From Gemmatimonadota bacterium (lineage in GTDB: Bacteria; Gemmatimonadota; Gemmatimonadetes; Longimicrobiales; RSA9): a stretch of DNA of 64,000 bases. The translations under genes were made by a program, and so were the position numbers. The stretch lies in NCBI GenBank assembly GCA_040905425.1, contig JBBDRO010000032.1, positions 93,730-157,729 on the forward strand, read 5' to 3'. Shown here one piece after another: positions 1 to 64,000 of the stretch (the stretch's first letter is position 1; every line of letters starts with the position of its first letter). The notes beneath the pieces are model-generated. The model did no database searches. It saw only the letters and a program-made list of their open reading frames with translations, and was not told the origin of the DNA.

Positions 1-25
1 GATCACGGGCTGCTCCCTCACTTGA

Positions 26-40
26 TGAGAATGAGTCTCA
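26..40. promoter_or_regulatory. Fur/PerR-like 7-1-7 inverted repeat (TGAGAAT-G-AGTCTCA)
   Basis: AT-rich 7-1-7 palindrome with one mismatch, in intergenic DNA of a GC-rich genome. Resembles the Fur-family box. Its target gene would lie beyond the left edge. Confidence 0.4.
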
Positions 41-90
41 ATCGAAGCTTAACGGGGCCGGCCCGAGTACGCAACGGGGGAGGAGTGCCT

Positions 91-136
91 CGCGGGCCGG
101 GCTGGCTACCAGGCGCGGGCCGGGCTGGCTACCAGG
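91..136. repeat. Perfect 23-bp tandem duplication
   Basis: CGCGGGCCGGGCTGGCTACCAGG occurs at 91-113 and 114-136, spanning the stop codon of the 129-845 gene. Confidence 0.85.
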
Positions 137-845
137 CGATCCAGCGGTCGATGGCACGCAGCGCCGCCAGTGCCCCTGCCTCCTCGATCGAGCGGACGGG
201 TTCCACCGCCACCAAGCCCGACAGGGTGGCCACGCGGCGGCCGGCCGCCGCCTCCACGGAGAGCGCCACGTGCCGCCTGCCGAAGAGTTCCACCGTGGTG
301 GCCCCCTCGAGCCCGAAGGCCATGCCCTCCACGGCGGCGCTGGCCGCGTCGAGGGCCGCGCGCGCGCCGGCCCGCGCGCGCCCCGGCTCGGAGTCCAGTT
401 CCTCACCGCTGCCCTCGAAAAGCGCCTCGCCGCGCCGCAGACGGACCGTGCAGGTGACGCGTGGACCGGAGCGGACTACGGACAGATCCGAGAGGACCAG
501 GTAGCGGCTACGCACAGCGGCCGGCCTGCCGTTCGAGCCGGGTGGCTCGGGGCGCGGGGGCCTGGCGGATGCGGATCGCGTCGCCTCCGCCGATGCGGAG
601 ACCACACGGATGGCTTCGGGCGCGAAGTCGTAGCCGCCGTGTCTCAGGACGTGGCCCGCGGCGTTGGTCAGGATGGCGTGCGCCGCCCCCGCGGCGGCGC
701 GGATGCGGAGTTCCGTGACCTCCCGCGCCCCACCCAGGACAACGGTGGCGTCCCGCACGCCGGGCAGCGCCTCCACCTCGCGCGCCAGACGGTGGGCGGC
801 CGCGTGGCGATCCTCCTCCGGCGGAGCGGGGGTGTCACGGCTCAT
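129..845 (-). CDS. Hypothetical protein, paralog of 842-1516
   Basis: ATG overlaps the upstream TGA (ATGA at 842-845). Shares 'CTVRLRRGE..F.GSG' and 'ATLSGL...RS.EEA..LAAL.A..RW' with its neighbour. Confidence 0.7.
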   Translation of the reverse strand: MSRDTPAPPEEDRHAAAHRLAREVEALPGVRDATVVLGGAREVTELRIRAAAGAAHAILTNAAGHVLRHGGYDFAPEAIRVVSASAEATRSASARPPRPEPPGSNGRPAAVRSRYLVLSDLSVVRSGPRVTCTVRLRRGEALFEGSGEELDSEPGRARAGARAALDAASAAVEGMAFGLEGATTVELFGRRHVALSVEAAAGRRVATLSGLVAVEPVRSIEEAGALAALRAIDRWIAW

Positions 846-1516
846 GCGTCCGTGCCCGTCCAGCGATTGCACGCCTGCAGGGCGGCCAGGATGGCCGCCT
901 CCTCCGGGGAGCGGGAAAGTTCGGCCACCCCCGTGAGGGTGGCGCTGTCGCGGCCCTCAAGCGCCAGGGCGGACACCATCACCCAGGTGCGGCCACCCGC
1001 CTCCACCAGCGCCGCTCCCTCCAGGCCCACGTCGTCATTGTCACGCGCGGCGGCCAGCGCGGCGAACACCGCCCGCGCCGCGGCCTGCGCACGGCCGCTC
1101 GGCGTGCCGGGGCCGGCGCCGGAGCCACCGAAGCGGGTCTCGCCGCGCCGCAGCGTCACCTGGCACGTGCAGTCGGCGTTGGGCTGGCTGCGCGCGTCGT
1201 AGGTCTCGAAGACCAGCCGTTCGCGGACGCGCGGCGTGTGCTCGGCGGGCTCCTCCGGACCGGGCAGGCGGCCCAGGCGGCTCTGCGCCACGCTGATGAT
1301 GCGGCGGTCCACCGTTTCGTCGAGTCCGGCGCTCAGGGCGGACTCGATGTTCCGCACCACCTGCTTTGGATGGAGGTGCGCCGCGGCCAGCACGTGGATC
1401 TCCCGCAGCTGTTGCAGCCCGTCGACCAGCACGCGCACCGAAAGGACGCCGTGCAGCGCTCGAATGAGGCGCTCGGCTTCGGGGTACGGCCGAAGTGGTG
1501 AGGTGTCGATCTGCAT
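842..1516 (-). CDS. Conserved hypothetical protein (EIHVLA...PKQVVRNIESAL...VDRRIISVAQ motif)
   Basis: GGGAGA RBS before ATG 1516. Protein-like composition. Tandem paralog downstream. Confidence 0.75.
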   Translation of the reverse strand: MQIDTSPLRPYPEAERLIRALHGVLSVRVLVDGLQQLREIHVLAAAHLHPKQVVRNIESALSAGLDETVDRRIISVAQSRLGRLPGPEEPAEHTPRVRERLVFETYDARSQPNADCTCQVTLRRGETRFGGSGAGPGTPSGRAQAAARAVFAALAAARDNDDVGLEGAALVEAGGRTWVMVSALALEGRDSATLTGVAELSRSPEEAAILAALQACNRWTGTDA

Positions 1517-1652
1517 AGGTCTCCCGGATGGGATCCAAGGTAGCACGGCCGTGGCTGGCGCGCACCGGGGATCCATCTAACTTTGCTCCGGGTCAGGGCG
1601 CCGGCCAGAGCGGTCGGGTGCTCCCGGTATGAAGGTGCTGTGCGGAGGCAAC

Positions 1653-2687
1653 ATGGCGGAGACGAAGCGAGAGACGCTGGTGATCATCGGATCGGGACCG
1701 GCGGCCTGGACGGCGGCCATTTACGGTGCCCGCGCGAGCCTGAATCCGGTGGTCTACGAGGGCGAGCCGAGCCGGGAGATGATCCCGGGCGGCCAGCTCA
1801 TGTACACCACGGAGGTGGAGAACTACCCCGGCTTTCCGGATGGCGTCACCGGCGCAGAGATGATGGACGCGTTCAAGCGGCAGGCGGTGCGCTTCGAAAC
1901 CCGGGTGGTGTCGGAGAACATCACGGCCGTGGACTTCTCCCGGCACCCCTTCGTGCTGACACCCAGCTACGGCGAGCCGTTCGAGGCGCTCACCGTGGTG
2001 GTGGCCACGGGCGCCCGGGCGCGCTGGCTGGGCGTGCCCAACGAGGAGCGCCTGGCGCAGAGTGGGGGCGGCGTGTCGGCGTGCGCCGTGTGCGACGGCG
2101 CGTTGCCGGCCTTCCGCGACAAGGTTCTGGCGGTCGTCGGCGGCGGGGACAGCGCCATGGAGGAGTCCCTCTACCTCACCAAGTTCGCCAGCGAGGTGGT
2201 GCTCATCCACCGGCGCGAGGAGTTCCGCGCTTCCCAGATCATGGCGGACCGCGTGCTCAACCACCCCAAGATCAGGGTGCTGTGGAATACCGTGGTCACG
2301 GAGGTGGTGGGCTACGACTATGTGGAGGGGATCAAGGTGGAAAACGTGGTCACGGAGGAGAAGGACGAACTTCCCGTCGGGGGCTTCTTCGTGGCCATCG
2401 GCCACCAGCCCAATACGGCGTTCCTGGGCCATGCGCTGGCGCTCACCGAGCACGGCTACGTACAGACGCCGCACGCGTGGCGCACCTGCACGAGCGTGGA
2501 CGGGGTCTTCGCCGCCGGTGACGCGATGGACGACTACTATCGCCAGGCGGTGACGGCGGCGGGAACGGGCTGCATGGCGGCGCTGGAGGCGGAGCGCTGG
2601 CTCGCGCACCACGGGCTCGGCGAGTCGTCCGTGCTGGAAACGGCCGAGGCACCGGTGGACGAGCAGGCTACGCGGCCGCAGGGGTAG
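1653..2687 (+). CDS. trxB: Thioredoxin-disulfide reductase
   Basis: IIGSGPAA FAD motif, GGQLMYTTEVENYPGF, CAVC active site, VVGGGDSAMEE NADPH motif, YRQAVTAAGTGC. GGAGG RBS. Confidence 0.95.
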   Translation: MAETKRETLVIIGSGPAAWTAAIYGARASLNPVVYEGEPSREMIPGGQLMYTTEVENYPGFPDGVTGAEMMDAFKRQAVRFETRVVSENITAVDFSRHPFVLTPSYGEPFEALTVVVATGARARWLGVPNEERLAQSGGGVSACAVCDGALPAFRDKVLAVVGGGDSAMEESLYLTKFASEVVLIHRREEFRASQIMADRVLNHPKIRVLWNTVVTEVVGYDYVEGIKVENVVTEEKDELPVGGFFVAIGHQPNTAFLGHALALTEHGYVQTPHAWRTCTSVDGVFAAGDAMDDYYRQAVTAAGTGCMAALEAERWLAHHGLGESSVLETAEAPVDEQATRPQG

Positions 2688-2718
2688 CCGCGCGCCGGAC
2701 GTGGACGGGCGTCGTCGC

Positions 2719-4776
2719 TTAAAAGATCCGGCGCAGGCCTTGTACGATGCGGTTGAAGAGCCCGTCGGACCCGTGCAGCGGGCAGTATTCGGTGGGCTCG
2801 GTGCCGGGCAGGAAGTACTCCACGCGCAGATCCTGCGGCGGGCAGGCGTCCGTGGCCAGGCCACCCGTGACCGCGTCGATGGGAGCGCTCACGAGCCCCG
2901 CCGGTGGCTGCCAGGGCCCTGGTGCCGGACGCTCGGCATAGGCGGCTTTCATGATCTCGGTCCAGACCGGCGCGGCCAGGGTGCCGCCGTAGGCGGTGGG
3001 CAGGATGGTCTTCGGCGTGTCGAAACCGAGCCACACCGCACCGGCCAGCTCCGGAGTCATGCCCACGAACCAGACGTCCCGGGCATCATTGGTGGTGCCC
3101 GTCTTGCCGGCGGCCGGGAGCCAGAAGCCCTCTTTGCGTACCACGGTGGCCGTGCCGCGGTCGACCACGTCCTCCATCAGGCTCACCGTGAGAAACGCCA
3201 CGCCGGCATCCACCGCGGCGGCCTCGGCCGCGGGTGCCTGCCAGAGGATGCGGCCCCGGTTGTCTTCCACGCGCGTGATGAGGGTGGGCCGTACCCGGTT
3301 GCCGCCATTGCCCAGGGTGGCGTACGCCGCCACCAGTTCGGCGGCGCTCACCTCCGCGGAGCCCAGGAAGATGGACGGGTAATCGGGGATGGGCGTGGTG
3401 ATGCCCAGGGCGCGTGCCATGCGGATGACACGGTCCGTGCCCGCCCACTGACCCACCCGCACGGCGCCATTGTTGGAGGAGAGCGCCAGGGCGCTGCGCA
3501 CCGTGAGCGATTTCACCGTGTCGGGGGCCAGGTCCTCGGGCCGCCAGGTGCCCTGCGTGCCCACCACGCTGACCGGACCCGTCTCGATGCGGGCGCTGGC
3601 CGGCAGGCCCGCCTCCAGCGCCGCCGCGTAGACGATCGGCTTGAAGGCGGAGCCCGGCTGGCGGCGCGCCTGCAGCGCGCGATCGTAGGAGGAGTGCGTG
3701 AAATCGCGCCCGCCCACCAGGGCACGCACCGCACCGGTGCGCGTGTCCACGATGATCGCCGTGCCCTGCAGGTAGGGCGAGCCGCTGCCCTCGGCGGGCG
3801 CCAGGGCGCCCTCGGGGCGGGCATGCGGATAGCTGCCGAAGCCACCGTTCTCCACGCGCTCGATCTGGGCCACGAGTGCGGCGTGCGCGGCACGCTGGAT
3901 GAGTGGGTCGATCCCGGTGAAGACCCGGAGGCCCTGGACGTCGGCGTCCGTACCGAAACGCTCGCGCAACTCCTCGCGCACGGCGGCGACCACGTAGGGT
4001 GCGGAGCCGCCCGCCTCCCGCGGCGGCGCCAGGTCGAGCGGCGCCTCCGCGGCCGTACGGCGCTCCTCCTCGGTGATGAGGCCTTCGCGCGTCATGACGC
4101 TCAGCACCACGTTGCGCCGCTGAATGGCGCGCATGGGGTGCTTGCGGGGATTGTAGCCCTCGGGGCTCTTCACCAGGCCCACGAGCAGCGCTGACTGGGG
4201 GAGCGTGAGCTGGCGCGCGCTGCGTCGGAAATAACCCTGCGCCGCTTCCTCCACGCCATAGAGGCCATCCCCCATGTAGACCTGGTTGATATAGCGCTCC
4301 AGGATCTGGCGCTTGCTGAACCGCCGCTCGATGGCGCCGGCCAGCTGGACCTCACACATCTTCCGGCGCAGCTTCTTGGCGCGGGGCAGTTCCTCCGGGA
4401 AGACGTTGCGGGCAAGCTGCATGGTGATGGTGCTGAAGCCTTCCGCAAAGGAAAGGCTCTTCAGGTTGGCCACCACGGCGCGTGGCACGGCGCGGTAGTC
4501 CACGCCGCCGTGCTGGAAGAAGCGGCGGTCTTCCACGGCCACGAAGCCGCCCGAGACCGCGCGCGGCACCTCGTCCAGCTCCACCACGATGCGGCGGTAG
4601 GGCGAGAGGTCGGCCAGGCGCGAGCCGTCCAGGGCCAGGATGCGCGTGGCCTCCGGCGGGCGATACGTGGCAAAGCGGGAGACGGGAGGACAGTCGCGGG
4701 TCCCGACCTCCCCGCCGCCACAGGCGGAGAGGGTCAGGGCCAGCAGCCCGGCCGTCATCGGCGTCCTGATTCTCAT
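2719..4776 (-). CDS. Class A penicillin-binding protein (PBP1A family)
   Basis: Transglycosylase motifs EDRRFFQHGGVD, GFSTITMQLARN and RKxxE. Transpeptidase motifs SAFK, SNN and KTG. N-terminal lipobox-like LSAC. Confidence 0.93.
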   Translation of the reverse strand: MRIRTPMTAGLLALTLSACGGGEVGTRDCPPVSRFATYRPPEATRILALDGSRLADLSPYRRIVVELDEVPRAVSGGFVAVEDRRFFQHGGVDYRAVPRAVVANLKSLSFAEGFSTITMQLARNVFPEELPRAKKLRRKMCEVQLAGAIERRFSKRQILERYINQVYMGDGLYGVEEAAQGYFRRSARQLTLPQSALLVGLVKSPEGYNPRKHPMRAIQRRNVVLSVMTREGLITEEERRTAAEAPLDLAPPREAGGSAPYVVAAVREELRERFGTDADVQGLRVFTGIDPLIQRAAHAALVAQIERVENGGFGSYPHARPEGALAPAEGSGSPYLQGTAIIVDTRTGAVRALVGGRDFTHSSYDRALQARRQPGSAFKPIVYAAALEAGLPASARIETGPVSVVGTQGTWRPEDLAPDTVKSLTVRSALALSSNNGAVRVGQWAGTDRVIRMARALGITTPIPDYPSIFLGSAEVSAAELVAAYATLGNGGNRVRPTLITRVEDNRGRILWQAPAAEAAAVDAGVAFLTVSLMEDVVDRGTATVVRKEGFWLPAAGKTGTTNDARDVWFVGMTPELAGAVWLGFDTPKTILPTAYGGTLAAPVWTEIMKAAYAERPAPGPWQPPAGLVSAPIDAVTGGLATDACPPQDLRVEYFLPGTEPTEYCPLHGSDGLFNRIVQGLRRIF

Positions 4777-4792
4777 ACGCGGTGGTACACCG

Positions 4793-5521
4793 TTAGAGCA
4801 GCATCCTTCCACCGTCCAGCACGAGCGTCTGACCGGTGGTGAAATCGCCCCGCAGAAGGTAGAGCAGCGCGTCCGCCGCATCCTGGGGCCGTCCTGCGCG
4901 CGCGGTTACCCGGCGTTCCCGGCCACCGGCGTTGTCCGTGCCGTCCCAGTCGGGGGGCGGCAGTACCGTACCCGGCGCGATGGCGTTGACCCGGATGGTG
5001 GGGGCCAGCGCTCGCGCCAGCACCTTCGTGAGATGCACGAGGCCGGCCTTGGCCACGGCGTGATGCGCGAAGGCCGGCCACGCCTGAAAAGCGGACAGGT
5101 CCACGATGTTGACGATGGCGCCACCCCCCTCCCGGAGATAGGGCACGGCGGCCTGGCTGAGCAGGAAGGGAGCGCGCAGGTTCAGCCCCATCACCCGGTC
5201 CCAGTCGGCGGCGCTGATCTCCTCCACCGGCGCCGACTCGAAGAGGCTGGCGCTGTTCACCAGCACGTCCAGGCCGCCGAGTGCCGCGGTGGCTTCCTCG
5301 ATGAGGGGGTCGCAGGCCCCGGCCTGGCTCAGGTCCGCCTGGATGGGGATGGCGCGGATGCCCAGTTCGTTGGCGTCGGCGGCGGTCGATTGAGCGGCGT
5401 CGTGCGACGCGTTGTAATGTACCGCCACGTCCATCCCCGCCTCGGCCAGCGCCAGGACGAACGCGCGGCCCAGGCGGTGGGCGCCGCCGGTGACGAGCGC
5501 CGCGCGACCTGCCAACTCCAT
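4793..5521 (-). CDS. SDR oxidoreductase, pteridine reductase/FolM-like
   Basis: TGGAHRLG, VAVHYN, LVNSAS, VNIVD and RVNAIAPG motifs. The catalytic Y of YxxxK is replaced (HAVAK). Confidence 0.8.
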   Translation of the reverse strand: MELAGRAALVTGGAHRLGRAFVLALAEAGMDVAVHYNASHDAAQSTAADANELGIRAIPIQADLSQAGACDPLIEEATAALGGLDVLVNSASLFESAPVEEISAADWDRVMGLNLRAPFLLSQAAVPYLREGGGAIVNIVDLSAFQAWPAFAHHAVAKAGLVHLTKVLARALAPTIRVNAIAPGTVLPPPDWDGTDNAGGRERRVTARAGRPQDAADALLYLLRGDFTTGQTLVLDGGRMLL

Positions 5522-5610
5522 CGATGCCTCGCTGGTGAACGGGGAGAACGAGCCGGTGGAACACTAGTAGCGGTATGGCGGCGCAGCAATCACATAACCG
5601 GAGGAGGAGC

Positions 5611-6339
5611 ATGAAGGACATACGAGGCAAGGCCGCCATCGTCACCGGAGGCACCCGGGGCATCGGGCGCGCCATCGCGCTTGATCTGCTGCGCGCGGGG
5701 CTGGACGTTGTGGTGGCCGCCCGCACGATCGCGCACGTGGAGGAGGTGCCCGCCCGCCTGATGGAGGAAGCGGGGCAGGGCGGGGGTCGGGCGCTGGGTG
5801 TGCGCGCGGACGTCTCCAGCAGGGCGGATTGCGAGCGCTTGGTGGCGGAGGCGGTGGACGCCTTCGGCCGGCTCGACGTGCTGGTCAACAACGCCGGCAT
5901 CGGCCGCTTTGCCCCTGTGGCCGAGATGGATCCCGCCGACTGGGACGCGGTGCAGGGCACGAACGTGGACTCGCTCTTCTACATGACGCACGCGGCGCTG
6001 CCCCATCTGCAGCAGGCGGGCGGTTCGTGGATCATCAACATCGGCTCACTGGCCGGCAAGAACGCCTTTCCCGGGGGCGCGGCCTACAATGCCAGCAAGT
6101 TCGCGCTCATCGGCTTCAGTGAGGCGCTGATGCAGGAGGTGCGGCATGACGGCGTGCGCGTCAGCTACATCATGCCCGGCAGCGTGGCCACGGATTTTGC
6201 CCATCCGGAAGCGGGGGCGGATGACTGGAAGATCCAGCCGGAGGACGTGGCCGCGCTGGTCATGGACCTCCTGGCCATGCCGCAGCGTACGCTGCCCAGC
6301 CGCATCGAGGTGCGGCCGTCGGCGCCGCCGAAGAAGTAG
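5611..6339 (+). CDS. SDR oxidoreductase
   Basis: TGGTRGIG, NNAG and YNASK motifs. GGAGGAGG RBS. Confidence 0.9.
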   Translation: MKDIRGKAAIVTGGTRGIGRAIALDLLRAGLDVVVAARTIAHVEEVPARLMEEAGQGGGRALGVRADVSSRADCERLVAEAVDAFGRLDVLVNNAGIGRFAPVAEMDPADWDAVQGTNVDSLFYMTHAALPHLQQAGGSWIINIGSLAGKNAFPGGAAYNASKFALIGFSEALMQEVRHDGVRVSYIMPGSVATDFAHPEAGADDWKIQPEDVAALVMDLLAMPQRTLPSRIEVRPSAPPKK

Positions 6340-6354
6340 GAGGCGGAGGCACCC

Positions 6355-7353
6355 GTGAGCGCCGTGACTCCACAGGTCACCATCATCATCCCGTGCTACA
6401 ATTACGGCCGCTACGTGGGGGAGGCGGTGGCGAGCGCCCTGGCACAGGATGCGGCGCCGCCGTTCGAGGTGGTCGTGGTGGACGATGGATCGACCGATGA
6501 AACCGAGGAAGTGCTGGCGGGGTTTACGGACCCCCGCCTGCGGGTCATCAGGCATCCATCCAACCGGGGTCTACTTCGTACCCTCGAAACGGCGCTCGGC
6601 GCGGCCGGCGGCACGTTCGTGGCCCGCCTGGATGCGGATGATCGCCTGCGCCCGCATTTCCTGCGTACCACCGTGCCCTGCTTTGCCGGGCACCCCCGGA
6701 CAGGTGTGGTCTGGGGTGACGTGGCCCTCATGGACCAGCGAGGGGGCGTCACCTTCCCGCGGGCCGCCGGTCCGCATGGCCGCGAGGCCTTCGTGGGCAA
6801 CGAATTCCTGCGCCTGCTCGAGCGTAACGTGGTGCCGGTGCCGGGCATGATCGCCCGCCGTGAATGCTGGCTCGAGCTGTTGCCGATCCCACCGGTGGAT
6901 TTTGTGGATGACTGGTACTTCACGCTGAACATGGCCCGCCGGTGGGATTTCCATTATCTGCCCCGGGTGCTGGCCGACTATCGCGTGCATGGCGCCAATC
7001 AACACACGAGCGCCGCCCGCACGGGACGTGAGGAAGAAGCCGTGCGGGCCATTCTGGACGCCGTGTTCGCGGTTCAGGAAGCGGACCCGGAACTGGACGA
7101 GGCCAAGCGAGCATCACGCCGGATGGTGTACGCCGGGCACGCCGTTCAAGCCGGCGAGAAGTACTTCGGCTTCGACGACTTCGGGAGCGCGCGCCGCTGC
7201 TATCTGCGGGCGCTGCGACTGGACCCGTCCTCCGTGCTGCGCGGTCCCGTGTTGAGACACCTGGCGGGAACGCTGTTGGGCCAGCGCGGCTACGCCGCCG
7301 TGAAGGCGGCTGCCAGGCGCATGTCGAGGAAGCATGGGGAGGCCGGCCGCTGA
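6355..7353 (+). CDS. Glycosyltransferase family 2
   Basis: IIIPCYNYG, VVDDGSTD and LDADD (DxD) motifs. Confidence 0.9.
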   Translation: MSAVTPQVTIIIPCYNYGRYVGEAVASALAQDAAPPFEVVVVDDGSTDETEEVLAGFTDPRLRVIRHPSNRGLLRTLETALGAAGGTFVARLDADDRLRPHFLRTTVPCFAGHPRTGVVWGDVALMDQRGGVTFPRAAGPHGREAFVGNEFLRLLERNVVPVPGMIARRECWLELLPIPPVDFVDDWYFTLNMARRWDFHYLPRVLADYRVHGANQHTSAARTGREEEAVRAILDAVFAVQEADPELDEAKRASRRMVYAGHAVQAGEKYFGFDDFGSARRCYLRALRLDPSSVLRGPVLRHLAGTLLGQRGYAAVKAAARRMSRKHGEAGR

Positions 7354-7442
7354 GCCGCGGGGCTCGCGCGCGCCACGCTCCGCCCCCATCATGGATCACC
7401 CAACCGAACGAACGATCCGGCCGCGTGCCGGAAGGAGATTTC

Positions 7443-8840
7443 ATGGGCACGGACGAGACCCGCACCGAAAAGGATTCCCTGGGTGAGATGCGCGTCCCCG
7501 CCGACGCGCTCTGGGGCGCGCAGACGCAGCGCGCCGTGGAGAACTTCCCCATCAGCGAGCTACGTTTCCCGCGCGCCTTCATCGCCGCGCTGGGCGCCAT
7601 CAAGCGCGCCGCCGCGGAGACCAACGCCGATCTCGGCCTGCTGGACGAGGACATTGCCCGCCACATCGCGGCCGCCGCGGCCGAGGTGGCCGCCGGTGAC
7701 CATGACGGCCACTTCGTGGTGGACATCTTCCAGACGGGCAGTGGCACGTCCACCAACATGAACGCCAACGAGGTCATTGCCCGGCGCGCCAGCCAGCTCG
7801 GCCAGGGGGACGGCCGCAGCGTCCACCCCAACGACCACGTGAACGCCGGGCAGTCCTCCAACGACGTGATCCCCACCGCCATGCAGGTGGCCGCCTGCGT
7901 GGCCATCCGGGAGCGGCTGCTGCCCGGCCTCGAGCACCTCGAACGCGCCCTGGAGGACAAGGCGCGCCAGTTCGACCACGTGGTCAAGTCCGGTCGGACG
8001 CACCTGATGGACGCCACGCCGGTGCGCCTGGGCCAGGAGTTCGGCGGTTTTGCCGCCCAGGTGCGGCAGAGCCGCCGGCGCCTGGAGGAGGCGTTGGCCG
8101 ACCTGGCCGAGTTGCCGCTGGGCGGCACGGCCGTGGGGACCGGCATCAACACGCACCCGGAGTTCGCCGAGCGCGCCATCGCGCGGCTCAGCGCCGCCAC
8201 CGGGATGGAGTTCCGCGAGGCCGCGGATCACTTCGAGCGCCAGGCCACCCGTGACACCGTGGTCTACGCGCACGGCGCGCTGAACACGCTGGCCGTCTCC
8301 CTCTTCAAGATTGCCAACGACATCCGCTGGCTCGGGAGCGGTCCGCGCGCCGGCCTCTTCGAGATCTCCCTGCCCGCCATCCAGCCGGGCTCCAGCATCA
8401 TGCCCGGCAAGGTGAATCCGGTGATCCCCGAGGCCGTGACCATGGTGGCGGCGCAGGTCATGGGCAATCACACCACCATCACCGTGGGCGGTCTGGGCAG
8501 CTTCTTCGAACTGAACGTCATGATGCCGGGCATGACGCACGCGCTGCTGCAGTCCATCGAGTTAATGGCCGCCGTGGCGCCGGTCTTCGCCGCCAAGTGC
8601 ATTGCCGGCATCACGGTGAACGAGGAGCGCTGCCGCGAGCTGCTCGAGGGCAACCTCTCGCTGGCCACGGCGCTGGCGCCGCACATCGGCTATGACGAGG
8701 CCGCGGCCATTGCCAAGCAGGCGTTCAAGGAGGGCAAGACCGCGCGCCAGGTGGCCCAGGAGCGTGCTTCACTGCCGGACGAGGAGCTGGACCGCATGCT
8801 CGACGCCCGCGGCATGACGGAGCCCGGCATACCCGGGTAA
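7443..8840 (+). CDS. fumC: Class II fumarate hydratase
   Basis: TGSGTSTNMNANE, GRTHLMDATP and the GSSIMPGKVNP signature. Confidence 0.93.
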   Translation: MGTDETRTEKDSLGEMRVPADALWGAQTQRAVENFPISELRFPRAFIAALGAIKRAAAETNADLGLLDEDIARHIAAAAAEVAAGDHDGHFVVDIFQTGSGTSTNMNANEVIARRASQLGQGDGRSVHPNDHVNAGQSSNDVIPTAMQVAACVAIRERLLPGLEHLERALEDKARQFDHVVKSGRTHLMDATPVRLGQEFGGFAAQVRQSRRRLEEALADLAELPLGGTAVGTGINTHPEFAERAIARLSAATGMEFREAADHFERQATRDTVVYAHGALNTLAVSLFKIANDIRWLGSGPRAGLFEISLPAIQPGSSIMPGKVNPVIPEAVTMVAAQVMGNHTTITVGGLGSFFELNVMMPGMTHALLQSIELMAAVAPVFAAKCIAGITVNEERCRELLEGNLSLATALAPHIGYDEAAAIAKQAFKEGKTARQVAQERASLPDEELDRMLDARGMTEPGIPG

Positions 8841-8954
8841 GCGACGTTCGCTCGTCCACCCGCCGCCCGCCGGTCCGGGCACCCCGGCGGCGGCCGCGTT
8901 CGTGAGGCCGCCCGGGGGGCGGCCCCGGGGCGCGGACGGACGGGCCCGGCAAGG

Positions 8955-8990
8955 ATGACGCCCGCCCCGGTGATCGGGAGCGGGCGTCGT
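8955..8990. terminator. Hairpin between convergent fumC and symporter genes
   Basis: ATGACGCCCGC-CCCG...CGGG-A-GCGGGCGTCGT inverted repeat. Weak U-tract. Confidence 0.45.
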
Positions 8991-9012
8991 CGCTTGGATC
9001 CTACGAAGCGGT

Positions 9013-10419
9013 TCACCTCTCTGGCGAGGCCATGTCCACCAGGCTCACGGGTTCGCCATGCGGCTGGACGTCCCCCGGCAGGTGCGCCTTCTCCGCCGCC
9101 GCGGCGGAGGAGAAGTCCGGCGCCCTGGAGGGGACGAGTACGTAGCCCTCGCTCCGGGCCACCACCACCGAGGTGAGCAGGTCGGTGGTGACGTTCGGTA
9201 CCGTGCGGGCCATGTCCAGGATGCGGTCCACGCCCAGGACCAGTGCGATGGCCTCCCCGGGCACGCCCACCATGATCAGTACCATGACCAGGAGCGGAAT
9301 GGAGCCGCTCGGCACGCCGGCCGCCCCGATGGCGGTGACGATGGACATGACCACCACCACGGCCTGCATGCCCAGGGACAGATCCACGCCGAACACCTGC
9401 GCCAGGAACAGCACGGTCATCCCTTCGAAGAGCGCCGTGCCGTTCATGTTCATGGTGGCCCCAAGCGGCACCACGAAGCCCGACACCTCCCGCGGCACGC
9501 CGAACTCCTCCTCGGCGGTGCGCAGGGTGGTGGGCATGGTGGCGTTGGAGCTGGAGGTGGAGAAGGCCGTGATCATGAGGTAGCGGCAGCGCCTCAGGAA
9601 GACGCGCGGACCGATGCCGGTGAAGATCCTGGCCAGGGCGGTGAGCACCACGAACTGGTGGATGGCCAGCGCCGTCAGCACCATGACCACGTAGAGTCCC
9701 AGCGAGCGCAGCACGTCGAAGCCAAACTGAGAGGTGACCGAGAAGATGAGGCCGGCTACACCGTAGGGCGCCAGCTTCATGGCGAAGCCGATGATCTCGA
9801 TGACCGCCTGCGCCACCCCCTCCAGCACCCTGATGACCGGGTACGCGACGTGCTTCGGCAGACGCGTGAGGGCCACGCCGAACATGAGGGTGAAGAAGAT
9901 GATGCCCAGCATGTCCCCGCTGGCCGCCGCGCCCACGAAGTTGCGGGGCACGATGTTCACGAAGGTGCTGATGCCGAAGCCGGTGGTCTCCGAGGCGGCC
10001 ACGCGGTCGGCGGCCTGCGTGGCATACTCCGCCAGCAGGCCCTCCCGCACCGTGGGGTCGAGGCCGGCGCCCGGCTGGAAGACGTTGGCCGCCGTGAGCC
10101 CCAGCATCACCGCCAGGAAGGTGGTGAAGAGGAAGAAGGCGAACGTCTTGCCGCCGATGCGCCCCAGGCTGCGCAGGTCGCCGAGTCCCGCCACGCCCAG
10201 CGCCAGCGTGGTGAAGACCAGGGGTACCACCACCATGAAGAGCATGCGCAGGAAGATCTGGCCCACCGGCTGCGCAACGTAGGTGTTGACCGTCTCCACC
10301 CAGGGGGCGCCACCGGCCAGGAGATTGGCGGCCACGCCGGCGCCCGCCCCGAGGACCAGGCCCAGGAGGATCTTGGTGTGCAGGGGGACGCCGCGGCGCC
10401 CGCCCGACTCTGCGCTCAT
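9013..10419 (-). CDS. Dicarboxylate/amino acid:cation symporter (DAACS, GltP/DctA family)
   Basis: AFSTSSSNATMP and PLGATMNMNG motifs, DRILDMARTVPNV, multiple TM helices. Confidence 0.93.
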   Translation of the reverse strand: MSAESGGRRGVPLHTKILLGLVLGAGAGVAANLLAGGAPWVETVNTYVAQPVGQIFLRMLFMVVVPLVFTTLALGVAGLGDLRSLGRIGGKTFAFFLFTTFLAVMLGLTAANVFQPGAGLDPTVREGLLAEYATQAADRVAASETTGFGISTFVNIVPRNFVGAAASGDMLGIIFFTLMFGVALTRLPKHVAYPVIRVLEGVAQAVIEIIGFAMKLAPYGVAGLIFSVTSQFGFDVLRSLGLYVVMVLTALAIHQFVVLTALARIFTGIGPRVFLRRCRYLMITAFSTSSSNATMPTTLRTAEEEFGVPREVSGFVVPLGATMNMNGTALFEGMTVLFLAQVFGVDLSLGMQAVVVVMSIVTAIGAAGVPSGSIPLLVMVLIMVGVPGEAIALVLGVDRILDMARTVPNVTTDLLTSVVVARSEGYVLVPSRAPDFSSAAAAEKAHLPGDVQPHGEPVSLVDMASPER

Positions 10420-10529
10420 AGCTTCTCCGGCTCATTGTACTGAAGCCCGCCAGGACGGCGGGCTCGGCTCCGGAGCGGACGCTCCGGCGGGATGGCTGAT
10501 CTCGACGCGCGGGTGCGGCTACATGTTGG

Positions 10530-10844
10530 TCAGCTCGCGGCCGCGACCGGATCGACGATGCGCTGCAGGGTGGAGAAGCGACGGCGCAGTTCGTCGCGGC
10601 GGAGGCGATTGAGCGTCCAGAGGCCGTTCTTACGGCGCTCGATCACGCTGGCGGACTCCAGTACCGAGAGGTGATGGGAGATGAGCGAGGGGGACAGGCC
10701 GAGGGAGCGGCCGATGTCACCACACGTGATCTCGGCGCCTTCCGGGGCCAGCAACTCCACAATGCGATAGCGATTCACATCCGAGAGCGCGGCCAGCACG
10801 CGCACCACCTCCTGGTGCGACGATGGCTTCTGGGCTGCGTCCAC
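10530..10844 (-). CDS. ArsR/SmtB family transcriptional regulator
   Basis: ALSDVNRYRIVELL...LSPSLISHHLSVLESASVI winged HTH. GGAGG RBS before GTG 10844. Confidence 0.85.
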   Translation of the reverse strand: MDAAQKPSSHQEVVRVLAALSDVNRYRIVELLAPEGAEITCGDIGRSLGLSPSLISHHLSVLESASVIERRKNGLWTLNRLRRDELRRRFSTLQRIVDPVAAAS

Positions 10845-10996
10845 GCACCCTCCAAATTCGATGGCACTTCCCGGCTTGCGGGGCACGGCAGGATACCGCA
10901 CGGGCTCTGTACCCCGGGTGCCCGGGCGGGGTCCGCGTCCCGGGCCCGTTGCCGGCGGTCGTGGGCGGTGGGGTGGAGCCGAGGGGCGCGGGGTGC

Positions 10997-11413
10997 TCAG
11001 CGCCCGGGTTCCTGGTCCGCCTCCCGCTCCACCAGATGGACGGAGCAGGCCCGCACCGTGTCGCCGCCGGCAATCAGCTCGAAGGTGAAGCGGCCGGCGT
11101 GCGGGAAGACCACCCGCTCCATGGGCATGATGAGGCGCGTCTGCGGGGGCGGCATGCCCGCGCGGGGGGGCGCCACCTCCGTGTGCCCCTGGATGGTGAG
11201 CACGCGCGTGCCGTCCCCGTCCACTAGGTCGGCGCGCAGCGGCTGCCGGCCGGCTTCATCCGGCGCCCACTCCACCACGAACACGGCCGTCATCCGGTCC
11301 TGTAGGGCCGGGAAGCCGGGCGCGCTGAGTTCATGAAAGACGCCCCGCAGGTCGAGCTTCCCGTCGGGGCGTTCCATGGCTGTGTCACAGACGACCGCAA
11401 GCACTAGTTCCAT
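10997..11413 (-). CDS. Conserved beta-sandwich hypothetical protein (DUF6941-like)
   Basis: LAVVCDTA..RPDGKLDLRGVF...FPHAGRFTFEL pattern. Confidence 0.7.
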   Translation of the reverse strand: MELVLAVVCDTAMERPDGKLDLRGVFHELSAPGFPALQDRMTAVFVVEWAPDEAGRQPLRADLVDGDGTRVLTIQGHTEVAPPRAGMPPPQTRLIMPMERVVFPHAGRFTFELIAGGDTVRACSVHLVEREADQEPGR

Positions 11414-11535
11414 GGCGGCGCAAGATGTCCGTGGCCGGAGGGGGTTGTCAATCGCGCGTGTGTCCGGCACCGTGAGCGCCCCAGGCTGCGGCGAGCTGCC
11501 GCCGTCCCGAAGGATCCAGGACCGTGGAAGGCCCT

Positions 11536-12243
11536 ATGAAGACCATTCTCGTGGCACTCGCGCACCCTGATGACGAGGTGGGCTGTGCCGGTACCATGGC
11601 TACGCACGCCGCGCGGGGTGACCGGGTGGTGGCGCTCTTCCTCACCCGGGGAGAGATGACGGAGGCGCTCGGCACGAGCGACCCCGCCGAGGTGGCGCGC
11701 CGACGCGTGGAGCAGGGCCGGGAAGCCGCGGCCATCGTGGGCGCGGAAGCCCGGTTTCTGGATCTGCCGGATACCGGCGTGCGGGATACGCCGGAGGCGG
11801 CCGCGCGGGTGGCTCGGGTGGTGGCGGAGGTCCGGCCGGACGCCGTCGTGACCTGGGGCGAGGCGTGGATCCGCGGCATGCGCCATCCGGATCATCAGGC
11901 CACCGGACGTGTGGTGCGGGCGGCCGTGACGCTGGCACGCATGGCACGAGCCGTGGCGCCGGCGGAGCCGCATCGCCTGCCCGCGCCGGTGTTCACGTTG
12001 CGCGACCGCCACTCCGGCCTGCCCGCGGCCGCCATCGACGTCTCCCCCGGTTGCGCGGCGGCGCTGGCGCTGGGCGAGTACTACCGCGCCCGGATCGGCT
12101 GGCCCTGGGAGGGCTGGCACGAGGCGCGGCTGCGTCGCTTCGGCAAGCAGTGGGGCGTGGCGGCCGCGGAGGTGCTGGATGCCTGGGAAACGGAGCCGGG
12201 ACTCTGGCCGGGCCTCACGGATGCGCCCCTCGTGCCGTACTGA
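11536..12243 (+). CDS. PIG-L/LmbE family deacetylase (BshB-like)
   Basis: AHPDDE and HPDH metal-binding motifs, TRGE. Confidence 0.9.
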   Translation: MKTILVALAHPDDEVGCAGTMATHAARGDRVVALFLTRGEMTEALGTSDPAEVARRRVEQGREAAAIVGAEARFLDLPDTGVRDTPEAAARVARVVAEVRPDAVVTWGEAWIRGMRHPDHQATGRVVRAAVTLARMARAVAPAEPHRLPAPVFTLRDRHSGLPAAAIDVSPGCAAALALGEYYRARIGWPWEGWHEARLRRFGKQWGVAAAEVLDAWETEPGLWPGLTDAPLVPY

Positions 12244-12252
12244 CGCCGACGC

Positions 12253-13140
12253 TCAGTCGGAGTAGAGCGCGAAATCCGGGCGCAGGTAGCGGCGCTCCTC
12301 CACCAGCAGGTCATCCAGGGTATCCCGGATGGCCTCCTCCAGGTCACGCGAGACATGGCTCCCTGCCCATGCGGGTAGCGCGGCCAGGTCGGCGGACCGC
12401 AGGCCGGGCGCCGTGACCACCTCACCCTCATGGTCCAGGCGTAGGAAGCCGATCGGCAGCAGCGTGCGGTCGCCGGCATCCCGGTCCACGGCCAGGTAAC
12501 GGACCCGTGCCCGGGCCGGCTCCACGATCAGTTCCACCACCGTTCCCGTGGCCTCCCCACCGGCCGTCAGCGTCCAGCCGCGCACGTCCGGCTCACCGCG
12601 GGCCACCTCCCAGCCCTCCAGCGCGTCCAGCGGGAGGAGGGCCGGCGTGGCTCTGCCTTCCGCCTGCGCGGCCGTGGGAGTGTGGTCGTCCGTTCCCGGC
12701 GCCGCGGGCACCAGTGGCTCCTGGCTGCTGAACAGTCCGGTGTGGTCGTACGCGGGATGAGCGTAATAGCGCTCACCGTGGAAAAGGCGGCCGTGGGCGT
12801 GCAGCAGGGCACGCTCGTAGGGATCATCCAGGTCCGTAGCGGAGGGGTCGAAAGCGGGGATGCGGTCCAGGTCTTCGAGCAGCGCCGCGCGCAAGCGCAC
12901 TTCGGGCAGCTCACGGTCTTCCCGCAGGAAGCGGGCGTGGCCCACGGGAACCAGCACATGCTTGGTCCGCTTTTCCAGACCTATGTCCAGATAGCGGACC
13001 AGGCCGCTGGCCGACTCGGCCACGGCGCCCACGGTGCGGCCGATCCCCACGCCGCTGGCGTCCTCCACCCGGAGATCGCCCAGATCCGCCACGACGCGGA
13101 GCGCACGACCTCCTCCGACCTCTTTCGCAGCAGCGCTCAC
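12253..13140 (-). CDS. Tandem PRC-barrel domain protein
   Basis: Two repeats of 'G.V..L.V......VRYL........K.VL.P.G..R'. GTG overlaps the upstream TGA. Confidence 0.75.
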   Translation of the reverse strand: MSAAAKEVGGGRALRVVADLGDLRVEDASGVGIGRTVGAVAESASGLVRYLDIGLEKRTKHVLVPVGHARFLREDRELPEVRLRAALLEDLDRIPAFDPSATDLDDPYERALLHAHGRLFHGERYYAHPAYDHTGLFSSQEPLVPAAPGTDDHTPTAAQAEGRATPALLPLDALEGWEVARGEPDVRGWTLTAGGEATGTVVELIVEPARARVRYLAVDRDAGDRTLLPIGFLRLDHEGEVVTAPGLRSADLAALPAWAGSHVSRDLEEAIRDTLDDLLVEERRYLRPDFALYSD

Positions 13141-13697
13141 TCGGTCACGAGATGGCGCAGGCGGTGGGCAAGGCTGCCCTCGGAGAGGGAAAGGGCCTGG
13201 CCAACCACTTCGCTCCGGGTGCGCCCCGCAAAGGACCGCACCGCGTCTGTGCAGCGACGACCGTCCGGACCCAGGAAGACGAAGCGCCCGAAGCACTGGC
13301 CCGTCCGCTCCCAGAACTCGAGCCGCACGCGCCAGGCGGACCCGTCCACATCTAGCCATCGCAGGTCCACCCCATCGGAATGCGGAGCGCTGGGCGCACG
13401 CGGCTCCTGCGTGTCCGGCTCCGGCGCCGGCGCCGCCGCAGCCATCGTCGCCGATCGGGCGGGCAGGCACCGCACGGCGCCCTCCCAGCCGCAGGCCAGA
13501 CACCAGCGCCGTTGCACCACCACCCTGCGCAACATGGTGGAGGCCAACCGGAGGGCGCCGTCCGCGAGCAGCAGGCTGTCACCTCCGCAATGGGGACAGC
13601 GCTTACCCCAGGGGAGGGAACGGAAGCCCACCCAGCCGCTCAGGGCCAGGGGGAAGAGGAAGATCAGTGCAATGTACGCTGTTGCGAGTAAGGCCAC
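13137..13697 (-). CDS. Membrane-anchored zinc-ribbon protein
   Basis: N-terminal TM helix followed by CPHCG...CLACGW. Confidence 0.65.
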   Translation of the reverse strand: MALLATAYIALIFLFPLALSGWVGFRSLPWGKRCPHCGGDSLLLADGALRLASTMLRRVVVQRRWCLACGWEGAVRCLPARSATMAAAAPAPEPDTQEPRAPSAPHSDGVDLRWLDVDGSAWRVRLEFWERTGQCFGRFVFLGPDGRRCTDAVRSFAGRTRSEVVGQALSLSEGSLAHRLRHLVTE

Positions 13698-13743
13698 GGT
13701 GGTCTCGGGGGCCGGGTTGCGATTCGTTTGCGCATGCTGGGAA

Positions 13744-13759
13744 AGCAAGATGCGTTCCC
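13744..13759 (-). promoter_or_regulatory. Putative sigma54 (-24/-12) promoter
   Basis: GGGAACGCATCTTGCT on the minus strand, GG-N10-GC spacing, ~47 bp upstream of GTG 13697. Confidence 0.5.
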
Positions 13760-14025
13760 CGTTCCGGGAGGGCGCGACCGCCCCTCCACAGCCCTGTGGA
13801 CCCGGGTGCTATGCCCCGTTTTTCCTGGTTTTCGCGGCCGTACGGCATGAATCTTCCGCAAAGGGCCCGCGACGCCACCGGTACGCTCATGCCAGCCGCG
13901 CCTTCATTGCGGTTGTTGCTGCCGGCCGGCATCATCAGCGCCGCAGCACGGCCGGCCGCCGCACAGGACGTGGCGGTGGCGCGCCGCTGTTAGGCGGCGC
14001 CATTGAACCACTCGAAGGAGGAAAG

Positions 14026-14235
14026 ATGAAACGCTCCCTGATCACCGCATTCGGCGTTGCCGCCATCGTGGGCCTGGCCGCCTGTGGCGAGCCGGAGGAC
14101 GAGGGGCTGGAAGTGCCGGATGTGGAGGAGACGGCGCCGCCGCCGGCCGCACCCATGACGCCGCCCGATACCATGATGATGGGTGACACCATGATGGGTG
14201 ACACCATGATGGTGGACACGATGGGCACGCTCTAG
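14026..14235 (+). CDS. Small Met-rich lipoprotein (69 aa)
   Basis: AAGGAGG RBS. MKRSLITAFGVAAIVGLAAC lipobox. C-terminal DTMMMG-DTMMG-DTMMV-DTMG repeats. Appears in the ORF track only as the tail of a spurious 517-aa ORF. Confidence 0.85.
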   Translation: MKRSLITAFGVAAIVGLAACGEPEDEGLEVPDVEETAPPPAAPMTPPDTMMMGDTMMGDTMMVDTMGTL

Positions 14236-14399
14236 GACCGCCCGGGGGCAGGACGGCGGGCGGGCCGCAACGGACCGCACCGCCGTTCCCGTCGCCCCCG
14301 TCCGGCGCTGCCGAGCCGGTTGCCGCCCCGGGCGGTGCCGGCTCTATTCATGTGCGGGGGGGCCGCAGGGGAACCCCCGCTCCCCGGGAACCCAGGACG

Positions 14400-15272
14400 A
14401 TGCCGCAGGATCCGTCGATGATGGTGGACGAGCTGGGCGCACACGTTTCGGTGGCGGGTGGCGTGGACCGCGCTCCGGAGCGGGCGGCGGCGATCCGCTC
14501 CGCGGTGGTGCAGGTCTTTACGAAGCAGCCCAATCGCTGGGCGGAACGGGAGGTGGAGGCGGCGCTGGCCGAAGCCTTTGCCACCGAGCGAGCGCGTCAC
14601 CGGATCACGCAGGTGGCGTCCCACGACTCCTACCTCATCAATCTGGCCTCCCCGGACTCCACCTTGCACGCGCGTTCCTACGCGTCCTTCACGGCCGAGC
14701 TGCGCCGCTGTGCGGCGCTGCGGGTGGATTTCCTGGTGACGCATCCCGGGAATGCCACCGATGACGACCCCCCGAGCGGACTGGCCCGCAACGCGGCGGC
14801 CATCGAGCGTGCCGTGCTCGAGGTGCCCGGTGACACGGTGGTGCTCCTGGAAACCACTGCCGGTGCCGGGCGGGTGCTCGGCGCTACCTTCGAAGAACTG
14901 GCGGACATGCTCGAGCGCATGTCCCCGGAGGCGCGCGCACGCATGGGTGTGTGCCTGGACACCTGCCATGTCTGGGCGGCGGGCTACGATCTGGTGGCGG
15001 ACTGGGATGACGTGTTCGCGCGGTTCGACGACGTGCTGGGGCTGGAGCGCCTGCGCCTCTTCCATCTCAACGACTCGGTGGGCCAGCTCGGCAGCCGGCG
15101 CGATCGGCACGCGTGGATCGGGGATGGCACCATCGGCCAGGAGCCCTTCCGCAGGCTGATGACCGATGAGCGCTTCACGAGTGTGCCGAAGGTGCTGGAG
15201 ACGCCCAAGGGAGACGATCACGTGGCTTCGGACCTGCGCAATCTGGAGCTGCTGCGCAGCTTCCGAAGCTGA
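14400..15272 (+). CDS. nfo: Endonuclease IV (AP endonuclease)
   Basis: LGAHVSVAGG, HDSYLINLAS, HPG, LLETTAG, CLDTCH, HLNDS, DRH and ETP motifs. Confidence 0.93.
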   Translation: MPQDPSMMVDELGAHVSVAGGVDRAPERAAAIRSAVVQVFTKQPNRWAEREVEAALAEAFATERARHRITQVASHDSYLINLASPDSTLHARSYASFTAELRRCAALRVDFLVTHPGNATDDDPPSGLARNAAAIERAVLEVPGDTVVLLETTAGAGRVLGATFEELADMLERMSPEARARMGVCLDTCHVWAAGYDLVADWDDVFARFDDVLGLERLRLFHLNDSVGQLGSRRDRHAWIGDGTIGQEPFRRLMTDERFTSVPKVLETPKGDDHVASDLRNLELLRSFRS

Positions 15273-15416
15273 TGCCATGGGCGCGCCCGCGGAGCGCCAT
15301 TTTTGCGAACAAAGGGACGAAAACCGGAAAAAAGTTGGCGGTATGGCGCTTCAGTCGAAACGCATGAAATCTGACAAACCACTGAAGGCAAACGATTTAT
15401 GAGGTTTGGCACGTGC

Positions 15417-15432
15417 TGGCCCGGCTCCTGCT
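15417..15432 (+). promoter_or_regulatory. Putative sigma54 promoter
   Basis: TGGCCCGGCTCCTGCT (GG-N10-GC), downstream of an AT-rich stretch and ~50 bp before GTG 15483. Confidence 0.35.
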
Positions 15433-15482
15433 TTATCCTCCGGCACAAAGCTGCGGCGAGCGGGAACTCCGGGGAGAGCGCC

Positions 15483-16166
15483 GTGGCAAAAGGCGGGCGG
15501 TCAGCTTTCGAGCGGGCCGTCCCGTCTTTTTTTGTACCTGCGTCCCTGCTGGCGCTCTGCCTGGCACCGGGGACGCTCGCCGCGCAGGGACCGCGGCTGG
15601 AGTTCCGCCTGGGCGTGGTGGCCTCGAGCGCGCTGGCCCGCGACGAAGTGGCCAGCACGCTGCTACGGCAGAGGGTGGCGGCGCCCGTCAGCCGTGAGGT
15701 GCTGGCCGGCCCCCGTCCCGCACCCGCCCTGGAGATGGCCCTGCAACTGCCGCTCCGGCCCGGGTTGGCCGCCGAACTGGCGCTCGGCTACTCGCGGAGC
15801 GCCCTCGGCGTCGAGGAGGCGGAGGGAAGCTCCTGGGACGCCGGTAACCTGTACGTGTTGCAGGGTCTGCTCGGCATCCGCTGGCAATGGCGGCCCGGGG
15901 TGGGCGTGAGCGGCGCCTTCGGGGCACTGCGCTACGGGGCGGACGGGCGGGCCTTCTTCGCGGCGGGAGGGGAGATGAATCCCGGCATCGAAACCGCGCT
16001 CGACGTGCGGCTGCCGTGGCACGACGGCCGCACCGGCGTACGTGCTTTCGCGCAGGTGCATGGCTTCAACACTCCCGCGCTACGCCGGGCGGGGGCCGCG
16101 GACGGCGGCGTCATGCGCTTCGGTGTACAGGTGACGCAGCGCTTTTTCGGCGGGAGGGGTTCATGA
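15483..16166 (+). CDS. Secreted protein, probable small outer-membrane beta-barrel
   Basis: Signal peptide ending TLAA-Q. Alternating hydrophobic strands (AELALGYS, LLGIRWQW, FGVQVTQRF). Confidence 0.6.
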   Translation: MAKGGRSAFERAVPSFFVPASLLALCLAPGTLAAQGPRLEFRLGVVASSALARDEVASTLLRQRVAAPVSREVLAGPRPAPALEMALQLPLRPGLAAELALGYSRSALGVEEAEGSSWDAGNLYVLQGLLGIRWQWRPGVGVSGAFGALRYGADGRAFFAAGGEMNPGIETALDVRLPWHDGRTGVRAFAQVHGFNTPALRRAGAADGGVMRFGVQVTQRFFGGRGS

Positions 16167-16945
16167 GCGGCGCGTTCGGGGGCCCGAGCGCCGCCGCGTG
16201 CTCGCGCGGTAGCGCTGCCTGCCGGCGCGGCCTGCGCGCCGCCTCCCGACACGTCCCGCGCGCCGCCTCCCGGCACGTCCTCGGGCTTGCGGTGGCGGCG
16301 AACCTGGGGCTGGCCGGAGCCTGCGACGCGCCCACGATCCCGGAGCGCCGGCTCGACGACACCTACGCCTTCACCCTCCCCACCGCCACCGGCGATACGC
16401 TGGTGCTGCGCTGGCCCCAGGGGTCCGTGGTGCGTGTCTGGGCCGCGGACGCCGATGCGGGTGCCCCGCTGCGCGCGGCCTTCGAGGCAGGCGCGGCGCT
16501 CTGGAACGAGCGGGCGCTGTTCGGCGAGTATCGCCTGGTGGCCGCCGCCGCGCCGGCGGAGGCCGACATCCTCCTGGCCTGGGCGCCCGGGCCGCTGCCC
16601 GTGGACACGGAGGCCTGCCCGCCCCTCACGCGACGCGGGACCACCACCTTCTGTCTACGCGACCAGGACGGCAGGAGGCGGCTCGACGTCTTTCCACTGC
16701 TCGCTGGGGAGGATCACGGGCAGGTTCGCATGCTGGTGACGTTCCTCCGGGAGGCCGGCGCGCCGCCCGCCGACCTGGCCGCGCTGGTGGCGCACGAACT
16801 GGGACACGTGCTGGGCTTGACGCGTCACTCCCCGAACCCGCTGGACCTGATGTACGAGAGTCCGGGCATGCCGCCCGCGCTCAGTCTTCGCGACGCTGCC
16901 ACGGTCCAGGTCCTCTACCATACGCGGGCCGATATCGTCCCCTGA
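16163..16945 (+). CDS. Matrixin-like (metzincin) zinc metalloprotease, probable lipoprotein
   Basis: HELGHVLGLTRH zinc motif, LMY Met-turn, LAGAC lipobox-like. ATGA overlap with the upstream gene. Confidence 0.8.
   Translation: MSGAFGGPSAAACSRGSAACRRGLRAASRHVPRAASRHVLGLAVAANLGLAGACDAPTIPERRLDDTYAFTLPTATGDTLVLRWPQGSVVRVWAADADAGAPLRAAFEAGAALWNERALFGEYRLVAAAAPAEADILLAWAPGPLPVDTEACPPLTRRGTTTFCLRDQDGRRRLDVFPLLAGEDHGQVRMLVTFLREAGAPPADLAALVAHELGHVLGLTRHSPNPLDLMYESPGMPPALSLRDAATVQVLYHTRADIVP
16234..16281. repeat. 24-bp tandem duplication (RAASRHV x2) in the protease N-terminus
   Basis: GCGCGCCGCCTCCCGACACGTCCC followed by GCGCGCCGCCTCCCGGCACGTCCT. Confidence 0.8.
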
Positions 16946-17009
16946 GACGGGACGCCTCACGGGCTCGCAACCCGCCGCCGCAGGGGGGTGCCGGGTGGTG
17001 TTGGACGCG

Positions 17010-17038
17010 TTGACGAGGAGGGGGTACCCCGCTACATT
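17010..17038 (+). promoter_or_regulatory. Sigma70-type promoter
   Basis: TTGACG-17 bp-TACATT immediately upstream of the predicted structured RNA. Confidence 0.75.
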
Positions 17039-17044
17039 TCTTCA

Positions 17045-17215
17045 GCACGGAACAGACGTGCTGGAGGGTCCATTTTTGGGCCTACAGCAATACCAGATGG
17101 GGCCGACTTCCGGGTCGGACGTCACGCCTCGCGAGAGGAAGGCGGAAAAGCCTGGAGTGGTCACCAGTCGATTACGACTGGGCTCCATAAAATACCCTTC
17201 GGTACGTCGATCCTG
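17045..17215 (+). ncRNA. ssrS: Probable 6S RNA
   Basis: 17055-17069 GACGTGCTGGAGGGT pairs with 17194-17208 ACCCTTCGGTACGTC (15 bp, 3 G-U). The stem extends via ATTTTTGGGCC/GGGCTCCATAAAAT. A-rich central bubble ACAGCAATACCAGAT lies opposite a CCAGTCG-ATTA-CGACTGG hairpin, followed by an apical stem. Has its own promoter and terminator. Confidence 0.75.
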
Positions 17216-17253
17216 GACCGACCCGCGGTTAATCGCGGGTCGGTTCCTTTTGT
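17216..17253 (+). terminator. Rho-independent terminator
   Basis: GACCGACCCGCG-GTTAAT-CGCGGGTCGGTT hairpin followed by CCTTTTGT. Confidence 0.8.
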
Positions 17254-17412
17254 AGGAACGCGGGCGGGCGAGCCGCGCTGCCGGGCGCCTCCGCTCCTTG
17301 CCCCCGTAGCACGGCGCGGCCACCTTGCCCGGAACCCATGCACCCCGGGACCGGTTCGCTCTCCGGATGCCCGCGTCCCGGGCCGCGCACCCTGCATGAA
17401 GGAAAGGATCCC

Positions 17413-17829
17413 ATGTCCCGCGTTCGCGTAACGCGCCGCGTCCATTTCAGTGCGGCGCATCGCCTCGGACGCTCCGATTGGAGCGACGAGCGGAACCGGG
17501 AGGTCTTCGGCGACTGCGCCAATCCGAACTGGCACGGGCACAATTACGAGTTGGACGTGACGGTGGAGGGTCCCGTGGATCCCGCCACCGGGTTCGTGCT
17601 CGATCTGAAGGAACTGCGCAGCCTGGTCGAGGACCGCGTGGTGGCCGACGTGGACCACCGCAACCTCAATCTGGACGTAGCCTGGATGGAAGGCCTGAAC
17701 CCCACCACGGAACACCTCGTCGTGGCCATCTGGCGGCGGCTGGTGGACGCGCTGCCGGGCGAGGCCCGGCTGGTGCGCCTCGTCCTCTGGGAAACCCCCC
17801 GCAACTACGTGGAGTACGCCGGCGAATAG
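17413..17829 (+). CDS. 6-pyruvoyl-tetrahydropterin synthase (COG0720, C-x5-HGH type)
   Basis: [28 protein letters not shown] and ETPRN motifs. Confidence 0.88.
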
Positions 17830-17842
17830 CCGGGCACGAGCA

Positions 17843-18442
17843 ATGACCGAGGAACGCACGAACACCGATCTGAGCGGAGCCAGCTTTCCGGACCTCGTGG
17901 CGGAGATGCTGCGGCGCCTGGGTGAGGATCCCTTCCGCGAGGGTCTGGCGCGCACCCCCGAACGGGTGGATCGAAGCCTCCAATGGCTCACGCGCGGCTA
18001 CGGGATGAGCGTGGCCGATGTGGTGGGGGAGGGCATCTTCCACGAGGACCACCACAACATGGTCATCGTGAAGGACATCGAGATGTACTCCCTGTGCGAG
18101 CATCACATGCTGCCGTTCTTCGGCAAGGTGCACGTGGCGTACATCCCGCAGGGTCGCATCGTGGGCCTCTCCAAGGTCCCCCGGGTGGTGGAGGTCTTTG
18201 CCCGCCGCCTGCAGGTGCAGGAGCGGCTCACCGAGCAGATAGCCTGCGCCCTCAATGACATCCTGGAGCCCGAGGGTGTGGGGGTCATCATCGAGGCCTA
18301 CCACCTGTGCATGATGATGCGCGGCGTGGAGAAGCAGAATTCCAAGACCATCACGAGCAGCATGCGGGGCGTCTTTCTGGACGACCTGCGCACGCGGGAG
18401 GAATTCCTGCGCCTGTGCACCATCAACGGCATCGTGGGATGA
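17843..18442 (+). CDS. folE: GTP cyclohydrolase I
   Basis: [33 protein letters not shown] and [11 protein letters not shown] motifs. Confidence 0.96.
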
Positions 18443-19152
18443 GCGGCCCGCTGGCGGCGCGGCGCGCGCTCGTCACCGGCGCATCGCGTGGCATCGGCCG
18501 CGCGGTGGCGGCCTCCCTGGCCGGTGCCGGCGCGCGGGTGGCTCTGGTCGCGCGGGGCGTGGCGCCGCTGGAGGCGGCGGCGGCGGCCGTGGGCGGTGTG
18601 GCCGTGCCCGGCGACGTGTCGGAGGCACGGGGTCTCGCGGAGTTGGTGCGGCGCGCGGCGGAGCGGTTGGGGGGCCCCCCGGACATCGTGGTCCACGCGG
18701 CGGGAGCGTTCGCCCTGCAGCGTGTCGTTGAAAGCGACGTGGCCGAGCTGGACGCCATGCTCGGCGCGAATCTGCGCGGCCCCTTCCTGCTAACGCGCGC
18801 GTTGCTGCCGGCGCTGCTGGAGCAGGGCCGCGGCGACGTGGTCTTCATAGGATCGGTGGCCGGACGCCGCGCCTTTCCCGAGAATGGTGCCTACTCCGCC
18901 ACCAAGTTCGGCGTGCGGGGGCTGCATGAAGTGCTGGCGGAGGAATTGCGCGGCAGCGGTGTGCGTACCACCCTCATCGAGCCGGCCGCCACCGACACCC
19001 CGCTGTGGGATCCGGTGGATCCGGACGCTCGGCCGCACCTGCCGTCGCGGTCCGCCATGCTGCGGCCGGAGGCGGTGGCGGAGGCCGTCCTCTGGGCGCT
19101 CACGCGGCCGCCGGAGGTACGCGTGGACACCCTTGCCATCGAGCGGGCCTGA
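18439..19152 (+). CDS. SDR oxidoreductase (candidate sepiapterin/pterin reductase)
   Basis: TGASRGIG and YSATK motifs. ATGA-coupled to folE. Confidence 0.8.
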
Positions 19153-19178
19153 GGCCCTGAACTGAACGGGATAAAAGC

Positions 19179-19565
19179 ATGTTCGTCGTCAGCGTACAGG
19201 CGCACTATGACAGCGCCCACTTCCTGCGCAACTACCACGGCAAATGCGAGCGGCTGCACGGGCACCGCTACATCGTGGAACTGGCCCTGGCCAGCGACAC
19301 CCTGGATCAGGCCGGCCTGGCCTTCGACTTCGTGGACGTCAAGCGGCACCTGCGCGAGCTGTCGGAGAGCCTGGACCACCAGAACATCAACGAACTGCCC
19401 CCGTTCGACGAGCTCGAACCCTCCGCGGAGAATCAGGCCAGATGGTTCTACGACGAACTCAAGCGCCGGCTGCCGGAGCGCATGGCGGAAGCGGTGCTCT
19501 ACGTGAAGGTGTGGGAGACGCCCACGCAGTTCGCACAGTATTCGGAACGGGCGTTGTTCGTATGA
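19179..19565 (+). CDS. queD: 6-carboxytetrahydropterin synthase (COG0720, C-x3-HGH type)
   Basis: DSAHFL, CERLHGHRY, LDH, PSAENQA and WETP motifs. Confidence 0.85.
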   Translation: MFVVSVQAHYDSAHFLRNYHGKCERLHGHRYIVELALASDTLDQAGLAFDFVDVKRHLRELSESLDHQNINELPPFDELEPSAENQARWFYDELKRRLPERMAEAVLYVKVWETPTQFAQYSERALFV

Positions 19566-21484
19566 GCGCCCGGTGGCGGGGGATGGGCGGCACGGCGTTG
19601 CTGGGCTGCGTGCTGGCGGCTTGCGCGGGCTCCGCGCCACCGCCGCGGGACACGGTTCCCGCACTGGCCGAGCTTCCCCCGCCGCTCCCACCGAACGGCC
19701 CCTTCGGCACCCATGTTCTCGCCGCGGTGCGCGCCGCGGACGCTTCGCTCTGGGTGGGAACGTACGGCCACGGCATCTATCGGCTGCTGCCACGTGACAG
19801 CGTGTGGACCCACATGGATGCCGATGCCGAGGATGAAGGCTCCATCTCGTGGGGCTTTGTCAACAGCATCGCGATCGGTGCGGACAGCACGGTCTGGTAC
19901 GGCACGGTGGGCAACGGTTTCGGCCGTTCGCTGGACGGCGGGCGATCGTGGCGCAACTGGACCTTCTCCGAACTCGGGCCGGCGTGGCAATATGTGGCGC
20001 CCGACGGCATCGAGCTGCGCGGCGACACGGTTTACGTAGCCACCGCGGACGGCCTGCGCATTTCGTGGGACGGTGGGGAGCGCTGGCGCTGCGTGGTCGG
20101 CCCGGGCACCTATGCCGGTGGCGCGCGCGAGAACGACGGCTGCGCGGAACACATCCCGGGGTTGCCCACCGAGTACCTCCTGGCGCTCGAGGTGGGGCCG
20201 GACGGCGCCATATGGGCGGGGCACCTGGAGGGCCTTTCGGTGTCCCGGGACGCTGGACGCACCTGGGAAAACGCGGTCGGCGGGGACTTCGAAGGCGGTC
20301 GCGTCCGTGCCCTGGCCGTGACGCAGGACTCGGCCCTCTGGGTGGCCACCGAGGAGGACATCTTCGTGGATTCGGCTGGCAGCGGAACGTTCACGCGCCG
20401 TGACCTGGAGATCCCCGGCTGGGACGGCCTTCCCGGGCGCCCGCGGGCCATCGTGCCCTCGCCGGGGGCCCTGCCGCCCTCGGTGGCCACGTCCTACGGG
20501 CTGGCCGCCGCAACCAGCAGCGCCCGCGCCTACCGGCTGCTCTATATTGCCGCCGCCGATCGCTGGCGGCCGCGCGCCGACATGTGGGCCGTGGCGTGGT
20601 ACGGTCCGCCGCTGTGGCCCATCGGCGCCTCCTCGGGCGGACTCAACCGTGTGCTCGGCGGCGAGGAAACGCCGGTGCCGCTCGGCAGTGTGGGTGCGGC
20701 TGAGCCACCGCGTGCGCCGGCGCGCACCTGGCTCGGGCGGCCCGTTGCCACGGCGCCGGGTCACAACCCTTACATCGACGGGACCTATCGCTACGGTTCC
20801 ACCATGGGCGGCAACTTCCAGCAGCATCAGGGAGTGGAGTTCAACAATCCGGCCGGCACGCCGGTGCACGCCGTGGCCGGCGGCACCGTGGTCTTCTCAG
20901 GCCCCGCCGAGGCCGGCGCCAACACCGTGGTCGTCCGCCACGATACGCGCGCGGATGGCGCCTGGGTCTTTTCCGCGTACTACCACAACACCACGCTGGA
21001 GGTGGCGTTGGGAGAGCGCGTGCGCGCCGGTGACCTGCTGGCCCGGGTTGGCAATACCGGCCGGGCCACCAACGATCACCTGCATTTCGAGGTGCACGTG
21101 GCGCCGGACACCGCCGTGGGCGCCGTGGTGGATCCCGCCGTGCGCTTCCCCCCGCACACGGTGAATCCCGAGCTCTGGATCGAGCCGTTGCCCGGCACCG
21201 GCGTGGTGGCCGGGATCGTCGTGGACGCCGCGGGTGATCCCGTGGCGGGCGCCCGTGTGCACGGCCTGGTGCTGCCCTACCCGGAAGAAACGCCCTTCTC
21301 CTTTGCGGAGACCTACCAGGATCGCGCGCACCCTGATCCCGCGTACAACGAGAACTTTGCCGTGGGTGACGTGCCCGCCGGCGAGTACGTGCTGGGTGTC
21401 GAGATCGGGGACGACCTCGTGTGGCGCCGCATCCGCGTGGAGCCCGGTCAGGTCACCTGGGTGGAGTTCGCGCCGGGAGGTTGA
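19562..21484 (+). CDS. Lipoprotein with beta-propeller, M23 peptidase and C-terminal beta-sandwich
   Basis: LAAC lipobox. LWVGT and SxDGGxxW propeller repeats. HQGVEF...GTPVHAVAGGTV...VGNTGRATNDHLHFEV. Confidence 0.85.
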   Translation: MSARWRGMGGTALLGCVLAACAGSAPPPRDTVPALAELPPPLPPNGPFGTHVLAAVRAADASLWVGTYGHGIYRLLPRDSVWTHMDADAEDEGSISWGFVNSIAIGADSTVWYGTVGNGFGRSLDGGRSWRNWTFSELGPAWQYVAPDGIELRGDTVYVATADGLRISWDGGERWRCVVGPGTYAGGARENDGCAEHIPGLPTEYLLALEVGPDGAIWAGHLEGLSVSRDAGRTWENAVGGDFEGGRVRALAVTQDSALWVATEEDIFVDSAGSGTFTRRDLEIPGWDGLPGRPRAIVPSPGALPPSVATSYGLAAATSSARAYRLLYIAAADRWRPRADMWAVAWYGPPLWPIGASSGGLNRVLGGEETPVPLGSVGAAEPPRAPARTWLGRPVATAPGHNPYIDGTYRYGSTMGGNFQQHQGVEFNNPAGTPVHAVAGGTVVFSGPAEAGANTVVVRHDTRADGAWVFSAYYHNTTLEVALGERVRAGDLLARVGNTGRATNDHLHFEVHVAPDTAVGAVVDPAVRFPPHTVNPELWIEPLPGTGVVAGIVVDAAGDPVAGARVHGLVLPYPEETPFSFAETYQDRAHPDPAYNENFAVGDVPAGEYVLGVEIGDDLVWRRIRVEPGQVTWVEFAPGG

Positions 21485-21696
21485 CCGGATCCGTGGCTGC
21501 TGCCGGATAGCCAAGCGGTTTGCGCGGCGGCGTTTGCGCCACGTTCCGTCTTGACACGTCCGCCTTGCACAGGACACGTTCGAGGGGGCATGCGCGCGTC
21601 CGCGCGAGGCCGGTCCCGCTCCCGGAGAACGAAGCTCATCGCATCGACGTCAAGCCGGTACCGGCTCTTGCTGCCCGTGAGGCACAGGGGGCAGAC

Positions 21697-23589
21697 GTGT
21701 GTGGCCTAGCGGGCTTCGTACGTTCCGGCCCCCCGGAAGGTGCGGGAGCGGGATTCGACGCGTTGCATGCCCTGGCGGGGTGCATGGAGCATCGCGGCCC
21801 CGATGACGTGGGAGTGCGCCTGGCTGCGCTGGCGCCGGGTGGGCCGGCCACGGTCGGGTTGGCCGCGACCCGCCTGGCCGTTCGTGATCCCTCCCCCGCC
21901 GGCCACATGCCCATGGAACGGGACGGGCGCGCGGTGGTCTTCAATGGCGAGATCTACAACGCCGCCACCCTGCGTCCCGAACTGGAGCGCGCTGGCTGGC
22001 GCTTTCACTCGGCCGCCGACACCGAAGTGGTGCTCGCGGGCCTGTCCATCTGGGGTGCGGAAGCGCTGCCGCGATTGCGCGGCATGTTCGCCCTGGCCTT
22101 CCATGACTCCGGCAATGGCGGATCGCTTCTCCTGGCACGCGACCCCCTCGGCATCAAGCCGCTCTACTGGACGTCCGGGCCGCAAGCGGTAGCCTTCGCC
22201 TCCGAGCTGCGTGCCCTGCGGAGTGCGGGCCTGCTGGACGGCCGCCTCTCCTCCCACGCGCTGGGCGCCTTCCTGCTGCTGGGTTCGGTACCCGGTCCGC
22301 TGACCATATACGAGGGGGCCCGGGCGCTGCCGCCCGGCCACCTGCTCCTGATCGGTGAGGACGGGCCCGGCGAGCCACGCCCGTACTGGCATTTCCCCAC
22401 CCTGGAGGACGGGCCCGCTGACGCGGCCGAGGCCGCTGCCACCGTGCGGAGCGCACTGGAGGACGCGGTCGGCACGCACCTGATCAGTGATGTGCCCCTG
22501 GGAGCCTTTCTGAGCGGCGGGCTGGACTCGGCGGCGATCGTGGCGCTCATGCGTCGCGCGCATGACGGTCCGGTGCGGAGCTGCTCGTTGACGGTGCCCG
22601 GCCATGAGGAGGACGAGGGCGCGGCGGCGCGCCGGTCCGCGCAGGCGCTCGGCACCGAGCATCACGAGTGTGCCATTCGCATGGCCGACGTTGTGGGCGC
22701 GGGCGAGCGGATCTTCACAGCGCTCGACCAGCCCTCGATCGATGGTGTGAACACCTGGTTCGTGGCCCGGGCGGCCCGCGAGGCCGGCCTCACCGTGGCC
22801 CTTTCCGGACTGGGGGCGGACGAGCTGTTCGGGGGCTATGACACTACGTTCGTCACGCTTCCCAGACTGCTGCGGACGGTGCGGGTTGCCCATCGGCTTC
22901 CCGGTGCGGCCGCCGTGGGCGCCGGCATGCTCGACGGGCTCGGCACGCAGCGCTGGCGCAAGGTGGCGGATGCGTTGCGGCGGCCGCCCGCGCTGGAGAG
23001 TGGCTATCTGGCCGTGCGGGGACTCTTTGCGCCCGCGGAGGTCGAGCGCATGCTGGAGCCGGGCGTGTGGGACCGCGGCGCGGGCACGCGGCAGGTGCTC
23101 CGCTTCCTGCAGCCGGAGACGGCATCCCCCACTGTGCCGCTCGACTCACGGGTGGCACGCATGGAACTGCACGGCTACACGGCCTGGCAACTGCTTCGGG
23201 ACACGGATGTCATGAGCATGGCGCATGGCCTCGAGGTACGCGTCCCCTTCCTGGATACGGCGCTGGTGGAGACCGTACTGCGCGTGCCGGCCGCGACCCG
23301 CTACGCCGGGGCCGGTACGAAGCCGCTGCTGCGCCGTGCACTGGCCGATCTTCTGCCCGCCGGTGCCGGCAGCGGTCCCAAGCAGGGCTTCACCCTGCCG
23401 CTCGACGCCTGGCTACGCGAGGGGCTGGCCGAGTCCCTGCCGGGCGGGCGGACCGAGTTGCCGCCACCGTTTCGGGCGGGCGTCCTCGGGGATGCCCGGG
23501 CCATGCTGGGTCGCGGCCGGCTGCACTGGTCGCGCCTCTGGGCGCTCGTTGCGCTCCGCTCCTGGTGGGTCCTGACGGAGAATCCATGA
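21697..23589 (+). CDS. Asparagine synthase-like glutamine amidotransferase (polysaccharide-associated)
   Basis: N-terminal MCGLAG (Ntn Cys), HRGPDD, FNGEIYN, RDPLGIKPLY, LSGGLDS, LSGLGADE and EVRVPFLD motifs. Confidence 0.9.
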   Translation: MCGLAGFVRSGPPEGAGAGFDALHALAGCMEHRGPDDVGVRLAALAPGGPATVGLAATRLAVRDPSPAGHMPMERDGRAVVFNGEIYNAATLRPELERAGWRFHSAADTEVVLAGLSIWGAEALPRLRGMFALAFHDSGNGGSLLLARDPLGIKPLYWTSGPQAVAFASELRALRSAGLLDGRLSSHALGAFLLLGSVPGPLTIYEGARALPPGHLLLIGEDGPGEPRPYWHFPTLEDGPADAAEAAATVRSALEDAVGTHLISDVPLGAFLSGGLDSAAIVALMRRAHDGPVRSCSLTVPGHEEDEGAAARRSAQALGTEHHECAIRMADVVGAGERIFTALDQPSIDGVNTWFVARAAREAGLTVALSGLGADELFGGYDTTFVTLPRLLRTVRVAHRLPGAAAVGAGMLDGLGTQRWRKVADALRRPPALESGYLAVRGLFAPAEVERMLEPGVWDRGAGTRQVLRFLQPETASPTVPLDSRVARMELHGYTAWQLLRDTDVMSMAHGLEVRVPFLDTALVETVLRVPAATRYAGAGTKPLLRRALADLLPAGAGSGPKQGFTLPLDAWLREGLAESLPGGRTELPPPFRAGVLGDARAMLGRGRLHWSRLWALVALRSWWVLTENP

Positions 23590-24473
23590 GCACCACGGCG
23601 GAGGCGGTCCCGGCTGTGGTTCCCGAGGAGGCGCACCGGGTCCTGCGCGTGGAGCCGGGCGCTACCCGCTCACTGGGCCTGGGCGAGATCTGGCGCTACC
23701 GCGAACTGCTCTACTTCCTCACGTGGCGCGACGTGAAGGTGCGCTACAAGCAGACCGCACTGGGCGCCTCATGGGCCGTCATCCAGCCGCTCATGACCAT
23801 GGTGGTCTTCACCATTTTCTTCGGTAAGCTGGCGCGCATGCCTTCGGACGACATTCCCTATCCCCTTTTTTCCTACGCCGGATTGCTGCCGTGGACGTAT
23901 TTCGCGCAGGTGGTGGGCGCCTCCGCCACCAGCGTGGTGGGCAGCAGCAATCTGATCACCAAGGTCTATTTCCCACGCATGGTGATCCCCGGCGCGTCCG
24001 CCCTGGCGGCGCTGGTGGATTTTGCCATGGCCTTCGCGGTGCTCCTGGTGCTCCTGGCCGCCTACCATTTCCATCCGGCGCTGGATTACCAGGTTTCGCT
24101 GCGCTGGAGCTTGCTGCTGCTGCCCCTGTTCCTGCTCATGGCCATGGCCACCGCGCTCGGCGTGGGGCTCTGGCTGGCCGCGGTGAACGTGCGCTATCGC
24201 GATGTCCGCCACGTGGTGCCGTTCATCATCCAGTTCTGGCTCTTCGCCACGCCCGTCATCTATCCCAGCAGTCTTCTCCAGGGCCAGTGGCGGTTGGTCA
24301 TCTACGCGCTCAACCCCATGGTGGGCGTGGTGGAGGGGTTCCGCTGGGGGCTGTTCGGCCTGGTGCCGAGGGGTGGGATGGTCTGGGTTTCCGCCCTGGT
24401 CACCGTGACGGTGCTCGTCAGCGGCGCCTTCTACTTCCGGCGCATGGAGCGGATCTTTGCCGACCTCATCTGA
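23586..24473 (+). CDS. Polysaccharide ABC transporter permease (Wzm-like)
   Basis: RDVKVRYKQTALGASWAVIQPL, LITKVYFPR and NPM motifs. ATGA overlap. Confidence 0.92.
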   Translation: MSTTAEAVPAVVPEEAHRVLRVEPGATRSLGLGEIWRYRELLYFLTWRDVKVRYKQTALGASWAVIQPLMTMVVFTIFFGKLARMPSDDIPYPLFSYAGLLPWTYFAQVVGASATSVVGSSNLITKVYFPRMVIPGASALAALVDFAMAFAVLLVLLAAYHFHPALDYQVSLRWSLLLLPLFLLMAMATALGVGLWLAAVNVRYRDVRHVVPFIIQFWLFATPVIYPSSLLQGQWRLVIYALNPMVGVVEGFRWGLFGLVPRGGMVWVSALVTVTVLVSGAFYFRRMERIFADLI

Positions 24474-25767
24474 CCGAGCGCCGGGGTCCGTGCACGTCCG
24501 TGACCTGAGCAAGCAGTACCTGATCGGCTCCGGCGCACCCGTCATGTACGGCAACCTCAGGGAGCGTCTGGCCGGCCTGGGGCCGGCGCTGTTGCGGCGC
24601 CTGCGCCTGCTGCGCCGCAGCACGAAGGGAGCCGATCCCGGCGAACTCATCTGGGCGCTGCGCGAGGTGAGCTTCGACATTCGTCCCGGGGAGGTGGTCG
24701 GCCTCATCGGGCGCAATGGCGCTGGCAAGAGCACTCTGCTCAAGGTGCTCTCCAGGATCACGGCCCCCTCCGCGGGCTACATCGAGTTCACGGGACGGGT
24801 GGGATCGCTGCTCGAGGTGGGTACTGGGTTTCATGCTGAACTGTCGGGCCGCGAGAACATCTTCCTGAACGGGGCCATCCTGGGTATGAGGCGGGCGGAG
24901 ATCGTGGCCAAGCTGGATGCCATCGTGGAATTCGCGGAGATCGAGCGCTTCGTGGATACACCCGTCAAGCACTTCTCCAGCGGCATGTACGTGCGCCTGG
25001 CCTTCGCCGTTGCGGCGCACATGGAAACGGAAATCCTGTTGGTGGATGAAGTGCTGGCGGTGGGCGACCTGGCCTTCCAGCGCAAGTGCCTGGGCAAGAT
25101 GGGAGAGGTGGCCCGCTCGGGCCGCACCGTGGTCTTCGTCAGCCACAACATGGGCTCCATCGCCCGCCTCTGTGACCGGGGTCTGGTGCTGGACGAGGGC
25201 TGCCTGATCTTCGACGGTCAGGTGGACAGCGCGATCGCCCGTTACAATGACACCTTCGCGGGCCCCGAGTCCGGCCCGGCAGCGCAACGGCACGTGCTAT
25301 TCGACGAGACGCCGGGCCAGGCTGAGCGCTTTGCCGTGAGTCGCGTGGAGGTGCTGGACACGTCCGGGCGTCCCATGCCCGCGCCCCACACCTGGGATGA
25401 CGTGGTGTTGCGGGTCCACTGCCGGTGCCTGGACCGGATCCGGGGCGGCGTGGTCCTGGAGGTCCGGCACGCCAGCGGTCCCCGCGTCCTCTACCTGAGC
25501 ACGGAGCCCGATCGGGGCCAGCCGGTGGTCCTGGAGCGCGGCGCCTGGAGCGTGGACTGCACGGTGCGCAGGCTGCCCCTGGGCGCGGGGGAATACTATG
25601 TGGGCGTGGGGCTCACCATTCCCGGAGTGGAGAACCTGTGGCACCGCGCCGAGGTGGGACGCATGCTCGTCCTGCCCAGGGACGTGTACGGTTCGGGGCA
25701 GGCGCCGGACGCGGCCCGGGGCCTGGTGGTGCCCGAGTACGACTGGTCGCCGCCACGGCGCACGTGA
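24457..25767 (+). CDS. Polysaccharide ABC transporter ATPase with C-terminal domain (Wzt-like)
   Basis: GRNGAGKST, FSSGMYVRLAFA, LVDEVLAVGD and VSH motifs. Wzt_C-type extension. Confidence 0.92.
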   Translation: MPTSSDRAPGSVHVRDLSKQYLIGSGAPVMYGNLRERLAGLGPALLRRLRLLRRSTKGADPGELIWALREVSFDIRPGEVVGLIGRNGAGKSTLLKVLSRITAPSAGYIEFTGRVGSLLEVGTGFHAELSGRENIFLNGAILGMRRAEIVAKLDAIVEFAEIERFVDTPVKHFSSGMYVRLAFAVAAHMETEILLVDEVLAVGDLAFQRKCLGKMGEVARSGRTVVFVSHNMGSIARLCDRGLVLDEGCLIFDGQVDSAIARYNDTFAGPESGPAAQRHVLFDETPGQAERFAVSRVEVLDTSGRPMPAPHTWDDVVLRVHCRCLDRIRGGVVLEVRHASGPRVLYLSTEPDRGQPVVLERGAWSVDCTVRRLPLGAGEYYVGVGLTIPGVENLWHRAEVGRMLVLPRDVYGSGQAPDAARGLVVPEYDWSPPRRT

Positions 25768-27104
25768 AGGTGCTGCACGTGGTCTACGGGTGGCGTCCGG
25801 ACGCGATGGGCGGTACGGAGGTCTACGTGGCGGGCCTGGCCGCGGCACTCGCGAGGCTGGATGTAGCCTCCGTGATCGCGGCGCCCGGGGACGACAGTGA
25901 GGTAGAGAGCGATCAGGGGCCCCTGCAGGTATACCGCTACCGCGCGCCGCCGCCACGCCTGCAGGATCTGTACGGTCATGTGAACACCACCGCTGACGAA
26001 CACTTCGCGGCCATCGTGCGGACGGAGGCCCCGGATGTGGTGCACTTTCACGCGTTCAGCCCCGCAGTGACCCCCGTAATGGCCGCTGGCGCCGCAGAGC
26101 GCGGGGCGGTGGTCCTCACCTACCATACCCCCACCGTCACCTGCCAGCGCGGCTCGTTGCGGCGCTGGGGCCGGATCCCGTGCGATGGTGAGCTGCGGCC
26201 GCGCCGCTGTGCCGCATGCGCGCTGCAGGGAGGCGGGGCGCCCCTGCCGCTGGCGCTGCTGGCCGCATCCGCACCGGCTGTCCTGAGCCGGGCGGTCGAC
26301 GCGGTCGGCCGCTCGGGGGGGGGCTGGACGGCGCTGCGCATGCCCGCGCTGCTGGAAGCACGTCGACGTGCGCTGAGAGCTTTCCTGGCCGCCGCGGACG
26401 CGGTCGTGGCCCCCGTTCCGTGGGCCGTGGACGTGCTGGTCCGCAACGGCGTACCCGCGGCGCGCATAAGCGTCATCTCGCAGGGCGTGCGGGATCATGC
26501 GCTGGCCGTTGCGGATGACCGCGCCGCAGCGGGGCCGGCGCGGGCGCCCGACCATGCTGCGGAGCTGCGGATGGCGTTCCTCGGCCGCCTGGACCCACTC
26601 AAGGGCGCACATGTGCTTGTCGAAGCGCTGGCCCGCGTGCCCCGCGCCGGAGTGACGCTCGATGTGTTCGGTCTACCTACGGGCGCCACGGACTACGTGG
26701 AGCGGCTGAACGCCGCAGCGGCGGCGGACCCGCGCGTGCGGATGGCTCCGCCCGTCGGCGCGGACGGCGTCCTCTCGCTCCTCGGCGATTACGACCTGAT
26801 TGTGGTTCCGTCCCAGGGTGCGGAGACGGGCCCGCTCGTGGTTCTGGAGGCGCAGGCCGCCGGTGTGCCGGTGCTGGGCAGTGCGGTGGGTGGCATTGCC
26901 GATCGGGTGGAGGACGGCCGGGACGGTCGCCTCGTCGCGGACTTCCAGACCCCCGCGGCGTGGGCGCGGGCAATCGCCCATCTGGCAGCGGATCCAGCGC
27001 GGCTCGCACAGCTGCGCGCCGGCCAGCGCCCCCCGCCCACGATGACCGACGCGGCGGCGCGCATGGCCGAGCTCTACCGCACCGTGCTGGCACGGAGGAA
27101 CTGA
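25764..27104 (+). CDS. Glycosyltransferase family 4
   Basis: GGTEVY, FLGRLDPLKG and ETGPLVVLEA motifs. GTGA overlap. Confidence 0.9.
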   Translation: MKVLHVVYGWRPDAMGGTEVYVAGLAAALARLDVASVIAAPGDDSEVESDQGPLQVYRYRAPPPRLQDLYGHVNTTADEHFAAIVRTEAPDVVHFHAFSPAVTPVMAAGAAERGAVVLTYHTPTVTCQRGSLRRWGRIPCDGELRPRRCAACALQGGGAPLPLALLAASAPAVLSRAVDAVGRSGGGWTALRMPALLEARRRALRAFLAAADAVVAPVPWAVDVLVRNGVPAARISVISQGVRDHALAVADDRAAAGPARAPDHAAELRMAFLGRLDPLKGAHVLVEALARVPRAGVTLDVFGLPTGATDYVERLNAAAAADPRVRMAPPVGADGVLSLLGDYDLIVVPSQGAETGPLVVLEAQAAGVPVLGSAVGGIADRVEDGRDGRLVADFQTPAAWARAIAHLAADPARLAQLRAGQRPPPTMTDAAARMAELYRTVLARRN

Positions 27105-28249
27105 TGCGTGTGCTCTTCCTCCAGTTTACCGATCCGGCGGCGCTGCCGCCGCTGCGGCGCGCCATGACCCTCCTGCTGGCACATGGTGCCGCCGTCGACG
27201 CGGTCGGCATCCGGCTTCACGGCGGCAAGGTGATGCCGCTTCTGGAGGATGATCGACTTTCGGTGCACCTCGTGGACCGTACGGCATCCGTGCGCCGCAA
27301 TTACGCACGTTGGTTCCGCCGTACACTGGGCGTGGCGCGGGCCCGGCGCCCTGACTGGCTCTACGCGTCTGACCCGCTCTCCGCACCGGCCGCGCTGGCG
27401 CTGGCGCGCCTGCTTGCCGTCCCCGTCATCTACCATGAACACGACGCCCCGCAACGCTCCGGGCAAGGCGTGCTCGTCCGCCTGGCGGTCCGGGCGCGCG
27501 ACATGCTCGCGCGCCGCGCCGAGCTCTGCGTCCTGCCGTCTGAGGAGCGGCGGCGCTCCCTGGCGGACCATCTGGATGGCCAGATCGCCGCCGTTACGGC
27601 GTGGAACTGTCCGCTACGCACGGAGGTCGGGCCGCCGCGGGCCGCGCCGGACCGATCCCGCTTCCGCATCTGGTATCACGGTTCCCTGGTGCCTGAGCGA
27701 CTGCCGCACGCCTTGCTCGAAGCGCTTGCCGTCCTGCCGGCCGAAGTGACATTCACGTTCGGTGGCTACGAGACCCAGGGAGCGTCGGGATTCACCGCCG
27801 ACTTTCTGGCGCGCGCCGGGCGGATGGGTCTGGAAGGGCGGGTGTTCGCCACAGGCTTCCTGGACCTCGAGGAGCTGCGCGCGCGCATCGGCGAAGCCGA
27901 TCTCGGCTGCGCCTTCGTGGATCCGACCGCCTCGGATACGAACCTGCATTCGTTGGCCGGCGCATCCAACAAGGTCTTCGAGTATCTCGCGGCCGGAGTG
28001 CCGGCGCTGGTTCCGCCGGGCGATGCGTGGCGCGCCCTGGTCGTCGGACCGGGCTACGGGGTGGCCGCGGCGGCGGAAGCGTCCGCCATCGCCGCCGCCG
28101 TGATGGGGCTGATGGACGATCGCCAGGCCACGTATGCCATGGGGGAGGCGGGGCGTCAGCGCATTCTGGCCGCGTGGAACTACGACACGCAGTTTGCGCC
28201 GGTCCTGCGCCGCATGCTGCCGAGCGCCGACGGGGTGGCCGCGCCATGA
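27104..28249 (+). CDS. Glycosyltransferase family 4
   Basis: YHEHD, YHGSL and SNKVFEYLAAGVP motifs. TGATG overlap. Confidence 0.88.
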   Translation: MRVLFLQFTDPAALPPLRRAMTLLLAHGAAVDAVGIRLHGGKVMPLLEDDRLSVHLVDRTASVRRNYARWFRRTLGVARARRPDWLYASDPLSAPAALALARLLAVPVIYHEHDAPQRSGQGVLVRLAVRARDMLARRAELCVLPSEERRRSLADHLDGQIAAVTAWNCPLRTEVGPPRAAPDRSRFRIWYHGSLVPERLPHALLEALAVLPAEVTFTFGGYETQGASGFTADFLARAGRMGLEGRVFATGFLDLEELRARIGEADLGCAFVDPTASDTNLHSLAGASNKVFEYLAAGVPALVPPGDAWRALVVGPGYGVAAAAEASAIAAAVMGLMDDRQATYAMGEAGRQRILAAWNYDTQFAPVLRRMLPSADGVAAP

Positions 28250-29238
28250 GCGCCCCCCGCGTGGTCATCGCCGGACAGGCGGGCGGGACCCACGTAGGCT
28301 CCAGTCTGCTCCGCGCGGCACACGAGCTGGGCATGGACGCGTGGCTCCTCGACGCGGCGCGTGCGTATGCCGGTCCGCGGCTGGTGCGCAGCATGGCCTG
28401 GCGCGTGGCACGGCGGGCGCCCCGCGGGCGCCGTTTCGGCGTGGAGCTCCTGCGCATGGTGAAGGAGCGCGCGGCCGACCTGGTGCTGGCAGTCGGGCTG
28501 GGTCCCATTGATTCGACGGTGCTGCGCGAGCTGGGTGAGCATGGCGTGCGCCGCGTGGCGTTCCTCACCGACGATCCGTGGAACCCGGCGCTCTGCGGAC
28601 CCCGGTGGCGCAGGACTCTGCCGCAGTATGATCGGGTCTTCACCACGCGCACGGCCAATCTCGTGGATCTGCGCGCTGCGGGGTGCGGCCGGGTGAACTG
28701 GCTGCCGTTCGGCTACGATCCCGTCCTGTTCCGGCCGCCCACCGAGCGGCCGGCGGAGGATCACGACGTGGTCTTTGCCGGCGGGGCCGACGCCGATCGG
28801 GCGCCGGTGTTCGCGGCGTTGGCCGACGCGGGTTTCAGTGTGGCCCTCTATGGCGGGTACTGGAATCGGTTCCGTGGGACCCGCGCGCTGGCGCGGGGCC
28901 ATGCGGAACCTGCCGCGTTGCCCGGCATTCTGGCGGCGGGCCGCGTGGCGCTGTGCCTGGTCCGGCGCGCCAACCGGGACGGCCATGCCATGCGTTCCCT
29001 GGAGCTGCCCGCCGTGGGTACGTGCATGCTCGTGGAGGACACCCCGGAGCATCGGGTGCTCCTGGGAGAGGACCGGGAAGCCGTGGTCTACTTCAGTGAC
29101 GCGCCGTCCATGCGGGCACGTCTGACGGAGCTCCTGGAGGCTCCCGCCGAGCGCCGCCGACTGGCGGCGGCCGTGCACGCTCGGATCACCGCCGGCGGAC
29201 ACACGTATCGCCAGCGCCTGCTGGCCCTCGTGTCGTGA
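28246..29238 (+). CDS. CgeB-like glycosyltransferase (GT-B)
   Basis: FLTDDP, LPFGYDP, MRSLELPAVG and HTYRQR motifs. Confidence 0.82.
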   Translation: MSAPRVVIAGQAGGTHVGSSLLRAAHELGMDAWLLDAARAYAGPRLVRSMAWRVARRAPRGRRFGVELLRMVKERAADLVLAVGLGPIDSTVLRELGEHGVRRVAFLTDDPWNPALCGPRWRRTLPQYDRVFTTRTANLVDLRAAGCGRVNWLPFGYDPVLFRPPTERPAEDHDVVFAGGADADRAPVFAALADAGFSVALYGGYWNRFRGTRALARGHAEPAALPGILAAGRVALCLVRRANRDGHAMRSLELPAVGTCMLVEDTPEHRVLLGEDREAVVYFSDAPSMRARLTELLEAPAERRRLAAAVHARITAGGHTYRQRLLALVS

Positions 29239-29245
29239 GGCGCCG

Positions 29246-30421
29246 TTGAGAATCGCCATCGTGGTGCATGGCCGCTTCCATGCATTCGATCTGGCGCGGG
29301 CGCTCCGCCGCCGTGGCCATGATGTGCTGGTGGTGACGAATCTGCCTCAGCGGCGCGCCGCCGCCTGGGACTTGCCGCGCGCCGCAATCCGTTCGCTGCC
29401 CGTGGAGGGTGCTATCAACGCCGTGGCGGCCCGGGCCGGCGCCAGTGTGTATGCCGCGCTCGACGCGCCCCTGCACCTCTGGTTCGGACGCTGGGCCGCG
29501 CGCCGCCTCCTGCCCGGCCCCTGGGACCTGGTGGTGGCCTTCAGTGGCGTGGCCGCCGAGACGCTCCTGCTGGCCCGCCGCCATGGCTGGCCGACGCTCT
29601 GCACGCGCAGCTCCGCCCATATTCGCGTGCAGGATCGCATCCTGGCCGAGGAGGAGGCGCGCACGGGCCGCCGCATACAGCGACCCACTCGCTGGAAGAT
29701 CGAGCGCGAGGAGAGGGAGTACGGCCTGGCTACCGCGGTTCAGGTGCCGTCCACGTTCGTGCGGGGTACCTTCCAGGAGATGGGGGTGCCGCTGGAGCGC
29801 ACGCTGCTCGTGCCGCTGGGCGTGGAGGTGGCGGACTTTCGAGCGTCGGCACAGGTGCTTGCCGCGCGGCTGGCCCGGATCGAGGAAGGCCAGCCGCTCC
29901 GGGTTCTTTGCGCGGGGAGTCTGTCTCTGCGGAAGGGTATGTATGACCTTGCCGCGGCTGTCCAGCGCCTGCCGGACGGAGTCTTCCAATTCCATCTGGT
30001 GGGTGACGTGACCCGTGCCGCCAGATCTTGGGTGGACGCAATGCGAGACCGCATCCGCATCACTTCTCGGGTCCCACAGGAAGAGTTGCCGGGAATCTAC
30101 GAGGAGGCTGATGTCCTGGTCCTGCCCACCCTGGAGGACGGCTTCGCGGTGGTGCTGGCGCAGGCGCTGGCCGCGGGCGTCCCGATCGTCACCACACCCC
30201 ATTCCGCCGGACCTGACCTGGTGGAGGAGGGGCGCACCGGCTGGATCGTCCCGGTCCGTGATCCCGAGGCGCTGGCGGCACGCTTGCTGGCGCTGCACCA
30301 TGACCGGCCACTGCTCGCGGCCGCCGTGCGGGCGTTGGCGGAACGTCCCGGGCTGCGCGATTGGGACGACATGGCCGCGGATTACGAACGATTCGCACGT
30401 GCCATGAAGGAAAGCGGCTGA
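29246..30421 (+). CDS. Glycosyltransferase family 4
   Basis: GSLSLRKG and PTLEDGFAVVLAQALAAGVP motifs. Confidence 0.9.
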   Translation: MRIAIVVHGRFHAFDLARALRRRGHDVLVVTNLPQRRAAAWDLPRAAIRSLPVEGAINAVAARAGASVYAALDAPLHLWFGRWAARRLLPGPWDLVVAFSGVAAETLLLARRHGWPTLCTRSSAHIRVQDRILAEEEARTGRRIQRPTRWKIEREEREYGLATAVQVPSTFVRGTFQEMGVPLERTLLVPLGVEVADFRASAQVLAARLARIEEGQPLRVLCAGSLSLRKGMYDLAAAVQRLPDGVFQFHLVGDVTRAARSWVDAMRDRIRITSRVPQEELPGIYEEADVLVLPTLEDGFAVVLAQALAAGVPIVTTPHSAGPDLVEEGRTGWIVPVRDPEALAARLLALHHDRPLLAAAVRALAERPGLRDWDDMAADYERFARAMKESG

Positions 30422-31803
30422 TGCTGGACGCAGGGGAATGGATCGTTGTACTGGCAGTCTGGATCCTGCCGGTATTCATACTCATCGGTGCGGCATGGGC
30501 CCAACCCGACCGTACGGCCGGGCTGCTCATTGCCTACGTGGCCAATCTGTGGCTGATCCACTGGCCAGCGGCCGGGATCCAGGCATTGCCCTGGATGCAC
30601 TCCCTGTCCCCCGTCGAGACGTTGGCGGGTTTCCAGTTGAGTCTGCTCGGCGTGTGGGCGTTCACAATCGGCGGGCTGATTTTGGCTCCGCTGACGCTCA
30701 GCCTCTTCGAATCCAGCCGGGCCGCGGCGGTAGCCCCCGCTCCCCGTGAGCCTTCCGCGCGCGTGCCCGGTCTCTATCTGGCCCTTGGTGTAATGGCGTT
30801 CCTTGCCCTGCCAATTGCCGGGGCGGTGATTCCGGGGATTGCGGCCGTAGGCTCGGGGGTGACCCTGCTGGTGGTGGTGGGTCTGGCACTGAAGGCGTGG
30901 ACGGCCTATCACCATGGGAACACAGCCAGGCAGCTGTTGTGGCTCGGCGCCGGCGCCGTGCTGCCCCTCCTCACGCTCGTCAGCCGCGGATTCGTGAGCT
31001 TCGGAGCGGCCGCATTCATCTCGCTGGCGGCACTGACACTGGTCTATGTTCGCCCACGGTGGCGTCTGCTCGCCGGCATGCTGTTGGTCGGCTACGTGGG
31101 TTTTTCCTTCTATGTCACGTATATGCGGGATCGTGGCGCCATCCGCTCGGTGGTCTGGGGCGGCGGCGCCGTGGCCGAGCGTCTGGGCACGCTATCCAAC
31201 CTGGCTACCGATTTCGAGTGGTTCGACCCCACGGACCTGACGCACCTGCGGCGTATCGATGCGCGCCTCAATCAGAACTTCCTGGTGGGGGCCTCGGTGG
31301 CGCACATGGAGGCGGGTCTGGCACATCCGGCCGTGGGCGAGACGCTGTGGCTGGCTGCGATCGCCGCCATCCCCCGCGCGATCTGGCCCGAGAAGCCCAG
31401 CGCCGGGGGCAGCGGTGACCTGGTCACGCGGTTCACCGGAATTCCCTTTGCCGAAGGCACCAGCGTGGGCATTGGCCAGGTGATGGAGTTCTACGTGAAC
31501 TTCGGCGTGCCGGGGGTGGCGATCGGCTTTCTCCTCTTCGGATTGGCGCTGGGCGTTATCGACACCGTGGCGGGCAGGCGCCTGTGGCGGGGTGACTGGG
31601 AAGGATACGCCGTGGTTCTCGTCGTGGGGTTGGCGACCATCCAGCCGGGGGGAGCCATCGTTGAGGTGGTAGCCAGCGCCTTCGGTGGACTCGTCGGCGT
31701 GCTGGCCATCAACCGTCTGGCCCTCCCCGCAATGCTGCGGTACCTGGAACCTGGTGCGGCGCCGGCGCGGGTCTCCGCGCCCGCCGCGGAGGAAGGAACG
31801 TGA
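30421..31803 (+). CDS. Multi-pass membrane protein, Wzy-like polymerase/ligase candidate
   Basis: About 10-11 TM helices with a large loop (RIDARLNQ...IPRAIWPEKP...EFYVNFG), located among glycosyltransferases. Confidence 0.65.
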   Translation: MLDAGEWIVVLAVWILPVFILIGAAWAQPDRTAGLLIAYVANLWLIHWPAAGIQALPWMHSLSPVETLAGFQLSLLGVWAFTIGGLILAPLTLSLFESSRAAAVAPAPREPSARVPGLYLALGVMAFLALPIAGAVIPGIAAVGSGVTLLVVVGLALKAWTAYHHGNTARQLLWLGAGAVLPLLTLVSRGFVSFGAAAFISLAALTLVYVRPRWRLLAGMLLVGYVGFSFYVTYMRDRGAIRSVVWGGGAVAERLGTLSNLATDFEWFDPTDLTHLRRIDARLNQNFLVGASVAHMEAGLAHPAVGETLWLAAIAAIPRAIWPEKPSAGGSGDLVTRFTGIPFAEGTSVGIGQVMEFYVNFGVPGVAIGFLLFGLALGVIDTVAGRRLWRGDWEGYAVVLVVGLATIQPGGAIVEVVASAFGGLVGVLAINRLALPAMLRYLEPGAAPARVSAPAAEEGT

Positions 31804-32933
31804 CGATCCGGCGGCTCGGACGGATCGTGGGCCTCTTCCCCGGGGAGCATGCAGGCGGCTGGGGCGGCATCCAGGTGAGTGGGATGGAGGCGTGGAGCGC
31901 GCTCCGGGAAGCGGCCCGCCAGGAAGGCGGTGAGGCGCGTAGCTTGTGGTATTCGCAAGGCGCTCTGCCCGCTGGCGTGGATCCCGGTCCTGACGCCGTC
32001 GTGGCGCATTCGCGCACGGTGTTGGCGGGCAGGGCGCTGGGCATGCGGGCCAGGGTCGACGTCGTGCTCTGCTGGCATCTCGGGCTCCTGCCCCTGCTGC
32101 CGCTGGTGGCTCCGGGGGCGCCGCTGGTGGTGCTCTATCTGCATGGGGTCGAGGCCTGGCAGCCAGGTTCCGTGCGCGCGCGCAGACGCCTTCGTGCGGT
32201 GGACCTGGTGCTGACCAACACGCGGCAGACCTGGAGGCGCGCCGCCGCCGTGAGGGCTGTGGTCGGAGACATCCGTCACCGCACGGTGCCCCTGGGCATC
32301 GGCGCCCCGCTGCAGGTGCCCACCCCACCCACTCTGCGTACTCCCGTGGCACTCATGCTGGGTCGCCTGGTGCGGGGTGAGGCGTACAAGGGCCATCGCG
32401 AGATGATCCAGGTCTGGCCCCGGGTGGTGGAGCGCCTCCCGGAGGCGGAACTCTGGATTGCCGGAGACGGCGACCTGCGTCAGGAACTCCAGGCGCTGGC
32501 GGCCCGGGGGGAGGTACCGCAGCGTATCCGCTTCTGGGGCAGAGTGGATGAAGCCACGAAGGAACGCCTGCTCGAGCGGGCATGGTGCCTGGCGTTGCCC
32601 AGCCGGAACGAAGGCTTCGGACTGGTTTACGCCGAGGCCATGCGCGTCGGTCGCCCCTGCCTGGTGGGAACTTCCGACGGCGGGGTCGAGGTGGTGCAGC
32701 CCCCGCGCGCCGGGCTGGCTGCCGACCCCGCTGATGCCGAGGGCCTCGTGGAGGCCATGGTGGAGCTGCTGCGTGCGGGGCCGGCATGGGAGCGGCGCTC
32801 TGCGGCCGCCCGTCTGCGCTACGAGGCGCACTTCACCGCGGCCGCGTTTCATCGGCGACTCCTGGCCGTGCTGCGTGCGGCGCATGCGCGGCGGACCCGC
32901 GAGGCACCGGACGCGGTGCGCGGCACCACATGA
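31800..32933 (+). CDS. Glycosyltransferase family 4
   Basis: GGIQ, LHGVE, YKGHREMI and EGFGLVYAEA motifs. Confidence 0.9.
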   Translation: MTIRRLGRIVGLFPGEHAGGWGGIQVSGMEAWSALREAARQEGGEARSLWYSQGALPAGVDPGPDAVVAHSRTVLAGRALGMRARVDVVLCWHLGLLPLLPLVAPGAPLVVLYLHGVEAWQPGSVRARRRLRAVDLVLTNTRQTWRRAAAVRAVVGDIRHRTVPLGIGAPLQVPTPPTLRTPVALMLGRLVRGEAYKGHREMIQVWPRVVERLPEAELWIAGDGDLRQELQALAARGEVPQRIRFWGRVDEATKERLLERAWCLALPSRNEGFGLVYAEAMRVGRPCLVGTSDGGVEVVQPPRAGLAADPADAEGLVEAMVELLRAGPAWERRSAAARLRYEAHFTAAAFHRRLLAVLRAAHARRTREAPDAVRGTT

Positions 32934-34129
32934 TGCCGCCTCGCCTGCGCCTGCTCCATGTGATCGCCTCCGTCGGCCCGGTCCACGGTGGGCCCAGTCT
33001 CATGGTGCACGAGATGGCTGCCGGGTTGGTGGCCGCCGGACATCGGGCGGAGGTGGCCACCACCGATGACAACGGGGAGCGGCGGCTCGACGTGCCTCTA
33101 GATGGCGCTCTCGAGCGGGACGGCGTGGTCTACCGCCACTTCGAGCGCCAGTGGCGTGCGGGTACCTCGTCGCTGCCGCTGGCCCGCTGGCTGCGTGGCG
33201 CCGCGGGCAGCTACGACGTGCTGCACGTGCACGGGCTCTTTTCCCACCCCACCACCGCGGCGGCGCGGGCCGCGCAGCGTGCCCGGGTGCCGTATGTGGT
33301 CCGGCCTCTGGGGGCGCTACAGCCGTGGGGAATGGCCCAGGGCAGGCGGCACCTCAAGCGTTTCCTGTTGCGCTTCGTGGACGGTCCCTTGCTGGCCGCC
33401 GCCGCGGCGGTGCATTTCACCAGTGCCGAGGAACGGGACCAGGCTGCCGCCGCCGGTGTACCGGGGCGGCCAGTGGTGGTCCCGCTCGGCATTCGCCTGC
33501 CGCCGACTTCGAGCGCCTCCGGGCAATCCTGGCTGAGGGTTCGCCATCCGGACTGGACGGACCGCGTGATCGTGCTCTTCCTGTCGCGCATCCACCCCAA
33601 GAAGGGGTTGGACCTGCTGCTACCCGCTTTTGCCGACGTGCGGGCACGGCACCCGCGGGCGGCGCTGTTGCTGGCCGGTGACGGCGAGCCGGACTACCTG
33701 CGTGCCCTGGCGGGGCGCGCCGCCGACCTGGGCGTGGCACGCCACGTACGCTTCGCGGGGCATCTCAGCGGCCCGGACAAGCAAGGCGCGTTCGCGGCCG
33801 CGGACCTGTTCGTGCTCCCCTCCCGCGCCGAGAACTTCGGCGTGGCGGCGGTCGAGGCGCTGGGCGCAGGCTGCCCGGTCCTCGTGAGCACCGCCGTGCC
33901 GCTGGCCGCGGCCGTGCGGGAGGCCCGTGCGGGGTGGGCAGCGGTCCCCGAGCGCGCGCAATTCACCGCCGCGTTGGACCGGGCGCTGGCCACGCCGGCC
34001 GTCGAACGCCGGGCCATGGGTGAGCGTGGCAGAGCACTGGCCGTTGCGCGCTGGAGCAGGGACCGCATGGTGGCGGACCTGGTAGAGCTCTACCAGCGGC
34101 TGGCCACACCGCGCGCGGGGCGCACGTGA
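32930..34129 (+). CDS. Glycosyltransferase family 4
   Basis: GGPS, FLSRIHPKKG and ENFGVAAVEA motifs. Confidence 0.9.
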   Translation: MMPPRLRLLHVIASVGPVHGGPSLMVHEMAAGLVAAGHRAEVATTDDNGERRLDVPLDGALERDGVVYRHFERQWRAGTSSLPLARWLRGAAGSYDVLHVHGLFSHPTTAAARAAQRARVPYVVRPLGALQPWGMAQGRRHLKRFLLRFVDGPLLAAAAAVHFTSAEERDQAAAAGVPGRPVVVPLGIRLPPTSSASGQSWLRVRHPDWTDRVIVLFLSRIHPKKGLDLLLPAFADVRARHPRAALLLAGDGEPDYLRALAGRAADLGVARHVRFAGHLSGPDKQGAFAAADLFVLPSRAENFGVAAVEALGAGCPVLVSTAVPLAAAVREARAGWAAVPERAQFTAALDRALATPAVERRAMGERGRALAVARWSRDRMVADLVELYQRLATPRAGRT

Positions 34130-35097
34130 ACGCTCCGCCGATGCTCTCCGTGGTCATCCTCACGCGCGACGAGGAGCTGAATCTGCCCGCCTGCCTGGCC
34201 AGTCTGGAGCCGCTCCGTGTCCCGGTGTTCGTGGTGGATTCCGGCAGCACCGACCGTACCGTGGCCATTGCCCGCGCGGCGGGCGCACAAGTGGCGAATC
34301 ACCCTTTCGAGACGCACACCCTGCAGTGGCGCTGGGCCCTCGAGCACCTGCCCACACCCACGCCATGGATACTGGGGCTGGATGCGGATCAGCGCCTCAC
34401 CCCGGAGCTGGCGGCAGAGCTGAACGCCATGCTGGCCGATGGCGGCCGCGCGCTCGAGGGCGTGGACGGCGTGTACCTGAACCGTCGACAGATCTTTCGT
34501 GGCCGCTGGATCCGGCACGGCGGCTACTATCCCAAGTACCTGCTGAAGCTCTTCCGCCGCGCGGCGGTGCGCCTGGACGAACGGGACCTGATGGACCATC
34601 ACTTTCACGTGGATGGCCCCACCCGGCGCGCCCGCGCCGACCTGGTGGAGGAGAATCACAAGGAGGACGGCATCCTCTTCTGGAGCGCCAAACACATCCG
34701 CTACGCCGATCTCCACGCACGCGAATACCTGGCCCGGGAGGCGGGCGAGTGGGGCGCGCGGGCGCGGCTCGGCGGCACACCCGACGAGCGCGCCGCATGG
34801 CTCCGACGCACCGGCTACCGGCTGCCTCCCTATCTGCGCGCGGTGCTCTACTTCCTGTACCGCTATGTCCTGCGGTTGGGTTTTCTGGACGGTCGGGAGG
34901 GATTCGTCTTCCACGCCATGCAGGGCTTCTGGTACCGTCTGCTCGTGGACGTCCGTATGGAGGAGATACGGCACTCAAGCCGCGTCCCCGCGCCGGCGCC
35001 GACGCGCACGCTGGATCCCGGCGCGGCTTCCTTCCTGGCGGCCCCCTTGCCGGCGGTCCCCGAGGACCCGGATCCTCGCACGGACGAGCGGCCGTGA
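34126..35097 (+). CDS. Glycosyltransferase family 2
   Basis: VVDSGSTD, LDADQ and LGFLDGREG motifs. Confidence 0.9.
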   Translation: MNAPPMLSVVILTRDEELNLPACLASLEPLRVPVFVVDSGSTDRTVAIARAAGAQVANHPFETHTLQWRWALEHLPTPTPWILGLDADQRLTPELAAELNAMLADGGRALEGVDGVYLNRRQIFRGRWIRHGGYYPKYLLKLFRRAAVRLDERDLMDHHFHVDGPTRRARADLVEENHKEDGILFWSAKHIRYADLHAREYLAREAGEWGARARLGGTPDERAAWLRRTGYRLPPYLRAVLYFLYRYVLRLGFLDGREGFVFHAMQGFWYRLLVDVRMEEIRHSSRVPAPAPTRTLDPGAASFLAAPLPAVPEDPDPRTDERP

Positions 35098-36830
35098 GCC
35101 TGCACGTACTCGGCATCAACGCCTTCCACGGCGGCGCCGCGGCGTGCCTGCTGCGCGACGGTGTGGTCGTCGCGGCCGCGGAGGAGGAGCGCTTCACGCG
35201 GGTGAAGTACACCGCGGACTACCCCACGCACGCCATCCGCTGGTGCCTGGCGGCCGGCGGCGTGGCGCCGCAGGAGCTGGATCACATTGCCATCTCGCGC
35301 GATCCCGCCTCCAACCTGCGCCGCCGCATGGGCTTCGTGCTGCGGCGTTGGCGCCAGGCCGGCTACCTGGTGGACCGGGTGCGCAACCAGCTAAGGGTAG
35401 CCAACCCCGAGCGGCTCTTCCGTGCCGCACTGGGCCAGGAGGGTGCGCGGCTACGCGCGTCGTTTCACCACGTGGAGCATCATCGCGCCCATATGGCCAG
35501 CGCGTTCTTCGTCTCACCCTTCGAGGACGCCGCCATCCTCTCCATCGACGGCATGGGGGACCTGACGAGCACCATGTGGGGCTACGGCTCGGGTCGGCAC
35601 ATCCGGGTGGATGGCGCCGTCCACTATCCCCACTCCCTGGGCTACCTCTACACGGCCGTCTCGCAGTGGCTGGGCTTTCCGCACTACGGGGACGAGGGCA
35701 AGGTCATGGGCCTGGCCCCGTACGGCCGACCCACACGTCTAGAGGACATCCGCCGCCTCGTCCACGTCCAGCGCGACGGCACCTTCGAGCTGGGCCTGGA
35801 GTTCTTCCGGCACGCCACCGAGGGGATGGAGATGACGTGGAGCGCGGGTACGCCCGTCATCGGCCGCATGTTCGGGGATCGTATGGTGGAGTTGCTGGGC
35901 ACGCCGCGTGCCCCCGGGGAGCCGCTCGAGCGCCGGCACGAGGACGTGGCGTCGTCGCTTCAAGCCATACTGGAGGAAGCGGAACTGGCGCTGCTCGAGA
36001 AGATCCACCGGGAGACCGGCTCCACCCGGCTGTGCTTGGCCGGAGGCGTGGCGCTGAACAGCGTCATGAACGGCAAGATCCGGCGCCTGACGCCCTTCCG
36101 CGAGGTGTTTGTGCAGCCCGCGGCCGGCGACGCGGGCACCGCCCTGGGCGCGGCGGCCTGGGTCCACCACCAGGTGCTCGGCCACCCGCGCGCGTTCGTC
36201 ATGCGCCACGCCTTCACCGGACCCTCCTACGACGGCGCGCGGATCCGCCAGGCGCTCGATGCCGCCGGGGCCGCATGGACCGAACTGAACGGGACGGACG
36301 CCGTGGCGGCGGCCGCAGCGCGGCGGATTGCGTCGGGGCAGGTGGTCGGCTGGTTCCAGGGCGCCATGGAGTGGGGGCCGCGCGCGCTGGGGAATCGCAG
36401 CATCGTGGCCGACCCCCGTAGCGCTACCATGAAGGACGTGCTGAACGCGCGCATCAAGCAGCGCGAGCCGTTTCGACCCTTCGCGCCATCGGTGCTGGAG
36501 GAAGCCACCGCGGCCTGGTTCGAGCAGGACTGGGTGGACCCGTTCATGGTGACGGTGGCACCGGTGCGGCCCGAGCGGCTCGCTCAGCTGGCCGCGGTCA
36601 CGCACGTGGACGGGTCGGCGCGCGTGCAGACGGTGGCCGCGGCCGACGCCCCCCGTTATGCCGCGCTCATCCGTGCCTGCGCTGCGGAGACCGGCGTCCC
36701 CGCGGTCCTGAACACCTCATTCAACGAGAACGAGCCCATCGTGCGCACGCCGGAGGAGGCGCTGGACTGCTTCGCGCGTACGCGCATGGACGTGCTCGTG
36801 CTGGGGGATTTCCTGGTGGAGCGCGCGTGA
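35094..36830 (+). CDS. O-carbamoyltransferase (NodU/CmcH family)
   Basis: AAEEERFTRVK, EHHRAHMASAF, DGMGD, EGKVMGLAPYG, GGVALN, GPRALGNRS and LNTSFN motifs. Confidence 0.93.
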   Translation: MSLHVLGINAFHGGAAACLLRDGVVVAAAEEERFTRVKYTADYPTHAIRWCLAAGGVAPQELDHIAISRDPASNLRRRMGFVLRRWRQAGYLVDRVRNQLRVANPERLFRAALGQEGARLRASFHHVEHHRAHMASAFFVSPFEDAAILSIDGMGDLTSTMWGYGSGRHIRVDGAVHYPHSLGYLYTAVSQWLGFPHYGDEGKVMGLAPYGRPTRLEDIRRLVHVQRDGTFELGLEFFRHATEGMEMTWSAGTPVIGRMFGDRMVELLGTPRAPGEPLERRHEDVASSLQAILEEAELALLEKIHRETGSTRLCLAGGVALNSVMNGKIRRLTPFREVFVQPAAGDAGTALGAAAWVHHQVLGHPRAFVMRHAFTGPSYDGARIRQALDAAGAAWTELNGTDAVAAAAARRIASGQVVGWFQGAMEWGPRALGNRSIVADPRSATMKDVLNARIKQREPFRPFAPSVLEEATAAWFEQDWVDPFMVTVAPVRPERLAQLAAVTHVDGSARVQTVAAADAPRYAALIRACAAETGVPAVLNTSFNENEPIVRTPEEALDCFARTRMDVLVLGDFLVERA

Positions 36831-36872
36831 AACGCCGCGTTCCACGCTACCGAATCGTCATGATCGCATGGG

Positions 36873-37709
36873 TTGACAGAGGAGGACCCGCGGCGGCAAA
36901 CTGGTAGCAACCCCGTGGAATCAAACGCGCGTCGTGCCAGCGAGCTCGGGGCATCGGCAGGCCGTAGTGCCGTCGGTGCCGGAGGGGCCCGTGTGCTCGA
37001 CGTGCGTGATGACCACGACCATGACCGTATGATGGAGCAGCAGCGGATGCACGCGTCGGCAGGGCGCGCGTCGGCAGGCCCGGGTGAAACACCCTCCGGC
37101 CAACGCCGCAAGCGCTGGTTCGACGTGGGGCTGGCCGCGGTGGGGCTGGTCCTGTCCGCGCCACTCTGGCCGCTGGTGGCGGCGGCCGTGAAGCTGGAGG
37201 ATGGCGGGCCGGTGTTCTTCCGGCAGCGGCGCTGGGGATGGCGCGGCGAACGCTTCACGGCGCTGAAGTTTCGCACCATGAACCACGATGCCGACGCCAG
37301 TGGTGGCAGCCGGCCGGCCACGGTCGCGGACCCCCGGGTGACCCGGACAGGCCGGGTGCTGCGTGCCACCGGGCTCGACGAACTGCCGCAGCTGCTCCAC
37401 ATCCTGCGGGGGCAGATGAGCTTCGTGGGACCGCGTGCGCTGGCCGTCGATGAGCGTGTGCCGGATGCCGATGGCGTGCTGCGGCGGTATGAGGAGATCC
37501 CGGGGTTCGCCGAGCGGTTGCAGGTGAGACCGGGGCTGACGGGACATACCACGGTGCATCGGCCCAAGGACATGCCGGTGCGGGAGAAGTTTGCGGCCGA
37601 CGTGGCGTACGTGCGCAGTCGCACCTTTGCCGGTGATGTGGTGCTGGTAGCGCTTTCGTTGTGGATCAGTCTGCGCGGCCGCTGGGAGCACAGGGGAAGG
37701 AAGCTCTAG
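36873..37709 (+). CDS. Priming sugar (phosphoglycosyl) transferase, catalytic domain only
   Basis: KRWFDV...LKFRTM...DPRVT...LDELPQL..ILRGQMSFVGPR...RPGLTG. The true start may be ~37030-37047. Confidence 0.88.
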   Translation: MTEEDPRRQTGSNPVESNARRASELGASAGRSAVGAGGARVLDVRDDHDHDRMMEQQRMHASAGRASAGPGETPSGQRRKRWFDVGLAAVGLVLSAPLWPLVAAAVKLEDGGPVFFRQRRWGWRGERFTALKFRTMNHDADASGGSRPATVADPRVTRTGRVLRATGLDELPQLLHILRGQMSFVGPRALAVDERVPDADGVLRRYEEIPGFAERLQVRPGLTGHTTVHRPKDMPVREKFAADVAYVRSRTFAGDVVLVALSLWISLRGRWEHRGRKL

Positions 37710-37713
37710 GAAC

Positions 37714-38925
37714 ATGGAGGCGGCGGAAAGGCTTAGTGTGAAACAGCACTTCGATGTCGATTGCGTGGTCGTGGGCGGCTCGGCCTCGGGGCTCCGGGTG
37801 GCCGCGCTGCTGGCCGCGGGCGGTGCCCGCGTGCAGGTACTGGAGCGGCGGGCGGTCATCGGGGATCTGGAGCGCTCCTGGATCGTGACCGACGCCCTGA
37901 ATCCGGTGCTGGGCTACGACGCCGGCCCGGCCGTGGTCCATCGCACCGGCGTCATGCGGGTGCACGCTGCGGGGCGCCACGCGGACGTGCCGCTCCCCCG
38001 GGCGGACCTGATCGTGGAGCGCGCCCGCATGCTCCCGCTCCTGCGCGCCCGGGCCGAGGCGGCTGGAGCCGACATCCGGACGAACGCACGGGTAACCGGC
38101 ACGGTGCCGGCCGTTGGTGGCTACCGCGTGGAGGTGGAGGGCGGCACGGCGCCGATCCTGACCCGTCACCTGGTGGGTGCGGACGGGGTAAGCAGCGGCG
38201 TGGCCCGCGCGTTAGGTGCGCGGCCGAACCAGGCCGTGCCGGTTGTCCAGGCGCGGGTCCGTCTGCCCGCGGACTTGGACCCGGACGTCACCCACGTCTG
38301 GTTTCAGACACGGCGCACGCGCTTCTTCTACTGGCTGATTCCGGAATCCCCGGAAACGGCCGTGGTGGGGCTCATTGCCAACGGTGCGGGTCAGACCCGG
38401 GGCCCGCTCGACGCGTTCCTGGTCGAGGAGGGTTTCCAGCCGCTGGAGTACCAGGGGGCCATGATCCCGTTGCATCGGCCGCTGCGTCGCATTTCGTGGC
38501 GGCACGGCCGTGCCCGTGCGTTGCTCGTGGGAGACGCAGCCGCGCACGTGAAGGTGACCACGGTGGGCGGACTCGTGTCGGGTCTGTGGGGCGCCAACGC
38601 GGCCGCTCGGGCCCTGCTGGATGGTAAGTCCTACGGGCGTGAGTTGCGCGGCCTGCACGCGGAACTACACCTGCACGACCTCATGCGTTGGGCCCTGGAT
38701 CGCTTCACGGATGCGGATTACGGCCGGCTCGTGGACGCCATACCGGGACGGCTGGCGGACGCGCTGGGCAGCCACAACCGGGACAGTGTGGCAAGCGCGA
38801 AGTGGCATATCCTGAGCGCGCGTCCCGGGGTGCTGCTCCTGGCCGCACGCGCGCTGCTGCGCTTACCACGTGGTAACCATGAAGCCCCGCGGGGGTACCC
38901 ACTGGCACTCGAAGCGGGAGATTGA
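37714..38925 (+). CDS. FAD-dependent oxidoreductase (geranylgeranyl reductase-like)
   Basis: VVVGGSASG, VGADGVSS and LLVGDAAAHVKVTTVGG motifs. Confidence 0.8.
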   Translation: MEAAERLSVKQHFDVDCVVVGGSASGLRVAALLAAGGARVQVLERRAVIGDLERSWIVTDALNPVLGYDAGPAVVHRTGVMRVHAAGRHADVPLPRADLIVERARMLPLLRARAEAAGADIRTNARVTGTVPAVGGYRVEVEGGTAPILTRHLVGADGVSSGVARALGARPNQAVPVVQARVRLPADLDPDVTHVWFQTRRTRFFYWLIPESPETAVVGLIANGAGQTRGPLDAFLVEEGFQPLEYQGAMIPLHRPLRRISWRHGRARALLVGDAAAHVKVTTVGGLVSGLWGANAAARALLDGKSYGRELRGLHAELHLHDLMRWALDRFTDADYGRLVDAIPGRLADALGSHNRDSVASAKWHILSARPGVLLLAARALLRLPRGNHEAPRGYPLALEAGD

Positions 38926-39632
38926 CCATGACGGTTCGGGCCTGGATCCTGGGAGCCACCACGGCCGTCTGGCTCGTGGCCGCTGCCGGCGCGCCGCCGG
39001 TCGCCGGTCAGGTGACCACTCCGATCGCGCCGAATCCGGGCCTGGCCGAGAATTACGTCATCGGGGTGGGCAACGTGCTCCGCCTGGTGTTGCCCGACCG
39101 TGGCGCTTCGTACAGCGGTGACTACGTGGTCGAGGAGGACGGCATGGTCTACCTGCCGCCCTTCGGTGCCGTGGAGGTCGTGGGCCTGACGCTCCCGGAA
39201 TTGCGGGAGCGCCTGCGGACCGATTACCGAGCCCACTTTTCCAACGATCCCGCCGTGGTGGTCACGGTTATGGCCTATTTCATGGCGGCGGTGATGGGTG
39301 AGGTGGCCCAGCCTGGAAACTACCAGCTTCCCGCCGGCTCCACGTCGCTGCAGGCGGTCGCCGCCGCGGGCGGGTTCCGCGACAACGCCAATGAGCGCGG
39401 GACCTACCTGCTGCGCGGTCAGCAGCGCATCGAGCTGGGCGGCATGCCGGCGGACGATGACATGGACACCGAATCCGCCGCCTCGGTGGTGGCGGCGCTC
39501 GGCGCGCACGTGCTGAGTTCGGGGGATGCCGTGGTGGTGCCCCGGGCCAGTTTCACGTGGCTGACGGCAGGCAATCTGTTTACGCTGGCGCAATTCCTGG
39601 TGAGCGTCGTCACCCTGATACGGCTCTTCTGA
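38922..39632 (+). CDS. Polysaccharide export protein (Wza/OPX-like, with SLBB domain)
   Basis: Signal peptide. YVIGVGNVL..V.EDG...LP..G.V.V.GLTL.EL and V.GEV..PG.Y...A.A.AGG motifs. Confidence 0.85.
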   Translation: MTMTVRAWILGATTAVWLVAAAGAPPVAGQVTTPIAPNPGLAENYVIGVGNVLRLVLPDRGASYSGDYVVEEDGMVYLPPFGAVEVVGLTLPELRERLRTDYRAHFSNDPAVVVTVMAYFMAAVMGEVAQPGNYQLPAGSTSLQAVAAAGGFRDNANERGTYLLRGQQRIELGGMPADDDMDTESAASVVAALGAHVLSSGDAVVVPRASFTWLTAGNLFTLAQFLVSVVTLIRLF

Positions 39633-39648
39633 GCACGGGACAGTGGCC

Positions 39649-41997
39649 ATGACGAACCTGAACGGGCCTCCAGCCGGACCGGTACTGCCGGCGTCCGATG
39701 GCCCTGCCGCGCCACCGCGGGTGCGCGAGCATCTGCATGTCCTCAGGCGGCGCTGGTGGATCGTGGCGCTCGTGGCCGTGGCGCTCGTGGCGGGGTCCTG
39801 GTGGCGGCAGCGGGGGCAGGTGCCGCACTACCAGGCCGTGGCATCGGTGAAGACCTCTCCGTACGCGGGTGATTTTCTCAGTGGCGGTTATGCGGCTTGG
39901 TTGGCCAGTGATCCGGCCCAGCTGGCCACACAGGTGCGCATCATCCGCACCCAGGGCGTCCTCGCGCCTGTCGTGGATTCCCTGGGACTGCGCTTTCAGG
40001 TGGAGGGATCCGAATACCAGTTCCACGACGTAGTGGATCGTGCACTCGTGGCGCCGGGCGCACCATCGCAGGGCTATCAGTTGACTTCCGAGCAGGGCCT
40101 GATCGTGTTGCAGGAGCGGGGCACCGGGCGGACGGTGGACGTAGCCTCGGCCCATGTGCTGATCGGTCCCGGGCTGACCCTGTTCCTGAACCCGGACTTC
40201 ACTCCGCCGCAGCCGGTGGCAGTGGCGGTTGTCAGCGCCGACGCGGCGCTCGGGAGGCTGCGCGGCGGCCTGGATGCCTCCCTGGCCCGCAACAGCGTCC
40301 TCATCGACATCGCGTACACGTCGCCCGACTCCATCATGGCGGCGCGCGTGGCCCAGCAGGTGGCCGAGCAGTATCGGTGGCACGCCGGAGGAGAGCTGCG
40401 CCGGAAGGCTCAGGAAACGCTGGACCTGGTGCGCGCCCAACGTGCCGAGTTGGAAGGCACGATGAGCGAGCGGCTCACCGGCGGGTCGGGCGGCAGTTCC
40501 GTCGCGTCGATCTTCGAGCAGAATCTCATGGGCATCGGGGACGCGGAGGCGTCGGCCCGTACGTACGCGGGGCAGGCGGCGATCGTGAGCAGAGCGGTGG
40601 GCATCTATGAGAACACGGGCAACATCGCCGTCCTGACCGCGCTCGGCGAGTTAGTGCCCGGCGCCAGCAGCCTCTACGACCGCCTTGCCGTCCTGCAGCG
40701 GGACCGTCAGCAGGCCATCGAGGATCGCGGTCCGGGCCCGGCCGTGGCCACGTACGACACGCTCATCGTTGCCGCGCGCGATCAGCTGGCCGATCAGGCG
40801 GCGCAGCGGCTGCGTGTGCTCGAGCAGCAGGAGCAAGCGGCTGTGGCCGAGGCCATTCGGTTGCGGCGCGAACAGGACGCGCTCCGTCCCCAGGTGGCCG
40901 TCTCGCAGGGCGTGGACCGGGAGTTGCTGGCGCTCCAGGAGCGGCAGCGCATGCTCTACGAGGAGGAGTTTGAGGCGGAGGTCGAGGCGGCCATCGAGGG
41001 TAGCCCGGTCGAGATCGTCCAACCAGCCGTAGTACCCACGGTGCCGCTGCCCCAGCGTCGCACGCGGACCCTGCTCCTGTCGCTCGTGCTGGGGCTGGCG
41101 CTCGGCATGCTCGCCGCCTTGCTGCTGGAACAGCTCGACACCCGGGTGCGGGACCCGGAGGACGTGCAGCGGTCCGCGGGGGTCGGCGTGATCGGCTTGA
41201 TCCCCGCGCTGCGCGAATCGTCCGGGGGGCGGCCGCTGGCGCTCTCCCAGGCGGAGCAGCAGACGGCCGGTGCGGAAGCATTCCGCAAGCTGCGCACGAA
41301 CCTGCGCTTCATCCGCGCGGAGCGGCCGCAGGTGGTGGCCGTCACCAGCGCGGGCCCGCACGAGGGCAAGAGCGTGCTCTCCGCGAACCTTGCTCTTGCG
41401 CTCGTGCAGCAGCGCTCCCGGGTGCTCCTGGTGGACGGGGACCTGCGCCGTCCGGTGCAGCACACGATCTTCGGACTGAAGCGTGACCCGGGGCTGTCGG
41501 ACGTGCTGGTGGGCATCCTGCCGCCCACCCAGGCCATTCGCAAGGACGTGCAGATCCCCGGGCTCTACGTCATGCCCTGCGGCACCGAGGCGCCGAATCC
41601 GTCGGAACTACTGGGCAGCGAGGAGTTCGTGAATCTACTCAACCAGATGCGCAAGCATTTCGACACCATCATCCTGGACACACCGCCCGTGAACCTGGTG
41701 AGTGACGCCGCCATCGTATCCACGGTGGCCGATGGCACGCTGGTGGTGGTGGACGCCGGCCGCACGGATCGGCACGTGCTGGCCAGTGCCGTGAACGAAT
41801 TGCGGCAGGCGCGGGCCACCCTGCTGGGGGTGGTGCTGAACCGGGTCGACAGCCGGTCGGCCTATGGATACGGATACGGACGCTTCGGACGCTATTATCG
41901 CTCGGGGTACTACAAGACCGAATCCGCGGCCAACGGGGACCGGGAGTGGCGGGAGACGCTCGACTCGCTGTGGCAACAGGTCTCCCCCTACGTCTGA
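39649..41997 (+). CDS. Polysaccharide co-polymerase / BY tyrosine kinase (Wzc-like)
   Basis: Two TM helices and a coiled coil. EAFRKLRTN, TSAGPHEGKS, LVDGDLRRP and DTPP motifs. C-terminal Tyr cluster YGYGYG..YY..YY. Confidence 0.93.
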   Translation: MTNLNGPPAGPVLPASDGPAAPPRVREHLHVLRRRWWIVALVAVALVAGSWWRQRGQVPHYQAVASVKTSPYAGDFLSGGYAAWLASDPAQLATQVRIIRTQGVLAPVVDSLGLRFQVEGSEYQFHDVVDRALVAPGAPSQGYQLTSEQGLIVLQERGTGRTVDVASAHVLIGPGLTLFLNPDFTPPQPVAVAVVSADAALGRLRGGLDASLARNSVLIDIAYTSPDSIMAARVAQQVAEQYRWHAGGELRRKAQETLDLVRAQRAELEGTMSERLTGGSGGSSVASIFEQNLMGIGDAEASARTYAGQAAIVSRAVGIYENTGNIAVLTALGELVPGASSLYDRLAVLQRDRQQAIEDRGPGPAVATYDTLIVAARDQLADQAAQRLRVLEQQEQAAVAEAIRLRREQDALRPQVAVSQGVDRELLALQERQRMLYEEEFEAEVEAAIEGSPVEIVQPAVVPTVPLPQRRTRTLLLSLVLGLALGMLAALLLEQLDTRVRDPEDVQRSAGVGVIGLIPALRESSGGRPLALSQAEQQTAGAEAFRKLRTNLRFIRAERPQVVAVTSAGPHEGKSVLSANLALALVQQRSRVLLVDGDLRRPVQHTIFGLKRDPGLSDVLVGILPPTQAIRKDVQIPGLYVMPCGTEAPNPSELLGSEEFVNLLNQMRKHFDTIILDTPPVNLVSDAAIVSTVADGTLVVVDAGRTDRHVLASAVNELRQARATLLGVVLNRVDSRSAYGYGYGRFGRYYRSGYYKTESAANGDREWRETLDSLWQQVSPYV

Positions 41998-42004
41998 GGT
42001 CGGC

Positions 42005-42295
42005 GTGCTGCGCGTGAGCGACGATTGTGTGGTCCGGGCCGCCCCGACGCAGGTATCGGCCGATCTCGAGGGGGAGGCGGCCGTGCTGGACACGCTGAGC
42101 GGCGTCTACTGGGGTCTGGACGAGGTGGGCGCGGCCGTCTGGCGGCATCTGCGCGAGCCCGTCAGTGTGCTCCGCCTGCGCGATGCCCTGCTGAGCGAAT
42201 TCAACGTGGACCGTGCAGCGTGCGAGCGAGATCTGCTCGGCTTCCTGATGGAACTGCGGGAGGCGGGGCTGCTCGAAGTGACCACGCTGGGTTGA
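42005..42295 (+). CDS. RiPP recognition element (PqqD family), lasso peptide B1
   Basis: 96 aa: 'SADLEGEAAVLD...GVYWGLDEVGAAVW..L....SV..L...L..EF.V.....E.DL..FL.EL...GLL'. GAGG RBS 7 bp after the wzc stop. Confidence 0.92.
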   Translation: MLRVSDDCVVRAAPTQVSADLEGEAAVLDTLSGVYWGLDEVGAAVWRHLREPVSVLRLRDALLSEFNVDRAACERDLLGFLMELREAGLLEVTTLG

Positions 42296-42305
42296 ACGGC
42301 CAGTC

Positions 42306-43310
42306 TCACCCCTCCAGGAACGCCACCAGGGGGTGGTCCGGCTGACTGCGGGTCGGCTGTCCGAACCCCGCGGCGAGCAATAGCTCGGCCACGGTCCCCG
42401 TCTGCCACTCCGCCGCCTGCAGGGCGAGTACCCCACCCGGCTGGAGGTACTCCGCGGCCCGCGGAATGAAACCCCGCAGCAACGCCAGGCCGTCCTGACC
42501 GCCTCCGCTCATGGTCTCCGCCGGCGCGAGCCAGAGGCGGCCACGGGCACGTTCCGCCGCCAGTAACACGGGTGGGAGCCAGGGCAGGTTGGCCGCGATC
42601 AGGTCCACCGTTCCAGCAAGCTCCCGGGGCAGCGGCTCCAGCAAAGACCCCCGCAGGAAGACGGCCCGCTGCAGGTCGAGTCGTCGTGCGTTGGCGCGGG
42701 CGGCCCGGCATGCGCGCGCGGAGGTGTCCGTGCCCCAGACCCGGGCGCGTGGCCGGTAACGCGCCAGCGCCAGGGCCACCGCCCCGCCGCCCGTCCCCCC
42801 GTCCACGGCGCGGGTCTCCCTGTCCGGATCCAGGTGGGCGAGCGCCGTCTTTGCCAGCAGTTCCGTGGTGGGGTTGGGCGCGAAGACGCCGGGCGGGATG
42901 ATCAGGTCAAGGTCCATGAAATGTACGCTGCGCCGGCGTTGCCCGGCCAGGCCAGCACGCAGCAGGGCCGCGATATGGTGGAGGCCATACTGCGCGCGGG
43001 CGGCCCATGGCGCCCCTACACCGATGGGTATCAGCTCGAGCGGCACGCCCTCCCTGATGAGGGCGGCGTCGGCCGGGTCCGCTGAGGGCTGCCAGCCCGC
43101 GGCGCGCAACGCCGCCCGGGCGGGGAGCAGCGCCGCCACCGCCACCTCCACGCGAATCTTCTCCGGATCCTCGGGCGTACGCGCTTCCACCCCCGCGGCG
43201 CGCAGGGCAGCGGCGGCCACCCTCCGCTCGGCACGAACGCGGAGCTGCCACGCCGCCCGCAATCGTGGCAGCGAGAAGCCGGAAGATTCCGGGGAGGCGG
43301 TGTGGGTCAT
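42306..43310 (-). CDS. PrmC/HemK-like SAM methyltransferase with atypical N-terminal domain
   Basis: GVFAPNPTTELL, VDGGTGGGAVALALA, GTDTS, ANLPW (an NPPY variant) and GG.DGL motifs. Confidence 0.85.
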   Translation of the reverse strand: MTHTASPESSGFSLPRLRAAWQLRVRAERRVAAAALRAAGVEARTPEDPEKIRVEVAVAALLPARAALRAAGWQPSADPADAALIREGVPLELIPIGVGAPWAARAQYGLHHIAALLRAGLAGQRRRSVHFMDLDLIIPPGVFAPNPTTELLAKTALAHLDPDRETRAVDGGTGGGAVALALARYRPRARVWGTDTSARACRAARANARRLDLQRAVFLRGSLLEPLPRELAGTVDLIAANLPWLPPVLLAAERARGRLWLAPAETMSGGGQDGLALLRGFIPRAAEYLQPGGVLALQAAEWQTGTVAELLLAAGFGQPTRSQPDHPLVAFLEG

Positions 43311-43371
43311 GATCGGCCAAGGAGCTCGGGTGGCGTTGACCTGAGCGGGCATTTCAAGCTACCGTCCATGC

Positions 43372-43824
43372 ATGCCCTCGCGCACCCCACCCCGCGCCGC
43401 CGAAAGGTGGCCGTTGCGCCGCCTGCTGGCACTGCCACGGATCGAGCGGCGGCTGCTGCTGCGCGCTGCGTGCGCACTATTCCTGGCCCGACGCGCGCTC
43501 CACCCGGTTCGTCGGCGTACGCCATCCCTCCTGGAAACGCGACCGGTGGTGTCCGGTAGGGTGGCCGGTGTCGAACCCGTGGCCGTGGCACTTGCGGTGA
43601 GCCGCGCCGGCCGTTATCTGCCGGGCGAGTGGACCTGCCTCGAGCAGGCGCTGGCGGGGCGCACCCTGCTTGCGGCGTTTGGCAGATCTTCCCGGGTGCG
43701 GCTCGGAGCCGCACGCTCCGCCCCCGGCGGGCAGCGCTTCCATGCCTGGCTCGAATGTGATGGGGTCGTGGTTCTGGGCGGCGATCAGCCGCGCGCCTAC
43801 GTGCCGCTGGACGCACGGCCCTGA
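43372..43824 (+). CDS. Lasso peptide leader peptidase B2 (transglutaminase-like)
   Basis: TCLEQALA (catalytic Cys), VRLG and FHAWLECDG (catalytic His) motifs. 150 aa. Confidence 0.92.
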   Translation: MPSRTPPRAAERWPLRRLLALPRIERRLLLRAACALFLARRALHPVRRRTPSLLETRPVVSGRVAGVEPVAVALAVSRAGRYLPGEWTCLEQALAGRTLLAAFGRSSRVRLGAARSAPGGQRFHAWLECDGVVVLGGDQPRAYVPLDARP

Positions 43825-43859
43825 GGGCCCTCCCTGCGCGCCACGCCACCGGCGCGCCC

Positions 43860-45008
43860 GTGAATCCCACCGATCACCTGCCCCTGCTCGCGGCCGCCGC
43901 GGCCCCGGGTGCCGCCGCGCGGGTGCGCTTCCACCGCCTGGCCGGGTCACTGGATCCGGAGCAGTGGCCTGCGGTGCTCGATGCCGCGGAGCGCCACCGG
44001 CTGCGTCCGCTGCTCCACCGTGCGCTCCAACGTACGACCGGCCTGGTCCCTTTTGCGGCGCAGGAATCCCTGGCCGAGGCGGTGCGCCACGACGCCGTCC
44101 TGGCGCTGGCCGCGCTCCGCGAGGGCCGGGCGGCGGCCGCGCTCCTGGCAGAGGCGGGAATCGCCTCGCTGGCGCTGAAGGGGCCGGTGCTGGCGTGCGC
44201 CCTCCACGGGGACCCTGCGCTGCGTGCCGCCGGGGACTTCGACCTGCTGGTGGCGCGGCGCCATGCCGCCCGCGCCGGCGCGCTGCTGGCCGACGGGGGC
44301 TGGGCGTGCGCCGTTCACCTGACGCCCCGGATGGCCGCCTCCCACTTGCGCACGCAGCATGAGCTGCCGTTTCGCCGGGGCGCGGCGCCCGTCCTGGAAC
44401 TCCACTGGGCCGTGGCCCAGCGGCACTGGGCGGTGCCGCTCGCGGCCGAGGCACTCCTGACGCGTGCACAGCCGGCGGGCCCGGGAGAAGCCTTCGGCCA
44501 GCCGAGCACGGAGGACCGGCTCCTGCTGGCGTGTATCCACGGGGCGCGGCACCGCTTCGCCACGCTGGACCTGCTCGCGGACGTGGCGGGCTGCGTGGCC
44601 CTCGGCGGCATCGACTGGAACAGGCTGTGGGCGGAAGCGGAGCGCGCGGGGGTGCGGCGCATTGTGGCCGTGGCGCTGGCCGTGGCGGAGCGCACCATGG
44701 ACGCCCGCCTGCCTGCCGCGGCCGGACGGCCGTTGTCGATAGATCGGACCGGAGGCCTGCTGGCCGCGCGGGCCGCGGAGCGCCTCGAGCGGGGCGTCGG
44801 CCCCGTGACCGGGTGGCGCGGGTTACGGGCCGAGTTGCTACTGCGCGAGCGCCGCGCGGACCGGGTACGCCGCCTGGGGCGGCTCGCGCTCACCCCTACC
44901 GCCGGGGACTGGGGCTGGGTGCGCCTGCCGGACCCCCTCCATCCGCTCTACCACGCGCTCCGTCCGGTCCGCCTGCTGGGTGTGGCCTGGGGTCGTCTGC
45001 GCAGCTGA
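43860..45008 (+). CDS. Nucleotidyltransferase (NTP_transf_5 family), lasso-cluster associated
   Basis: LALKGPVL, R..GDFDLLV, LELHW and C.HG.RH....L..L.D motifs. Confidence 0.88.
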   Translation: MNPTDHLPLLAAAAAPGAAARVRFHRLAGSLDPEQWPAVLDAAERHRLRPLLHRALQRTTGLVPFAAQESLAEAVRHDAVLALAALREGRAAAALLAEAGIASLALKGPVLACALHGDPALRAAGDFDLLVARRHAARAGALLADGGWACAVHLTPRMAASHLRTQHELPFRRGAAPVLELHWAVAQRHWAVPLAAEALLTRAQPAGPGEAFGQPSTEDRLLLACIHGARHRFATLDLLADVAGCVALGGIDWNRLWAEAERAGVRRIVAVALAVAERTMDARLPAAAGRPLSIDRTGGLLAARAAERLERGVGPVTGWRGLRAELLLRERRADRVRRLGRLALTPTAGDWGWVRLPDPLHPLYHALRPVRLLGVAWGRLRS

Positions 45009-45016
45009 GGACGCGC

Positions 45017-45967
45017 TCAGCGCTCTGCCGGCACCTCCACCAACGCCGCCACCCGCGCGGCAAAGCCCGGCAGCAACTCCAGTCCCCGGGGCGGCCGGGC
45101 GTGCCACACGGGAATCCGTGCCGCGCAGGCGGCGGCGGCCAGTTGACGGCGCAGGCGGTCCGGGTCCGTGACCACCCGGTTGAAGGTGGCCGCGAGGAGT
45201 GCGCGGACCGCCTGCCCCCCCCGGACCCGCTCGGGCGGGCCGCCCCTGTCCCCGGGGAGAGCGAGTGTCACCCATGCCCGGAGCGGCACGTCCGTCCGCA
45301 CGGCGCGGGGCACGGCGTACGCCCGCTTGGCGCTGTCCGGATGGAGGAGGACGCTGGCGCTTGACGGCAGTCCCAGAAGCAGCTCCGCAGCCTCCGGAAA
45401 CAGCTTCAAGCGCGCGGGTCCGGCGCGGGCCATCCGGCTGCCGGGGGCCAGCACCAGGACATCATCCGTCACGAGCCGGCCGCCGGCGGCCAGGAGCGCC
45501 GCGGCCAGCGTGGACTTGCCCACGCCCGGGGGGCCGGTGAGCGCCACGGCTCCCGCAGGCAGTGCCACCACCGTGGCGTGATAGGGCTCCAGGCCGCGTG
45601 CCACGAGGGAGAAGGACAGGAGCTGGGCATAGAGGTAGCCCGCCAGGGCGGCAGGCGCCGCGGGGGCCAGCGGGGCCACGCGGAGGCGGGCTCCGGCCGG
45701 GTCCGTGCGCGCCAGCAGCAGGTCGCGCCAGCGGAGCAGGAAGCCACCGTCCGCCGTGTCCTGCCAGGCCGCGTCCCCCATGACCCGCCACGCATCGTTC
45801 GTCGGCTGCAACCCCGCCGCCGGCACGGCGCGGATCACCACGTCCGGAGGGCCCTCCTCGAAAGCGGCGTCGGGGAAGGGCCACGGGCTCTCCACGGAGA
45901 GGCCGTAGACGCGGAAGCGGTGGGCGGCTGAAGGCGGACGGGGTGCGGACGTTGCGGGACGCCTCAG
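45017..45967 (-). CDS. HPr-kinase-like Ser/Thr kinase (lasso tailoring)
   Basis: FRVYGL N-terminus, YHATVV, Walker A GPPGVGKST, LVTDD. Start uncertain (CTG 45967 or GTG 46078). Confidence 0.85.
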   Translation of the reverse strand: MRRPATSAPRPPSAAHRFRVYGLSVESPWPFPDAAFEEGPPDVVIRAVPAAGLQPTNDAWRVMGDAAWQDTADGGFLLRWRDLLLARTDPAGARLRVAPLAPAAPAALAGYLYAQLLSFSLVARGLEPYHATVVALPAGAVALTGPPGVGKSTLAAALLAAGGRLVTDDVLVLAPGSRMARAGPARLKLFPEAAELLLGLPSSASVLLHPDSAKRAYAVPRAVRTDVPLRAWVTLALPGDRGGPPERVRGGQAVRALLAATFNRVVTDPDRLRRQLAAAACAARIPVWHARPPRGLELLPGFAARVAALVEVPAER

Positions 45968-46143
45968 AAGCGCGTGAACCCGCCGCCGGTCTTGGAGGGC
46001 TGCTCCTTGCTGGCGCCGCCCCCGCCGCGGGTGAGTTCCGCCAGGTCCCCCCAGCGCGTCAGGGTCGGCCGGACCCACGGCTTGAGCGGACGCTCCGGGC
46101 CGGGGGATGCCTCACGCGCCGGCGGTTCGGGTGCTTCGGCCAT
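45964..46143 (-). CDS. Lasso peptide precursor (59 aa)
   Basis: MAEAPEPPAREASPGPERPLKPWVRPTLTRWGDLAELTR|GGGGASKEQPSKTGGGFTRF. WxxPxL..xG....T(-2) leader, Gly1 and Glu8. GGAG RBS. Starts 2 bp after the cyclase stop. Confidence 0.9.
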   Translation of the reverse strand: MAEAPEPPAREASPGPERPLKPWVRPTLTRWGDLAELTRGGGGASKEQPSKTGGGFTRF

Positions 46144-46145
46144 GC

Positions 46146-48038
46146 TCACTCCAGGGGATCCGACGTGACGAAGGCGCGCAGCCAGAGCTCCAGGCCCAGG
46201 GCCGCGAGGAGCGGAGCCGCGGCGCGCGTACGTCCAATTTCGCTGGCCGCGTGCAGCCGCGCCAGTTCCGCGTCCAGTCCGGCGGTGTCCAGGTAGCCGG
46301 CCCGCACGGCTGCGCCGTGGCTCAGCAGGCGCGCGAGTGGCTCGGCGGCCCCGGCCATGGCTGCATGAAACAGACCGGTGGCGTTGCCCTTGTCGCGGCG
46401 GGCCAGGATGGCGTCGGGCACGATGCCCCGCAGCCCGTCCCGCAGGATGCCCCGGGGGACCCCCTGCGGTGCCGCGGCCGTGCCGGGAAGCCCCGCCAGG
46501 AAGACCAGCAGGTCCTCGTCGGCGAAGGGCGGCAGGAGCGTGAGGCCGTGCGCGGCGCATCCCTTGACGCCCCATTCCATACGCAGCGTGTTGAAGGGCA
46601 GTCGCACCGCTTCCAGGACGGCTGCGCCGTGGGAGCTGATGCCGCGTACGGCCGCCGCTTGCCGGTCGCCGGTGCCCGCTGGCGCGGCCGCATCCGGCGG
46701 CGTCGGGCTGGTCCCATGCGGCAGCCGTGCCGCGCGGAGGCGCTCACCCCAGAGGGAGCTGCCCTTCCGCCGCTGTCGGAGCGGTGCCAGCAGTGCCCGG
46801 CGCGCCCGCAGCAGACGTCCGGGCAGCAGCTGGCGCGCCAGTTCCTCCAGTGCGGCCCGATGCAGCACGGCGGCGGGGACGTCCGCGTGCCAGCGCGGCA
46901 TCTCCAACAGGTGCCGCGCCAGGGTGGGAAGCCGCCCGGCGCGGAGCAGTTCGGCCAGGTAGGCGGGCGGATTCGGAAACAGCACCTGGTCCCCGAGTCC
47001 GCCGGACAGGATGATTGCCGCCCCGTGCTCGCGGGCCGCCGTGAGCGCACGGGTGGCCGGGCCGGGGGCAAAGCCCACTGCCGGTGCCTCGCTCTCCAGG
47101 ACCTCGTCCATGGACTCGGCCGGAAAGCCGCCCGGCTCCGCCGGCACGCGTATCACCGCCTCACCCCAGCGCTCCTCCAGGACCCGGAGCCAGGCTGTCT
47201 CATCGGCCGCCGAGCCGTCCGCGGTGCCGTGATAGACGCCGAAGGCCGGCGGGAAGCGCGCAGGATCGCGGGCGTGCAGCATGCGCGCCACGCTGTAGAC
47301 GGCGGACGAGTCGATGCCGCCGGAGAGCAACACGGCCACCGGTGCGGGACCCACCAGGCGGCGGGCGACCGCCGCTACGAAACGATCGCGGAACGAGATG
47401 GCCGCGGCTGCCGGATCCAGTTGCAGGGCCGGGACCTGAAACGCCCGCGCCCGATCGATGTTCAGGCCCCGTTCGTGGGCCAGCAGATAGTGGCCGGGGG
47501 GCAGCGCCCGGACCTCCTTCAGGAACGTGACCGAGGCCGGGAAGGTACGCGTGCCCAGGAAGAGTTCGGCCAGCGCGGGGTCATCCGGCGTGCGGTCCAC
47601 CGCGCCGTGCGCCAGCACGGCCCGCACGGTCGTGGCGAACACCACGCCTCCCGGTAGCTCCGCCCAGTAGAGCGGCCGGGTGCCGACCAGGTCTCTGGCC
47701 AGCAGCAGCCTACCGTCGGCGATCACGGCCAGGGCATAATCACCGCGCAGCTCCGCGGCGAGCGTCGCGCCGCTCGTGCGCAGCGCGGCGGGCAGGGAGT
47801 CGGCCGCGCCCGCCAGGCGGCCCGAGAGTGCCCACGCCTCCCCTGGCTGAGCCGTCCCTACGGATGACGGTCCGTTGCTCCAACCGCTCCACGGACCGGG
47901 GGCAGTGGCCAGGCCCGCACCGGGCAGCAAGGCGATGCCGGCTGCCGATCCGCCTGGCAGAGCCGCGGCCATGCGCTCGAGTGCGGCGGGGTCCACGGCC
48001 CGGCCGTGGCCGTACCAGATGCCTGCGAATGCGCTCAA
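46146..48038 (-). CDS. Lasso peptide cyclase (asparagine synthetase-like, C protein)
   Basis: Starts MSAFAGI with no Ntn Cys. RDLVGTRPLY, LLSGGIDSS, LSGGLGDQ, PF.D..L and R.ILR....G.VPD.I..R.DK motifs. Adjacent to the precursor. Confidence 0.9.
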   Translation of the reverse strand: MSAFAGIWYGHGRAVDPAALERMAAALPGGSAAGIALLPGAGLATAPGPWSGWSNGPSSVGTAQPGEAWALSGRLAGAADSLPAALRTSGATLAAELRGDYALAVIADGRLLLARDLVGTRPLYWAELPGGVVFATTVRAVLAHGAVDRTPDDPALAELFLGTRTFPASVTFLKEVRALPPGHYLLAHERGLNIDRARAFQVPALQLDPAAAAISFRDRFVAAVARRLVGPAPVAVLLSGGIDSSAVYSVARMLHARDPARFPPAFGVYHGTADGSAADETAWLRVLEERWGEAVIRVPAEPGGFPAESMDEVLESEAPAVGFAPGPATRALTAAREHGAAIILSGGLGDQVLFPNPPAYLAELLRAGRLPTLARHLLEMPRWHADVPAAVLHRAALEELARQLLPGRLLRARRALLAPLRQRRKGSSLWGERLRAARLPHGTSPTPPDAAAPAGTGDRQAAAVRGISSHGAAVLEAVRLPFNTLRMEWGVKGCAAHGLTLLPPFADEDLLVFLAGLPGTAAAPQGVPRGILRDGLRGIVPDAILARRDKGNATGLFHAAMAGAAEPLARLLSHGAAVRAGYLDTAGLDAELARLHAASEIGRTRAAAPLLAALGLELWLRAFVTSDPLE

Positions 48039-48270
48039 GGGCCGTGGGGTTCGGGGGCACGTCTGCCCTGCGGCAGCAGCGTGCCGCAAGGGTACGCCGG
48101 GTACGCCCGCCGCGAAAGCGTCGGGCAGGCGGCAGGTGGCGGAAATCCGGCAATACGGGGTCCGCCGCCGGTGGACGCGCGTCGGGTGCCGACGTACGGA
48201 AGCGCCGCCCGGTCCTCCGGACGACGCCCCGTTCTCCCACGGCGGCCGTGGCCGTCGCTCCCCGGGAGGG

Positions 48271-48990
48271 TTACTGGATAATGAGCGGCAGGATGGTGGA
48301 GCGGGCCTGCTCCAGAGTGATGGAGCTTGGAGCAGTCTCCACGACCGGCTCGCCGTTTCCGGCCAGGCCAACGCCAATCAGGAAGGCAGCGGCCACCAGC
48401 GCTGTGGCTGCGACTGCCTGCACGCGGCGATAGCGAGGGCGGGGGCGGCGCGGGCTCGCCTCCATCAGCAGCACCACCGGACGCGGCGGCTCGGCACGTA
48501 ACGCGGCCGCCCCGAAGGTGGCCACCGACCACGACTCATCGACCCGCTCACCGGTCAGCGGCTCGTCCTCCGAGGGCAGCATCGTGACGCAGCCGGCCGT
48601 GGTCAGGTCGCGGCCGCGGGTGATGCCCGCCACCAGCGCGTCGAGCTCGAAGAGCTGGAACGGCTTGAGCAGGTATCCGGCCGCACCCTGCTCGAGCGCG
48701 CGGCGCGCGGTGGCCTCGTCCGTGTCCCCGGTGACGAAGACCACCGGCTGTTCCGGAACCTGCTCGTGAATGAAGCGTGCGAGTGCCACCCCTGATTCCC
48801 CGGGCAGGTGGATATCCGTCACCACGAGGTCGAAGCGGGGGGTGTGGTCCGGAAAGGAACGCTGCGCCGTGGCCGCGTCGCCTGCCTCAGCCACATCGAA
48901 GCCGTTGCGGACGAAATGGCGCACGAGCAACCGGCGCACGGCCGTATCGTCCTCCACGATGAGAATGCGGCGTTGCCGTGACTCGATCAT
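48271..48990 (-). CDS. Response regulator: receiver domain plus C-terminal TM segment
   Basis: ILIVEDD, DLVVTDIHLPGESG, VTG and YLLKPF motifs, then VAATALVAAAFLIGVGLAG. Confidence 0.85.
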   Translation of the reverse strand: MIESRQRRILIVEDDTAVRRLLVRHFVRNGFDVAEAGDAATAQRSFPDHTPRFDLVVTDIHLPGESGVALARFIHEQVPEQPVVFVTGDTDEATARRALEQGAAGYLLKPFQLFELDALVAGITRGRDLTTAGCVTMLPSEDEPLTGERVDESWSVATFGAAALRAEPPRPVVLLMEASPRRPRPRYRRVQAVAATALVAAAFLIGVGLAGNGEPVVETAPSSITLEQARSTILPLIIQ

Positions 48991-49055
48991 GCTGACACTC
49001 TTCCCGTGGAAGGGGATGGATGCCGCCGGAAGCGGCGCGATTGATACGTATCTAT

Positions 49056-49071
49056 TGCCAGGTGCGTGCCC
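49056..49071 (-). promoter_or_regulatory. Putative sigma54 promoter
   Basis: GGGCACGCACCTGGCA (GG-N10-GC, GGCACG intact), ~65 bp upstream of the response regulator. Confidence 0.5.
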
Positions 49072-49255
49072 GAGCTCACCGATGCTTCGGAGCCGTTGCG
49101 GCGCAGGGGTTATCATCGAATCCTCGCTGCCCGGCGGCGGCCCCGGGTATGTTCAAAATCCGGACGTCCCCGGTAGTATGCAGCGTGGAGATCAGTGAGG
49201 ACGCCACGAAATAGACACATGTCCGATAACCGGATACTGTAGGGAATCCATACAC

Positions 49256-49942
49256 ATGCACATCGTCGCCACCGATCTGCTCACGTGTCCGCGTTGCGGA
49301 CCTTCGTTCGGCCTCATCCTGCTGGCCGACAGGGTCAGCGAGCGGCGCGTGCTCGCAGGTATGCTGGGCTGCTCGAACTGCAGGGAGCGCTGGCCCATCA
49401 CCGGCGGTCTGGCGCGGCTGGGTACGGGGGTCGCGCCATGGGCGGAAGGTGCGCGGGGGGACGCGCCGGGCCGCCCGCCCGGGCACGCGCGGCCCCGCGT
49501 CCCTCTGGATGGCGACGCTCACGCCGGCGGCGCCGATGCGGACTCCGGCGGCACCTGGGCGGCGCTCATGGGTGTGACCCAGGGGCCGGCCTTCGTCCTG
49601 GTGGCGGGCGGGGCCGTGGCGGTGGCCGGCGCCGTCGCGGACCTGGTCGAGCGATTGGAGGTGCTGGCGGTGGGACCCGGCGCGGCGGACCTGCCCGAGC
49701 GCGCCGGGGTGAGTCGGTTGGAGGCCGGCGCCCGCCTGCCACTGGCCACAGGGAAGATTGCGGCCGCCACGCTGACCGGGCCCGCGGCGGATGCCTGGCT
49801 CGAGGAAGCCTCCCGCGCCCTGCGGCCCACCGGCCGGCTGGTGCTCTCCCCTGTGCCCCTGGATGCCGATGCCCGGCTGGCGGCCGCAGGCTGCAGGGTC
49901 ATGGCGCGCGAAGCCACCACGTTGATCGCACTCCGGGAGTAA
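49256..49942 (+). CDS. Trm112-like zinc-binding domain plus degenerate methyltransferase-like domain
   Basis: DLLTCPRCG...GMLGCSNCRERWPITGG, then RLPLA...LEEASRALRPTGRLVL. Confidence 0.65.
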   Translation: MHIVATDLLTCPRCGPSFGLILLADRVSERRVLAGMLGCSNCRERWPITGGLARLGTGVAPWAEGARGDAPGRPPGHARPRVPLDGDAHAGGADADSGGTWAALMGVTQGPAFVLVAGGAVAVAGAVADLVERLEVLAVGPGAADLPERAGVSRLEAGARLPLATGKIAAATLTGPAADAWLEEASRALRPTGRLVLSPVPLDADARLAAAGCRVMAREATTLIALRE

Positions 49943-50109
49943 GCGGGTCGCGAGGCGTCGCGGGCCGTTCTCCGCACGGCGTGAGTGGCGCGCGCCGCAT
50001 TGCGTCCGGCCTCCGGCGGCGTCTATGTTGTGCCGCTGATGCCGAGTCGTGCTCGCGCGGGGGCGCCCGCCTGCACGGCCGACCTTCGTTCCCGCCTGCG
50101 ACCAGGTGC

Positions 50110-50541
50110 ATGGGGCTTTTCAAGCGACTGTTCAAGGACGAAAAGGACGGCGTCGACTACTACCGGGAGGGCCTCGAGCTCCTCAAGGTGGGTAAGTACC
50201 ACGAGGCGCTCACGTCCTTCCGCCTGGCGTTGAGGGAAGCGCCCGACGACCAGGCCGTGCTGCAACAGATCGCCATCACCTACACCCGCATCGGCATGAC
50301 CGACGAGGCCGCCCGCACCTACCGCCAGGTGCTGGCGCGCACGCCTGAGGCGGCGGGTGCCCATTACGGACTGGCATTCCTGCTCCTCCGTGAGGGAAGA
50401 GACGAAGACGCCAGGCAGCATCTGGAAACGTTTCTGGCCGCACCCCCGGAAGGTCCCGAGGCCGCGCGCCACATAGCGCATGCCCGCGAGACCCTGGCTG
50501 AACTGCGGGGTGGGACAGCGCCGCCGGTGGAGAACACGTGA
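50110..50541 (+). CDS. Tetratricopeptide repeat protein
   Basis: About 3 TPR motifs (YYREGLELL..GKYHEAL; AHYGLAFLL). Confidence 0.85.
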   Translation: MGLFKRLFKDEKDGVDYYREGLELLKVGKYHEALTSFRLALREAPDDQAVLQQIAITYTRIGMTDEAARTYRQVLARTPEAAGAHYGLAFLLLREGRDEDARQHLETFLAAPPEGPEAARHIAHARETLAELRGGTAPPVENT

Positions 50542-50584
50542 AGCAGCCCTCTTTCGGCAGCGTGCCCCTCGTGGAGGCGCACTG

Positions 50585-50995
50585 ATGGCGGACGTGGATG
50601 TGGTCCTGCACTGGACGGGTGAGGGGCTACGGTTCCGGGGCGGTCGCGCGGAGGGGCCCCAGGTCACGCTGGATGGCGATGGCAATCAGGGGCCGTCCCC
50701 CATGACCACGCTGCTCCTCGGTCTGGCCGGCTGCATGTCCGCGGACATCGTGGACATCGCACAGAAATCCCGGGCGGAGTTCGCCACCCTCGAGGCGCAC
50801 CTGGAGGGAGATCGTGCCACAGAGCCGCCCAGGCGCTACACCGCCGTGCGAATGCGTTTCGTGGCGGGAGGCGTGAGCCAGGCCGACGAGTCGAAGCTGC
50901 GCCGCGCGCTCGAGCTGTCCACCGCGACGTACTGCAGCGTGCTCCATTCCCTGCGCCCTGACGTCAAGGTCACCACGGAGTTGGAGCTGACCTGA
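50585..50995 (+). CDS. OsmC family protein
   Basis: GPSPMTTLLLGLAGC and YCSVLHSL motifs. Confidence 0.9.
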   Translation: MADVDVVLHWTGEGLRFRGGRAEGPQVTLDGDGNQGPSPMTTLLLGLAGCMSADIVDIAQKSRAEFATLEAHLEGDRATEPPRRYTAVRMRFVAGGVSQADESKLRRALELSTATYCSVLHSLRPDVKVTTELELT

Positions 50996-51112
50996 GGCCG
51001 TCACGCTGACGGCTGGTGGCGGCGCGCCGGTCGGGGTGCCGCTGCCACCGCCGGTGCGCCGGCAGCCGGAGGGGCCCCGACCGCCCCGCCTCACACGCAA
51101 CCGCGAGGTAGC

Positions 51113-52975
51113 ATGTCGATCCCCGCAGACGGTCGCCGCCATGCGTCCAATCCGGCAGAGGTGCCGGTGGGGACGCTCGTGGAGCTGTTCTTCGACGCCG
51201 TGGATGCCCACGCCGCGCCGGACGCGCTACGCTGGCGTGAGGCGGACGCCTGGCGGCAGATGGGCCACGCCGAGTTGGAGGCGAACGTGCGGGCCCTGGC
51301 CGGCGCGCTGGAGGGCATGGGGGTCGCCCGCGGCGATCGTGTGGCGCTCCTCTCGGAGAGCCGGCCCGAATGGGCGCTCACCGACTACGCGTTGCTGTGC
51401 GCCGGCCTGCTCACCGTCCCGGTCTACGCCACGCTGCCGGCGGGCCAGGTGGCCGGCATCGTGGAGCACTCGGGCGCACGCGTGCTGTTCGTCTCCACCG
51501 GTGAGCAACTGGAGAAGGCCCTGGCGGTGCGCCGCAAGGTGCCCACGCTGGAGACGATCGTGGTCTTCGAGGACGCCTATGCCGGCGCGGAGGGCGTACG
51601 CACGCTGCGCGAGCTACTGGCCGAGGGCGGGGAGCGAAACAAGGATGCCGCCGCATTCCGCGAGCGGGCGCGCGCCGCCCGGCCCGAGGACGTGGCCACC
51701 CTCATCTACACATCGGGGACCACAGGCAAGCCGAAGGGCGTGATGCTCACGCATGCCAACCTGTACGGCAATGCCGTGGCCGCGGCGAACCTGGATCTGA
51801 CCGATCCCGGCGACGTGGCGCTCAGCTTCCTGCCGCTCTCCCACGTGCTGCAGCGGATGGTGGACTACTGGTTCTTCTCCAGCGGCGTGAGCATTGCCTA
51901 CGTGCCCGACCTGGACGAACTCTCCCGCGCGTTCAACGAGGTGCGACCCACCGTGGCGGTGGCCGTCCCGCGCGTCTACGAGAAGGTGTATGCCCGCATC
52001 CTGGCCGAGAAGGGACTCAAGCGGCCGATCGTCCTCTGGGCCAGGGGCGTTGCGCTGGCCTGGGCCGACGAGACGCTGGCGGGGCGCCGGCCCTCCGCGG
52101 GCCTGCGGCTGCAGCATGCGCTGGCGGACCGCCTGGTTTTTGCCAAGGTGCGCGCGCGCCTGGGCGGACGGATCCGCTTCTTCGTGTCCGGCGGCGGGCC
52201 GCTGGCGCCGCAGGTGGCGCGCTTCTTCTACGGGGCGGGCGTGCTCATCCTCGAGGGCTACGGTCTCACGGAGACGTCACCCGTGACGAACGTGAACCTG
52301 CCGGGTGCGATGCGGATCGGTACGGTCGGTCGGGCCTTTCCCGGTACGGAGATCCGGATCGCCGACGATGGCGAAATCCTGATCCGTGGACCCCAGGTGA
52401 TGAAGGGTTATTTTGACGACCCGGAGGCCACGGCGGCGGTCATCGATGCCGAGGGCTGGTTCAGCACGGGGGATATCGGTGAGCTGGACGCGGATGGCTT
52501 CCTGCGCATCACTGATCGGAAGAAGGACATCCTGGTCACGGCGGGCGGCAAGAACGTGGCGCCGCAGCCGGTGCAGAACGCCGCCAAGGAAAGCCCCTTT
52601 GTGGCCGAGGCCGTGATGCTGGGTGACCGCCGGCCTTACCCGATTCTGCTGGTCGTGCCGAACTTCGATACGCTGGAGGCGTGGGCCCGCCACAAGGGGT
52701 TCTCCTGGAAGGACCAGGAGGCGCTGGCGGCGTTGCCGGAGGTGCGCGCCAAGCTGGAGCGGGAGGTATCGGCGCGGCTGCAGGACTTTGCCCGCTACGA
52801 GCAGCCCAAGAAGGTCCTGCCCATCGGCCGGGACCTGAGTCTCGAAGAGGGTGAGATCACCCCCACCCTCAAGGTCAAGCGCGCGGTGGTGGAGGAGCGC
52901 TTCAGGGACCGCATTCAGGCGCTCTACGACGAGCCGCAACGGGACCCGGGGGACGGAACGGAGGCAGGGGGGTAA
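51113..52975 (+). CDS. Long-chain fatty acid--CoA ligase
   Basis: YTSGTTGKPKG, GYGLTET, TGDIG, DRKKD and TPTLKVKR motifs. Confidence 0.93.
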   Translation: MSIPADGRRHASNPAEVPVGTLVELFFDAVDAHAAPDALRWREADAWRQMGHAELEANVRALAGALEGMGVARGDRVALLSESRPEWALTDYALLCAGLLTVPVYATLPAGQVAGIVEHSGARVLFVSTGEQLEKALAVRRKVPTLETIVVFEDAYAGAEGVRTLRELLAEGGERNKDAAAFRERARAARPEDVATLIYTSGTTGKPKGVMLTHANLYGNAVAAANLDLTDPGDVALSFLPLSHVLQRMVDYWFFSSGVSIAYVPDLDELSRAFNEVRPTVAVAVPRVYEKVYARILAEKGLKRPIVLWARGVALAWADETLAGRRPSAGLRLQHALADRLVFAKVRARLGGRIRFFVSGGGPLAPQVARFFYGAGVLILEGYGLTETSPVTNVNLPGAMRIGTVGRAFPGTEIRIADDGEILIRGPQVMKGYFDDPEATAAVIDAEGWFSTGDIGELDADGFLRITDRKKDILVTAGGKNVAPQPVQNAAKESPFVAEAVMLGDRRPYPILLVVPNFDTLEAWARHKGFSWKDQEALAALPEVRAKLEREVSARLQDFARYEQPKKVLPIGRDLSLEEGEITPTLKVKRAVVEERFRDRIQALYDEPQRDPGDGTEAGG

Positions 52976-53313
52976 TGGAGCATTCCGCCACCCATGTGGT
53001 GCTGATGACCGCGCCCGACGAGGACACGGCGGTGGGCATCGTGCGGACCGTGGTGGAGGAGCGCCTGGCGGCATGTGGCAACGTGCTGCCCGGTGTACGC
53101 TCCATCTACCGATGGCAGGAAGAGGTGCAGGAAGACCGGGAAGTACTCGTTGTCTTCAAGACGGTGGAGCGGGCGGTGCCGCGGCTGGTGGCGCGCATCG
53201 AGGAACTACATCCGTACGACGTTCCCGAGGCGCTGGCACTGCAGGTGCACGCAGGGGCCGCGGCCTACCTCCGGTGGGTGGCCGCCAACGCCGACGGCCA
53301 GGCGCCGTCCTAG
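52975..53313 (+). CDS. cutA: Divalent-cation tolerance protein CutA
   Basis: EERLAACGN, SIYRW and LHPYDVPE motifs. Confidence 0.92.
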   Translation: MEHSATHVVLMTAPDEDTAVGIVRTVVEERLAACGNVLPGVRSIYRWQEEVQEDREVLVVFKTVERAVPRLVARIEELHPYDVPEALALQVHAGAAAYLRWVAANADGQAPS

Positions 53314-53327
53314 AGGAAAATAGCAGC

Positions 53328-54068
53328 ATGGTGAGACGCAGTACACGCGCGCGGGTGGCCGCGGAGGCGGGCGGCACGCCGCCCGGTGGGGTGGCGGATG
53401 CACAGGAGAATGGCATGGTGGACGGCCACGCAGCGGACGCAGATGGAGCCCCGCGCACCAACGGGCGCCTGGAGGAGGCGCGCCGTCTGGCCGCGGATGG
53501 AGAGCTGGACGCGGCCATCGAAGCGTACCGCGCCCTGGTGGTGGCCGAACCGGCGCTGGTGGTTGCCCGCCTCGAGATGGGGCGCCTGCACGCCGCGCGC
53601 GAGGAGCACCTTCTGGCGCTCGAGCAGTTCGAGGCCGCCCGCGGCGCGGAGCCCGACAATGTCCACGCGCTCGAAGCGGTTGCGCTGGCGCAGGCCGCGC
53701 TGGGCCATTTCGACGCGGCGGAGAAGCCGTTGCGCCGCATCCTGCGCCTGCAGCCAGACCACGCGGCCGCCCACGGCCACCTGGGCATGGTGAGCTTCCG
53801 GCGGGGACTGTACGCCGAGGCGGAGGCAGATCTGAAGCGCGCGCTGGAGCTGGATCCCGAACTGGCCGCCGCCTATTTCTACCGCGGTGAGGCGCTGAAC
53901 CAGCTCGGCCGGGTGGACGAGGCCCTCGAGATGCTGGAGCTGGCGGTCCAGCTGAACCCCACGAACGCACGCGCCTTCTACGTCATGGGCATCGTCTATG
54001 ACAAGAAGGCTCGGCCGCAGGAGGCGGGCGCCATGTACCGCAAGGCGCGGGAGGTCGCGGCCGGGTGA
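53328..54068 (+). CDS. Tetratricopeptide repeat protein
   Basis: About 6 TPR motifs. Confidence 0.88.
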   Translation: MVRRSTRARVAAEAGGTPPGGVADAQENGMVDGHAADADGAPRTNGRLEEARRLAADGELDAAIEAYRALVVAEPALVVARLEMGRLHAAREEHLLALEQFEAARGAEPDNVHALEAVALAQAALGHFDAAEKPLRRILRLQPDHAAAHGHLGMVSFRRGLYAEAEADLKRALELDPELAAAYFYRGEALNQLGRVDEALEMLELAVQLNPTNARAFYVMGIVYDKKARPQEAGAMYRKAREVAAG

Positions 54069-54601
54069 TGCGGGTGCGCATAGCCGACCTGAGCGTGGTG
54101 GTGGCGGAAGCCATTCTGCGGCCGGTGGCGGCCGACTGGGGCGCCGCCACGCCCGCCTCGCGACGGGTGGAGATGCTGGCGGGGCCCGCCCTGGACGAGC
54201 AGTGCCGCCGCCTGGGGGAGTGTCCCGTCGGCTCGGCCGTGCTCACTACGGCGGGGAAGCTGCGCGCAACCTACCTCATCAACGTGGTGGTGCGCTCGCT
54301 GGACGAGCCCGTCTCCAAGTCCGGGGTCGAGCGCGGTCTGAGGAACGGGCTCCGCCGGGTGACCGAGTACGCGCTCCGCTCCGTGGCGGTGGCGCCGCTC
54401 GGCACGGGCGCGGGCAACCTGGACGCCGAGGAGGCCGCGCGCGTCATGGTGCCGCTGCTGCTGGAGTATCTGGGTACGGTGGACGAGCCGGCGGAGATCG
54501 AGGTGGTGGTGGACAACGAGTACGAACGGGATGCCTTCGAGGCGGTCGCGCGCAGCTTCGAACTGCCGTTCCTGGCCACGCAGCGGGAGGTGGAAGAGTG
54601 A
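54068..54601 (+). CDS. Macro domain protein (degenerate)
   Basis: ADLS...EAIL, GSAVLTTAGKL...YLINVV and SVAVAPLGTGAG motifs. Lacks the canonical N..L..GGG loop. Confidence 0.8.
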   Translation: MRVRIADLSVVVAEAILRPVAADWGAATPASRRVEMLAGPALDEQCRRLGECPVGSAVLTTAGKLRATYLINVVVRSLDEPVSKSGVERGLRNGLRRVTEYALRSVAVAPLGTGAGNLDAEEAARVMVPLLLEYLGTVDEPAEIEVVVDNEYERDAFEAVARSFELPFLATQREVEE

Positions 54602-54617
54602 TGCGGGAGGTGGAGGC

Positions 54618-56171
54618 GTGAGGCGGCTGCCGACCGGACGCCTGCTGGGCGTGGCCATTCTCGTGGGATGGGCCACGGTCGTGGGCTTCCATGTCAAGCG
54701 TGAGTATTTCAAGTCCGACGCCGTGCGGCTGGCGGAAGGCGCGGCCATGCTCGCGGCGGGCACGCATTTCTACACGGTGCTCATGGACAGCGTGGCCATC
54801 GGCTTCTCCAGCACGCGGCTGGATACGATGCCCGATGGCTTCTACTTCGAAGACTTCATCAGGCTGGACATCCCGGCCATGGGCGAGCTCCAGCAGGCGG
54901 TGGTGCAGACGCGCATCAACCTCAGCCACACGCTCTCCCTGCGTGATTTCCGCTTCATCCTGAACTCCGAAATCGGTGCGTTCGAGGCCAGCGGGGAGAT
55001 GACCGGAGACTCCACGCTCACGGTGCGCCTGGGCGCCGACGGGCAGGGGCAACCCTCAAACGTGGAGCTGCCGTCCGGCGCGCTGCTGGACGCGGCCGTC
55101 CCCCTGCGTATGGCGGCGGCCGGCGCGCTGCGGGCCGGTAACGCGGTGAGCGCCATCGTCTTCGATCCGTCTTCCATGTCCACCCGCGAGCTGGAGATCC
55201 GGGTGAGCGCCGTGGACACCATGATCGTGCCGGACAGCGCGCGCTACGACGAGGCCACGGAGCGCTGGGTGGTGCAGGTCTATGACACCGTCCCGGTGTG
55301 GCGTCTGGAGCAGAGCTACGGCTCGGTCGGTGTGTCCACCTGGGTGGACAACGACGGCATGGTGGTGCGCGCGGAGAGCCCGCTCGGCTTCGTCATCCAG
55401 CGCACCGCCTACGAGCTGGCCGACCAGGCGTTCGAGGCCAGCCGCGCTTCCCCCCGGATGGCCGAGGGCTACGGCGTGCTGATCGAGCGCACCGCCATCG
55501 CGGCCAACGCCGACCTGAGCGACGTGGCCGCGGCGCCGCGGCTGGCCGTGCGCCTGCTGGACGTGGAGCTGGAGGGGTTCGATCTGGCCGGCGGACGTCA
55601 GGCTCTGCGCGGCGACACGCTGGTGGTGACGCGGGAGCCGGAGTCCGTCCTGACCGCGGGGGCCGCGGGGTACACGCTCCCCTACACGGGCGGGGGCGCC
55701 GCCGGGGAGGAACTCGGCGCCACGCCGCTCATCCAGGCGGAGGACCCGCGCATCCGCGCCGCCGCGCTGGAGGCGGTGGGCGGCACCACCGATCCAGCGC
55801 TGGCAGCGCGGCGGCTGACGGACTGGGTGTACGAGTACATCGACAAGAACATCACCCTGAGCGTGCCTAGCGCGCTCCAGGTGCTCGAGGCCGCCGAGGG
55901 GGACTGCAACGAGCACACGGTGCTGTACGTGGCCATGGCCCGCTCGCTCGGCCTGCCCACGCGCACCGCCGTGGGCCTGGTGCAGATCGACGGGCGCTTC
56001 TACTACCACGCATGGCCGGAAGTCTGGTTGGACGGGGACTGGGTGGCGGTGGATCCCACGCTCGGCCAGGTCCCCGCGGACGCCAGCCACCTGCGCTTCC
56101 TCGTGGGCGGGCTGGCGCGCCAGGTGGAACTCATCCGCCTCATCGGCAGACTCGGACTGGAGGTCGTGTGA
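54618..56171 (+). CDS. Membrane-anchored transglutaminase-like protein
   Basis: N-terminal TM helix. GDCNEH, YHAWPEV and VDPT (Cys-His-Asp triad). Confidence 0.85.
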   Translation: MRRLPTGRLLGVAILVGWATVVGFHVKREYFKSDAVRLAEGAAMLAAGTHFYTVLMDSVAIGFSSTRLDTMPDGFYFEDFIRLDIPAMGELQQAVVQTRINLSHTLSLRDFRFILNSEIGAFEASGEMTGDSTLTVRLGADGQGQPSNVELPSGALLDAAVPLRMAAAGALRAGNAVSAIVFDPSSMSTRELEIRVSAVDTMIVPDSARYDEATERWVVQVYDTVPVWRLEQSYGSVGVSTWVDNDGMVVRAESPLGFVIQRTAYELADQAFEASRASPRMAEGYGVLIERTAIAANADLSDVAAAPRLAVRLLDVELEGFDLAGGRQALRGDTLVVTREPESVLTAGAAGYTLPYTGGGAAGEELGATPLIQAEDPRIRAAALEAVGGTTDPALAARRLTDWVYEYIDKNITLSVPSALQVLEAAEGDCNEHTVLYVAMARSLGLPTRTAVGLVQIDGRFYYHAWPEVWLDGDWVAVDPTLGQVPADASHLRFLVGGLARQVELIRLIGRLGLEVV

Positions 56172-56184
56172 CCCGGGAGCGTTC

Positions 56185-56955
56185 ATGATCCGGCTGGAAG
56201 GCGTGATGAAGCGCTACGGGCAGTTCACCGCCGTGCACCCGCTCGACCTGCACGTGCGCCGCGGTGAGCTGTTCGGCTTCCTGGGTCCGAACGGCGCGGG
56301 CAAGACTACCACCATCCGCATCGTGACGGGCGTGCTGCGGCCCACGGCGGGTGCGCTCAGCATCGGCGGTGTGGACATGCTGCGCGACCCGGTCACGGCC
56401 AAGCGCCACATCGGCTACATCCCGGACCGGCCCGCCCTCTACGAGAAGCTCACCGGGCGGGAGTTCCTGCGTTTCACGAGCGGCCTCTGGGGCCGTTCCG
56501 GGCCGGCCGCGGAGGAGCGAGCTGACGAGCTGCTCGAACTCTTCGAACTCTCCGCCTGGGCGGACACCGTCATCGAGAGCTACAGCCACGGCATGCGCCA
56601 GAAGATCCTCATCTCCTCGGCGCTGGTGCACTCGCCCGACGTAATCGTGGTGGACGAGCCCATGGTGGGGCTGGATCCCAAGGCGGCGCGCCTCATCAAG
56701 GAGCTGCTGCGCACCTTCGCGGAGCAGGGCGGCACGGTCTTCCTCTCCACGCATACGCTGGAGGTGGCGGAGACGCTCTGCGACCGCATTGCCATCCTTC
56801 TCGAGGGCCGGATCCGCGCCATGGGCACCATGACCGAGTTGCGCCGCGAGGCCGAGATCGGCACCGCCGGTCTGGAAGACGTCTTCCTGAAGCTCACCGG
56901 CACGGAGAACGTGCAGGAGCTGGTCAGTTCGCTGCGCCGCGCCGAAGCCGGATGA
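56185..56955 (+). CDS. ABC transporter ATP-binding protein
   Basis: GPNGAGKTT, YSHGMRQK, VVDEP and STH motifs. Confidence 0.93.
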   Translation: MIRLEGVMKRYGQFTAVHPLDLHVRRGELFGFLGPNGAGKTTTIRIVTGVLRPTAGALSIGGVDMLRDPVTAKRHIGYIPDRPALYEKLTGREFLRFTSGLWGRSGPAAEERADELLELFELSAWADTVIESYSHGMRQKILISSALVHSPDVIVVDEPMVGLDPKAARLIKELLRTFAEQGGTVFLSTHTLEVAETLCDRIAILLEGRIRAMGTMTELRREAEIGTAGLEDVFLKLTGTENVQELVSSLRRAEAG

Positions 56956-57115
56956 GTGCCCCCACCCAACATCCTGTAAGCGACGACGCCGCGGCCGCGC
57001 TCCGCGCGCGCCGCACCTCTCCGGCTGGCCGCACGCCCGCGCGCCGCTGCGCGTTGCCGCAGCGCGCTGCGCCACCGCGTGACGGCATGGCCGCAGTGCC
57101 CCGCAGCGCCTCCTG

Positions 57116-58849
57116 ATGGAGGCCAAGACGGTCCGCCTGCGCCAGCCGCGCCAACCCGGCATCCTGCATCTGCTGGCGCCCAAGTGGCGCGGGGCGCGCC
57201 GGCGGCTCATGCAGGAGGCCTCGGTGGCGCGTGCCGCCATCCTGGGCTTCGTGGGCCTGATCTTCTGGGCCCTGCTCTTCGGCGTCATGTACCGCATGGT
57301 GAGTTACTTCCGGCGCACGGAAGGCATCGGCGACGTGCTGGCCACCAAGCTGCTCGGCCTCATCCTGCTGGCGTTCCTGGCCATCCTGCTGCTCTCCAAC
57401 GTCATCACGGCGCTCTCCTCCTTCTTCCTGGCGCGGGACCTGGAGCTGCTCTCGGCCTCGCCGGTGGCCGCGGCGCGCGTGTATGGCGCGCGGCTGCTGG
57501 AAACCATGGTGAACTCGTCATGGATGATGGTGCTGGTGCTCCTCCCGATCCTCATGTCCTTCGGCGTGGCCTACGACGGTGGTTGGACGTACGTGGGCGT
57601 GGCGGCACTCACCCTGCTGGCCTACCTGGTGCTGCCCGCGGTCGTGGGCGCGGCCCTCACGCTGGTGCTGGTCAACGTTTTTCCCGCACGCCGGGCGCGT
57701 GACCTGTTGGCGCTCCTGGCCCTCTTCGGCGCGGCCGGTCTCATTTTGCTCTTCCGCCTGCTCCGTCCCGAACAGCTGGCCGGCCCCGAGGGCTTCCTGG
57801 ACCTGGTGGACTTCGTAGCCTCCCTGCAGACGCCGCAGTCCGTCTGGCTGCCGAGCGAGTGGGCCGCCCAGGCCATGCTCGCGCCGCTCGGGGTGGGCGT
57901 GCGTGTGGGCGGCCCGGACTACTTCCCGCTGCTGCTGCTCGGCAGCACCGCGGCGGCCTTTCTGGTGCTCGGCGCCTGGCTGCACGAGCGCCTCTACGGG
58001 GACGGCTTCAGCAAGGCGCAGGAGGGGGCGCTGCTGCGCGAGGGCGCCTCGCGCCGGCCGCCCTTCCTGGAGCGGATCCTGGCCGGCGTGCCGGTGATGG
58101 CTCGCACCGTGGTGGCCAAGGACATCCGCACCTTCTTCCGGGACACCACCCAGTGGTCCCAGCTCATCCTGCTGGTGGTCCTCGTGGTGGTCTACGTCTA
58201 CAACATCAAGGTGCTGCCGCTCTTCTCGGGGGAGGAGGTGGGCTTCTTCCTGGTCAACGTGGTGGCCTTCCTGAACCTGGGGCTGGCCGGCTTCGTGCTG
58301 GCCGCCATCGCCGCCCGTTTCATCTTTCCAGCGGTGAGCCTGGAGGGCCGCACGCTGTGGCTGCTGCGCTCCTCGCCGCTGGACCTGCGCGCCCTGCTGT
58401 GGAGCAAGTTCTGGGTGGGTGTGGTGCCGCTCCTCATCCTGGCCGTGGCGCTCACCGTGGGGACGAACATCATGCTGCGCGTGAGCACCTTCATGATGGT
58501 GCTCTCGCTGGTCACCATTGTGCTGGTGACCTTTGCGGTGGCCTCGCTGGCGCTGGGCTTCGGGGCGCTCTTCCCCAAGTTCGACACGGACAACGCCGCC
58601 GAGATTTCCACCGGCTTCGGCGGGCTCCTCTTCATGATGAGCGCGGTGGCCTACCTGGCCATGGTGATCTCCCTGGAGGCGTGGCCGGTCTACGCCATCC
58701 TGCGGGCCCGCCAGCAGGAGGTGGAGCTCACGGTGGGCCACTGGCTGGGCTTCTCGGGCGGGCTGGCGCTGGCGGTGCTGGTCTCGCTCGGTGCCATCCT
58801 CCTGCCGCTGGCCGTGGCCCGCCGGCGCATCGCGGCGCTGGACCATTGA
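57116..58849 (+). CDS. Putative ABC-2-type exporter permease
   Basis: About 12 TM helices, KDIRTFFRD and EGRTLWLLRSSP motifs. Follows the ABC ATPase. Confidence 0.85.
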   Translation: MEAKTVRLRQPRQPGILHLLAPKWRGARRRLMQEASVARAAILGFVGLIFWALLFGVMYRMVSYFRRTEGIGDVLATKLLGLILLAFLAILLLSNVITALSSFFLARDLELLSASPVAAARVYGARLLETMVNSSWMMVLVLLPILMSFGVAYDGGWTYVGVAALTLLAYLVLPAVVGAALTLVLVNVFPARRARDLLALLALFGAAGLILLFRLLRPEQLAGPEGFLDLVDFVASLQTPQSVWLPSEWAAQAMLAPLGVGVRVGGPDYFPLLLLGSTAAAFLVLGAWLHERLYGDGFSKAQEGALLREGASRRPPFLERILAGVPVMARTVVAKDIRTFFRDTTQWSQLILLVVLVVVYVYNIKVLPLFSGEEVGFFLVNVVAFLNLGLAGFVLAAIAARFIFPAVSLEGRTLWLLRSSPLDLRALLWSKFWVGVVPLLILAVALTVGTNIMLRVSTFMMVLSLVTIVLVTFAVASLALGFGALFPKFDTDNAAEISTGFGGLLFMMSAVAYLAMVISLEAWPVYAILRARQQEVELTVGHWLGFSGGLALAVLVSLGAILLPLAVARRRIAALDH

Positions 58850-58904
58850 CGCACGCACATGGAGACCGTGGACCGACGGCGCCCGGATTGATGCGGAGAA
58901 TCCG

Positions 58905-59744
58905 TTGACGTACGCCCGCGTGGAGGACCTGGCGCTGGCCACCGCGGCCGCCTGGGAGGCGGGCCGCCGCGTCATGGAGAACTTCCGCGCCGGGCTGGCG
59001 GTGACCATGAAGTCCCCGGGGCAGCCGGTCACGCAGGCGGACCTGGACGCCGACGCCATCCTGCGCCAGCGCCTGCTGGCCGACCGGCCCGACTACGGCT
59101 GGCTCTCCGAGGAGACGGTGGACACGCCGGACCGCCTGGCGCATCAGCGGGTATGGATCGTGGACCCCATCGACGGCACCCGTTCCTTCATTGCGGGTCG
59201 TGCGGAGTTCAGCATCTCCGTGGGGCTGGCCGAGGAGGGGGAAGCGGTGGTGGGGGTGGTCCTGAACCCGGCCACCGGCGAGCTGTTCACCGCCGTGCGC
59301 GGCGGCGGCGCCTGGGGCGCCCGTGGGCCGGACGGCGAGCGCCGCCGCCTGGCGGTCCGCCAGCCGCCGCCCGCCGCGCCCGGCGCGATCCTGGCGTCGC
59401 GGAGTGAGATCGCCGCTCGCACGCTGGACGGGCTCGGCGAGGCCCGGGGCACGGACCATGGCTGGCGCACCGACCCGCTGGGCAGCACCGCCTACAAGCT
59501 GGCCCGCGTGGCGGCCGGGGACGCGGACGCCTTCGTCAGCCTGAGCCCCAAGGGTGAATGGGACGTCTGCGCCGGCATCCTCCTGGTGGAGGAGGCGGGC
59601 GGGCGTGCCTCGGACGGCGCGGGCGATCTGCCCGCCTACAATCAGCCCGATCCGCACCTGCGCGGCGTCATCGCCGGCAGCAGTGCGGCCTGGGAACTGC
59701 TGCGGGAGCGCGTGCGCGCGCTGCCCGACCGGCGGAGCGAATAA
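58905..59744 (+). CDS. Inositol monophosphatase / CysQ-like phosphatase
   Basis: PVTQAD, LSEE, WIVDPIDGT and EWDVCAG motifs. GGAG RBS before TTG. Confidence 0.88.
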   Translation: MTYARVEDLALATAAAWEAGRRVMENFRAGLAVTMKSPGQPVTQADLDADAILRQRLLADRPDYGWLSEETVDTPDRLAHQRVWIVDPIDGTRSFIAGRAEFSISVGLAEEGEAVVGVVLNPATGELFTAVRGGGAWGARGPDGERRRLAVRQPPPAAPGAILASRSEIAARTLDGLGEARGTDHGWRTDPLGSTAYKLARVAAGDADAFVSLSPKGEWDVCAGILLVEEAGGRASDGAGDLPAYNQPDPHLRGVIAGSSAAWELLRERVRALPDRRSE

Positions 59745-59764
59745 AGACCAATGGAGGGAGCAGG

Positions 59765-59941
59765 ATGATCTGGTTCGGTATGGTCGTGGCACTGGCGGTG
59801 GGCATCTGGATCGGCGTGGGTGCGCCCGGCTTGCCGGGCGCCCGCGAGGACGAGTACAAGCCGCACGGCTCCAGGCGCCGCATGAAGAAGCGCGCCTACG
59901 TGCCGCTCGACTGGCTGAAGGGCCCCGGAGTGCGGCGCTGA
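59765..59941 (+). CDS. Small single-TM protein (58 aa)
   Basis: GGAGGGAG RBS. MIWFGMVVALAVGIWIGVGAPG followed by a basic tail. Confidence 0.65.
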   Translation: MIWFGMVVALAVGIWIGVGAPGLPGAREDEYKPHGSRRRMKKRAYVPLDWLKGPGVRR

Positions 59942-59988
59942 GCGCGCCAACGAGCCGGGCCGTGCCCAGAGAGCCCGCGGCAACAGCC

Positions 59989-60168
59989 GTGAAATACCTG
60001 CTGCCCGCCGGCGTGGCCGCGCTCGTGCTGGGCATGGCGCTGGTCTTCGCAGGCGTGGCGGGGCTACCGTTCTTCCGCGCGGGCACCTGGACGGTGGCGC
60101 TCGGCCTGCTGCTGGTGGCCGCGGCCGCCATCTTGAGGGTGATCCCGCGCACACCCCCCGCCCGTTGA
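59989..60168 (+). CDS. Small two-TM membrane protein (59 aa)
   Basis: Two hydrophobic helices. Its stop overlaps the thioesterase start. Confidence 0.55.
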   Translation: MKYLLPAGVAALVLGMALVFAGVAGLPFFRAGTWTVALGLLLVAAAAILRVIPRTPPAR

Positions 60169-60596
60169 ACGCCCCGGCGTTCCGCTTCACCCACGTCGTG
60201 GCGGTCCGCTTCCGCGACCTGGACGCCATGGGCCACGCTCACCACACCCTGCCGCTCGTCTACCTGGAAGAGGCCCGCGCCGCCTACTGGCGGGAGGTGG
60301 CGGGCCGCGCCGAGCTGGACGACATCGACTATGTCCTGGCGGAGGTGCGCGTGCGCTTCCACGCCCGTATCCTGTGGCCCGCCACGCTGACCGTGGCGCT
60401 GGCCACCACCCGCCTGGGCGGCAGCAGTTTCGAGATGGCTTTCGAGATCCGCGACAGCGCCGGCCAGCTCCTCTCCAGCGGCACCACCAGCCACGTCATG
60501 TTCGACTACGACGCAGAGCGCTCCATGAAGCTGCCCCGCGAACTGCGGAAGCGGCTGGCTGCTTTTGAGGGCCTCGAGGAGAACGCCTCCGGCTGA
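60165..60596 (+). CDS. Acyl-CoA thioesterase (4HBT/hotdog fold)
   Basis: VRFRDLDAMGH and YLEEAR motifs. Confidence 0.88.
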   Translation: MNAPAFRFTHVVAVRFRDLDAMGHAHHTLPLVYLEEARAAYWREVAGRAELDDIDYVLAEVRVRFHARILWPATLTVALATTRLGGSSFEMAFEIRDSAGQLLSSGTTSHVMFDYDAERSMKLPRELRKRLAAFEGLEENASG

Positions 60597-60815
60597 GCGC
60601 GGCTGCCCCGCCCGGTGGGGCCGTTGTGGACCGGCTCGGCACGAAAAAGGTTGCGTTGACCGCCGTCCCACCCCATATAGGGAATCACCGTGGGGGTGTC
60701 GATGCCTCCGCCCTCGCCCGCGGCCTCACCCTGCCACCCGCCGGCGTTGTACCTCCGAAGTCCATCCGCGTTGGCGCCGTTCCCCGCGGGCCAGCGCCCG
60801 TCGCGGGAGTGCGCC

Positions 60816-61409
60816 GTGGCCGAATCAGCCAGGTCCCGACACCCGGCCGGCATCATCGAACAGCTCTATCGCGAGCATGCCGATACCCTGCGGAAGGTAG
60901 CGTTCCGCATCCTGCGCGACCTCGATGACGCAGAAGACGCGGTCCAGGAGGTCTTCAGAAAGCTTCGTCCCGATCGGGTCACTGCCATCGCTCCGGATGA
61001 GCGCGTGGCGTATCTCATGCGCGCCGTGAAGAATGAGGCGTTGCGGATCGCAGCGTGTGTCCCGCCGCGCATGCCGCTGCTCGAGGAGACGCTGCCAACA
61101 TCCGTCCAGCTCCCGCCGAAACGAAGCCACCGGTTTCGCTACCGCTGGCTCCGGCGGGCCATCGCGCATGCCCTCCGCACGCTTCCCCGCGGGCAGCGCC
61201 GGGCTGTGTGGCTCACCAAGCTGCGTGGTTGCACCCGACGCGAAGCCGCGGCGCAGCTCGGTATCCGGCCTACCGCGCTGGAGAAGCGGCTCACACCTGC
61301 CTTTCACAACTTGCACAGAGCGTTGCGGCAGAGAGGGATTCGAGGAATGGACGATGTGTCCTCTTTTTTGGACGGGGGGGGTAAGGACGTTCGCGGGTTA
61401 TTAGGGTAG
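60816..61409 (+). CDS. ECF-type RNA polymerase sigma factor
   Basis: LYREH...DAEDAVQEVF (region 2). L..LP..QR.A..L......R.EAA..LGI (region 4). Confidence 0.8.
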   Translation: MAESARSRHPAGIIEQLYREHADTLRKVAFRILRDLDDAEDAVQEVFRKLRPDRVTAIAPDERVAYLMRAVKNEALRIAACVPPRMPLLEETLPTSVQLPPKRSHRFRYRWLRRAIAHALRTLPRGQRRAVWLTKLRGCTRREAAAQLGIRPTALEKRLTPAFHNLHRALRQRGIRGMDDVSSFLDGGGKDVRGLLG

Positions 61410-61482
61410 ACGATCCGACGATCCCCCGGTCCCCGTACAGCCGGAATGTGGCCATGATGACACATCAGCGGCGCGAGGCAAC

Positions 61483-62655
61483 GTGACTCGAACAAGTCGT
61501 ATCATAAGCGCTCTGGAGCAACGGATGCCTCAGTCACTCACGGGCGAATTGCGCGTCCCCAGCAATGCAAACCGTTGGCCAGCCCAGGTGCGGGTTTTCG
61601 TTGCTGCTGTGCATCTTGTAGGCCTCTTGTTTTTTGCCGGGCACCTGCATGGCCAGCATACCATTCAGGTCACCGACGGATGCGCTACGTGCCGCGTGAC
61701 ACTAGACACTCTCCTGGTCGTTTCGGATGAAGCAATGCCGGGCGCGTTCGGCATCGGTCCGCAAGTGACCCGCGATCCCATCGGCCGTTGGTATGTCACA
61801 TCATATGGCGCCGGACAGGTTTTCGTTCTCGGACCCGACGGTCAGCACGTCGCTACGATTGGCCGGTCTGGGGAGGGCCCTGGTGAGTTTCGCACCATCA
61901 GTGAGCTCGCATGGGTGAACGGCCACTTGCTTGCATACGACTACCGGCTGTTGCGGCGCAGTCATTTCGACAGCACCTTTCAATATGTTCAGGGTGACCC
62001 GCTGCCCGCATCATTTTCATCCATCGAGCATTTTCAGAACGGAACTTCAGCAGTGGCTGTTCATATTGCCACTCCTGACCTGGTCGGGTACACCATACAC
62101 CTGCTTGACTCCGATGGTGCGTCAAGACATGCGTTGGGATATACAGGTGATGTTGTCCGTCCGGACCAAAGCGCAAACACGATGCGTCGACGGCTGGGTT
62201 TGGAGGGTGACAGCGTTATATGGAGCGCTCCACTATTCAAATATCGGCTCGAGGCATATGCGCTCGACGGAAGCCTGAGACGTGTTCTAACGCGCGATGT
62301 TGACTGGTTTCCCGAATCTAGTGGATCATCAATGTACCCGGAGAGACCACCAGCAGGACTGACCGATATTCACTTCGATGATCGTGCGGGGATTCTGTGG
62401 GCCTTGGCGCAAGCTCAGGACCCGGACTGGACCCCTCCGCCACGCCCTGGTCCTGCAACCCAGGAAAAGTCCAATTCGGCATACGACAGCGTCGTGGAGG
62501 CTATTGACGTCCAGACGGGTGAGGCGCTTGCGCACATCAGGCTGCCTGACATGATGTGGGGCTTCTCTGACCAGGGGTTCATCAGTCATATCGAGACTGA
62601 CACAGAAGCTGGTGTGGTATGGCTACGTGTAGTTTCACCAACACTCCGGAGGTGA
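61483..62655 (+). CDS. Secreted 6-bladed beta-propeller protein
   Basis: Signal-like segment, TIGRSGEGPGEF motif, repeated beta blades. Lower GC. Start uncertain. Confidence 0.75.
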   Translation: MTRTSRIISALEQRMPQSLTGELRVPSNANRWPAQVRVFVAAVHLVGLLFFAGHLHGQHTIQVTDGCATCRVTLDTLLVVSDEAMPGAFGIGPQVTRDPIGRWYVTSYGAGQVFVLGPDGQHVATIGRSGEGPGEFRTISELAWVNGHLLAYDYRLLRRSHFDSTFQYVQGDPLPASFSSIEHFQNGTSAVAVHIATPDLVGYTIHLLDSDGASRHALGYTGDVVRPDQSANTMRRRLGLEGDSVIWSAPLFKYRLEAYALDGSLRRVLTRDVDWFPESSGSSMYPERPPAGLTDIHFDDRAGILWALAQAQDPDWTPPPRPGPATQEKSNSAYDSVVEAIDVQTGEALAHIRLPDMMWGFSDQGFISHIETDTEAGVVWLRVVSPTLRR

Positions 62656-62658
62656 CAA

Positions 62659-63234
62659 ATGATGGTGGGAATCAACAAGTTCATCACGGTGCTCTTCTCG
62701 GCGGTGATTATTGCCGGCTGGGGCACTGAGCACACCGCCGTTACGGCGAATGGGACTTCTCACGGGTTGGATGCACCGGAGTACTCGTTGATCGCCGTGA
62801 GCAGCTTGGCCGGAGCTGAGACGCCGCTCAGCTGGCAGGAGTGGTGCATCGTCTGCGACCCGGAGTGCGGTGGAGGTGGACTCAATTACCACGAGCTCCC
62901 CGAAAGTGGACAAGGGTTCGGCATCGAGGTGGTCCCGCCGGGCGAGCCGCATTGGGACGAGTGCTGGGACTCCGGTACATGCGACCGGTGGCACCCCGTG
63001 GGATGCTACGATACCGAGGAAGCGTTGCCTGACCTCATCGTCCTCTGGGACGGTCTGAAGACTGGGATGGTCATGACTGATGTGGCCTCCCTCGTGAAGT
63101 CTCATCCAGGCATTATTGAGCTAAACGTGAATCGGTCTGCCATCCAGGTTATCGGCTGCAACGGTGGCATCATGGCCCATATTCCCATCGACAGGGAATC
63201 AGTTGCTCTCCTTGACCACGCTCTGCAACAGTGA
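62659..63234 (+). CDS. Secreted Cys-rich hypothetical protein
   Basis: GGAGG RBS, N-terminal hydrophobic signal, 7 Cys (CIVCDPEC...C.....C......C...C). Confidence 0.65.
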   Translation: MMVGINKFITVLFSAVIIAGWGTEHTAVTANGTSHGLDAPEYSLIAVSSLAGAETPLSWQEWCIVCDPECGGGGLNYHELPESGQGFGIEVVPPGEPHWDECWDSGTCDRWHPVGCYDTEEALPDLIVLWDGLKTGMVMTDVASLVKSHPGIIELNVNRSAIQVIGCNGGIMAHIPIDRESVALLDHALQQ

Positions 63235-63462
63235 GAGGCGTCAAGCGGGCCGAGACGCAGTTGCGAATCGCCAGCGGGATGGATCAGCCGTAGTTGTTGT
63301 AACGAAGCTGGGATTTGGTCGGATCACGGCCCGATCTAGCCGGCGCTCCGGCGGTTCACCCGCCGGAGCGCCGGTGTTTCCGGTACGGGTCGCTGACATC
63401 ACACCCTCGTTCACCCCACCAATAGCTCCGCCGCCACGGCGGCTGTAGTGGTTCGGCCATGG

Positions 63463-64000
63463 TCAACCGGGCGGCACATCATGGAGCGCCTCCCGCTCCA
63501 CCCACATCCGTACGAAGGGGCTGTCGAATCCAACCTTCCCAGTTTCGGGGTCGCGCACGAGGATGCCGCGGCTGTCTAGGGCGTCGACCGCCGCCGCCAC
63601 GGTGGAGGAGGTCGGCAGGCCGAAGCGCTCCCGCACCGGAACCGAGAAGAGCTGATCGGCTCCCGACGCCACGGCACGGAGGACGTTCTGCTGGTGCGTC
63701 GTCAGGTTGGTCCAGATCGCGCGGATGATCGGGTCCTCCTCGCCCACCACGTCGCTCGCCGCTGCTTCGACCACCTCGCCGCCGGGCTCGCCCGACCCGA
63801 GTCGGCGCGTGTAGACGTGGCGCGCCACCTGGAGAATGTCCTGCGTGCGCGGACCGACCCGTGCCACGATGCTGGCGCCGACGCCGTCCGCCGGGACGCC
63901 CGCCCCCTCCAGGCGGCTGTCGATCCAGCGCGCCAGGTGTCGCGGGTCCACCGGTCCCAGGTGCAGGAGCTCGAACATCCGAAAAAAGGCGCGCTCCGCC
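63463..64000 (-). CDS. C-terminal part of a probable ATPase with winged-helix tail (truncated by window edge)
   Basis: AFFRMFELLHLGPV...WTNLTTHQQNVLRAVA...SSTVAAAVDALDSRGIL...FDSPFVRMW, typical of archaeal-type/AAA ATPase C-termini. The frame is open to the window end. Confidence 0.6.
   Translation of the reverse strand, partial: AERAFFRMFELLHLGPVDPRHLARWIDSRLEGAGVPADGVGASIVARVGPRTQDILQVARHVYTRRLGSGEPGGEVVEAAASDVVGEEDPIIRAIWTNLTTHQQNVLRAVASGADQLFSVPVRERFGLPTSSTVAAAVDALDSRGILVRDPETGKVGFDSPFVRMWVEREALHDVPPG

Follow-up and report, generated by a model that had tools for sequence, protein, structure and literature searches.

In the window (the whole 64,000-nucleotide stretch of Gemmatimonadota DNA analysed here), the gene for B1, the RiPP recognition element (RRE) of a lasso peptide cluster, directly follows wzc at the 3′ end of a polysaccharide (EPS) operon. 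We consider it rather probable that B1 is the terminal, translationally coupled cistron of this operon and that EPS transcription gates its supply, so that a tailored peptide and the glycan would be co-produced. Lasso clusters are usually treated as self-contained, and few lasso peptides have a known native function. Here one essential lasso part would be expressed from a polysaccharide operon, and the arrangement is kept in relatives though their other lasso parts are scattered. Such split clusters would escape, or be wrongly scored by, genome-mining tools that expect compact ones. The arrangement also offers a lead on function, as it would couple production to the synthesis of a matrix or capsule.

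The polysaccharide operon and its wzc-B1 junction

The EPS operon comprises 16 genes (Table 1). They encode an AsnB-type amidotransferase, Wzm, Wzt, six GT4-type and one GT2 glycosyltransferases, a Wzy-like protein, a carbamoyltransferase, the priming transferase (Bac_transf), a FAD reductase, Wza and Wzc. The amidotransferase gene is the first of them; the sequence-only reading had begun the region at 21697. The true start of Wzm is probably downstream of the frame start given in the table, and the carbamoyltransferase frame is open from 34326, with its domains from residue 260 onward. Wzc has the parts of a BY-kinase (PCP-2a), namely a Wzz/GNVR periplasmic part (Wzz 23.6 bits, cut-off 25.5; GNVR 21.2, cut-off 27.7; each slightly under its cut-off), a P-loop kinase domain and a Tyr-rich C-terminal tail (...AYGYGYGRFGRYYRSGYY).

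Table 1. Features of the EPS operon, the lasso cluster and the conserved flank (positions in the window)
Feature	Position	Strand	Basis
EPS operon, 16 genes	21520-41997	+	3′ end = wza-wzc
AsnB-type glutamine amidotransferase	21520..23589	+	TIGR01536 362 bits (cut-off 267); PF00733, GATase_7
Wzm, ABC-2 permease	frame from 23067 (Wzm+Wzt = 23067..25767)	+	PF01061 74 bits
Wzt, ABC ATPase	24457-25767	+	PF00005 75.7 bits; Wzt_C weak, 21.3 bits, below cut-off
Six GT4-type and one GT2 glycosyltransferases, Wzy-like gene among them	25425..35097	+	Pfam GT1/GT4/GT2 matches
Wzy-like membrane protein	30361-31803	+	weak: PF14296 E 0.0019, TIGR04370 E 0.0033
Carbamoyltransferase	35100..36830	+	PF02543 206 bits, PF16861 232 bits
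Priming sugar-phosphate transferase (Bac_transf)	36873..37709	+	PF02397 176 bits
FAD-dependent protein, geranylgeranyl-reductase family	37714..38925	+	TIGR02032 E 7.6e-38, below cut-off; PF01494
Wza-like polysaccharide export protein	38922..39632	+	PF02563 50.5 bits, SLBB 45.4 bits
Wzc-type chain-length regulator / tyrosine autokinase	39643..41997	+	TIGR01007 183 bits (cut-off 108)
B1, PqqD-type RRE (leader-peptide chaperone), 96 aa	42005..42295	+	PF05402 58.6 bits (cut-off 23.4)
HemK/PrmC-like methyltransferase	42306..43352	-	TIGR03534 E 3e-35, below cut-off; HemK structures E 2.7e-16
B2 lasso leader peptidase, transglutaminase-like Cys protease	43372..43824	+	NF033537 63.6 bits (cut-off 33); PF13471 60.5 (26)
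PF14907 nucleotidyltransferase-fold tailoring enzyme (PsmN/BsfN type)	43860..45008	+	PF14907 155.7 bits (cut-off 31.2)
HPr-kinase-like peptide kinase (putative)	45017..45962	-	PF07475 23.7 bits (cut-off 33.3), TIGR04352 37.5 (200)
Precursor peptide, 59 aa	45964..46143	-	NF033521 21.6 bits (cut-off 19)
Lasso cyclase, Asn-synthase-like, TTG start	46146..48038	-	PF00733 119.9 bits (cut-off 21)
Receiver-domain protein	48271..49116	-	PF00072 84.8 bits
Trm112-like zinc-ribbon protein	49256..49942	+	NF038101 27.2 bits, below cut-off

The wzc stop (TGA) occupies 41995-41997, and downstream of it the PqqD frame first offers a start codon at 42005 (GTG), which leaves a spacer of 7 nt (GGTCGGC); GAGG is found at 41996-41999. 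The sequence-only reading had reported this distance on the same strand and had taken B1 for the probable last cistron of the glycan operon. The first point is borne out by the junction itself. The second agrees with the shared strand, the short or overlapping junction and the lack of a terminator between the genes, as well as with the persistence of the gene order in relatives (below). The scan for promoters and terminators was weak and uninformative either way, with no terminator-like site found between wzc and B1. Against the lasso PqqD chaperone model NF033536, B1 scores 56.9 bits (E 1.7e-15), below the cut-off of 80. Contigs of two runs, which may both be the source samples, cover 38000-50000 whole, and a third run from the same study adds a contig of 2109 bases that corresponds to 40285-42393 with zero differences. 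The host is a soil or sediment bacterium.

Genes of the lasso cluster

Judged by its precursor, B1 RRE, B2 peptidase and Asn-synthase-like cyclase genes, the cluster is a genuine class-II-type lasso cluster with predicted tailoring by a kinase and a nucleotidyltransferase. The set typical of such clusters is complete, with a HemK-like methyltransferase, B2, the PF14907 transferase, a putative HPrK-like kinase, the precursor and the cyclase. As the sequence-only reading noted, the cyclase, precursor and kinase genes oppose the operon on the other strand; the minus-strand genes converge on those for B2 and the PF14907 transferase. The latter two and the methyltransferase gene had been left out of the sequence-only reading. 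The methyltransferase gene is convergent with B1 at a gap of 10 nt, and its orthologues adjoin lasso genes in two related genomes (G016 and G461).

The precursor has the core GGGGASKEQPSKTGGGFTRF and a leader (...KPWVRPTLTRWGDLAELTR) containing PWVRPTL, a YxxPxL-type RRE motif, and Thr at position -2. The core start GGGGASKE... provides the Gly1 and Glu8 of a lasso precursor. Orthologues in G016, G461 and G443 (n=3) share the leader and core pattern and retain the motif. The core ends in FTRF in the window and in QTRF, RTRF and QTKI in the orthologues. A paeninodin-type C-terminal Ser as phosphate acceptor is absent, all four cores ending in TRF or TKI. The conserved hydroxyl residue among them is a Thr near the C-terminus, and Ser/Thr of the ring is not conserved.

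The start of the putative kinase is uncertain, since the stretch from the precursor stop to the conserved RVYGL contains no ATG, GTG or TTG; an alternative start, GTG 46078, would overlap the precursor gene. The P-loop GPPGVGKS is present, HPr kinases in the PDB match weakly (E 0.005-0.09), and homologues of the kinase adjoin B1 in 47 of the 80 B1-centred loci considered below. Across 31 sequences, the PF14907 enzyme shows no variation at G108, D126, D128, H227 and H231 (the G...DxD and HxxxH columns). Its structure model (pLDDT 92) matches Pol-beta-type folds, and the predicted similarities include transferases making phosphodiester or nucleotidyl bonds, among them FKRP (probability 0.97-0.99) and ANT(2'')-Ia. 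These model-based matches are weak, the best (E 5e-4) being a toxin-type nucleotidyltransferase, and they do not indicate the transferred group. The cyclase matches NF033535 with E 4.4e-38 and 131 bits, below the strict cut-off of 525.

A Pfam scan of 58 window ORFs found neither a peptide exporter of the ABC_membrane type nor an isopeptidase (Peptidase_S9), in accord with the sequence-only reading. The only ABC parts in these ORFs are Wzm/Wzt and an ABC_tran plus ABC_tran_2 pair at 55861-58849. The receiver-domain protein beyond the cyclase belongs to the conserved flank and not to the lasso set: in G443 and G461 it comes after B1, with no lasso genes there. The Trm112-like, TPR and AMP-binding proteins are likewise conserved flank, syntenic in G016, G443 and G461.

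Related loci within and beyond the family

Within the Longimicrobiales family, wzc is followed by B1 in 4 of 73 genomes from 3 genera; the exact arrangement is limited to these four kin, which do not count as independent cases. The gene order in all four is FAD reductase, Wza, Wzc, B1 ... Trm112-like, TPR, AMP-binding. In G443, G461 and G016 the wzc stop and the B1 ATG share 1 nt (TGATG or TAATG), an overlap retained in two further genera. The kinase, precursor and cyclase genes of these three relatives are on other contigs, which carry no PqqD gene; three of the four genomes are fragmented MAGs, and a separate contig means only that these genes are not adjacent to B1. G016, 95% complete, has just one PqqD gene and G443 one above the cut-off, and G000 and G461 have a second one each elsewhere in the genome. 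A cyclase orthologue (E<=1e-30) is found in exactly the four genomes with wzc followed by B1, as is a top-tier Wzc (E<=1e-150); the three next-best Wzc loci of the family have no B1. The gene order and the 7-nt spacer both recur in a near-identical relative (90-95% amino-acid identity) from a metagenome-contig collection. The sequences most similar to B1 (48-54% identity) belong to ordinary lasso RREs that adjoin B2, cyclase or kinase genes.

Direct adjacency of wzc to B1 on one strand is seen again in three or more unrelated contig lineages: L225 (1-nt gap), L163/L179 and L142 (a Chloroflexota MAG). The survey of synteny that had been proposed from the sequence alone finds the linkage present in relatives and recurrent outside them. 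Such conservation and recurrence make the predicted co-expression of wzc and B1 well supported by comparison.

The association extends to loci without direct adjacency. A Wzc-type gene lies within 10 kb in 20 of 80 genome loci that were centred on B1 and span many phyla, about 30-fold above the ~0.6 expected from gene density in the window's genome, and this co-location is possibly inflated, EPS loci and biosynthetic clusters both being prone to variable genome regions. Control genes from the window gave 2 matches for the response regulator (7.9 expected), 0 for the M23 peptidase and 3 for the AMP-binding protein in the 80 loci, all from Longimicrobiales family loci. An EPS hallmark (Wzc, Wza or priming transferase within 10 kb of the lasso locus) accompanies 16 of the 29 full-length loci with a kinase or transferase and 0 of the 8 without, a small comparison group (37 full-length loci across phyla). 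This enrichment at kinase/PF14907 lasso clusters suggests a general link. In a further locus, L135, glycosyltransferase genes flank the lasso genes on one strand. Its lasso cluster, like those of many EPS-linked relatives, includes an ABC exporter; ABC ATPase matches occur in 14 of the 80 loci.

Possible meaning and comparison with known systems

In the mechanism that we favour, B1 would be the final cistron behind wza-wzc, and cells that do not transcribe the EPS operon would make none of it. It would be required for leader cleavage by B2 and, by analogy with a characterised relative, for efficient phosphorylation by the kinase. Since both enzymes would need B1, its supply would gate every leader-dependent step, and production of peptide and polysaccharide is probably switched on together. 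The peptide ring would join Gly1 and Glu8. Phosphorylation would probably fall on the conserved Thr three residues from the C-terminus, and the PF14907 enzyme would then extend the peptide at the phosphate.

The arrangement might also be a neutral accident, in which a mobile lasso cluster inserted behind the last gene of the EPS operon and B1 was left behind when the rest moved, its expression there being already sufficient, with no functional tie between peptide and glycan. The G+C content of the lasso genes (0.75-0.77, against 0.68-0.73 in the operon) fits a separate origin, and the sporadic presence of the cluster in the family agrees with such a history. So does a phylum-wide sample of other B1 loci, which in 29 of 29 cases are ordinary lasso clusters with no Wzc within 1.5 kb, while the B1 tree (90 columns) leaves origins unresolved and cannot demonstrate a single one. 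We nevertheless regard an accident as unlikely, given the stop/start overlap kept in two further genera, the adjacency in unrelated contigs and the hallmark enrichment in both counts. A second job for B1 in the EPS machinery, for instance as a binder of Wzc's Tyr-rich tail or of some other peptide from the locus, could in place of lasso maturation keep it next to wzc. It would explain why B1 remains there while the lasso enzymes move, and a stop/start overlap may be typical of partners made in fixed ratio. However, the nearest homologues of B1 are ordinary lasso RREs, the pair occurs only in genomes with an orthologous cyclase, and the precursor leaders retain the RRE motif, which together make a second job highly improbable.

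The sequence-only reading had gone further and suggested that the peptide itself could carry or prime the glycan or form part of the matrix, with export by Wzm/Wzt or Wza/Wzc. In the covalent form of this idea, the phosphopeptide would be the acceptor for the PF14907 enzyme and the operon glycosyltransferases, and the product a phosphodiester-linked glycopeptide exported via the EPS machinery. By analogy, PsmN hexosylates the phospho-Ser of pseudomycoidin, according to the available part of the source (PMC9266682). The predicted fold resemblance to FKRP and ANT(2'')-Ia, the cluster's lack of an exporter of its own and the glycosyltransferase genes flanking the lasso genes in L135 point the same way. 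Set against them are the in-cluster exporters of many EPS-linked relatives and the weakness of the fold matches, silent on the transferred group, and we think a covalent link quite unlikely. A wider speculation, which we hold to be similarly doubtful, is that kinase/PF14907 lasso peptides form a distinct matrix-linked class not meant for killing competitors. The phospho-Thr tail would serve for sugar attachment and the RRE behind wzc as the coupling device, and the recurrent junction would mark an undescribed peptide-glycan conjugate system.

The EPS operon resembles Wza/Wzc-type (group-1-capsule-like) and Wzm/Wzt-type loci alike in its priming Bac_transf, glycosyltransferases, Wzy-like protein, Wza, Wzc tyrosine autokinase and ABC-2 pair. 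To our knowledge, no published polysaccharide locus has an RRE as its terminal cistron, and a literature search for Wza/Wzc- or Wzm/Wzt-type loci of this kind returned none. The NCBIfam HPr-rel-A system (TIGR04352 kinase A, TIGR04353 PqqD chaperone) likewise pairs a PqqD-family chaperone with an HPrK-related kinase; the window proteins fall far below its equivalog cut-offs (37.5 vs 200 and 23.6 vs 35 bits).

Closer parallels come from tailored lasso clusters. In paeninodin-type systems (PadeK, ThcoK, SyanK), the accessible text of PMC9266682 describes an HPr-kinase-like kinase acting on the precursor, together with the split B1/B2 and Asn-synthase-like cyclase also seen here. The residue modified is a conserved C-terminal Ser. 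Those clusters are self-contained, whereas the window cluster lacks an ABC exporter and has its B1 in another operon. The pseudomycoidin cluster shares the tailoring pair of a kinase (PsmK) and a nucleotidyltransferase-annotated protein (PsmN), the latter adding one or two hexoses onto the lasso phospho-Ser, as far as the excerpts of PMC9266682 relate (see also PMC6993621 on this cluster). It is a Firmicute cluster with a C-terminal Ser acceptor, for which the excerpt of PMC9266682 mentions no polysaccharide operon link, while the window core ends in TRF. The Bsf cluster of Bradymonas sediminis (BsfK, BsfB1, BsfB2, BsfN, BsfD) is likewise Gram-negative and has kinase and nucleotidyltransferase genes, and its B1 accelerates the kinase and assists B2, in the portion of PMC10368454 available. 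According to the same portion, Bsf phosphorylation is non-C-terminal (Ser3). The Bsf leader has Ile at position -2, whereas Ser/Thr in the window cores is conserved only as the near-C-terminal Thr and the window leader has Thr at -2. Bsf also has its own ABC transporter and keeps B1 within the cluster, unlike the window cluster, whose B1 stands behind wzc.

The EPS operon, its junction with B1 and the lasso genes

The window lies on contig C32 of a 4.12-Mb genome that is 96.7% complete. Because the window DNA is about 70% G+C, genes were picked by third-position G+C together with family scans. On the plus strand, 21520-41997 holds 16 closely packed genes for slime polysaccharide (EPS). The last of them encodes a Wzc of the tyrosine autokinase type with a Tyr-rich C-terminal tail. 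B1, the PqqD-type RRE (leader-peptide chaperone), matches PF05402 with 58.6 bits, and its top NCBIfam match is the lasso PqqD chaperone model. The sequence-only reading had placed its start 7 nt past the wzc stop on the same strand, and this is read directly from the window sequence (spacer GGTCGGC, with GAGG at 41996-41999). A scan of 38500-49500 found no promoter- or terminator-like site at the junction, and its totals (0 promoter-like sites; 3 terminator-like sites vs 2.4 expected) are uninformative in a high-GC organism. A search for RNA runs containing 40000-46200 found none, and the runs compared with this region were all DNA contigs. The region 38000-50000 is spanned by contigs of two runs, possibly source samples. 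The junction is not a single-sample assembly artefact, because a contig from a third run of the same study matches 40285-42393 with zero differences.

Features of the EPS operon and lasso genes in the window, and gene order at two EPS-linked loci of other phyla
Feature	Position	Strand	Remarks
EPS operon, 5' part	21520 onward	+	In order: AsnB-type amidotransferase, Wzm, Wzt
EPS operon, middle		+	Six GT4-type glycosyltransferases, one GT2, Wzy-like membrane protein, carbamoyltransferase
EPS operon, 3' part	to 41997	+	Bac_transf (priming), FAD reductase (geranylgeranyl-reductase family), Wza, Wzc
wzc stop	41995-41997	+	TGA
B1 start	42005	+	GTG, first start of the PqqD-family frame; product 96 aa
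Methyltransferase	43352-42306	-	HemK-like by PDB sequence search
B2 (lasso leader peptidase)	43372-43824	+	
PF14907 gene	43860-45008	+	Nucleotidyltransferase fold
Kinase	ends 45017	-	HPr-kinase-like; start uncertain
Precursor	46143-45964	-	59 aa
Cyclase	48038-46146	-	TTG start
L135, Anaerolineae MAG			One strand: GT4, Bac_transf, GT4, unassigned ORF, BY-kinase, PD40 protein, B1, B2, cyclase, kinase, ABC transporter, PF14907, GT2, GT4
L123, Bacteroidota MAG	2525-12395		Carbamoyltransferase, epimerase, GT4/Bac_transf fusion, VanZ, FAD protein, B1, B2, cyclase

The gene coordinates confirm that the cyclase, precursor and kinase genes run on the opposite strand. The gene inventory proposed earlier holds as an observation, but it left unnamed B2, the PF14907 gene and the methyltransferase, all of which are present. 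Among 58 ORFs taken from the entire window, Pfam scans detected neither an ABC_membrane-type exporter nor an S9 peptidase, in agreement with the proposal that the cluster lacks a peptide exporter and an isopeptidase. HPr kinase matches of the kinase in the PDB are marginal only (sequence search), and membership in the HPr-rel-A equivalog was dropped, with scores far under the cut-offs. The kinase frame contains no ATG, GTG or TTG from the precursor stop to the conserved N-terminal RVYGL (45880-46080, minus strand). One candidate start is a non-canonical codon, such as the CTG overlapping the precursor stop; the other is GTG 46078, from which the kinase gene would share 115 nt with the precursor gene.

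The G+C content of the lasso enzyme block (44001-48000) is 0.75-0.77, vs 0.68-0.73 in the EPS operon, which fits a separate origin of the lasso block. A protein with a Trm112-like zinc-ribbon N-terminus (49256-49942, plus strand; 27 bits, below cut-off) adjoins wzc-B1 in 4 of 4 genomes, and the HemK-like methyltransferase moves along with the lasso enzymes. The two might cooperate, since Trm112 is the activating partner of HemK2/Mtq2-type methyltransferases. About 6 kb past the lasso genes, 54363-58849 encodes a transglutaminase-core protein (PF01841, not of the lasso B2 type) followed by an ABC_tran and ABC_tran_2 pair, with no link to the cluster seen. A second compact lasso set lies on contig C93 of the same genome (about 4404-6845, minus strand) and consists of an Asn-synthase-like gene, B2 and a PqqD gene that shares 33% identity with the window B1.

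Linkage of wzc and B1 within the family

A B1 search over 73 genomes of the same Longimicrobiales family gave matches in 35, and the context was read at the best 12 loci. In four genomes, namely the window's own, G016 and G461 of one genus and G443 of another, wzc is directly followed by B1. At the remaining 8 of these 12 loci Wzc is absent; B1 either adjoins another lasso gene (B2, cyclase, kinase or PF14907) or stands without a recognised neighbour. The order common to all four genomes is FAD reductase, Wza, Wzc, B1, then Trm112-like, TPR and AMP-binding proteins; an opposite-strand receiver protein is found in the window, in G443 and in G461. Each of the three relatives has a one-base overlap between the wzc stop codon and the ATG of B1 (TGATG in G443 and G016, TAATG in G461). 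The linkage of B1 to wzc, proposed from the window alone, is therefore present in all three. G016 is marked unpublished; the conclusions are equally supported by G443 and G461 alone. A metagenome contig from a near-identical relative (L161; 90-95% amino-acid identity) likewise has a 7-nt spacer, in the order carbamoyltransferase, Bac_transf, FAD reductase, Wza, Wzc, B1, methyltransferase (opposite strand), B2.

The window's locus is the only one of the four in which the block from methyltransferase to cyclase separates B1 from the receiver gene. G016, G443 and G461 carry orthologous lasso genes on contigs other than the wzc-B1 contig. In G016 these are the methyltransferase, a 472-aa ORF, PF14907, kinase, precursor and the cyclase end, adjoining an amino-acid permease and a LytTR two-component pair, with the remainder of the cyclase on a 2.3-kb contig. 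In G461 the methyltransferase, kinase, precursor and cyclase share one contig, and in G443 the precursor and cyclase are on one contig and the kinase, PF14907 and B2 on another. None of these separate lasso-enzyme contigs has a PqqD gene. The genomes contain one PqqD gene (G016), one above cut-off (G443) or two (G461 and the window genome). A cyclase orthologue (E<=1e-30) was found in 4 of the 73 genomes, in a search that scored part of the first-look candidates, and these are the same four that carry wzc-B1. The top Wzc tier (E<=1e-150, 41-44% identity) also comprises these four; at the three next-best Wzc loci (G459, G031 and G033) no B1 follows wzc.

A different lasso cluster lies within an EPS locus of a second family member (L066, G012:C1:24000-43999, about 15294-16575, minus strand). 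Its genes lie on one strand in the order Bac_transf, WecG/TagA-type glycosyltransferase, B1, B2, cyclase (split over two frames), kinase, PF14907, S8 peptidase, Wza, Wzc. The WecG gene is frameshifted and the frame beyond runs stop-free into the PqqD domain. This may reflect either a glycosyltransferase-RRE fusion or an assembly indel error.

Recurrence in other phyla and possible coupling

In a phylum sample of 401 genomes, 55 had a B1 match. Wzc was found at none of the 29 best non-self loci (1.5-kb flanks; two from genomes marked unpublished), all of which have ordinary lasso neighbours. A wider set comprised 80 B1-centred loci with 10-kb flanks from one-per-species genomes of many phyla (1.25 Mb in total). 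Surveyed for lasso synteny with wza and wzc, this set has a Wzc-type gene at 20 of 80 loci vs about 0.6 expected, as scaled from two Wzc loci in the window genome's 4.12 Mb. Most of these matches span the periplasmic and kinase parts, or the kinase part plus at least the GNVR segment, and two are shorter. Wza and Bac_transf occur at 7 loci each, and any of the three at 27. The window's control genes gave 2 response regulators (7.9 expected), no M23 peptidase and 3 AMP-binding proteins, and these matches are confined to loci of the window's own family. Among 37 full-flank loci, an EPS hallmark gene is present in 16 of 29 with a kinase or PF14907 (Wzc in 13) vs 0 of 8 without either (Fisher p 0.006, overstated because relatives are not independent). 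Among 80 metagenome contigs, mostly short and totalling 0.52 Mb, Wzc was present on 5, Bac_transf on 3 and Wza on 1. A word-based protein search with B1 returned only 2 clusters, of no use for context.

Seven phyla are represented among the EPS-linked loci (Gemmatimonadota, Acidobacteriota, Chloroflexota, Planctomycetota, Actinomycetota, Bacteroidota and Cyanobacteriota), which form about ten groups by arrangement. Outside the family, wzc is directly followed by B1 on the same strand in L225 (TAA and ATG separated by one base; Wzz, GNVR and P-loop domains in the upstream protein), in L163/L179 (32-56 nt) and in the Chloroflexota locus L142 (61-73 nt). L123 shares with the window the sub-order carbamoyltransferase, Bac_transf, FAD protein, B1, with 50% identity between the carbamoyltransferases and 49% between the GT4/Bac_transf fusion and its counterpart. 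This hints that EPS and lasso genes may transfer between phyla as one block. Two PqqD-type genes lie close together, resembling a tandem RRE, at L079, L082, L162, L164, L168, L169, L176, L149 and L225.

The main rival explanation for the position of B1 beside wzc is a neutral accident. A quick B1 tree (91 rows, 90 columns) is mostly unresolved; the four wzc-linked B1s do not group together in it, and it gives no decision for or against their single origin. The neutral accident is weakened because the stop/start overlap is conserved in relatives, the co-occurrence of wzc-B1 with the cyclase orthologue is perfect, and the arrangement recurs in unrelated lineages. The best-supported reading of the gene arrangement is that the lasso peptide is probably coupled in its regulation to EPS production. 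B1 would be the terminal product of the EPS operon, made by translational coupling. It would be required for leader cleavage and probably, by analogy with the Bsf system of Bradymonas sediminis, for efficient phosphorylation, so that the tailored lasso peptide would be made alongside the polysaccharide. Possible reasons for such coupling are a covalent peptide-phosphate-sugar link, export by the EPS route, or co-regulation in a matrix-producing state. No paper linking a lasso cluster to an EPS operon was found among the open-access papers searched.

Precursor peptide and tailoring enzymes

In the precursor, a leader with PWVRPTL and Thr at -2 precedes the core GGGGASKEQPSKTGGGFTRF; this leader scores 21.6 bits in the NCBIfam lasso-leader model, above the cut-off of 19. 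Gly1 and Glu8 are present in all four orthologous cores, that of the window and GGGGRRAEPSKRQTRF, GGGGTMAEGHPVHSPQTKI and GGGGTLREPITKRRTRF, and the window core sequence implies a predicted Gly1-Glu8 ring. All four have Thr three residues from the C-terminus; none has a C-terminal Ser, and ring Ser/Thr is not conserved. At other B1 loci, precursors with the same leader type were found by a motif scan (a custom regular expression, not exhaustive). Across several phyla, many putative precursors of the kinase/PF14907 type have a basic-Thr motif at the C-terminus (RTGF, RTGY, NKTG, SKTG or KTG; L079, L082, L096, L097, L100, L112, L133, L138, L139, L144, L151 and others), and the four Thermoanaerobaculia precursors have IYS or AYS there. 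These two kinds of ending suggest that two acceptor types may exist within the family.

The PF14907 protein was modelled with a pLDDT of 92, and G108, D126, D128, H227 and H231 are invariant in 31 of 31 aligned sequences. By sequence search it has no relative in the PDB. Foldseek places the model with Pol-beta-type nucleotidyltransferases (MenT1, E 5e-4, then ANT(2'')-Ia, LnuA and FKRP). The model fits a putative transfer of either a nucleotidyl or a phospho-alcohol group, between which the fold does not discriminate.

According to PMC9266682 and PMC10368454, the kinases PadeK, ThcoK and SyanK (paeninodin type) and PsmK (pseudomycoidin) phosphorylate a C-terminal Ser, and BsfK phosphorylates Ser3. 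PsmN attaches a hexose to the phosphate, and BsfB1 accelerates the kinase and aids B2. Of the four orthologous cores, none ends in Ser and ring Ser/Thr is not conserved, so the near-C-terminal Thr is the predicted phosphate acceptor.

Follow-up and report, generated by a model that had tools for sequence, protein, structure and literature searches.

The window analysed here is a 64,000-nucleotide stretch of a Gemmatimonadota genome in which seven genes lie at or inside 42005-48038. Codon-position GC backs the reading frame of each, all seven frames are open, and we hold with high confidence, on sequence grounds, that they make up a real lasso-peptide cluster. The machinery of precursor (A), B1, B2 and cyclase (C) proposed in the earlier note is borne out by family matches for all four. 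B1 (42005..42295, plus strand, 96 aa) is a PqqD-like RRE (PF05402, E 7.7e-16) that starts with GTG 7 nt past the stop of an upstream wzc-like gene; it scores 56.9 bits against NF033536 lasso_PqqD_Bac, under the 80-bit cut-off. B2 (43372..43824, plus strand, 150 aa), a transglutaminase-like Cys protease, exceeds the cut-off of the curated lasso leader peptidase model (NF033537 lasso_biosyn_B2, 63.6 bits against 33; PF13471, E 1.8e-16) and retains both its Cys (WTCLEQ) and its His (FHAWLE), so that a failure to match this family, anticipated as a possible objection, did not materialise. The asparagine-synthetase-like cyclase (46146..48038, minus strand, 630 aa, TTG start; PF00733, E 2.5e-34) keeps the SGGIDS PP-loop and has a partial and weak GATase match. 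As previously described, it lacks the Ntn Cys, its N-terminus (...SAFAGIW) carrying another residue where AsnB has Cys2. It scores 131 bits against NF033535, under the 525-bit cut-off, and is 85% identical to a homologue at a related locus (P0002/L011). In a FastTree phylogeny it falls inside a 32-row lasso-context clade, which a branch with SH-like support of 99 divides from 22 AsnB-like proteins, rather than with true AsnB, the placement that would have spoken against a lasso cyclase; its own branch is very long (1.65), and trees of this type are prone to long-branch artefacts.

The 59-residue precursor (45964..46143, minus strand) matches NF033521 lasso_leader_L3 (23 bits, cut-off 19); its ATG is preceded by GGAG at 5 nt and lies 2 nt past the cyclase stop. 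Residues 1-39 form the leader, with the motif W-x-x-P-x-L-x3-G-x5-T-x and Thr at position -2. The stretch W-V-R-P-T-L-T-R-W-G-D-L-A-E-L-T-R fits the pattern Y-x-x-P-x-L-x3-G-x5-T-x with W replacing Y, and the leader of one relative (P0337) begins the motif with Y. The core comprises residues 40-59 and ends in Phe; its Gly1 and Glu8 agree with the lasso pattern of an initial Gly/Ala/Ser/Cys and an Asp or Glu at position 7-9, and the predicted product is a 20-residue lasso peptide closed by a Gly1-Glu8 ring. Among four natural variants of the precursor, G1-G4, K7, E8, Q9, P10, S11, K12, G14, F17, T18, R19 and F20 are invariant, while the hydroxyl at positions 6 and 13 is lost in some; in the L011 variant neither Ser nor Thr occurs in the ring. 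The C-terminal Phe present in all four variants, in place of Ser, confirms that the core is unlike those of paeninodin-type peptides.

Three further genes encode putative tailoring enzymes, each of which had been recognised previously. Their presence is upheld, with the reservation that the kinase and PrmC-like calls fall below curated cut-offs and depend on wider homology and gene context. The NTP_transf_5 nucleotidyltransferase (43860..45008, plus strand, 382 aa) matches PF14907 clearly (E 2e-45, 155.7 bits), and each of the four profiles named for verification (PF05402, PF13471, PF00733, PF14907) matches its gene. It keeps K107-G108 and D126-x-D128; in an alignment of 15 homologues G108 and R122 are invariant and K107, D126 and D128 are at least 90% conserved. 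The HprK-like peptide kinase (45017..about 45922, minus strand), assigned by HMMER homology and its H-K-D-D residues, scores 23.7 bits against PF07475 (cut-off 33.3) and 37.5 bits against TIGR04352 (cut-off 200), and an exhaustive HMMER search recovered 10,639 representative relatives at E <= 0.001. All 34 sequences in an alignment share its H115, K136, D153 and D154, a His-Lys-Asp-Asp motif reported as essential in a review and in the BsfK paper (PMC9266682, PMC10368454). The conserved part of the kinase begins at 45922, and in a codon check the bases immediately preceding its conserved N-terminal strand offered no canonical start; candidate starts are in-frame GTG codons at 46078, within the precursor gene, and at 45895. 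From the HRFRVYG stretch on, the comparison with L011 shows synonymous changes only.

Kinase and nucleotidyltransferase together mark what is apparently a large, uncharacterised lasso clade, found mostly in MAGs from Acidobacteriota and Gemmatimonadota. The kinase profile retrieved 80 loci, of which 67 contain a cyclase hit, 49 the nucleotidyltransferase, 53 a B1 and 36 a B2; all five genes occur together in 23, and the gene order C-A-K is repeated across dozens of loci. An ABC-2 transporter pair is frequent in related loci. A strict leader motif retrieved 53 precursors from 46 loci, of which only four end in Ser, while 39 carry T-[R/K] in the tail. The latter motif is found in 37 of the 51 distinct other cores versus 14.6 +/- 2.8 (maximum 25) in 2000 tail shuffles, a test that overstates significance because related sequences are not independent. 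The earlier view of an unusual, multiply tailored cluster needs dividing: kinase plus nucleotidyltransferase is a well-known combination that forms standard equipment in a large clade, and it is the methyltransferase that is specific to this locus.

The methyltransferase gene (42306..43310, minus strand, 334 aa; alternative ATG at 43352) sits between B1 and B2. A PrmC/HemK-like N-methyltransferase domain occupies residues 126-334 and carries the motif N-L-P-W; its T173, G174, G176, D195, N241 and P243 are invariant in the alignment, as expected of a class I SAM fold with G-x-G-x-G and (N/D)-x-P-aromatic motifs. The domain is modelled by AF2 with pLDDT above 90, and its top Foldseek matches are 2b3t, 1nv8 and 1t43 (E about 1e-13). 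Identity with PrmC itself was rejected, since TIGR03534 gives 121.9 bits versus a cut-off of 199.1, PrmC_N (PF17827) has no match and a true PrmC (251.4 bits, TIGR03534) is encoded elsewhere in the genome, which indicates that the cluster enzyme is a paralogue and not the housekeeping PrmC. In place of PrmC_N, residues 1-125 resemble a nucleotidyltransferase fold without the DxD pair, in a part of the model with pLDDT below 50. An ESM Atlas structure search aligned residues 8-108 with PF14907-type folds (TM 0.53-0.60), and all 10 matches listed (one per family set, among the best 30 models) are of nucleotidyltransferase type. Profile comparison of this domain with nucleotidyltransferases or with long-form methyltransferases by hhalign gave insignificant similarity (probability 0.2-0.4%); for the long-form relatives themselves, hhalign finds an NTP_transf_5-like N-terminal domain that lacks the DxD pair (probability 81%, E 1.2e-5).

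Phylogenetically, the methyltransferase groups with P0125/P0130 and a methyltransferase from a Chloroflexota lasso cluster of order K-B2-NT-MT / A-C-B1 (SH-aLRT 97), and these are its only close kin. Wherever a relative in this group could be placed, a nucleotidyltransferase is present as well. A PrmC-like methyltransferase of this kind was found in none of the 80 loci that the kinase profile retrieved, and no description of one associated with lasso peptides was found in the literature searched.

The genomic setting agrees with the Gemmatimonadota host suggested before: RpoB is 73-74% identical to that of two Gemmatimonadota MAGs versus 55-56% for Acidobacteriota and Nitrospirales MAGs, which points to a Gemmatimonadota-like host. 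Directly upstream, the cluster adjoins a 20-kb glycosyltransferase/Wza/Wzc locus containing a true AsnB (21520-23589), a neighbourhood in which the AsnB-like cyclase might be read as an ordinary amidotransferase of polysaccharide synthesis that lies beside lasso-like genes by chance. This reading is hardly credible, as the true AsnB has full GATase domains (E 5.5e-34) where the cluster protein has only its partial match, and both the placement of the cyclase in the tree and the recurrent C-A-K order contradict a chance neighbourhood. A silent or decaying acquisition without a mature product is also improbable, if less so. It would account for the odd kinase start, the interleaved gene orientations, a GC content of 0.73-0.77 inside the cluster versus about 0.68-0.72 in the surroundings, and a patchy distribution in which only one of 40 relatives (the unpublished genome G016) has a cyclase, 39% identical. 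It would also fit the missing exporter: domain searches found no ABC exporter or isopeptidase within about 8 kb of the cluster and no ABC domain in 25767-56185, and hence no dedicated exporter. Against decay, however, stand the seven open frames with their catalytic motifs intact, the synonymous nature of the substitutions around the kinase start, the conserved precursor core, and the 85-87% identity of C, A, K and the nucleotidyltransferase to an independent metagenome contig. The locus is likely to be, as judged from its genes, an intact class-II-type lasso cluster of a Gemmatimonadota genome within the large uncharacterised kinase/nucleotidyltransferase clade, with a pathway that can be outlined from its parts.

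With the paeninodin type (PadeK, ThcoK, SyanK) the cluster shares split B1 and B2, the cyclase and an HprK-like kinase with His-Lys-Asp-Asp, but it has no ABC transporter and its precursor ends in Phe, whereas the conserved C-terminal Ser of those precursors is the phosphosite; the kinase is 22-42% identical, over partial matches, to those of fetched Paenibacillus, Bacillus and Sphingomonas loci. The pairing of a kinase with a PF14907-type nucleotidyltransferase recalls the psm cluster of Bacillus pseudomycoides, where PsmN is described as attaching hexoses to phospho-Ser in pseudomycoidin (PMC9266682), although psm uses a C-terminal Ser site, has no methyltransferase and belongs to a Firmicute. 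In the bsf cluster of Bradymonas sediminis FA350, which also contains K and N genes, BsfK phosphorylates the internal Ser3 (PMC10368454), a known case in which a lasso kinase targets a residue other than a C-terminal Ser. Assignment to the Bsf type proper (Ile/Val at -2, phospho-Ser/Thr at 3) is excluded, as the bsf leader has Ile(-2) where this one has Thr(-2), and core position 3 is Gly. The methyltransferase shares with PrmC/HemK (2b3t, 1nv8, 1t43) its catalytic-domain fold, its best family match and the N-x-P-aromatic motif, here N-L-P-W, but differs in the 125-residue nucleotidyltransferase-fold-like domain that replaces PrmC_N. The known lasso methyltransferases covered by a review (PMC9266682) likewise tailor the precursor in a SAM-dependent manner, yet they are O-methyltransferases of other families, namely the C-terminal carboxyl enzymes LasF and StspM and the PIMT homologues for cellulonodin-2 and lihuanodin, whereas the cluster enzyme is of the N-methyltransferase type (PrmC/PrmA/MTS).

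The kinase likely targets the tail of the peptide and not a C-terminal Ser. Whether it acts on Thr18, within the invariant F-T-R-F end, is a finely balanced question; like the Gln9 assignment below, Thr18 is proposed from conservation among four closely related precursors and from analogy, and it is favoured for its agreement with the T-[R/K] tail motif seen across the clade. Ser11, within the equally invariant K-E-Q-P-S-K (four of four variants), could be used instead, with the terminal T-R kept only for threading or as a plug, and the internal site of BsfK (PMC10368454) indicates that lasso kinases can use such a Ser. This is rather unlikely, given that the Thr in (P-x-)T-[R/K], lying 7-10 residues past the acceptor, provides the hydroxyl conserved across the clade, and that most other cores have Gly rather than Ser at acceptor +3. 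As for the methyltransferase, it probably acts on the peptide, and its target may be Gln9, a tentative and rather doubtful assignment: Gln directly follows the ring acceptor in all four precursors of this subfamily versus none of the 49 other acceptor-bearing cores, while Gln at any position occurs in 14 of the 51 other cores, with no PrmC-like methyltransferase nearby. Alternatively, the enzyme might modify the group installed by the nucleotidyltransferase, for example a sugar or base amino group attached via phosphate, with the N-terminal domain recruiting it to the same site. The likeness of that domain to the NTP_transf_5 fold, seen in the Atlas search and, for the long-form relatives, by hhalign, would suit such a role, as would the nucleotidyltransferase that accompanies placeable members of its clade and, among the lower Foldseek matches, the small-molecule N-methyltransferases 5u1e (gentamicin) and 9l4q (carbamoyl). 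We nevertheless regard it as quite unlikely, the best matches in both sequence and fold being protein glutamine methyltransferases.

With Thr18 and Gln9 as the preferred sites, the pathway would start with binding of the leader by B1. Lasso kinases act on the linear precursor according to reviews (PMC9266682, PMC8498205), and the kinase here would do the same, as all characterised ones do, most plausibly at Thr18 or alternatively at Ser11. The nucleotidyltransferase would then extend that phosphate with a further group, by analogy with PsmN. The PrmC-derived methyltransferase may dock through its nucleotidyltransferase-fold-like domain without the DxD pair and N-methylate a side-chain nitrogen, at best guess the amide of invariant Gln9 beside the ring-forming Glu8, with Lys7 or Lys12 as alternatives. 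B2 would cleave after Thr-Arg, and C would form the Gly1-Glu8 isopeptide ring around the tail.

Lasso peptides are prized for their stability as scaffolds, and the enzymes that tailor them for their use in peptide engineering. With its compact set of seven genes, the locus can serve as a test case for a very widespread, unstudied Acidobacteriota/Gemmatimonadota clade with a likely internal Thr site; reviews place the sites of characterised lasso kinases other than BsfK at the C-terminal Ser. Reviews (PMC9266682) describe the characterised lasso methyltransferases as O-methyltransferases; the cluster enzyme is a candidate for the N-methylation of lasso-peptide side chains, and a nucleotidyltransferase fold may have been reused for substrate recognition in place of an RRE. 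That two unreported lasso chemistries occur here jointly, with Gln9 N-methylated by a small cross-phylum PrmC-derived clade docking through an inactive version of the nucleotidyltransferase fold found in the cluster and a nucleotidyltransferase-extended phospho-Thr18 acting as the steric lock of the thread, is unlikely; should these predictions prove false, the locus would still represent a further lasso cluster of ordinary type in an uncultured lineage. Across the wider clade, some methyltransferase often accompanies the kinase and nucleotidyltransferase.

Judged by its genes, the cluster at 42005–48038 is a real and complete lasso peptide cluster, comprising seven genes on alternating strands whose frames each fit codon-position GC. 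These encode the RRE protein B1 (42005–42295, forward; PF05402, E 7.7e-16), a methyltransferase (42306–43310, reverse; 121.9 bits to the TIGR03534 PrmC model, under its 199.1-bit cut-off), the leader peptidase B2 (43372–43824, forward; 63.6 bits to the curated lasso B2 model NF033537, cut-off 33), a nucleotidyltransferase (43860–45008, forward; PF14907 NTP_transf_5, E 2e-45), a kinase (45017 to about 45922, reverse; HprK-family matches, all weak), the precursor (45964–46143, reverse; 23 bits to the lasso leader model NF033521, cut-off 19) and a cyclase (46146–48038, reverse; PF00733, E 2.5e-34). The family and model matches, combined with codon-position GC, bear out the seven-gene lasso set proposed in the earlier note, and the NF033537 score places B2 in the lasso peptidase family, as that note had also supposed. 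The cluster lacks an exporter gene. Much of this gene set is ordinary; what merits experiment is the family-level T-[R/K] class of putative internal sites, together with the methyltransferase derived from PrmC.

The cyclase retains the PP-loop SGGIDS, lacks an N-terminal Cys and matches glutamine amidotransferases only in part; the catalytic-type Cys and His residues of B2 can likewise be read from the window sequence. A true glutamine-dependent AsnB with complete GATase domains is encoded in the same window at 21520–23589. In a FastTree phylogeny of 54 proteins (22 of them AsnB-like and 32 cyclases adjoining a kinase homologue, with no characterised lasso cyclase included), the cyclase of the window falls, along with a relative of 85% identity, within the lasso-context group with SH-like branch support of 99, the pair itself sitting on a long branch (1.65). 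Sequence searches of the PDB returned a hydroxyamidotransferase (7ylz, E 1.3e-13) as the sole match to the cyclase, matches limited to P-loop stretches for the kinase, and no match for the nucleotidyltransferase.

The precursor, MAEAPEPPAREASPGPERPLKPWVRPTLTRWGDLAELTRGGGGASKEQPSKTGGGFTRF, starts at an ATG 2 nt past the cyclase stop codon, with GGAG 5 nt ahead of it. Residues 23–39 match the leader motif (Y/W)-x-x-P-x-L-x3-G-x5-T-x, and residues 40–59 form the core, with Gly1 and the predicted ring acceptor Glu8. Calculated monoisotopic masses are 1924.939 for the linear core, 1906.929 for the lasso after loss of H2O, 1986.895 once HPO3 is added and 2000.911 with a further CH2. Among the four natural variants of this window type, G1–G4, K7, E8, Q9, P10, S11, K12, G14, F17, T18, R19 and F20 are invariant and positions 5, 6, 13, 15 and 16 vary; position 6 is Asn in the metagenome contig L011 and Leu in the precursor relative P0337, which has Gly at position 13.

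According to two reviews (PMC9266682, PMC8498205), the lasso kinases characterised by then modify the linear precursor at a conserved Ser at its C-terminus; one published exception was found, BsfK of Bradymonas sediminis, which targets Ser3 (PMC10368454). A profile scan with a 10-sequence kinase alignment, taking one genome per species, yielded 258 relatives, the best 80 of which derive mostly from MAGs of Acidobacteriota, Vicinamibacterales, Gemmatimonadota, Nitrospirota and Rokuibacteriota, with weaker matches in Paenibacillus, Bacillus and Sphingomonas. Searching these 80 loci with the window proteins (tblastn) recovered the cyclase in at least 67, the nucleotidyltransferase in at least 49, B1 in at least 53, B2 in at least 36 and all five genes in at least 23, counts that are lower bounds as many contigs are short. 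A strict leader regular expression identified 53 precursors in 46 loci, the window and L011 counted in, and only 4 of the 53 end in Ser. T-[R/K] occurs in the tail of 39, usually as (K)P-x-T-[R/K] at positions 15–17. Among 51 distinct cores not of the window type, 37 carry T-[R/K] (30 as P-x-T-[R/K]) compared with 14.6 ± 2.8, maximum 25, in 2000 tail shuffles; this contrast is inflated by kinship of the cores, and the positional conservation is plain in the aligned precursors. Since the clade cores rarely end in Ser, the residue on which the known kinases other than BsfK act, we infer from the core sequences that the clade is a different kinase substrate class with an internal T-[R/K]. No characterisation of this clade was found in the literature searched. 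In seven of its loci (L024, L027, L030, L041, L054, L065 and L067), a single cyclase and a single kinase are accompanied by two precursors whose cores differ. Genes for a GHMP kinase and for a CarboxypepD_reg-domain protein recurrently adjoin the kinase-type lasso clusters of Vicinamibacterales (L038, L043, L049), and a LanC-like gene lies near another locus (L037).

Ser11 and Thr18 are the sole invariant hydroxyl residues of the four window-type cores, and we favour Thr18 as the putative kinase site because Thr18-Arg19 fits the T-[R/K] motif of the clade. Phosphorylation within the ring, as in BsfA, is rejected in view of the L011 variant, in which core positions 1–8 contain neither Ser nor Thr.

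The kinase itself resembles published lasso kinases in its H115, K136, D153 and D154, which are invariant in a 34-sequence alignment and correspond to the His-Lys-Asp-Asp set reported as essential (PMC9266682, PMC10368454). An exhaustive HMMER search found 10,639 cluster representatives related to it at E ≤ 0.001, of which 1,343 passed E ≤ 1e-10 and 44 passed E ≤ 1e-30. Its N-terminal strand, in which Y6 and G7 reach at least 90% conservation across the 34 aligned sequences, is considered coding because differences from L011 are synonymous only, and no canonical start codon lies just upstream of it. The only canonical in-frame starts are GTG 45895, past the conserved strand, and GTG 46078, inside the precursor gene, use of which would create an overlap of 115 nt in a different frame. 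Near the kinase N-terminus, a CTG overlaps the TGA stop of the precursor (C-T-G-A). The nucleotidyltransferase keeps K107-G108 and D126-x-D128, conserved in 15 homologues of related loci, and by analogy should extend the phosphate, as does PsmN of the pseudomycoidin cluster (PMC9266682).

The methyltransferase is considered a PrmC paralogue since the genome has a separate true PrmC, which scored 251.4 bits in a search where the cluster gene scored 122.4; a role as the housekeeping PrmC is thereby ruled out. PrmC_N is absent from the cluster enzyme. Its catalytic domain (residues 126–334) is modelled by AF2 at pLDDT above 90 and is closest to the PrmC/HemK structures 2b3t, 1nv8 and 1t43 (E about 1e-13), followed by HEMK2/KMT9 and PrmA. 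The catalytic motif is N-L-P-W; N-L-P-Y occurs also in proteins having PrmC_N. Across 400 further genomes of the phylum, no match spanned residues 1–125, and six genomes matched the methyltransferase domain only, at 38–41% identity. A quick IQ-TREE analysis of 46 methyltransferase domains grouped the window protein and its relative P0122 with two further relatives (P0125, P0130) and a Chloroflexota protein from genome G591 (SH-aLRT 97). The Chloroflexota gene sits in a cluster of kinase, B2, nucleotidyltransferase and methyltransferase genes, with precursor, cyclase and B1 on the opposite strand. This locus, L118 (G591:C3:364500–384000, about 6700–12700), encodes a long-form methyltransferase with an NTP_transf_5-like N-domain, gapped at the DxD position, and a PrmC-like domain; its precursor core, placed by the usual leader spacing, appears to begin with Gln and contains neither Asp nor Glu at positions 7–9.

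Evidence on the N-terminal part of the window enzyme varies with the method. In the longer relatives, the N-terminal 170 residues match the NTP_transf_5 profile (probability 81%, E 1.2e-5) with a gap where Asp-x-Asp would lie, and the window N-domain also contains no Asp-x-Asp. Profile comparisons of the latter with 15 cluster nucleotidyltransferases (probability 0.4%) and with the long-form methyltransferases (0.2%) were not significant, BLASTP against the nucleotidyltransferase of the same cluster gave no match, and Pfam at E ≤ 10 returned noise only. The AF2 model falls below pLDDT 50 here and permits no fold call. In the ESM Atlas model of residues 8–108, nucleotidyltransferase-type clusters occupied 10 of the 10 rows listed (one per family set, from the 30 nearest models) at TM 0.53–0.60 by query, and two rows reached the bar for PF14907. 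Atlas comparison by features gave 0.75 for the window N-domain and 0.87 to a PF14907 cluster for the N-terminal part of P0125, both under the 0.9 level and thus leads only. Sequence and model together suggest that the enzyme is probably a fusion of a nucleotidyltransferase-fold module without the catalytic Asp pair and a PrmC-type N-methyltransferase.

The PrmC type was found in none of the best 80 of 258 loci (tblastn; many contigs short). A scan covering 136 additional ORFs in 50 related loci revealed Methyltransf_25-type enzymes in six loci and PrmA-family matches in five, four of which (L056, L058, L067, L100) are PRMT-like as evidenced by a PRMT_C domain, the fifth (L048) having the PrmA-family match only. 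As other methyltransferases are frequent in related loci, some methylation appears common in the clade and the PrmC type rare. The lasso methyltransferases covered by the available text of PMC9266682 and PMC8498205 are O-methyltransferases only, namely the C-terminal carboxyl type and PIMT homologues. In the openly accessible literature searched, by title or abstract, no lasso tailoring by PrmC was found; among the matches listed, lasso peptide with N-methyltransferase returned borosins, cacaoidin or reviews only, and lasso peptide with Gemmatimonadota survey-type papers.

All four window-type precursors have Gln directly after the ring acceptor, and none of the 49 other cores with an acceptor does; in those, Gly (37), Ala (5), Pro (3), Asn (3) or Ser (1) occupies this position. 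Because of this restriction, and the PrmC kinship of the enzyme, Gln9 is our best guess for the methylation target, a tentative one that may well be wrong; Lys7, Lys12 or the group installed by the nucleotidyltransferase are the other candidates. The asparagine N-methyltransferases of proteusins are a precedent for carboxamide N-methylation in RiPPs, to which we give no weight as evidence, and no paper on PoyE as a glutamine methyltransferase was found in the literature searched. Complex prediction for methyltransferase and precursor, using an alignment for each, scored 0.00, a 'no answer' that counts as evidence in neither direction on binding.

The RpoB encoded by the window's genome shares 73–74% identity with that of two MAGs titled Gemmatimonadota or Gemmatimonadales and 55–56% with that of Acidobacteriota, Vicinamibacterales and Nitrospirales MAGs, supporting the Gemmatimonadota host suggested earlier. 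Among 5.8 billion proteins, the cyclase and methyltransferase have one close relative each (85% and 83% identity) and the precursor two (86% and 59%). L011 carries cyclase, precursor, kinase and nucleotidyltransferase genes in the same order at 85–87% identity before the contig ends. Of 40 genomes related at family or order level, only one (unpublished G016) encodes a 39%-identical cyclase, other matches being AsnB-level, and GC is 0.73–0.77 in the cluster (42001–48000) compared with about 0.68–0.72 in most of the window. The few close relatives, the single genome of 40 and the raised GC thus indicate a patchy distribution. GC falls to 0.62 in the last 2 kb of the window.

A scan of 41500–49300 found 0 promoter-like and 1 terminator-like site, no excess over shuffles. 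Sequencing runs listed as carrying the sequence comprise five DNA runs from two studies, two of them possibly of the source sample, and no RNA run. Downstream, 54065–58849 encodes a macro-domain protein, a large transglutaminase-core protein and an ABC_tran/ABC_tran_2 pair, with no link to the lasso genes by evidence of this analysis. Directly upstream lies a polysaccharide locus of ~20 kb (21520–41997), comprising the glutamine-dependent AsnB, an ABC ATPase, six glycosyltransferase-domain genes, a Bac_transf sugar transferase, a Wza-like Poly_export/SLBB protein (38922–39632) and a Wzc-like chain-length/tyrosine-kinase protein (39643–41997). The stop codon of the Wzc-like gene and the start of B1, which share a strand, are 7 nt apart, and B1 may for this reason be co-transcribed with the polysaccharide locus. 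A gene upstream of the cyclase and in the same orientation (48271–49116) encodes a response-regulator receiver domain that has a hydrophobic stretch at its C-terminus, a neighbour also present in L011 (8919–9767).

Follow-up and report, generated by a model that had tools for sequence, protein, structure and literature searches.

A PrmC-like methyltransferase with a nucleotidyltransferase-like N-terminal domain may tailor a lasso peptide in an uncultured Gemmatimonadota bacterium

Closest described systems and layout of the locus

PrmC N5-methylates the glutamine of the GGQ motif in the release factors RF1 and RF2. It docks on release factors by its PrmC_N domain, and its gene typically, although not universally, adjoins a class I release-factor gene. 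In the PrmC/HemK enzyme class, motif IV holds the amide or amine nitrogen of the acceptor. Among lasso peptide enzymes, the albusnodin acetyltransferase is a cluster-encoded enzyme modifying lysine. We know of no lasso peptide characterised from Gemmatimonadota.

The lasso peptide methylations described in four reviews are on oxygen, yielding a C-terminal ester or modifying an aspartate on the way to aspartimide (PMC9266682, PMC8498205, PMC11285071, PMC13352647). LasF/StspM is the C-terminal carboxyl O-methyltransferase, and the PIMT-type TceM/LihM enzymes carry out the aspartate O-methylation that leads to aspartimide (PMC9266682, PMC8498205, PMC13352647). A lasso peptide lysine side chain is modified by GelT, the N-acetyltransferase of gelatinamin (PMC13178200). 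HEMK2 is described as methylating lysine as well as glutamine, with a preference for serine or threonine directly before the lysine (PMC10804810). Fusions of PF14907-family proteins to B2 are also reported (PMC8498205). Our literature searches returned no paper on a glutamine methyltransferase with lasso peptides and, for lysine methylation of lasso peptides, no relevant paper but only an unrelated match; neither a PF14907-methyltransferase fusion nor a paper pairing lasso peptides with PF14907 was found in print.

We analysed a stretch of 64,000 nucleotides (the window) from an uncultured Gemmatimonadota bacterium, in which a methyltransferase gene lies inside a lasso peptide cluster. The components by which such a cluster is recognised are all present, namely a precursor with the leader motif and a threonine at -2, B1 (RRE), B2 (protease) and C (cyclase). 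The B1 gene (PqqD/RRE; 41864..42295, plus strand) matches PF05402 (E = 7.7e-16, aa 72-137) and scores 56.9 bits against NF033536 lasso_PqqD_Bac (cut-off 80); the start at 41864 is probably too early, as this ORF overlaps an upstream Wzc-like gene. The B2 leader peptidase gene (43372..43824, plus strand) scores 63.6 bits with NF033537 (cut-off 33) and matches PF13471 (E = 1.8e-16). A PF14907 nucleotidyltransferase gene having both the KG and DxD motifs stands at 43860..45008 on the plus strand (PF14907, E = 2e-45, 155.7 bits). On the minus strand are the genes for a P-loop HprK-related kinase (45017..46078), the precursor (45964..46143) and an asparagine synthase-like cyclase C (46146..48377). 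The kinase matches TIGR04352 HprK_rel_A (E = 1.4e-09, 37.5 bits against a cut-off of 200) and PF07475 (E = 3.9e-05), and, since its longest ORF extends into the precursor gene, its translation probably begins downstream of 45964. The precursor of 59 aa (identical to P0072) has a WxxPxLx3Gx5TR leader and a predicted 20-aa core, GGGGASKEQPSKTGGGFTRF; its ATG is 3 nt past the cyclase stop codon. The cyclase matches PF00733 (E = 2.5e-34) and NF033535 (E = 4.4e-38, 131 bits, cut-off 525), and its 743-aa ORF is probably over-extended at the start.

The methyltransferase gene occupies 42306..43310 on the minus strand, between the end of B1 at 42295 and the start of B2 at 43372, and the antisense placement claimed in an earlier note on this DNA is thus correct. 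It is convergent with B1 (gap 10 bp) and divergent from B2 (gap 19-61 bp). The gene-caller start at 43310 gives a protein of 334 aa (identical to P0001), and an in-frame ATG at 43352 adds 14 aa, for a longest ORF of 348 aa (42306-43352). A promoter and terminator scan of 41500-48800 gave no signal exceeding shuffles. The sequencing runs listed comprise five DNA runs from two studies and no RNA run.

The catalytic domain and the housekeeping prmC

The C-terminal domain (aa 129-334 plus stop; 42306..42926, minus strand) is a class I SAM-dependent methyltransferase domain of the PrmC/HemK type. It matches TIGR03534 PrmC with E = 3e-35 and 121.9 bits, below the cut-off of 199.1 and over profile positions 52-238 of 253 only; it also matches the MTS family of Pfam (E = 1e-09) and scores 99.7 with TIGR00536, below that model's cut-off of 115.5. 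The closest solved structures by sequence are HemK 1sg9/1nv8 (E = 2.5e-16, residues 130-303). An AF2 model of the catalytic domain has pLDDT mostly above 90, with blocks of 64-84 at about residues 250-270, and its best Foldseek matches are PrmC 2b3t/1vq1 (E = 2.7e-13 for 2b3t). PrmC/HemK (E. coli 2B3T/1T43; T. maritima 1NV8/1SG9/1VQ1; TIGR03534) is therefore the best match in both sequence and fold, followed in the rankings by HEMK2/KMT9, PrmA, a carbamoyl N-methyltransferase and aminoglycoside N-methyltransferases. HEMK2/KMT9 (N6AMT1)-TRMT112 structures (6kms, 9fke and others) are the second-best structural neighbours, but these enzymes are eukaryotic or archaeal, need Trm112, carry NPPY and are without a nucleotidyltransferase-like domain. 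The window methyltransferase has no match at E<=0.1 to PF00891 or PF01135 (PCMT), and its homologue P0002 shows only sub-threshold traces of both (20.7 bits, cut-off 22.3, and 16.5 bits, cut-off 20.3, respectively). LasF/StspM and TceM/LihM are likewise cluster-encoded, SAM-dependent tailoring enzymes, but they belong to other methyltransferase families and act on oxygen.

The broad features of the HemK family, namely the Rossmann fold, the glycine loop of motif I and an N-x-P-aromatic motif IV, are present, and the SAM-binding motifs common to PrmC and the window enzyme are intact. In motif I (D-G-G-T-G-G-G; 42783..42803, minus strand), T173, G174 and G176 are invariant in an alignment of 30 sequences. 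Motif IV reads N-L-P-W in place of NPPY (42579..42590, minus strand), as the earlier note had read it in a PrmC/HemK-type C-terminus of about 200 aa, and it keeps the asparagine and second proline of PrmC. NLPW is retained in 4/4 members of the window clade, while 3/3 members of a sister clade have NVPY. Among 33 non-fused PrmC-like rows, 21 have NPPY, nine have NLPY (one of these shown to adjoin a release-factor gene) and three have no N.P[YWF]. Since NLPY also occurs in non-fused proteins, the leucine is not distinctive, and the tryptophan is the only clade-specific change.

A canonical prmC exists on another contig (C100) of the same genome, where the earlier note had proposed looking for one. 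This gene directly follows a PCRF + RF-1 release-factor gene, and its product scores 251.4 bits with TIGR03534, above the cut-off, carries PrmC_N (E = 2.9e-21) and has NPPY. The window enzyme differs from PrmC in having no PrmC_N, NLPW for NPPY, 122 bits against 199.1, and no release-factor neighbour; its neighbours are the lasso B1 and B2 genes. Judged from these sequences, it is a paralogue and not the housekeeping enzyme.

The N-terminal domain, its relatives and the sister clade

The N-terminal domain (aa 1-128; 42927..43310, minus strand) was said in the earlier note to parallel the neighbouring nucleotidyltransferase. Pairwise and family searches do not see this: BLASTP of the two gave a best E of 0.55, a Pfam search of the domain gave no match at E<=10 (neither PF14907 nor PrmC_N, PF17827), and an exhaustive phmmer search of 1.84 billion representatives returned P0002 only, plus two low-complexity fragments. 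Profile-profile alignment and structure comparison do see it. With hhalign, four N-terminal domains of the family aligned to 6-7 PF14907 proteins with probabilities of 59-67% (E = 5e-5 to 9e-5), pairing residues 16/19-78 with nucleotidyltransferase residues 76/79-153, the very stretch named in the earlier note. None of 100 column-permuted and none of 100 block-permuted templates reached the observed score, and reversing the template lowered the score from 36.2 to 15.0; the same domain aligned to 16 PrmC N-terminal regions with a probability of 3.3% over 14 columns. The aligned part is the core of the PF14907 family (NTP_transf_5; for example PsmN of pseudomycoidin and the neighbour at 43860-45008), comprising a helix, a strand, the DxD strand, a helix ending in GW and a 'veLH' strand. 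In an ESM Atlas structure comparison of residues 1-128, 10/10 rows listed are nucleotidyltransferase-fold clusters (TM 0.53-0.60); PF14907 is among the families of 8/10 of these listed rows, and two rows pass the ESM Atlas bar for naming it.

The AF2 models are less telling on the fold. A model of the domain alone, from a four-sequence alignment, is alpha/beta with pLDDT 72.7. Foldseek with this model found nothing in the PDB at E<=0.001 (best E 0.12), and VIA-align gave generic alpha/beta matches, the best being HAD-phosphatase cap domains (Z 6.3), with nucleotidyltransferase-fold chains at Z 4.6-4.9, within background. An all-helical N-terminal domain in the first full-length AF2 model was set aside as unreliable (pLDDT 33-70, with canonical PrmCs mixed into the alignment). 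The fold comparison with PF14907 proposed in the earlier note has support from hhalign and the ESM Atlas, but not from Foldseek or VIA-align of the AF2 model.

The catalytic hG[GS] and the DxD carboxylates are absent from the N-terminal domains of the window protein and P0002, and the earlier note was right that KG and DxD are missing from the former. Remnants are seen elsewhere: the G472 homologue keeps 'LSG' and one aspartate, and the sister-clade protein of G911 keeps DLD. PF14907 proteins are about 250 aa long with both KG and DxD, whereas the window domain is about 100 aa, has lost both motifs and is fused to a methyltransferase.

The sister clade gives a clearer link to PF14907. In a methyltransferase-domain tree of 40 rows, the seven fused proteins fall on one side of a branch with support 96/83. 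Sister-clade N-terminal domains aligned to PF14907 proteins with an hhalign probability of 95.6% (E = 1.2e-8, 168 columns), and the G911 protein matched Pfam PF14907 directly (E = 8.8e-5). Window-clade and sister-clade N-terminal domains aligned to each other without significance (score 14.5, with 5/60 permutations as high). Because of the profile-profile alignment, the ESM Atlas structure rows and the sister clade with its clear PF14907 domain, the N-terminal domain is supported as a predicted shortened, catalytically dead nucleotidyltransferase fold of the PF14907 type, apparently standing in for PrmC_N; the active enzyme two genes away belongs to that family too. This agrees with the earlier note, which envisaged a PrmC-type catalytic domain joined to a decayed nucleotidyltransferase-like domain.

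The closest homologue of the window protein is P0002 (83% identity), followed by those of G472 (34%) and G016 (33%). A close orthologue of the neighbouring nucleotidyltransferase was not found (best non-self match 34% identity), suggesting that the contig of P0002 may lack one. A full-length NLPW enzyme is found in 3/201 sampled genomes of the order (G000, G016 and G472), and a GGGG..E8..TRF precursor (E<=2e-10) in the same three and in 0/198 others; these three genomes represent one family and are therefore not independent. In a sample of the phylum, only G000 among 401 genomes had a full-length match. In the unpublished genome G016, the NLPW homologue is about 1.7 kb from a PF14907 gene, followed by an HprK-like gene and a homologous precursor. 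The G472 enzyme and cluster pieces are on different contigs, with a GGDEF/EAL gene upstream of B2; this genome also encodes HprK-like and PF14907 genes. In G911, which belongs to another phylum, genes for an Asn-synthase-type cyclase, a candidate precursor and ABC transport lie next to the fused gene, with genes for PF14907 and B2 proteins about 6-7 kb away. Lasso genes thus accompany the enzyme in the window and in G016, and a sister-clade member in G911. The earlier note had named three findings against its own proposal, namely a sole prmC that methylates release factors, an N-terminal domain without a nucleotidyltransferase-like fold, and a gene never found with lasso genes; each was examined and none was observed.

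Several candidate relatives were rejected. G022 and G010 have PrmC-sized ORFs (295 and 290 aa) whose alignment is confined to the catalytic domain, G021 has a canonical PrmC adjoining a release-factor gene, and the G004 hit is an antisense low-complexity artefact within another gene. Scans of genome contigs and of metagenome contigs each yielded one locus, in both cases a canonical PrmC.

Candidate methyl acceptor and competing explanations

We compared five precursor cores of the window clade (one from G016) and one candidate sister-clade core (G911); the precursors P0073 and P0074 are 86% and 59% identical to that of the window. A lysine preceded by serine or threonine is invariant in 5/5 cores of the window clade, being Lys12 in the window core, and lysine is the sole side-chain nitrogen nucleophile common to all six cores examined. 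The window-clade cores are basic and end in phenylalanine. The earlier note had offered Gln9 or a lysine as the target. This comparison is thin, covering six cores and assuming the same acceptor type for all of the enzymes, but lysine seems to fit better than Gln9. The conserved [S/T]-K element also resembles the HEMK2 preference for serine or threonine before lysine.

Considering the presence of a separate prmC, the N-methyltransferase class, the position in the cluster, the co-occurrence, the sister clade, the fold of the N-terminal domain and the shared lysine, we put the probability at roughly 60% that the product of this gene is a SAM-dependent N-methyltransferase of two domains, dedicated to the lasso peptide that the cluster makes. 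In this reading, the release-factor docking domain would have given way to the dead nucleotidyltransferase domain, which would serve as a docking module that delivers either the (pre)peptide or the machinery of the neighbouring nucleotidyltransferase and kinase to the catalytic domain. Methylation would most likely take place on the epsilon-amino group of the invariant lysine in the [S/T]-K element (Lys12). Such an enzyme would be retargeted by a domain swap, with its release-factor docking domain exchanged for a dead copy of a tailoring enzyme from the same pathway. GelT and the albusnodin acetyltransferase are likewise cluster-encoded and modify lysine, but they are acetyl-CoA-dependent GNAT enzymes that add an acyl group instead of a methyl group. 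If a PrmC-derived N-methyltransferase acts here, it would offer peptide engineers both a new lasso modification and a new family of enzymes. More tentatively, and with the odds against it, the window enzyme might be the first representative of a lasso tailoring family in at least two phyla, in which a dead PF14907 domain, now docking the peptide, took over from the release-factor docking domain and is joined to a PrmC domain retargeted from glutamine to an invariant [S/T]-Lys of a basic lasso peptide, giving the first lasso side-chain N-methylation.

The enzyme might instead have kept PrmC chemistry and N5-methylate Gln9, next to the ring-forming Glu8. Its best match is indeed a glutamine N5-methyltransferase family (TIGR03534), and Gln9 is kept in the three closest cores (window, P0073 and P0074). 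However, the G472 core and the G911 candidate core have neither glutamine nor asparagine, the single glutamine of the G016 core is at position 13, and a GGQ-like context is found in none of the cores compared. Gln9 is unlikely to be the target, because glutamine is missing or moved in these related cores. The two acceptors make a sharp contrast, +14 Da on Lys12 versus Gln9.

Just as improbable is methylation not of an amino-acid side chain but of a phosphate, nucleotide base or amino sugar that the adjacent kinase or nucleotidyltransferase has attached, a group that the dead domain would recognise. The enzyme shares its locus with HprK-like and PF14907 genes in the window and G016, the G472 genome has both, and base-amino methyltransferases are among the (D/N)PP(Y/F/W) enzymes. 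Homologous nucleotidyltransferases are reported to add hexoses to a phosphorylated serine in pseudomycoidin (PMC9266682, PMC8498205), and the HemK-family enzyme AprI to N-methylate an aminoglycoside amine (PMC9338882). The cores of the clade, however, end in phenylalanine and not in the C-terminal serine of the known cases, and inspection of 20 kb in G911 revealed no HprK-like gene.

Slightly less probable again is a self-immunity enzyme that methylates a cellular target (rRNA or a translation factor) or a key lysine of the peptide, keeping the peptide inactive in the producer. The basic cores recall the basic class V lasso peptides that are reported to target the ribosome, and GelT is described as conferring self-resistance by acetylating a key lysine (PMC11451635, PMC13178200). 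The window enzyme shows a weak, sub-threshold likeness to rRNA methyltransferases (NpmA 27 bits, cut-off 60; RsmC 2pjd, E = 6.6e-6), and the annotated stretch 36873-49942 showed no exporter gene. Nevertheless, its best matches are protein N-methyltransferases and not rRNA enzymes, and its N-terminal domain appears to derive from a family acting on lasso peptides. The form in which the peptide itself is inactivated overlaps our preferred reading of a dedicated lasso N-methyltransferase and needs the same chemistry.

A chance location inside the cluster of an unrelated PrmC paralogue, whether housekeeping or orphan, could account for the G472 gene being off the cluster contigs and for the divergent strand orientation, but it is very improbable, as the presence of the enzyme tracks the precursor type in the order and its adjacency to lasso genes recurs in G016 and in the sister clade of another phylum. 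The G911 protein of that clade matched an ESM Atlas cluster of 50 members at 0.99, in which Actinomycetota is the commonest phylum among the three members of known phylum. We flag the group of fused proteins, including this cluster, as uncharacterised.

A PrmC paralogue inside a lasso peptide cluster

The methyltransferase gene (42306–43310, −) lies in a cluster of the lasso peptide type with a split B, where B1 and B2 are separate genes, and the window sequence around it has a G+C content of about 70–77%. Its ORF (42306–43352, −) encodes 348 aa; gene callers place the start at 43310, giving a protein of 334 aa (P0001). The gene is convergent with B1 (41864–42295, +; PqqD/RRE, E = 7.7e-16), with 10 bp between the stops, and divergent from B2 (43372–43824, +; NF033537, 63.6 bits, cut-off 33), at 19–61 bp, so the earlier note correctly described it as inserted antisense between the two. 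The cluster also holds genes for a PF14907 nucleotidyltransferase (43860–45008, +; E = 2e-45), an HprK-related kinase (45017 to about 45960, −; TIGR04352, E = 1.4e-09), a 59-aa precursor (45964–46143, −) with the leader WxxPxLx3Gx5TR and the predicted core GGGGASKEQPSKTGGGFTRF, and an Asn-synthase-type cyclase (46146–48377, −; PF00733, E = 2.5e-34). Three nucleotides separate the cyclase stop codon from the precursor ATG. The longest HprK-like ORF (45017–46078, −) spans the whole precursor gene, and no domain matches the opening ~190 aa of the cyclase ORF (743 aa); judging from the sequence, the starts of both ORFs are probably over-extended. A 228-aa ORF (49256–49942, +) begins with a zinc-ribbon-like CPRC...CSNC and recalls by eye Trm112-type proteins, the partners of HemK2-type enzymes; it has no Pfam match at E≤0.01.

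We found a canonical prmC elsewhere in the source genome, on contig C100. It scores 251.4 bits against TIGR03534, above the cut-off, and carries PrmC_N (E = 2.9e-21) and NPPY; the upstream gene whose end it overlaps encodes PCRF and RF-1 domains. The window methyltransferase is a paralogue of this gene and not the sole prmC of the genome, a possibility that had been raised against a tailoring role.

The catalytic and N-terminal domains

Residues ~129–334 are a PrmC/HemK-type class I methyltransferase. TIGR03534 matches at E = 3e-35 and 121.9 bits (cut-off 199.1) over profile positions 52–238 only; TIGR00536 and TIGR03704 give 99.7 bits (cut-off 115.5) and 88.8 bits (cut-off 248.8). The nearest solved chains by sequence are T. 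maritima and E. coli HemK (E = 2.5e-16 and 1.8e-13; residues 130–303/317). In the AF2 model the pLDDT of this domain is mostly >90, falling to 64–84 at about residues 250–270. The best Foldseek match is PrmC (2b3t, E = 2.7e-13), ahead of HEMK2/KMT9, and then come PrmA, a carbamoyl N-methyltransferase and aminoglycoside N-methyltransferases; nitrogen is the acceptor for all of these top-ranked neighbours. The SAM and acceptor motifs are intact, motif I being DGGTGGG and motif IV NLPW. The change from NPPY to NLPW had already been pointed out and is confirmed, but only its Trp, found in 4/4 clade members, is specific. Among 33 non-fused rows, which are PrmC-like by search and not each confirmed PrmC, motif IV is NPPY in 21 and NLPY in nine, and three have no pattern match. 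In a Solirubrobacterales genome, the gene for one NLPY enzyme (L007:9758–10576, +) immediately follows that for a release factor. The first Pro thus appears dispensable in apparently ordinary PrmC, and the Pro-to-Leu change, by this sequence comparison, is not special to the window enzyme.

The earlier note drew a parallel between the N-terminus and the neighbouring nucleotidyltransferase, which stands at the level of profiles and predicted structure and not in direct searches. BLASTP against this neighbour gives a best E of 0.55, Pfam has no match to the N-domain at E≤10, and phmmer with residues 1–128 against 1.84 billion representatives retrieves only the closest homologue, P0002 (78% identity), and two low-complexity fragments. 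In profile–profile comparison, four N-domains of the family match six PF14907 proteins with a probability of 59% (E = 9.3e-5, score 36.2) and seven such proteins with 66.6% (E = 5.4e-5). The aligned stretch, N-domain residues 16/19–78 against nucleotidyltransferase residues 76/79–153, covers the elements listed in that note. A reversed PF14907 template scores 15.0; templates permuted by column reach at most 20.3 and those permuted in 15-column blocks 35.1 (0/100 as high as 36.2 in either case). The same N-domains match 16 PrmC N-terminal regions with a probability of 3.3%. For the ESM Atlas model of residues 1–128, 10/10 rows shown are nucleotidyltransferase-fold clusters (PF14907, DUF2204, Aminoglyc_resit, AbiEii, DUF6036), with TM 0.53–0.60 over 75–97 residues; two rows pass the threshold that the tool sets for naming PF14907. 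The AF2 N-domain model (4-sequence alignment, pLDDT 72.7) is alpha/beta (H14–38, E53–56, H58–70, E73–76, H79–83, E89–95, H100–128). Foldseek finds no significant match to it in the PDB, and VIA-align gives only generic alpha/beta sandwiches (best Z 6.3), with Z 4.6–4.9 for ANT(2''), GrpB and URT1. KG and DxD are both absent, as first noticed by eye, and therefore the N-domain is not an active nucleotidyltransferase.

Relatives and linkage to lasso genes

The family is rare. A word-indexed search returned 64 proteins, and only in P0002 (83% identity) does the match span the full query; the other matches cover 24–80% of it, and PrmC_N is listed in all of 62 but P0005, P0010, P0018 and P0020. Full-length NLPW members occur in the source genome and the unpublished G016 among 41 relatives, in the source genome only in a phylum sample of 401 genomes, and in these two and G472 in an order sample of 201. 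A fourth match in the order sample, in G021, is a canonical PrmC. The N-terminus is longer in P0005 and P0010, two metagenome proteins of 425–427 aa with NVPY. Among 401 genomes of another phylum, probably Actinomycetota like the Solirubrobacterales genome, one full-length homologue turned up, in G911. This 457-aa protein matches PF14907 at aa 20–171 (E = 8.8e-5, 22.6 bits, cut-off 31.2), retains a DLD motif and has NVPY as motif IV. It is matched at 0.99 by an ESM Atlas cluster of 50 members, in which Actinomycetota is the commonest among the three members of known phylum.

The N-domains of these three sister-clade proteins match PF14907 proteins with 95.6% probability (E = 1.2e-8, 168 collinear columns). 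In a maximum-likelihood tree of the methyltransferase domain (40 rows, after dropping three whose extracted ORF had no BLAST match), a branch with ultrafast bootstrap 96 and SH-aLRT 83 sets the seven fused proteins apart (on one side in 96% of bootstrap trees), and they split into an NVPY and an NLPW clade. The simplest reading is that fusion happened once and that the N-domain then decayed and became shorter in the Gemmatimonadota clade. Direct comparison of the N-domains of the two clades is not significant (score 14.5; 5/60 permutations as high). Profile–profile comparison, predicted structure and this phylogenetic bracket together point to a decayed PF14907 domain, and a nucleotidyltransferase origin of the N-domain is probable.

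The gene for the G016 homologue (367 aa, NLPW kept) and a PF14907 gene (E = 8.1e-52) are ~1.7 kb apart; after the latter come an HprK-like gene, a homologous precursor and the contig end; a secreted-looking ORF, not B2, stands between enzyme and nucleotidyltransferase genes. In G472 the cluster is split between C248 (cyclase and precursor) and C168 (HprK-like 3' part, PF14907 gene, and B2 with a GGDEF/EAL gene upstream), and a further contig, C428, carries the methyltransferase gene 1.1 kb from the contig end. In G911, a 48-aa ORF (leader motif YxxPxIx3Gx5T), an Asn-synthase-type cyclase and ABC transporter genes come after the fused gene in the same orientation, with the PF14907 and B2 genes ~6–7 kb away. 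The suggestion that the enzyme never co-occurs with lasso genes is thus contradicted by the source-genome and G016 loci and, in the sister clade, by G911. A GGGG..E8..TRF precursor (E≤2e-10) occurs in the same three genomes of the order sample as the enzyme (3/201) and in 0 of the other 198; all three belong to one family and are not independent.

Secreted- or lipoprotein-looking ORFs adjoin the PF14907 gene in G016 (L016:5152–6570, +; weak DUF7305 match, E = 1.4e-5) and G472 (L081:549–1670, −); we saw no counterpart in the window cluster. In several more genomes of the order (L036, L037–L040, L045), unrelated precursors of the lasso type have nothing but the leader motif in common (cores ending, for instance, in ...QTMT or ...PPPS), and from such sequences lasso clusters seem common in this order.

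Predicted acceptor and mechanism

Domain composition, paralogy and co-occurrence with the cluster support the proposal of a chimeric tailoring enzyme. We give a probability of roughly 0.6 to the general mechanism, a chimeric lasso tailoring N-methyltransferase with a dead nucleotidyltransferase domain. The PrmC N-terminal domain contacts the release factor (2B3T complex). A dead nucleotidyltransferase fold would stand in its place here, and it plausibly serves as a module that docks either the peptide or the active nucleotidyltransferase, because of that PrmC contact and because active members of the fold act on lasso peptides. According to excerpts of PMC9266682 and PMC8498205, PsmN adds hexoses onto the phospho-Ser of pseudomycoidin and PF14907-family fusions to B2 are known.

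The precursor cores bear on the acceptor. Besides the window core, they are GGGGASKEQPSKSGGAFTRF (P0073), GGGGTLKEQPSKGGSTFTRF (P0074), GGGGTLREPITKRRTRF (G472) and that of G016 (16 aa; G1–4, E8, P-S-K and C-terminal TRF kept, sole Gln at 13). G1–G4, Glu8, Pro, [S/T]-Lys and C-terminal Thr-Arg-Phe are invariant in these five. The G911 candidate core has no Arg, and of the side chains that contain nitrogen only that of Lys is present in all six cores. HEMK2 methylates both Gln and Lys, with a preference for S/T before Lys (PMC10804810), and a HemK-family enzyme N-methylates an aminoglycoside amine (PMC9338882). For these reasons the Lys in [S/T]-K (Lys12 in the window core), the alternative target in the earlier note, is tentatively our favoured acceptor. 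Gln9, which that note named first, is unlikely: Gln is missing from the G472 core and from the G911 candidate core and stands at position 13 in G016. It seems similarly doubtful that the enzyme methylates a group which the cluster's kinase or nucleotidyltransferase has attached.

The passages retrieved by term search from four reviews (PMC9266682, PMC8498205, PMC11285071, PMC13352647) list only O-methylation of lasso peptides. There, LasF and StspM form a C-terminal ester and PIMT-type enzymes methylate Asp to give aspartimide, whereas an N acceptor is predicted for the window enzyme. GelT also modifies a lasso peptide Lys from within its cluster, but by acetylation (PMC13178200). Neither 'HemK' nor 'PrmC' occurs in the text of a 2024 review of RiPP methyltransferases, and outside subscription-only papers and supplements we found no paper linking 'lasso peptide' with 'glutamine methyltransferase' or 'PF14907'. 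On this literature, the enzyme would represent a new family of tailoring methyltransferase and a chemistry predicted to be new, within a system of known kind.

In this cluster of the HprK/nucleotidyltransferase type the cores end in Thr-Arg-Phe, whereas a C-terminal Ser is phosphorylated in paeninodin and pseudomycoidin; other precursors of the order end in Ser or Thr. Here the kinase may act on the conserved Ser/Thr that precedes Lys, or on the Thr in TRF. Polysaccharide genes (36873–41997: sugar transferase, polysaccharide-export gene, Wzc-like gene) precede the cluster, and the Wzc-like gene (39643–41997, +; Wzz, GNVR and P-loop) is directly upstream of B1. In G911, a Wzz/AAA_31 gene (L074:15105–16757, +) is directly upstream of the PF14907 gene. 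That polysaccharide-export genes repeatedly adjoin lasso/nucleotidyltransferase genes may be more than coincidence.
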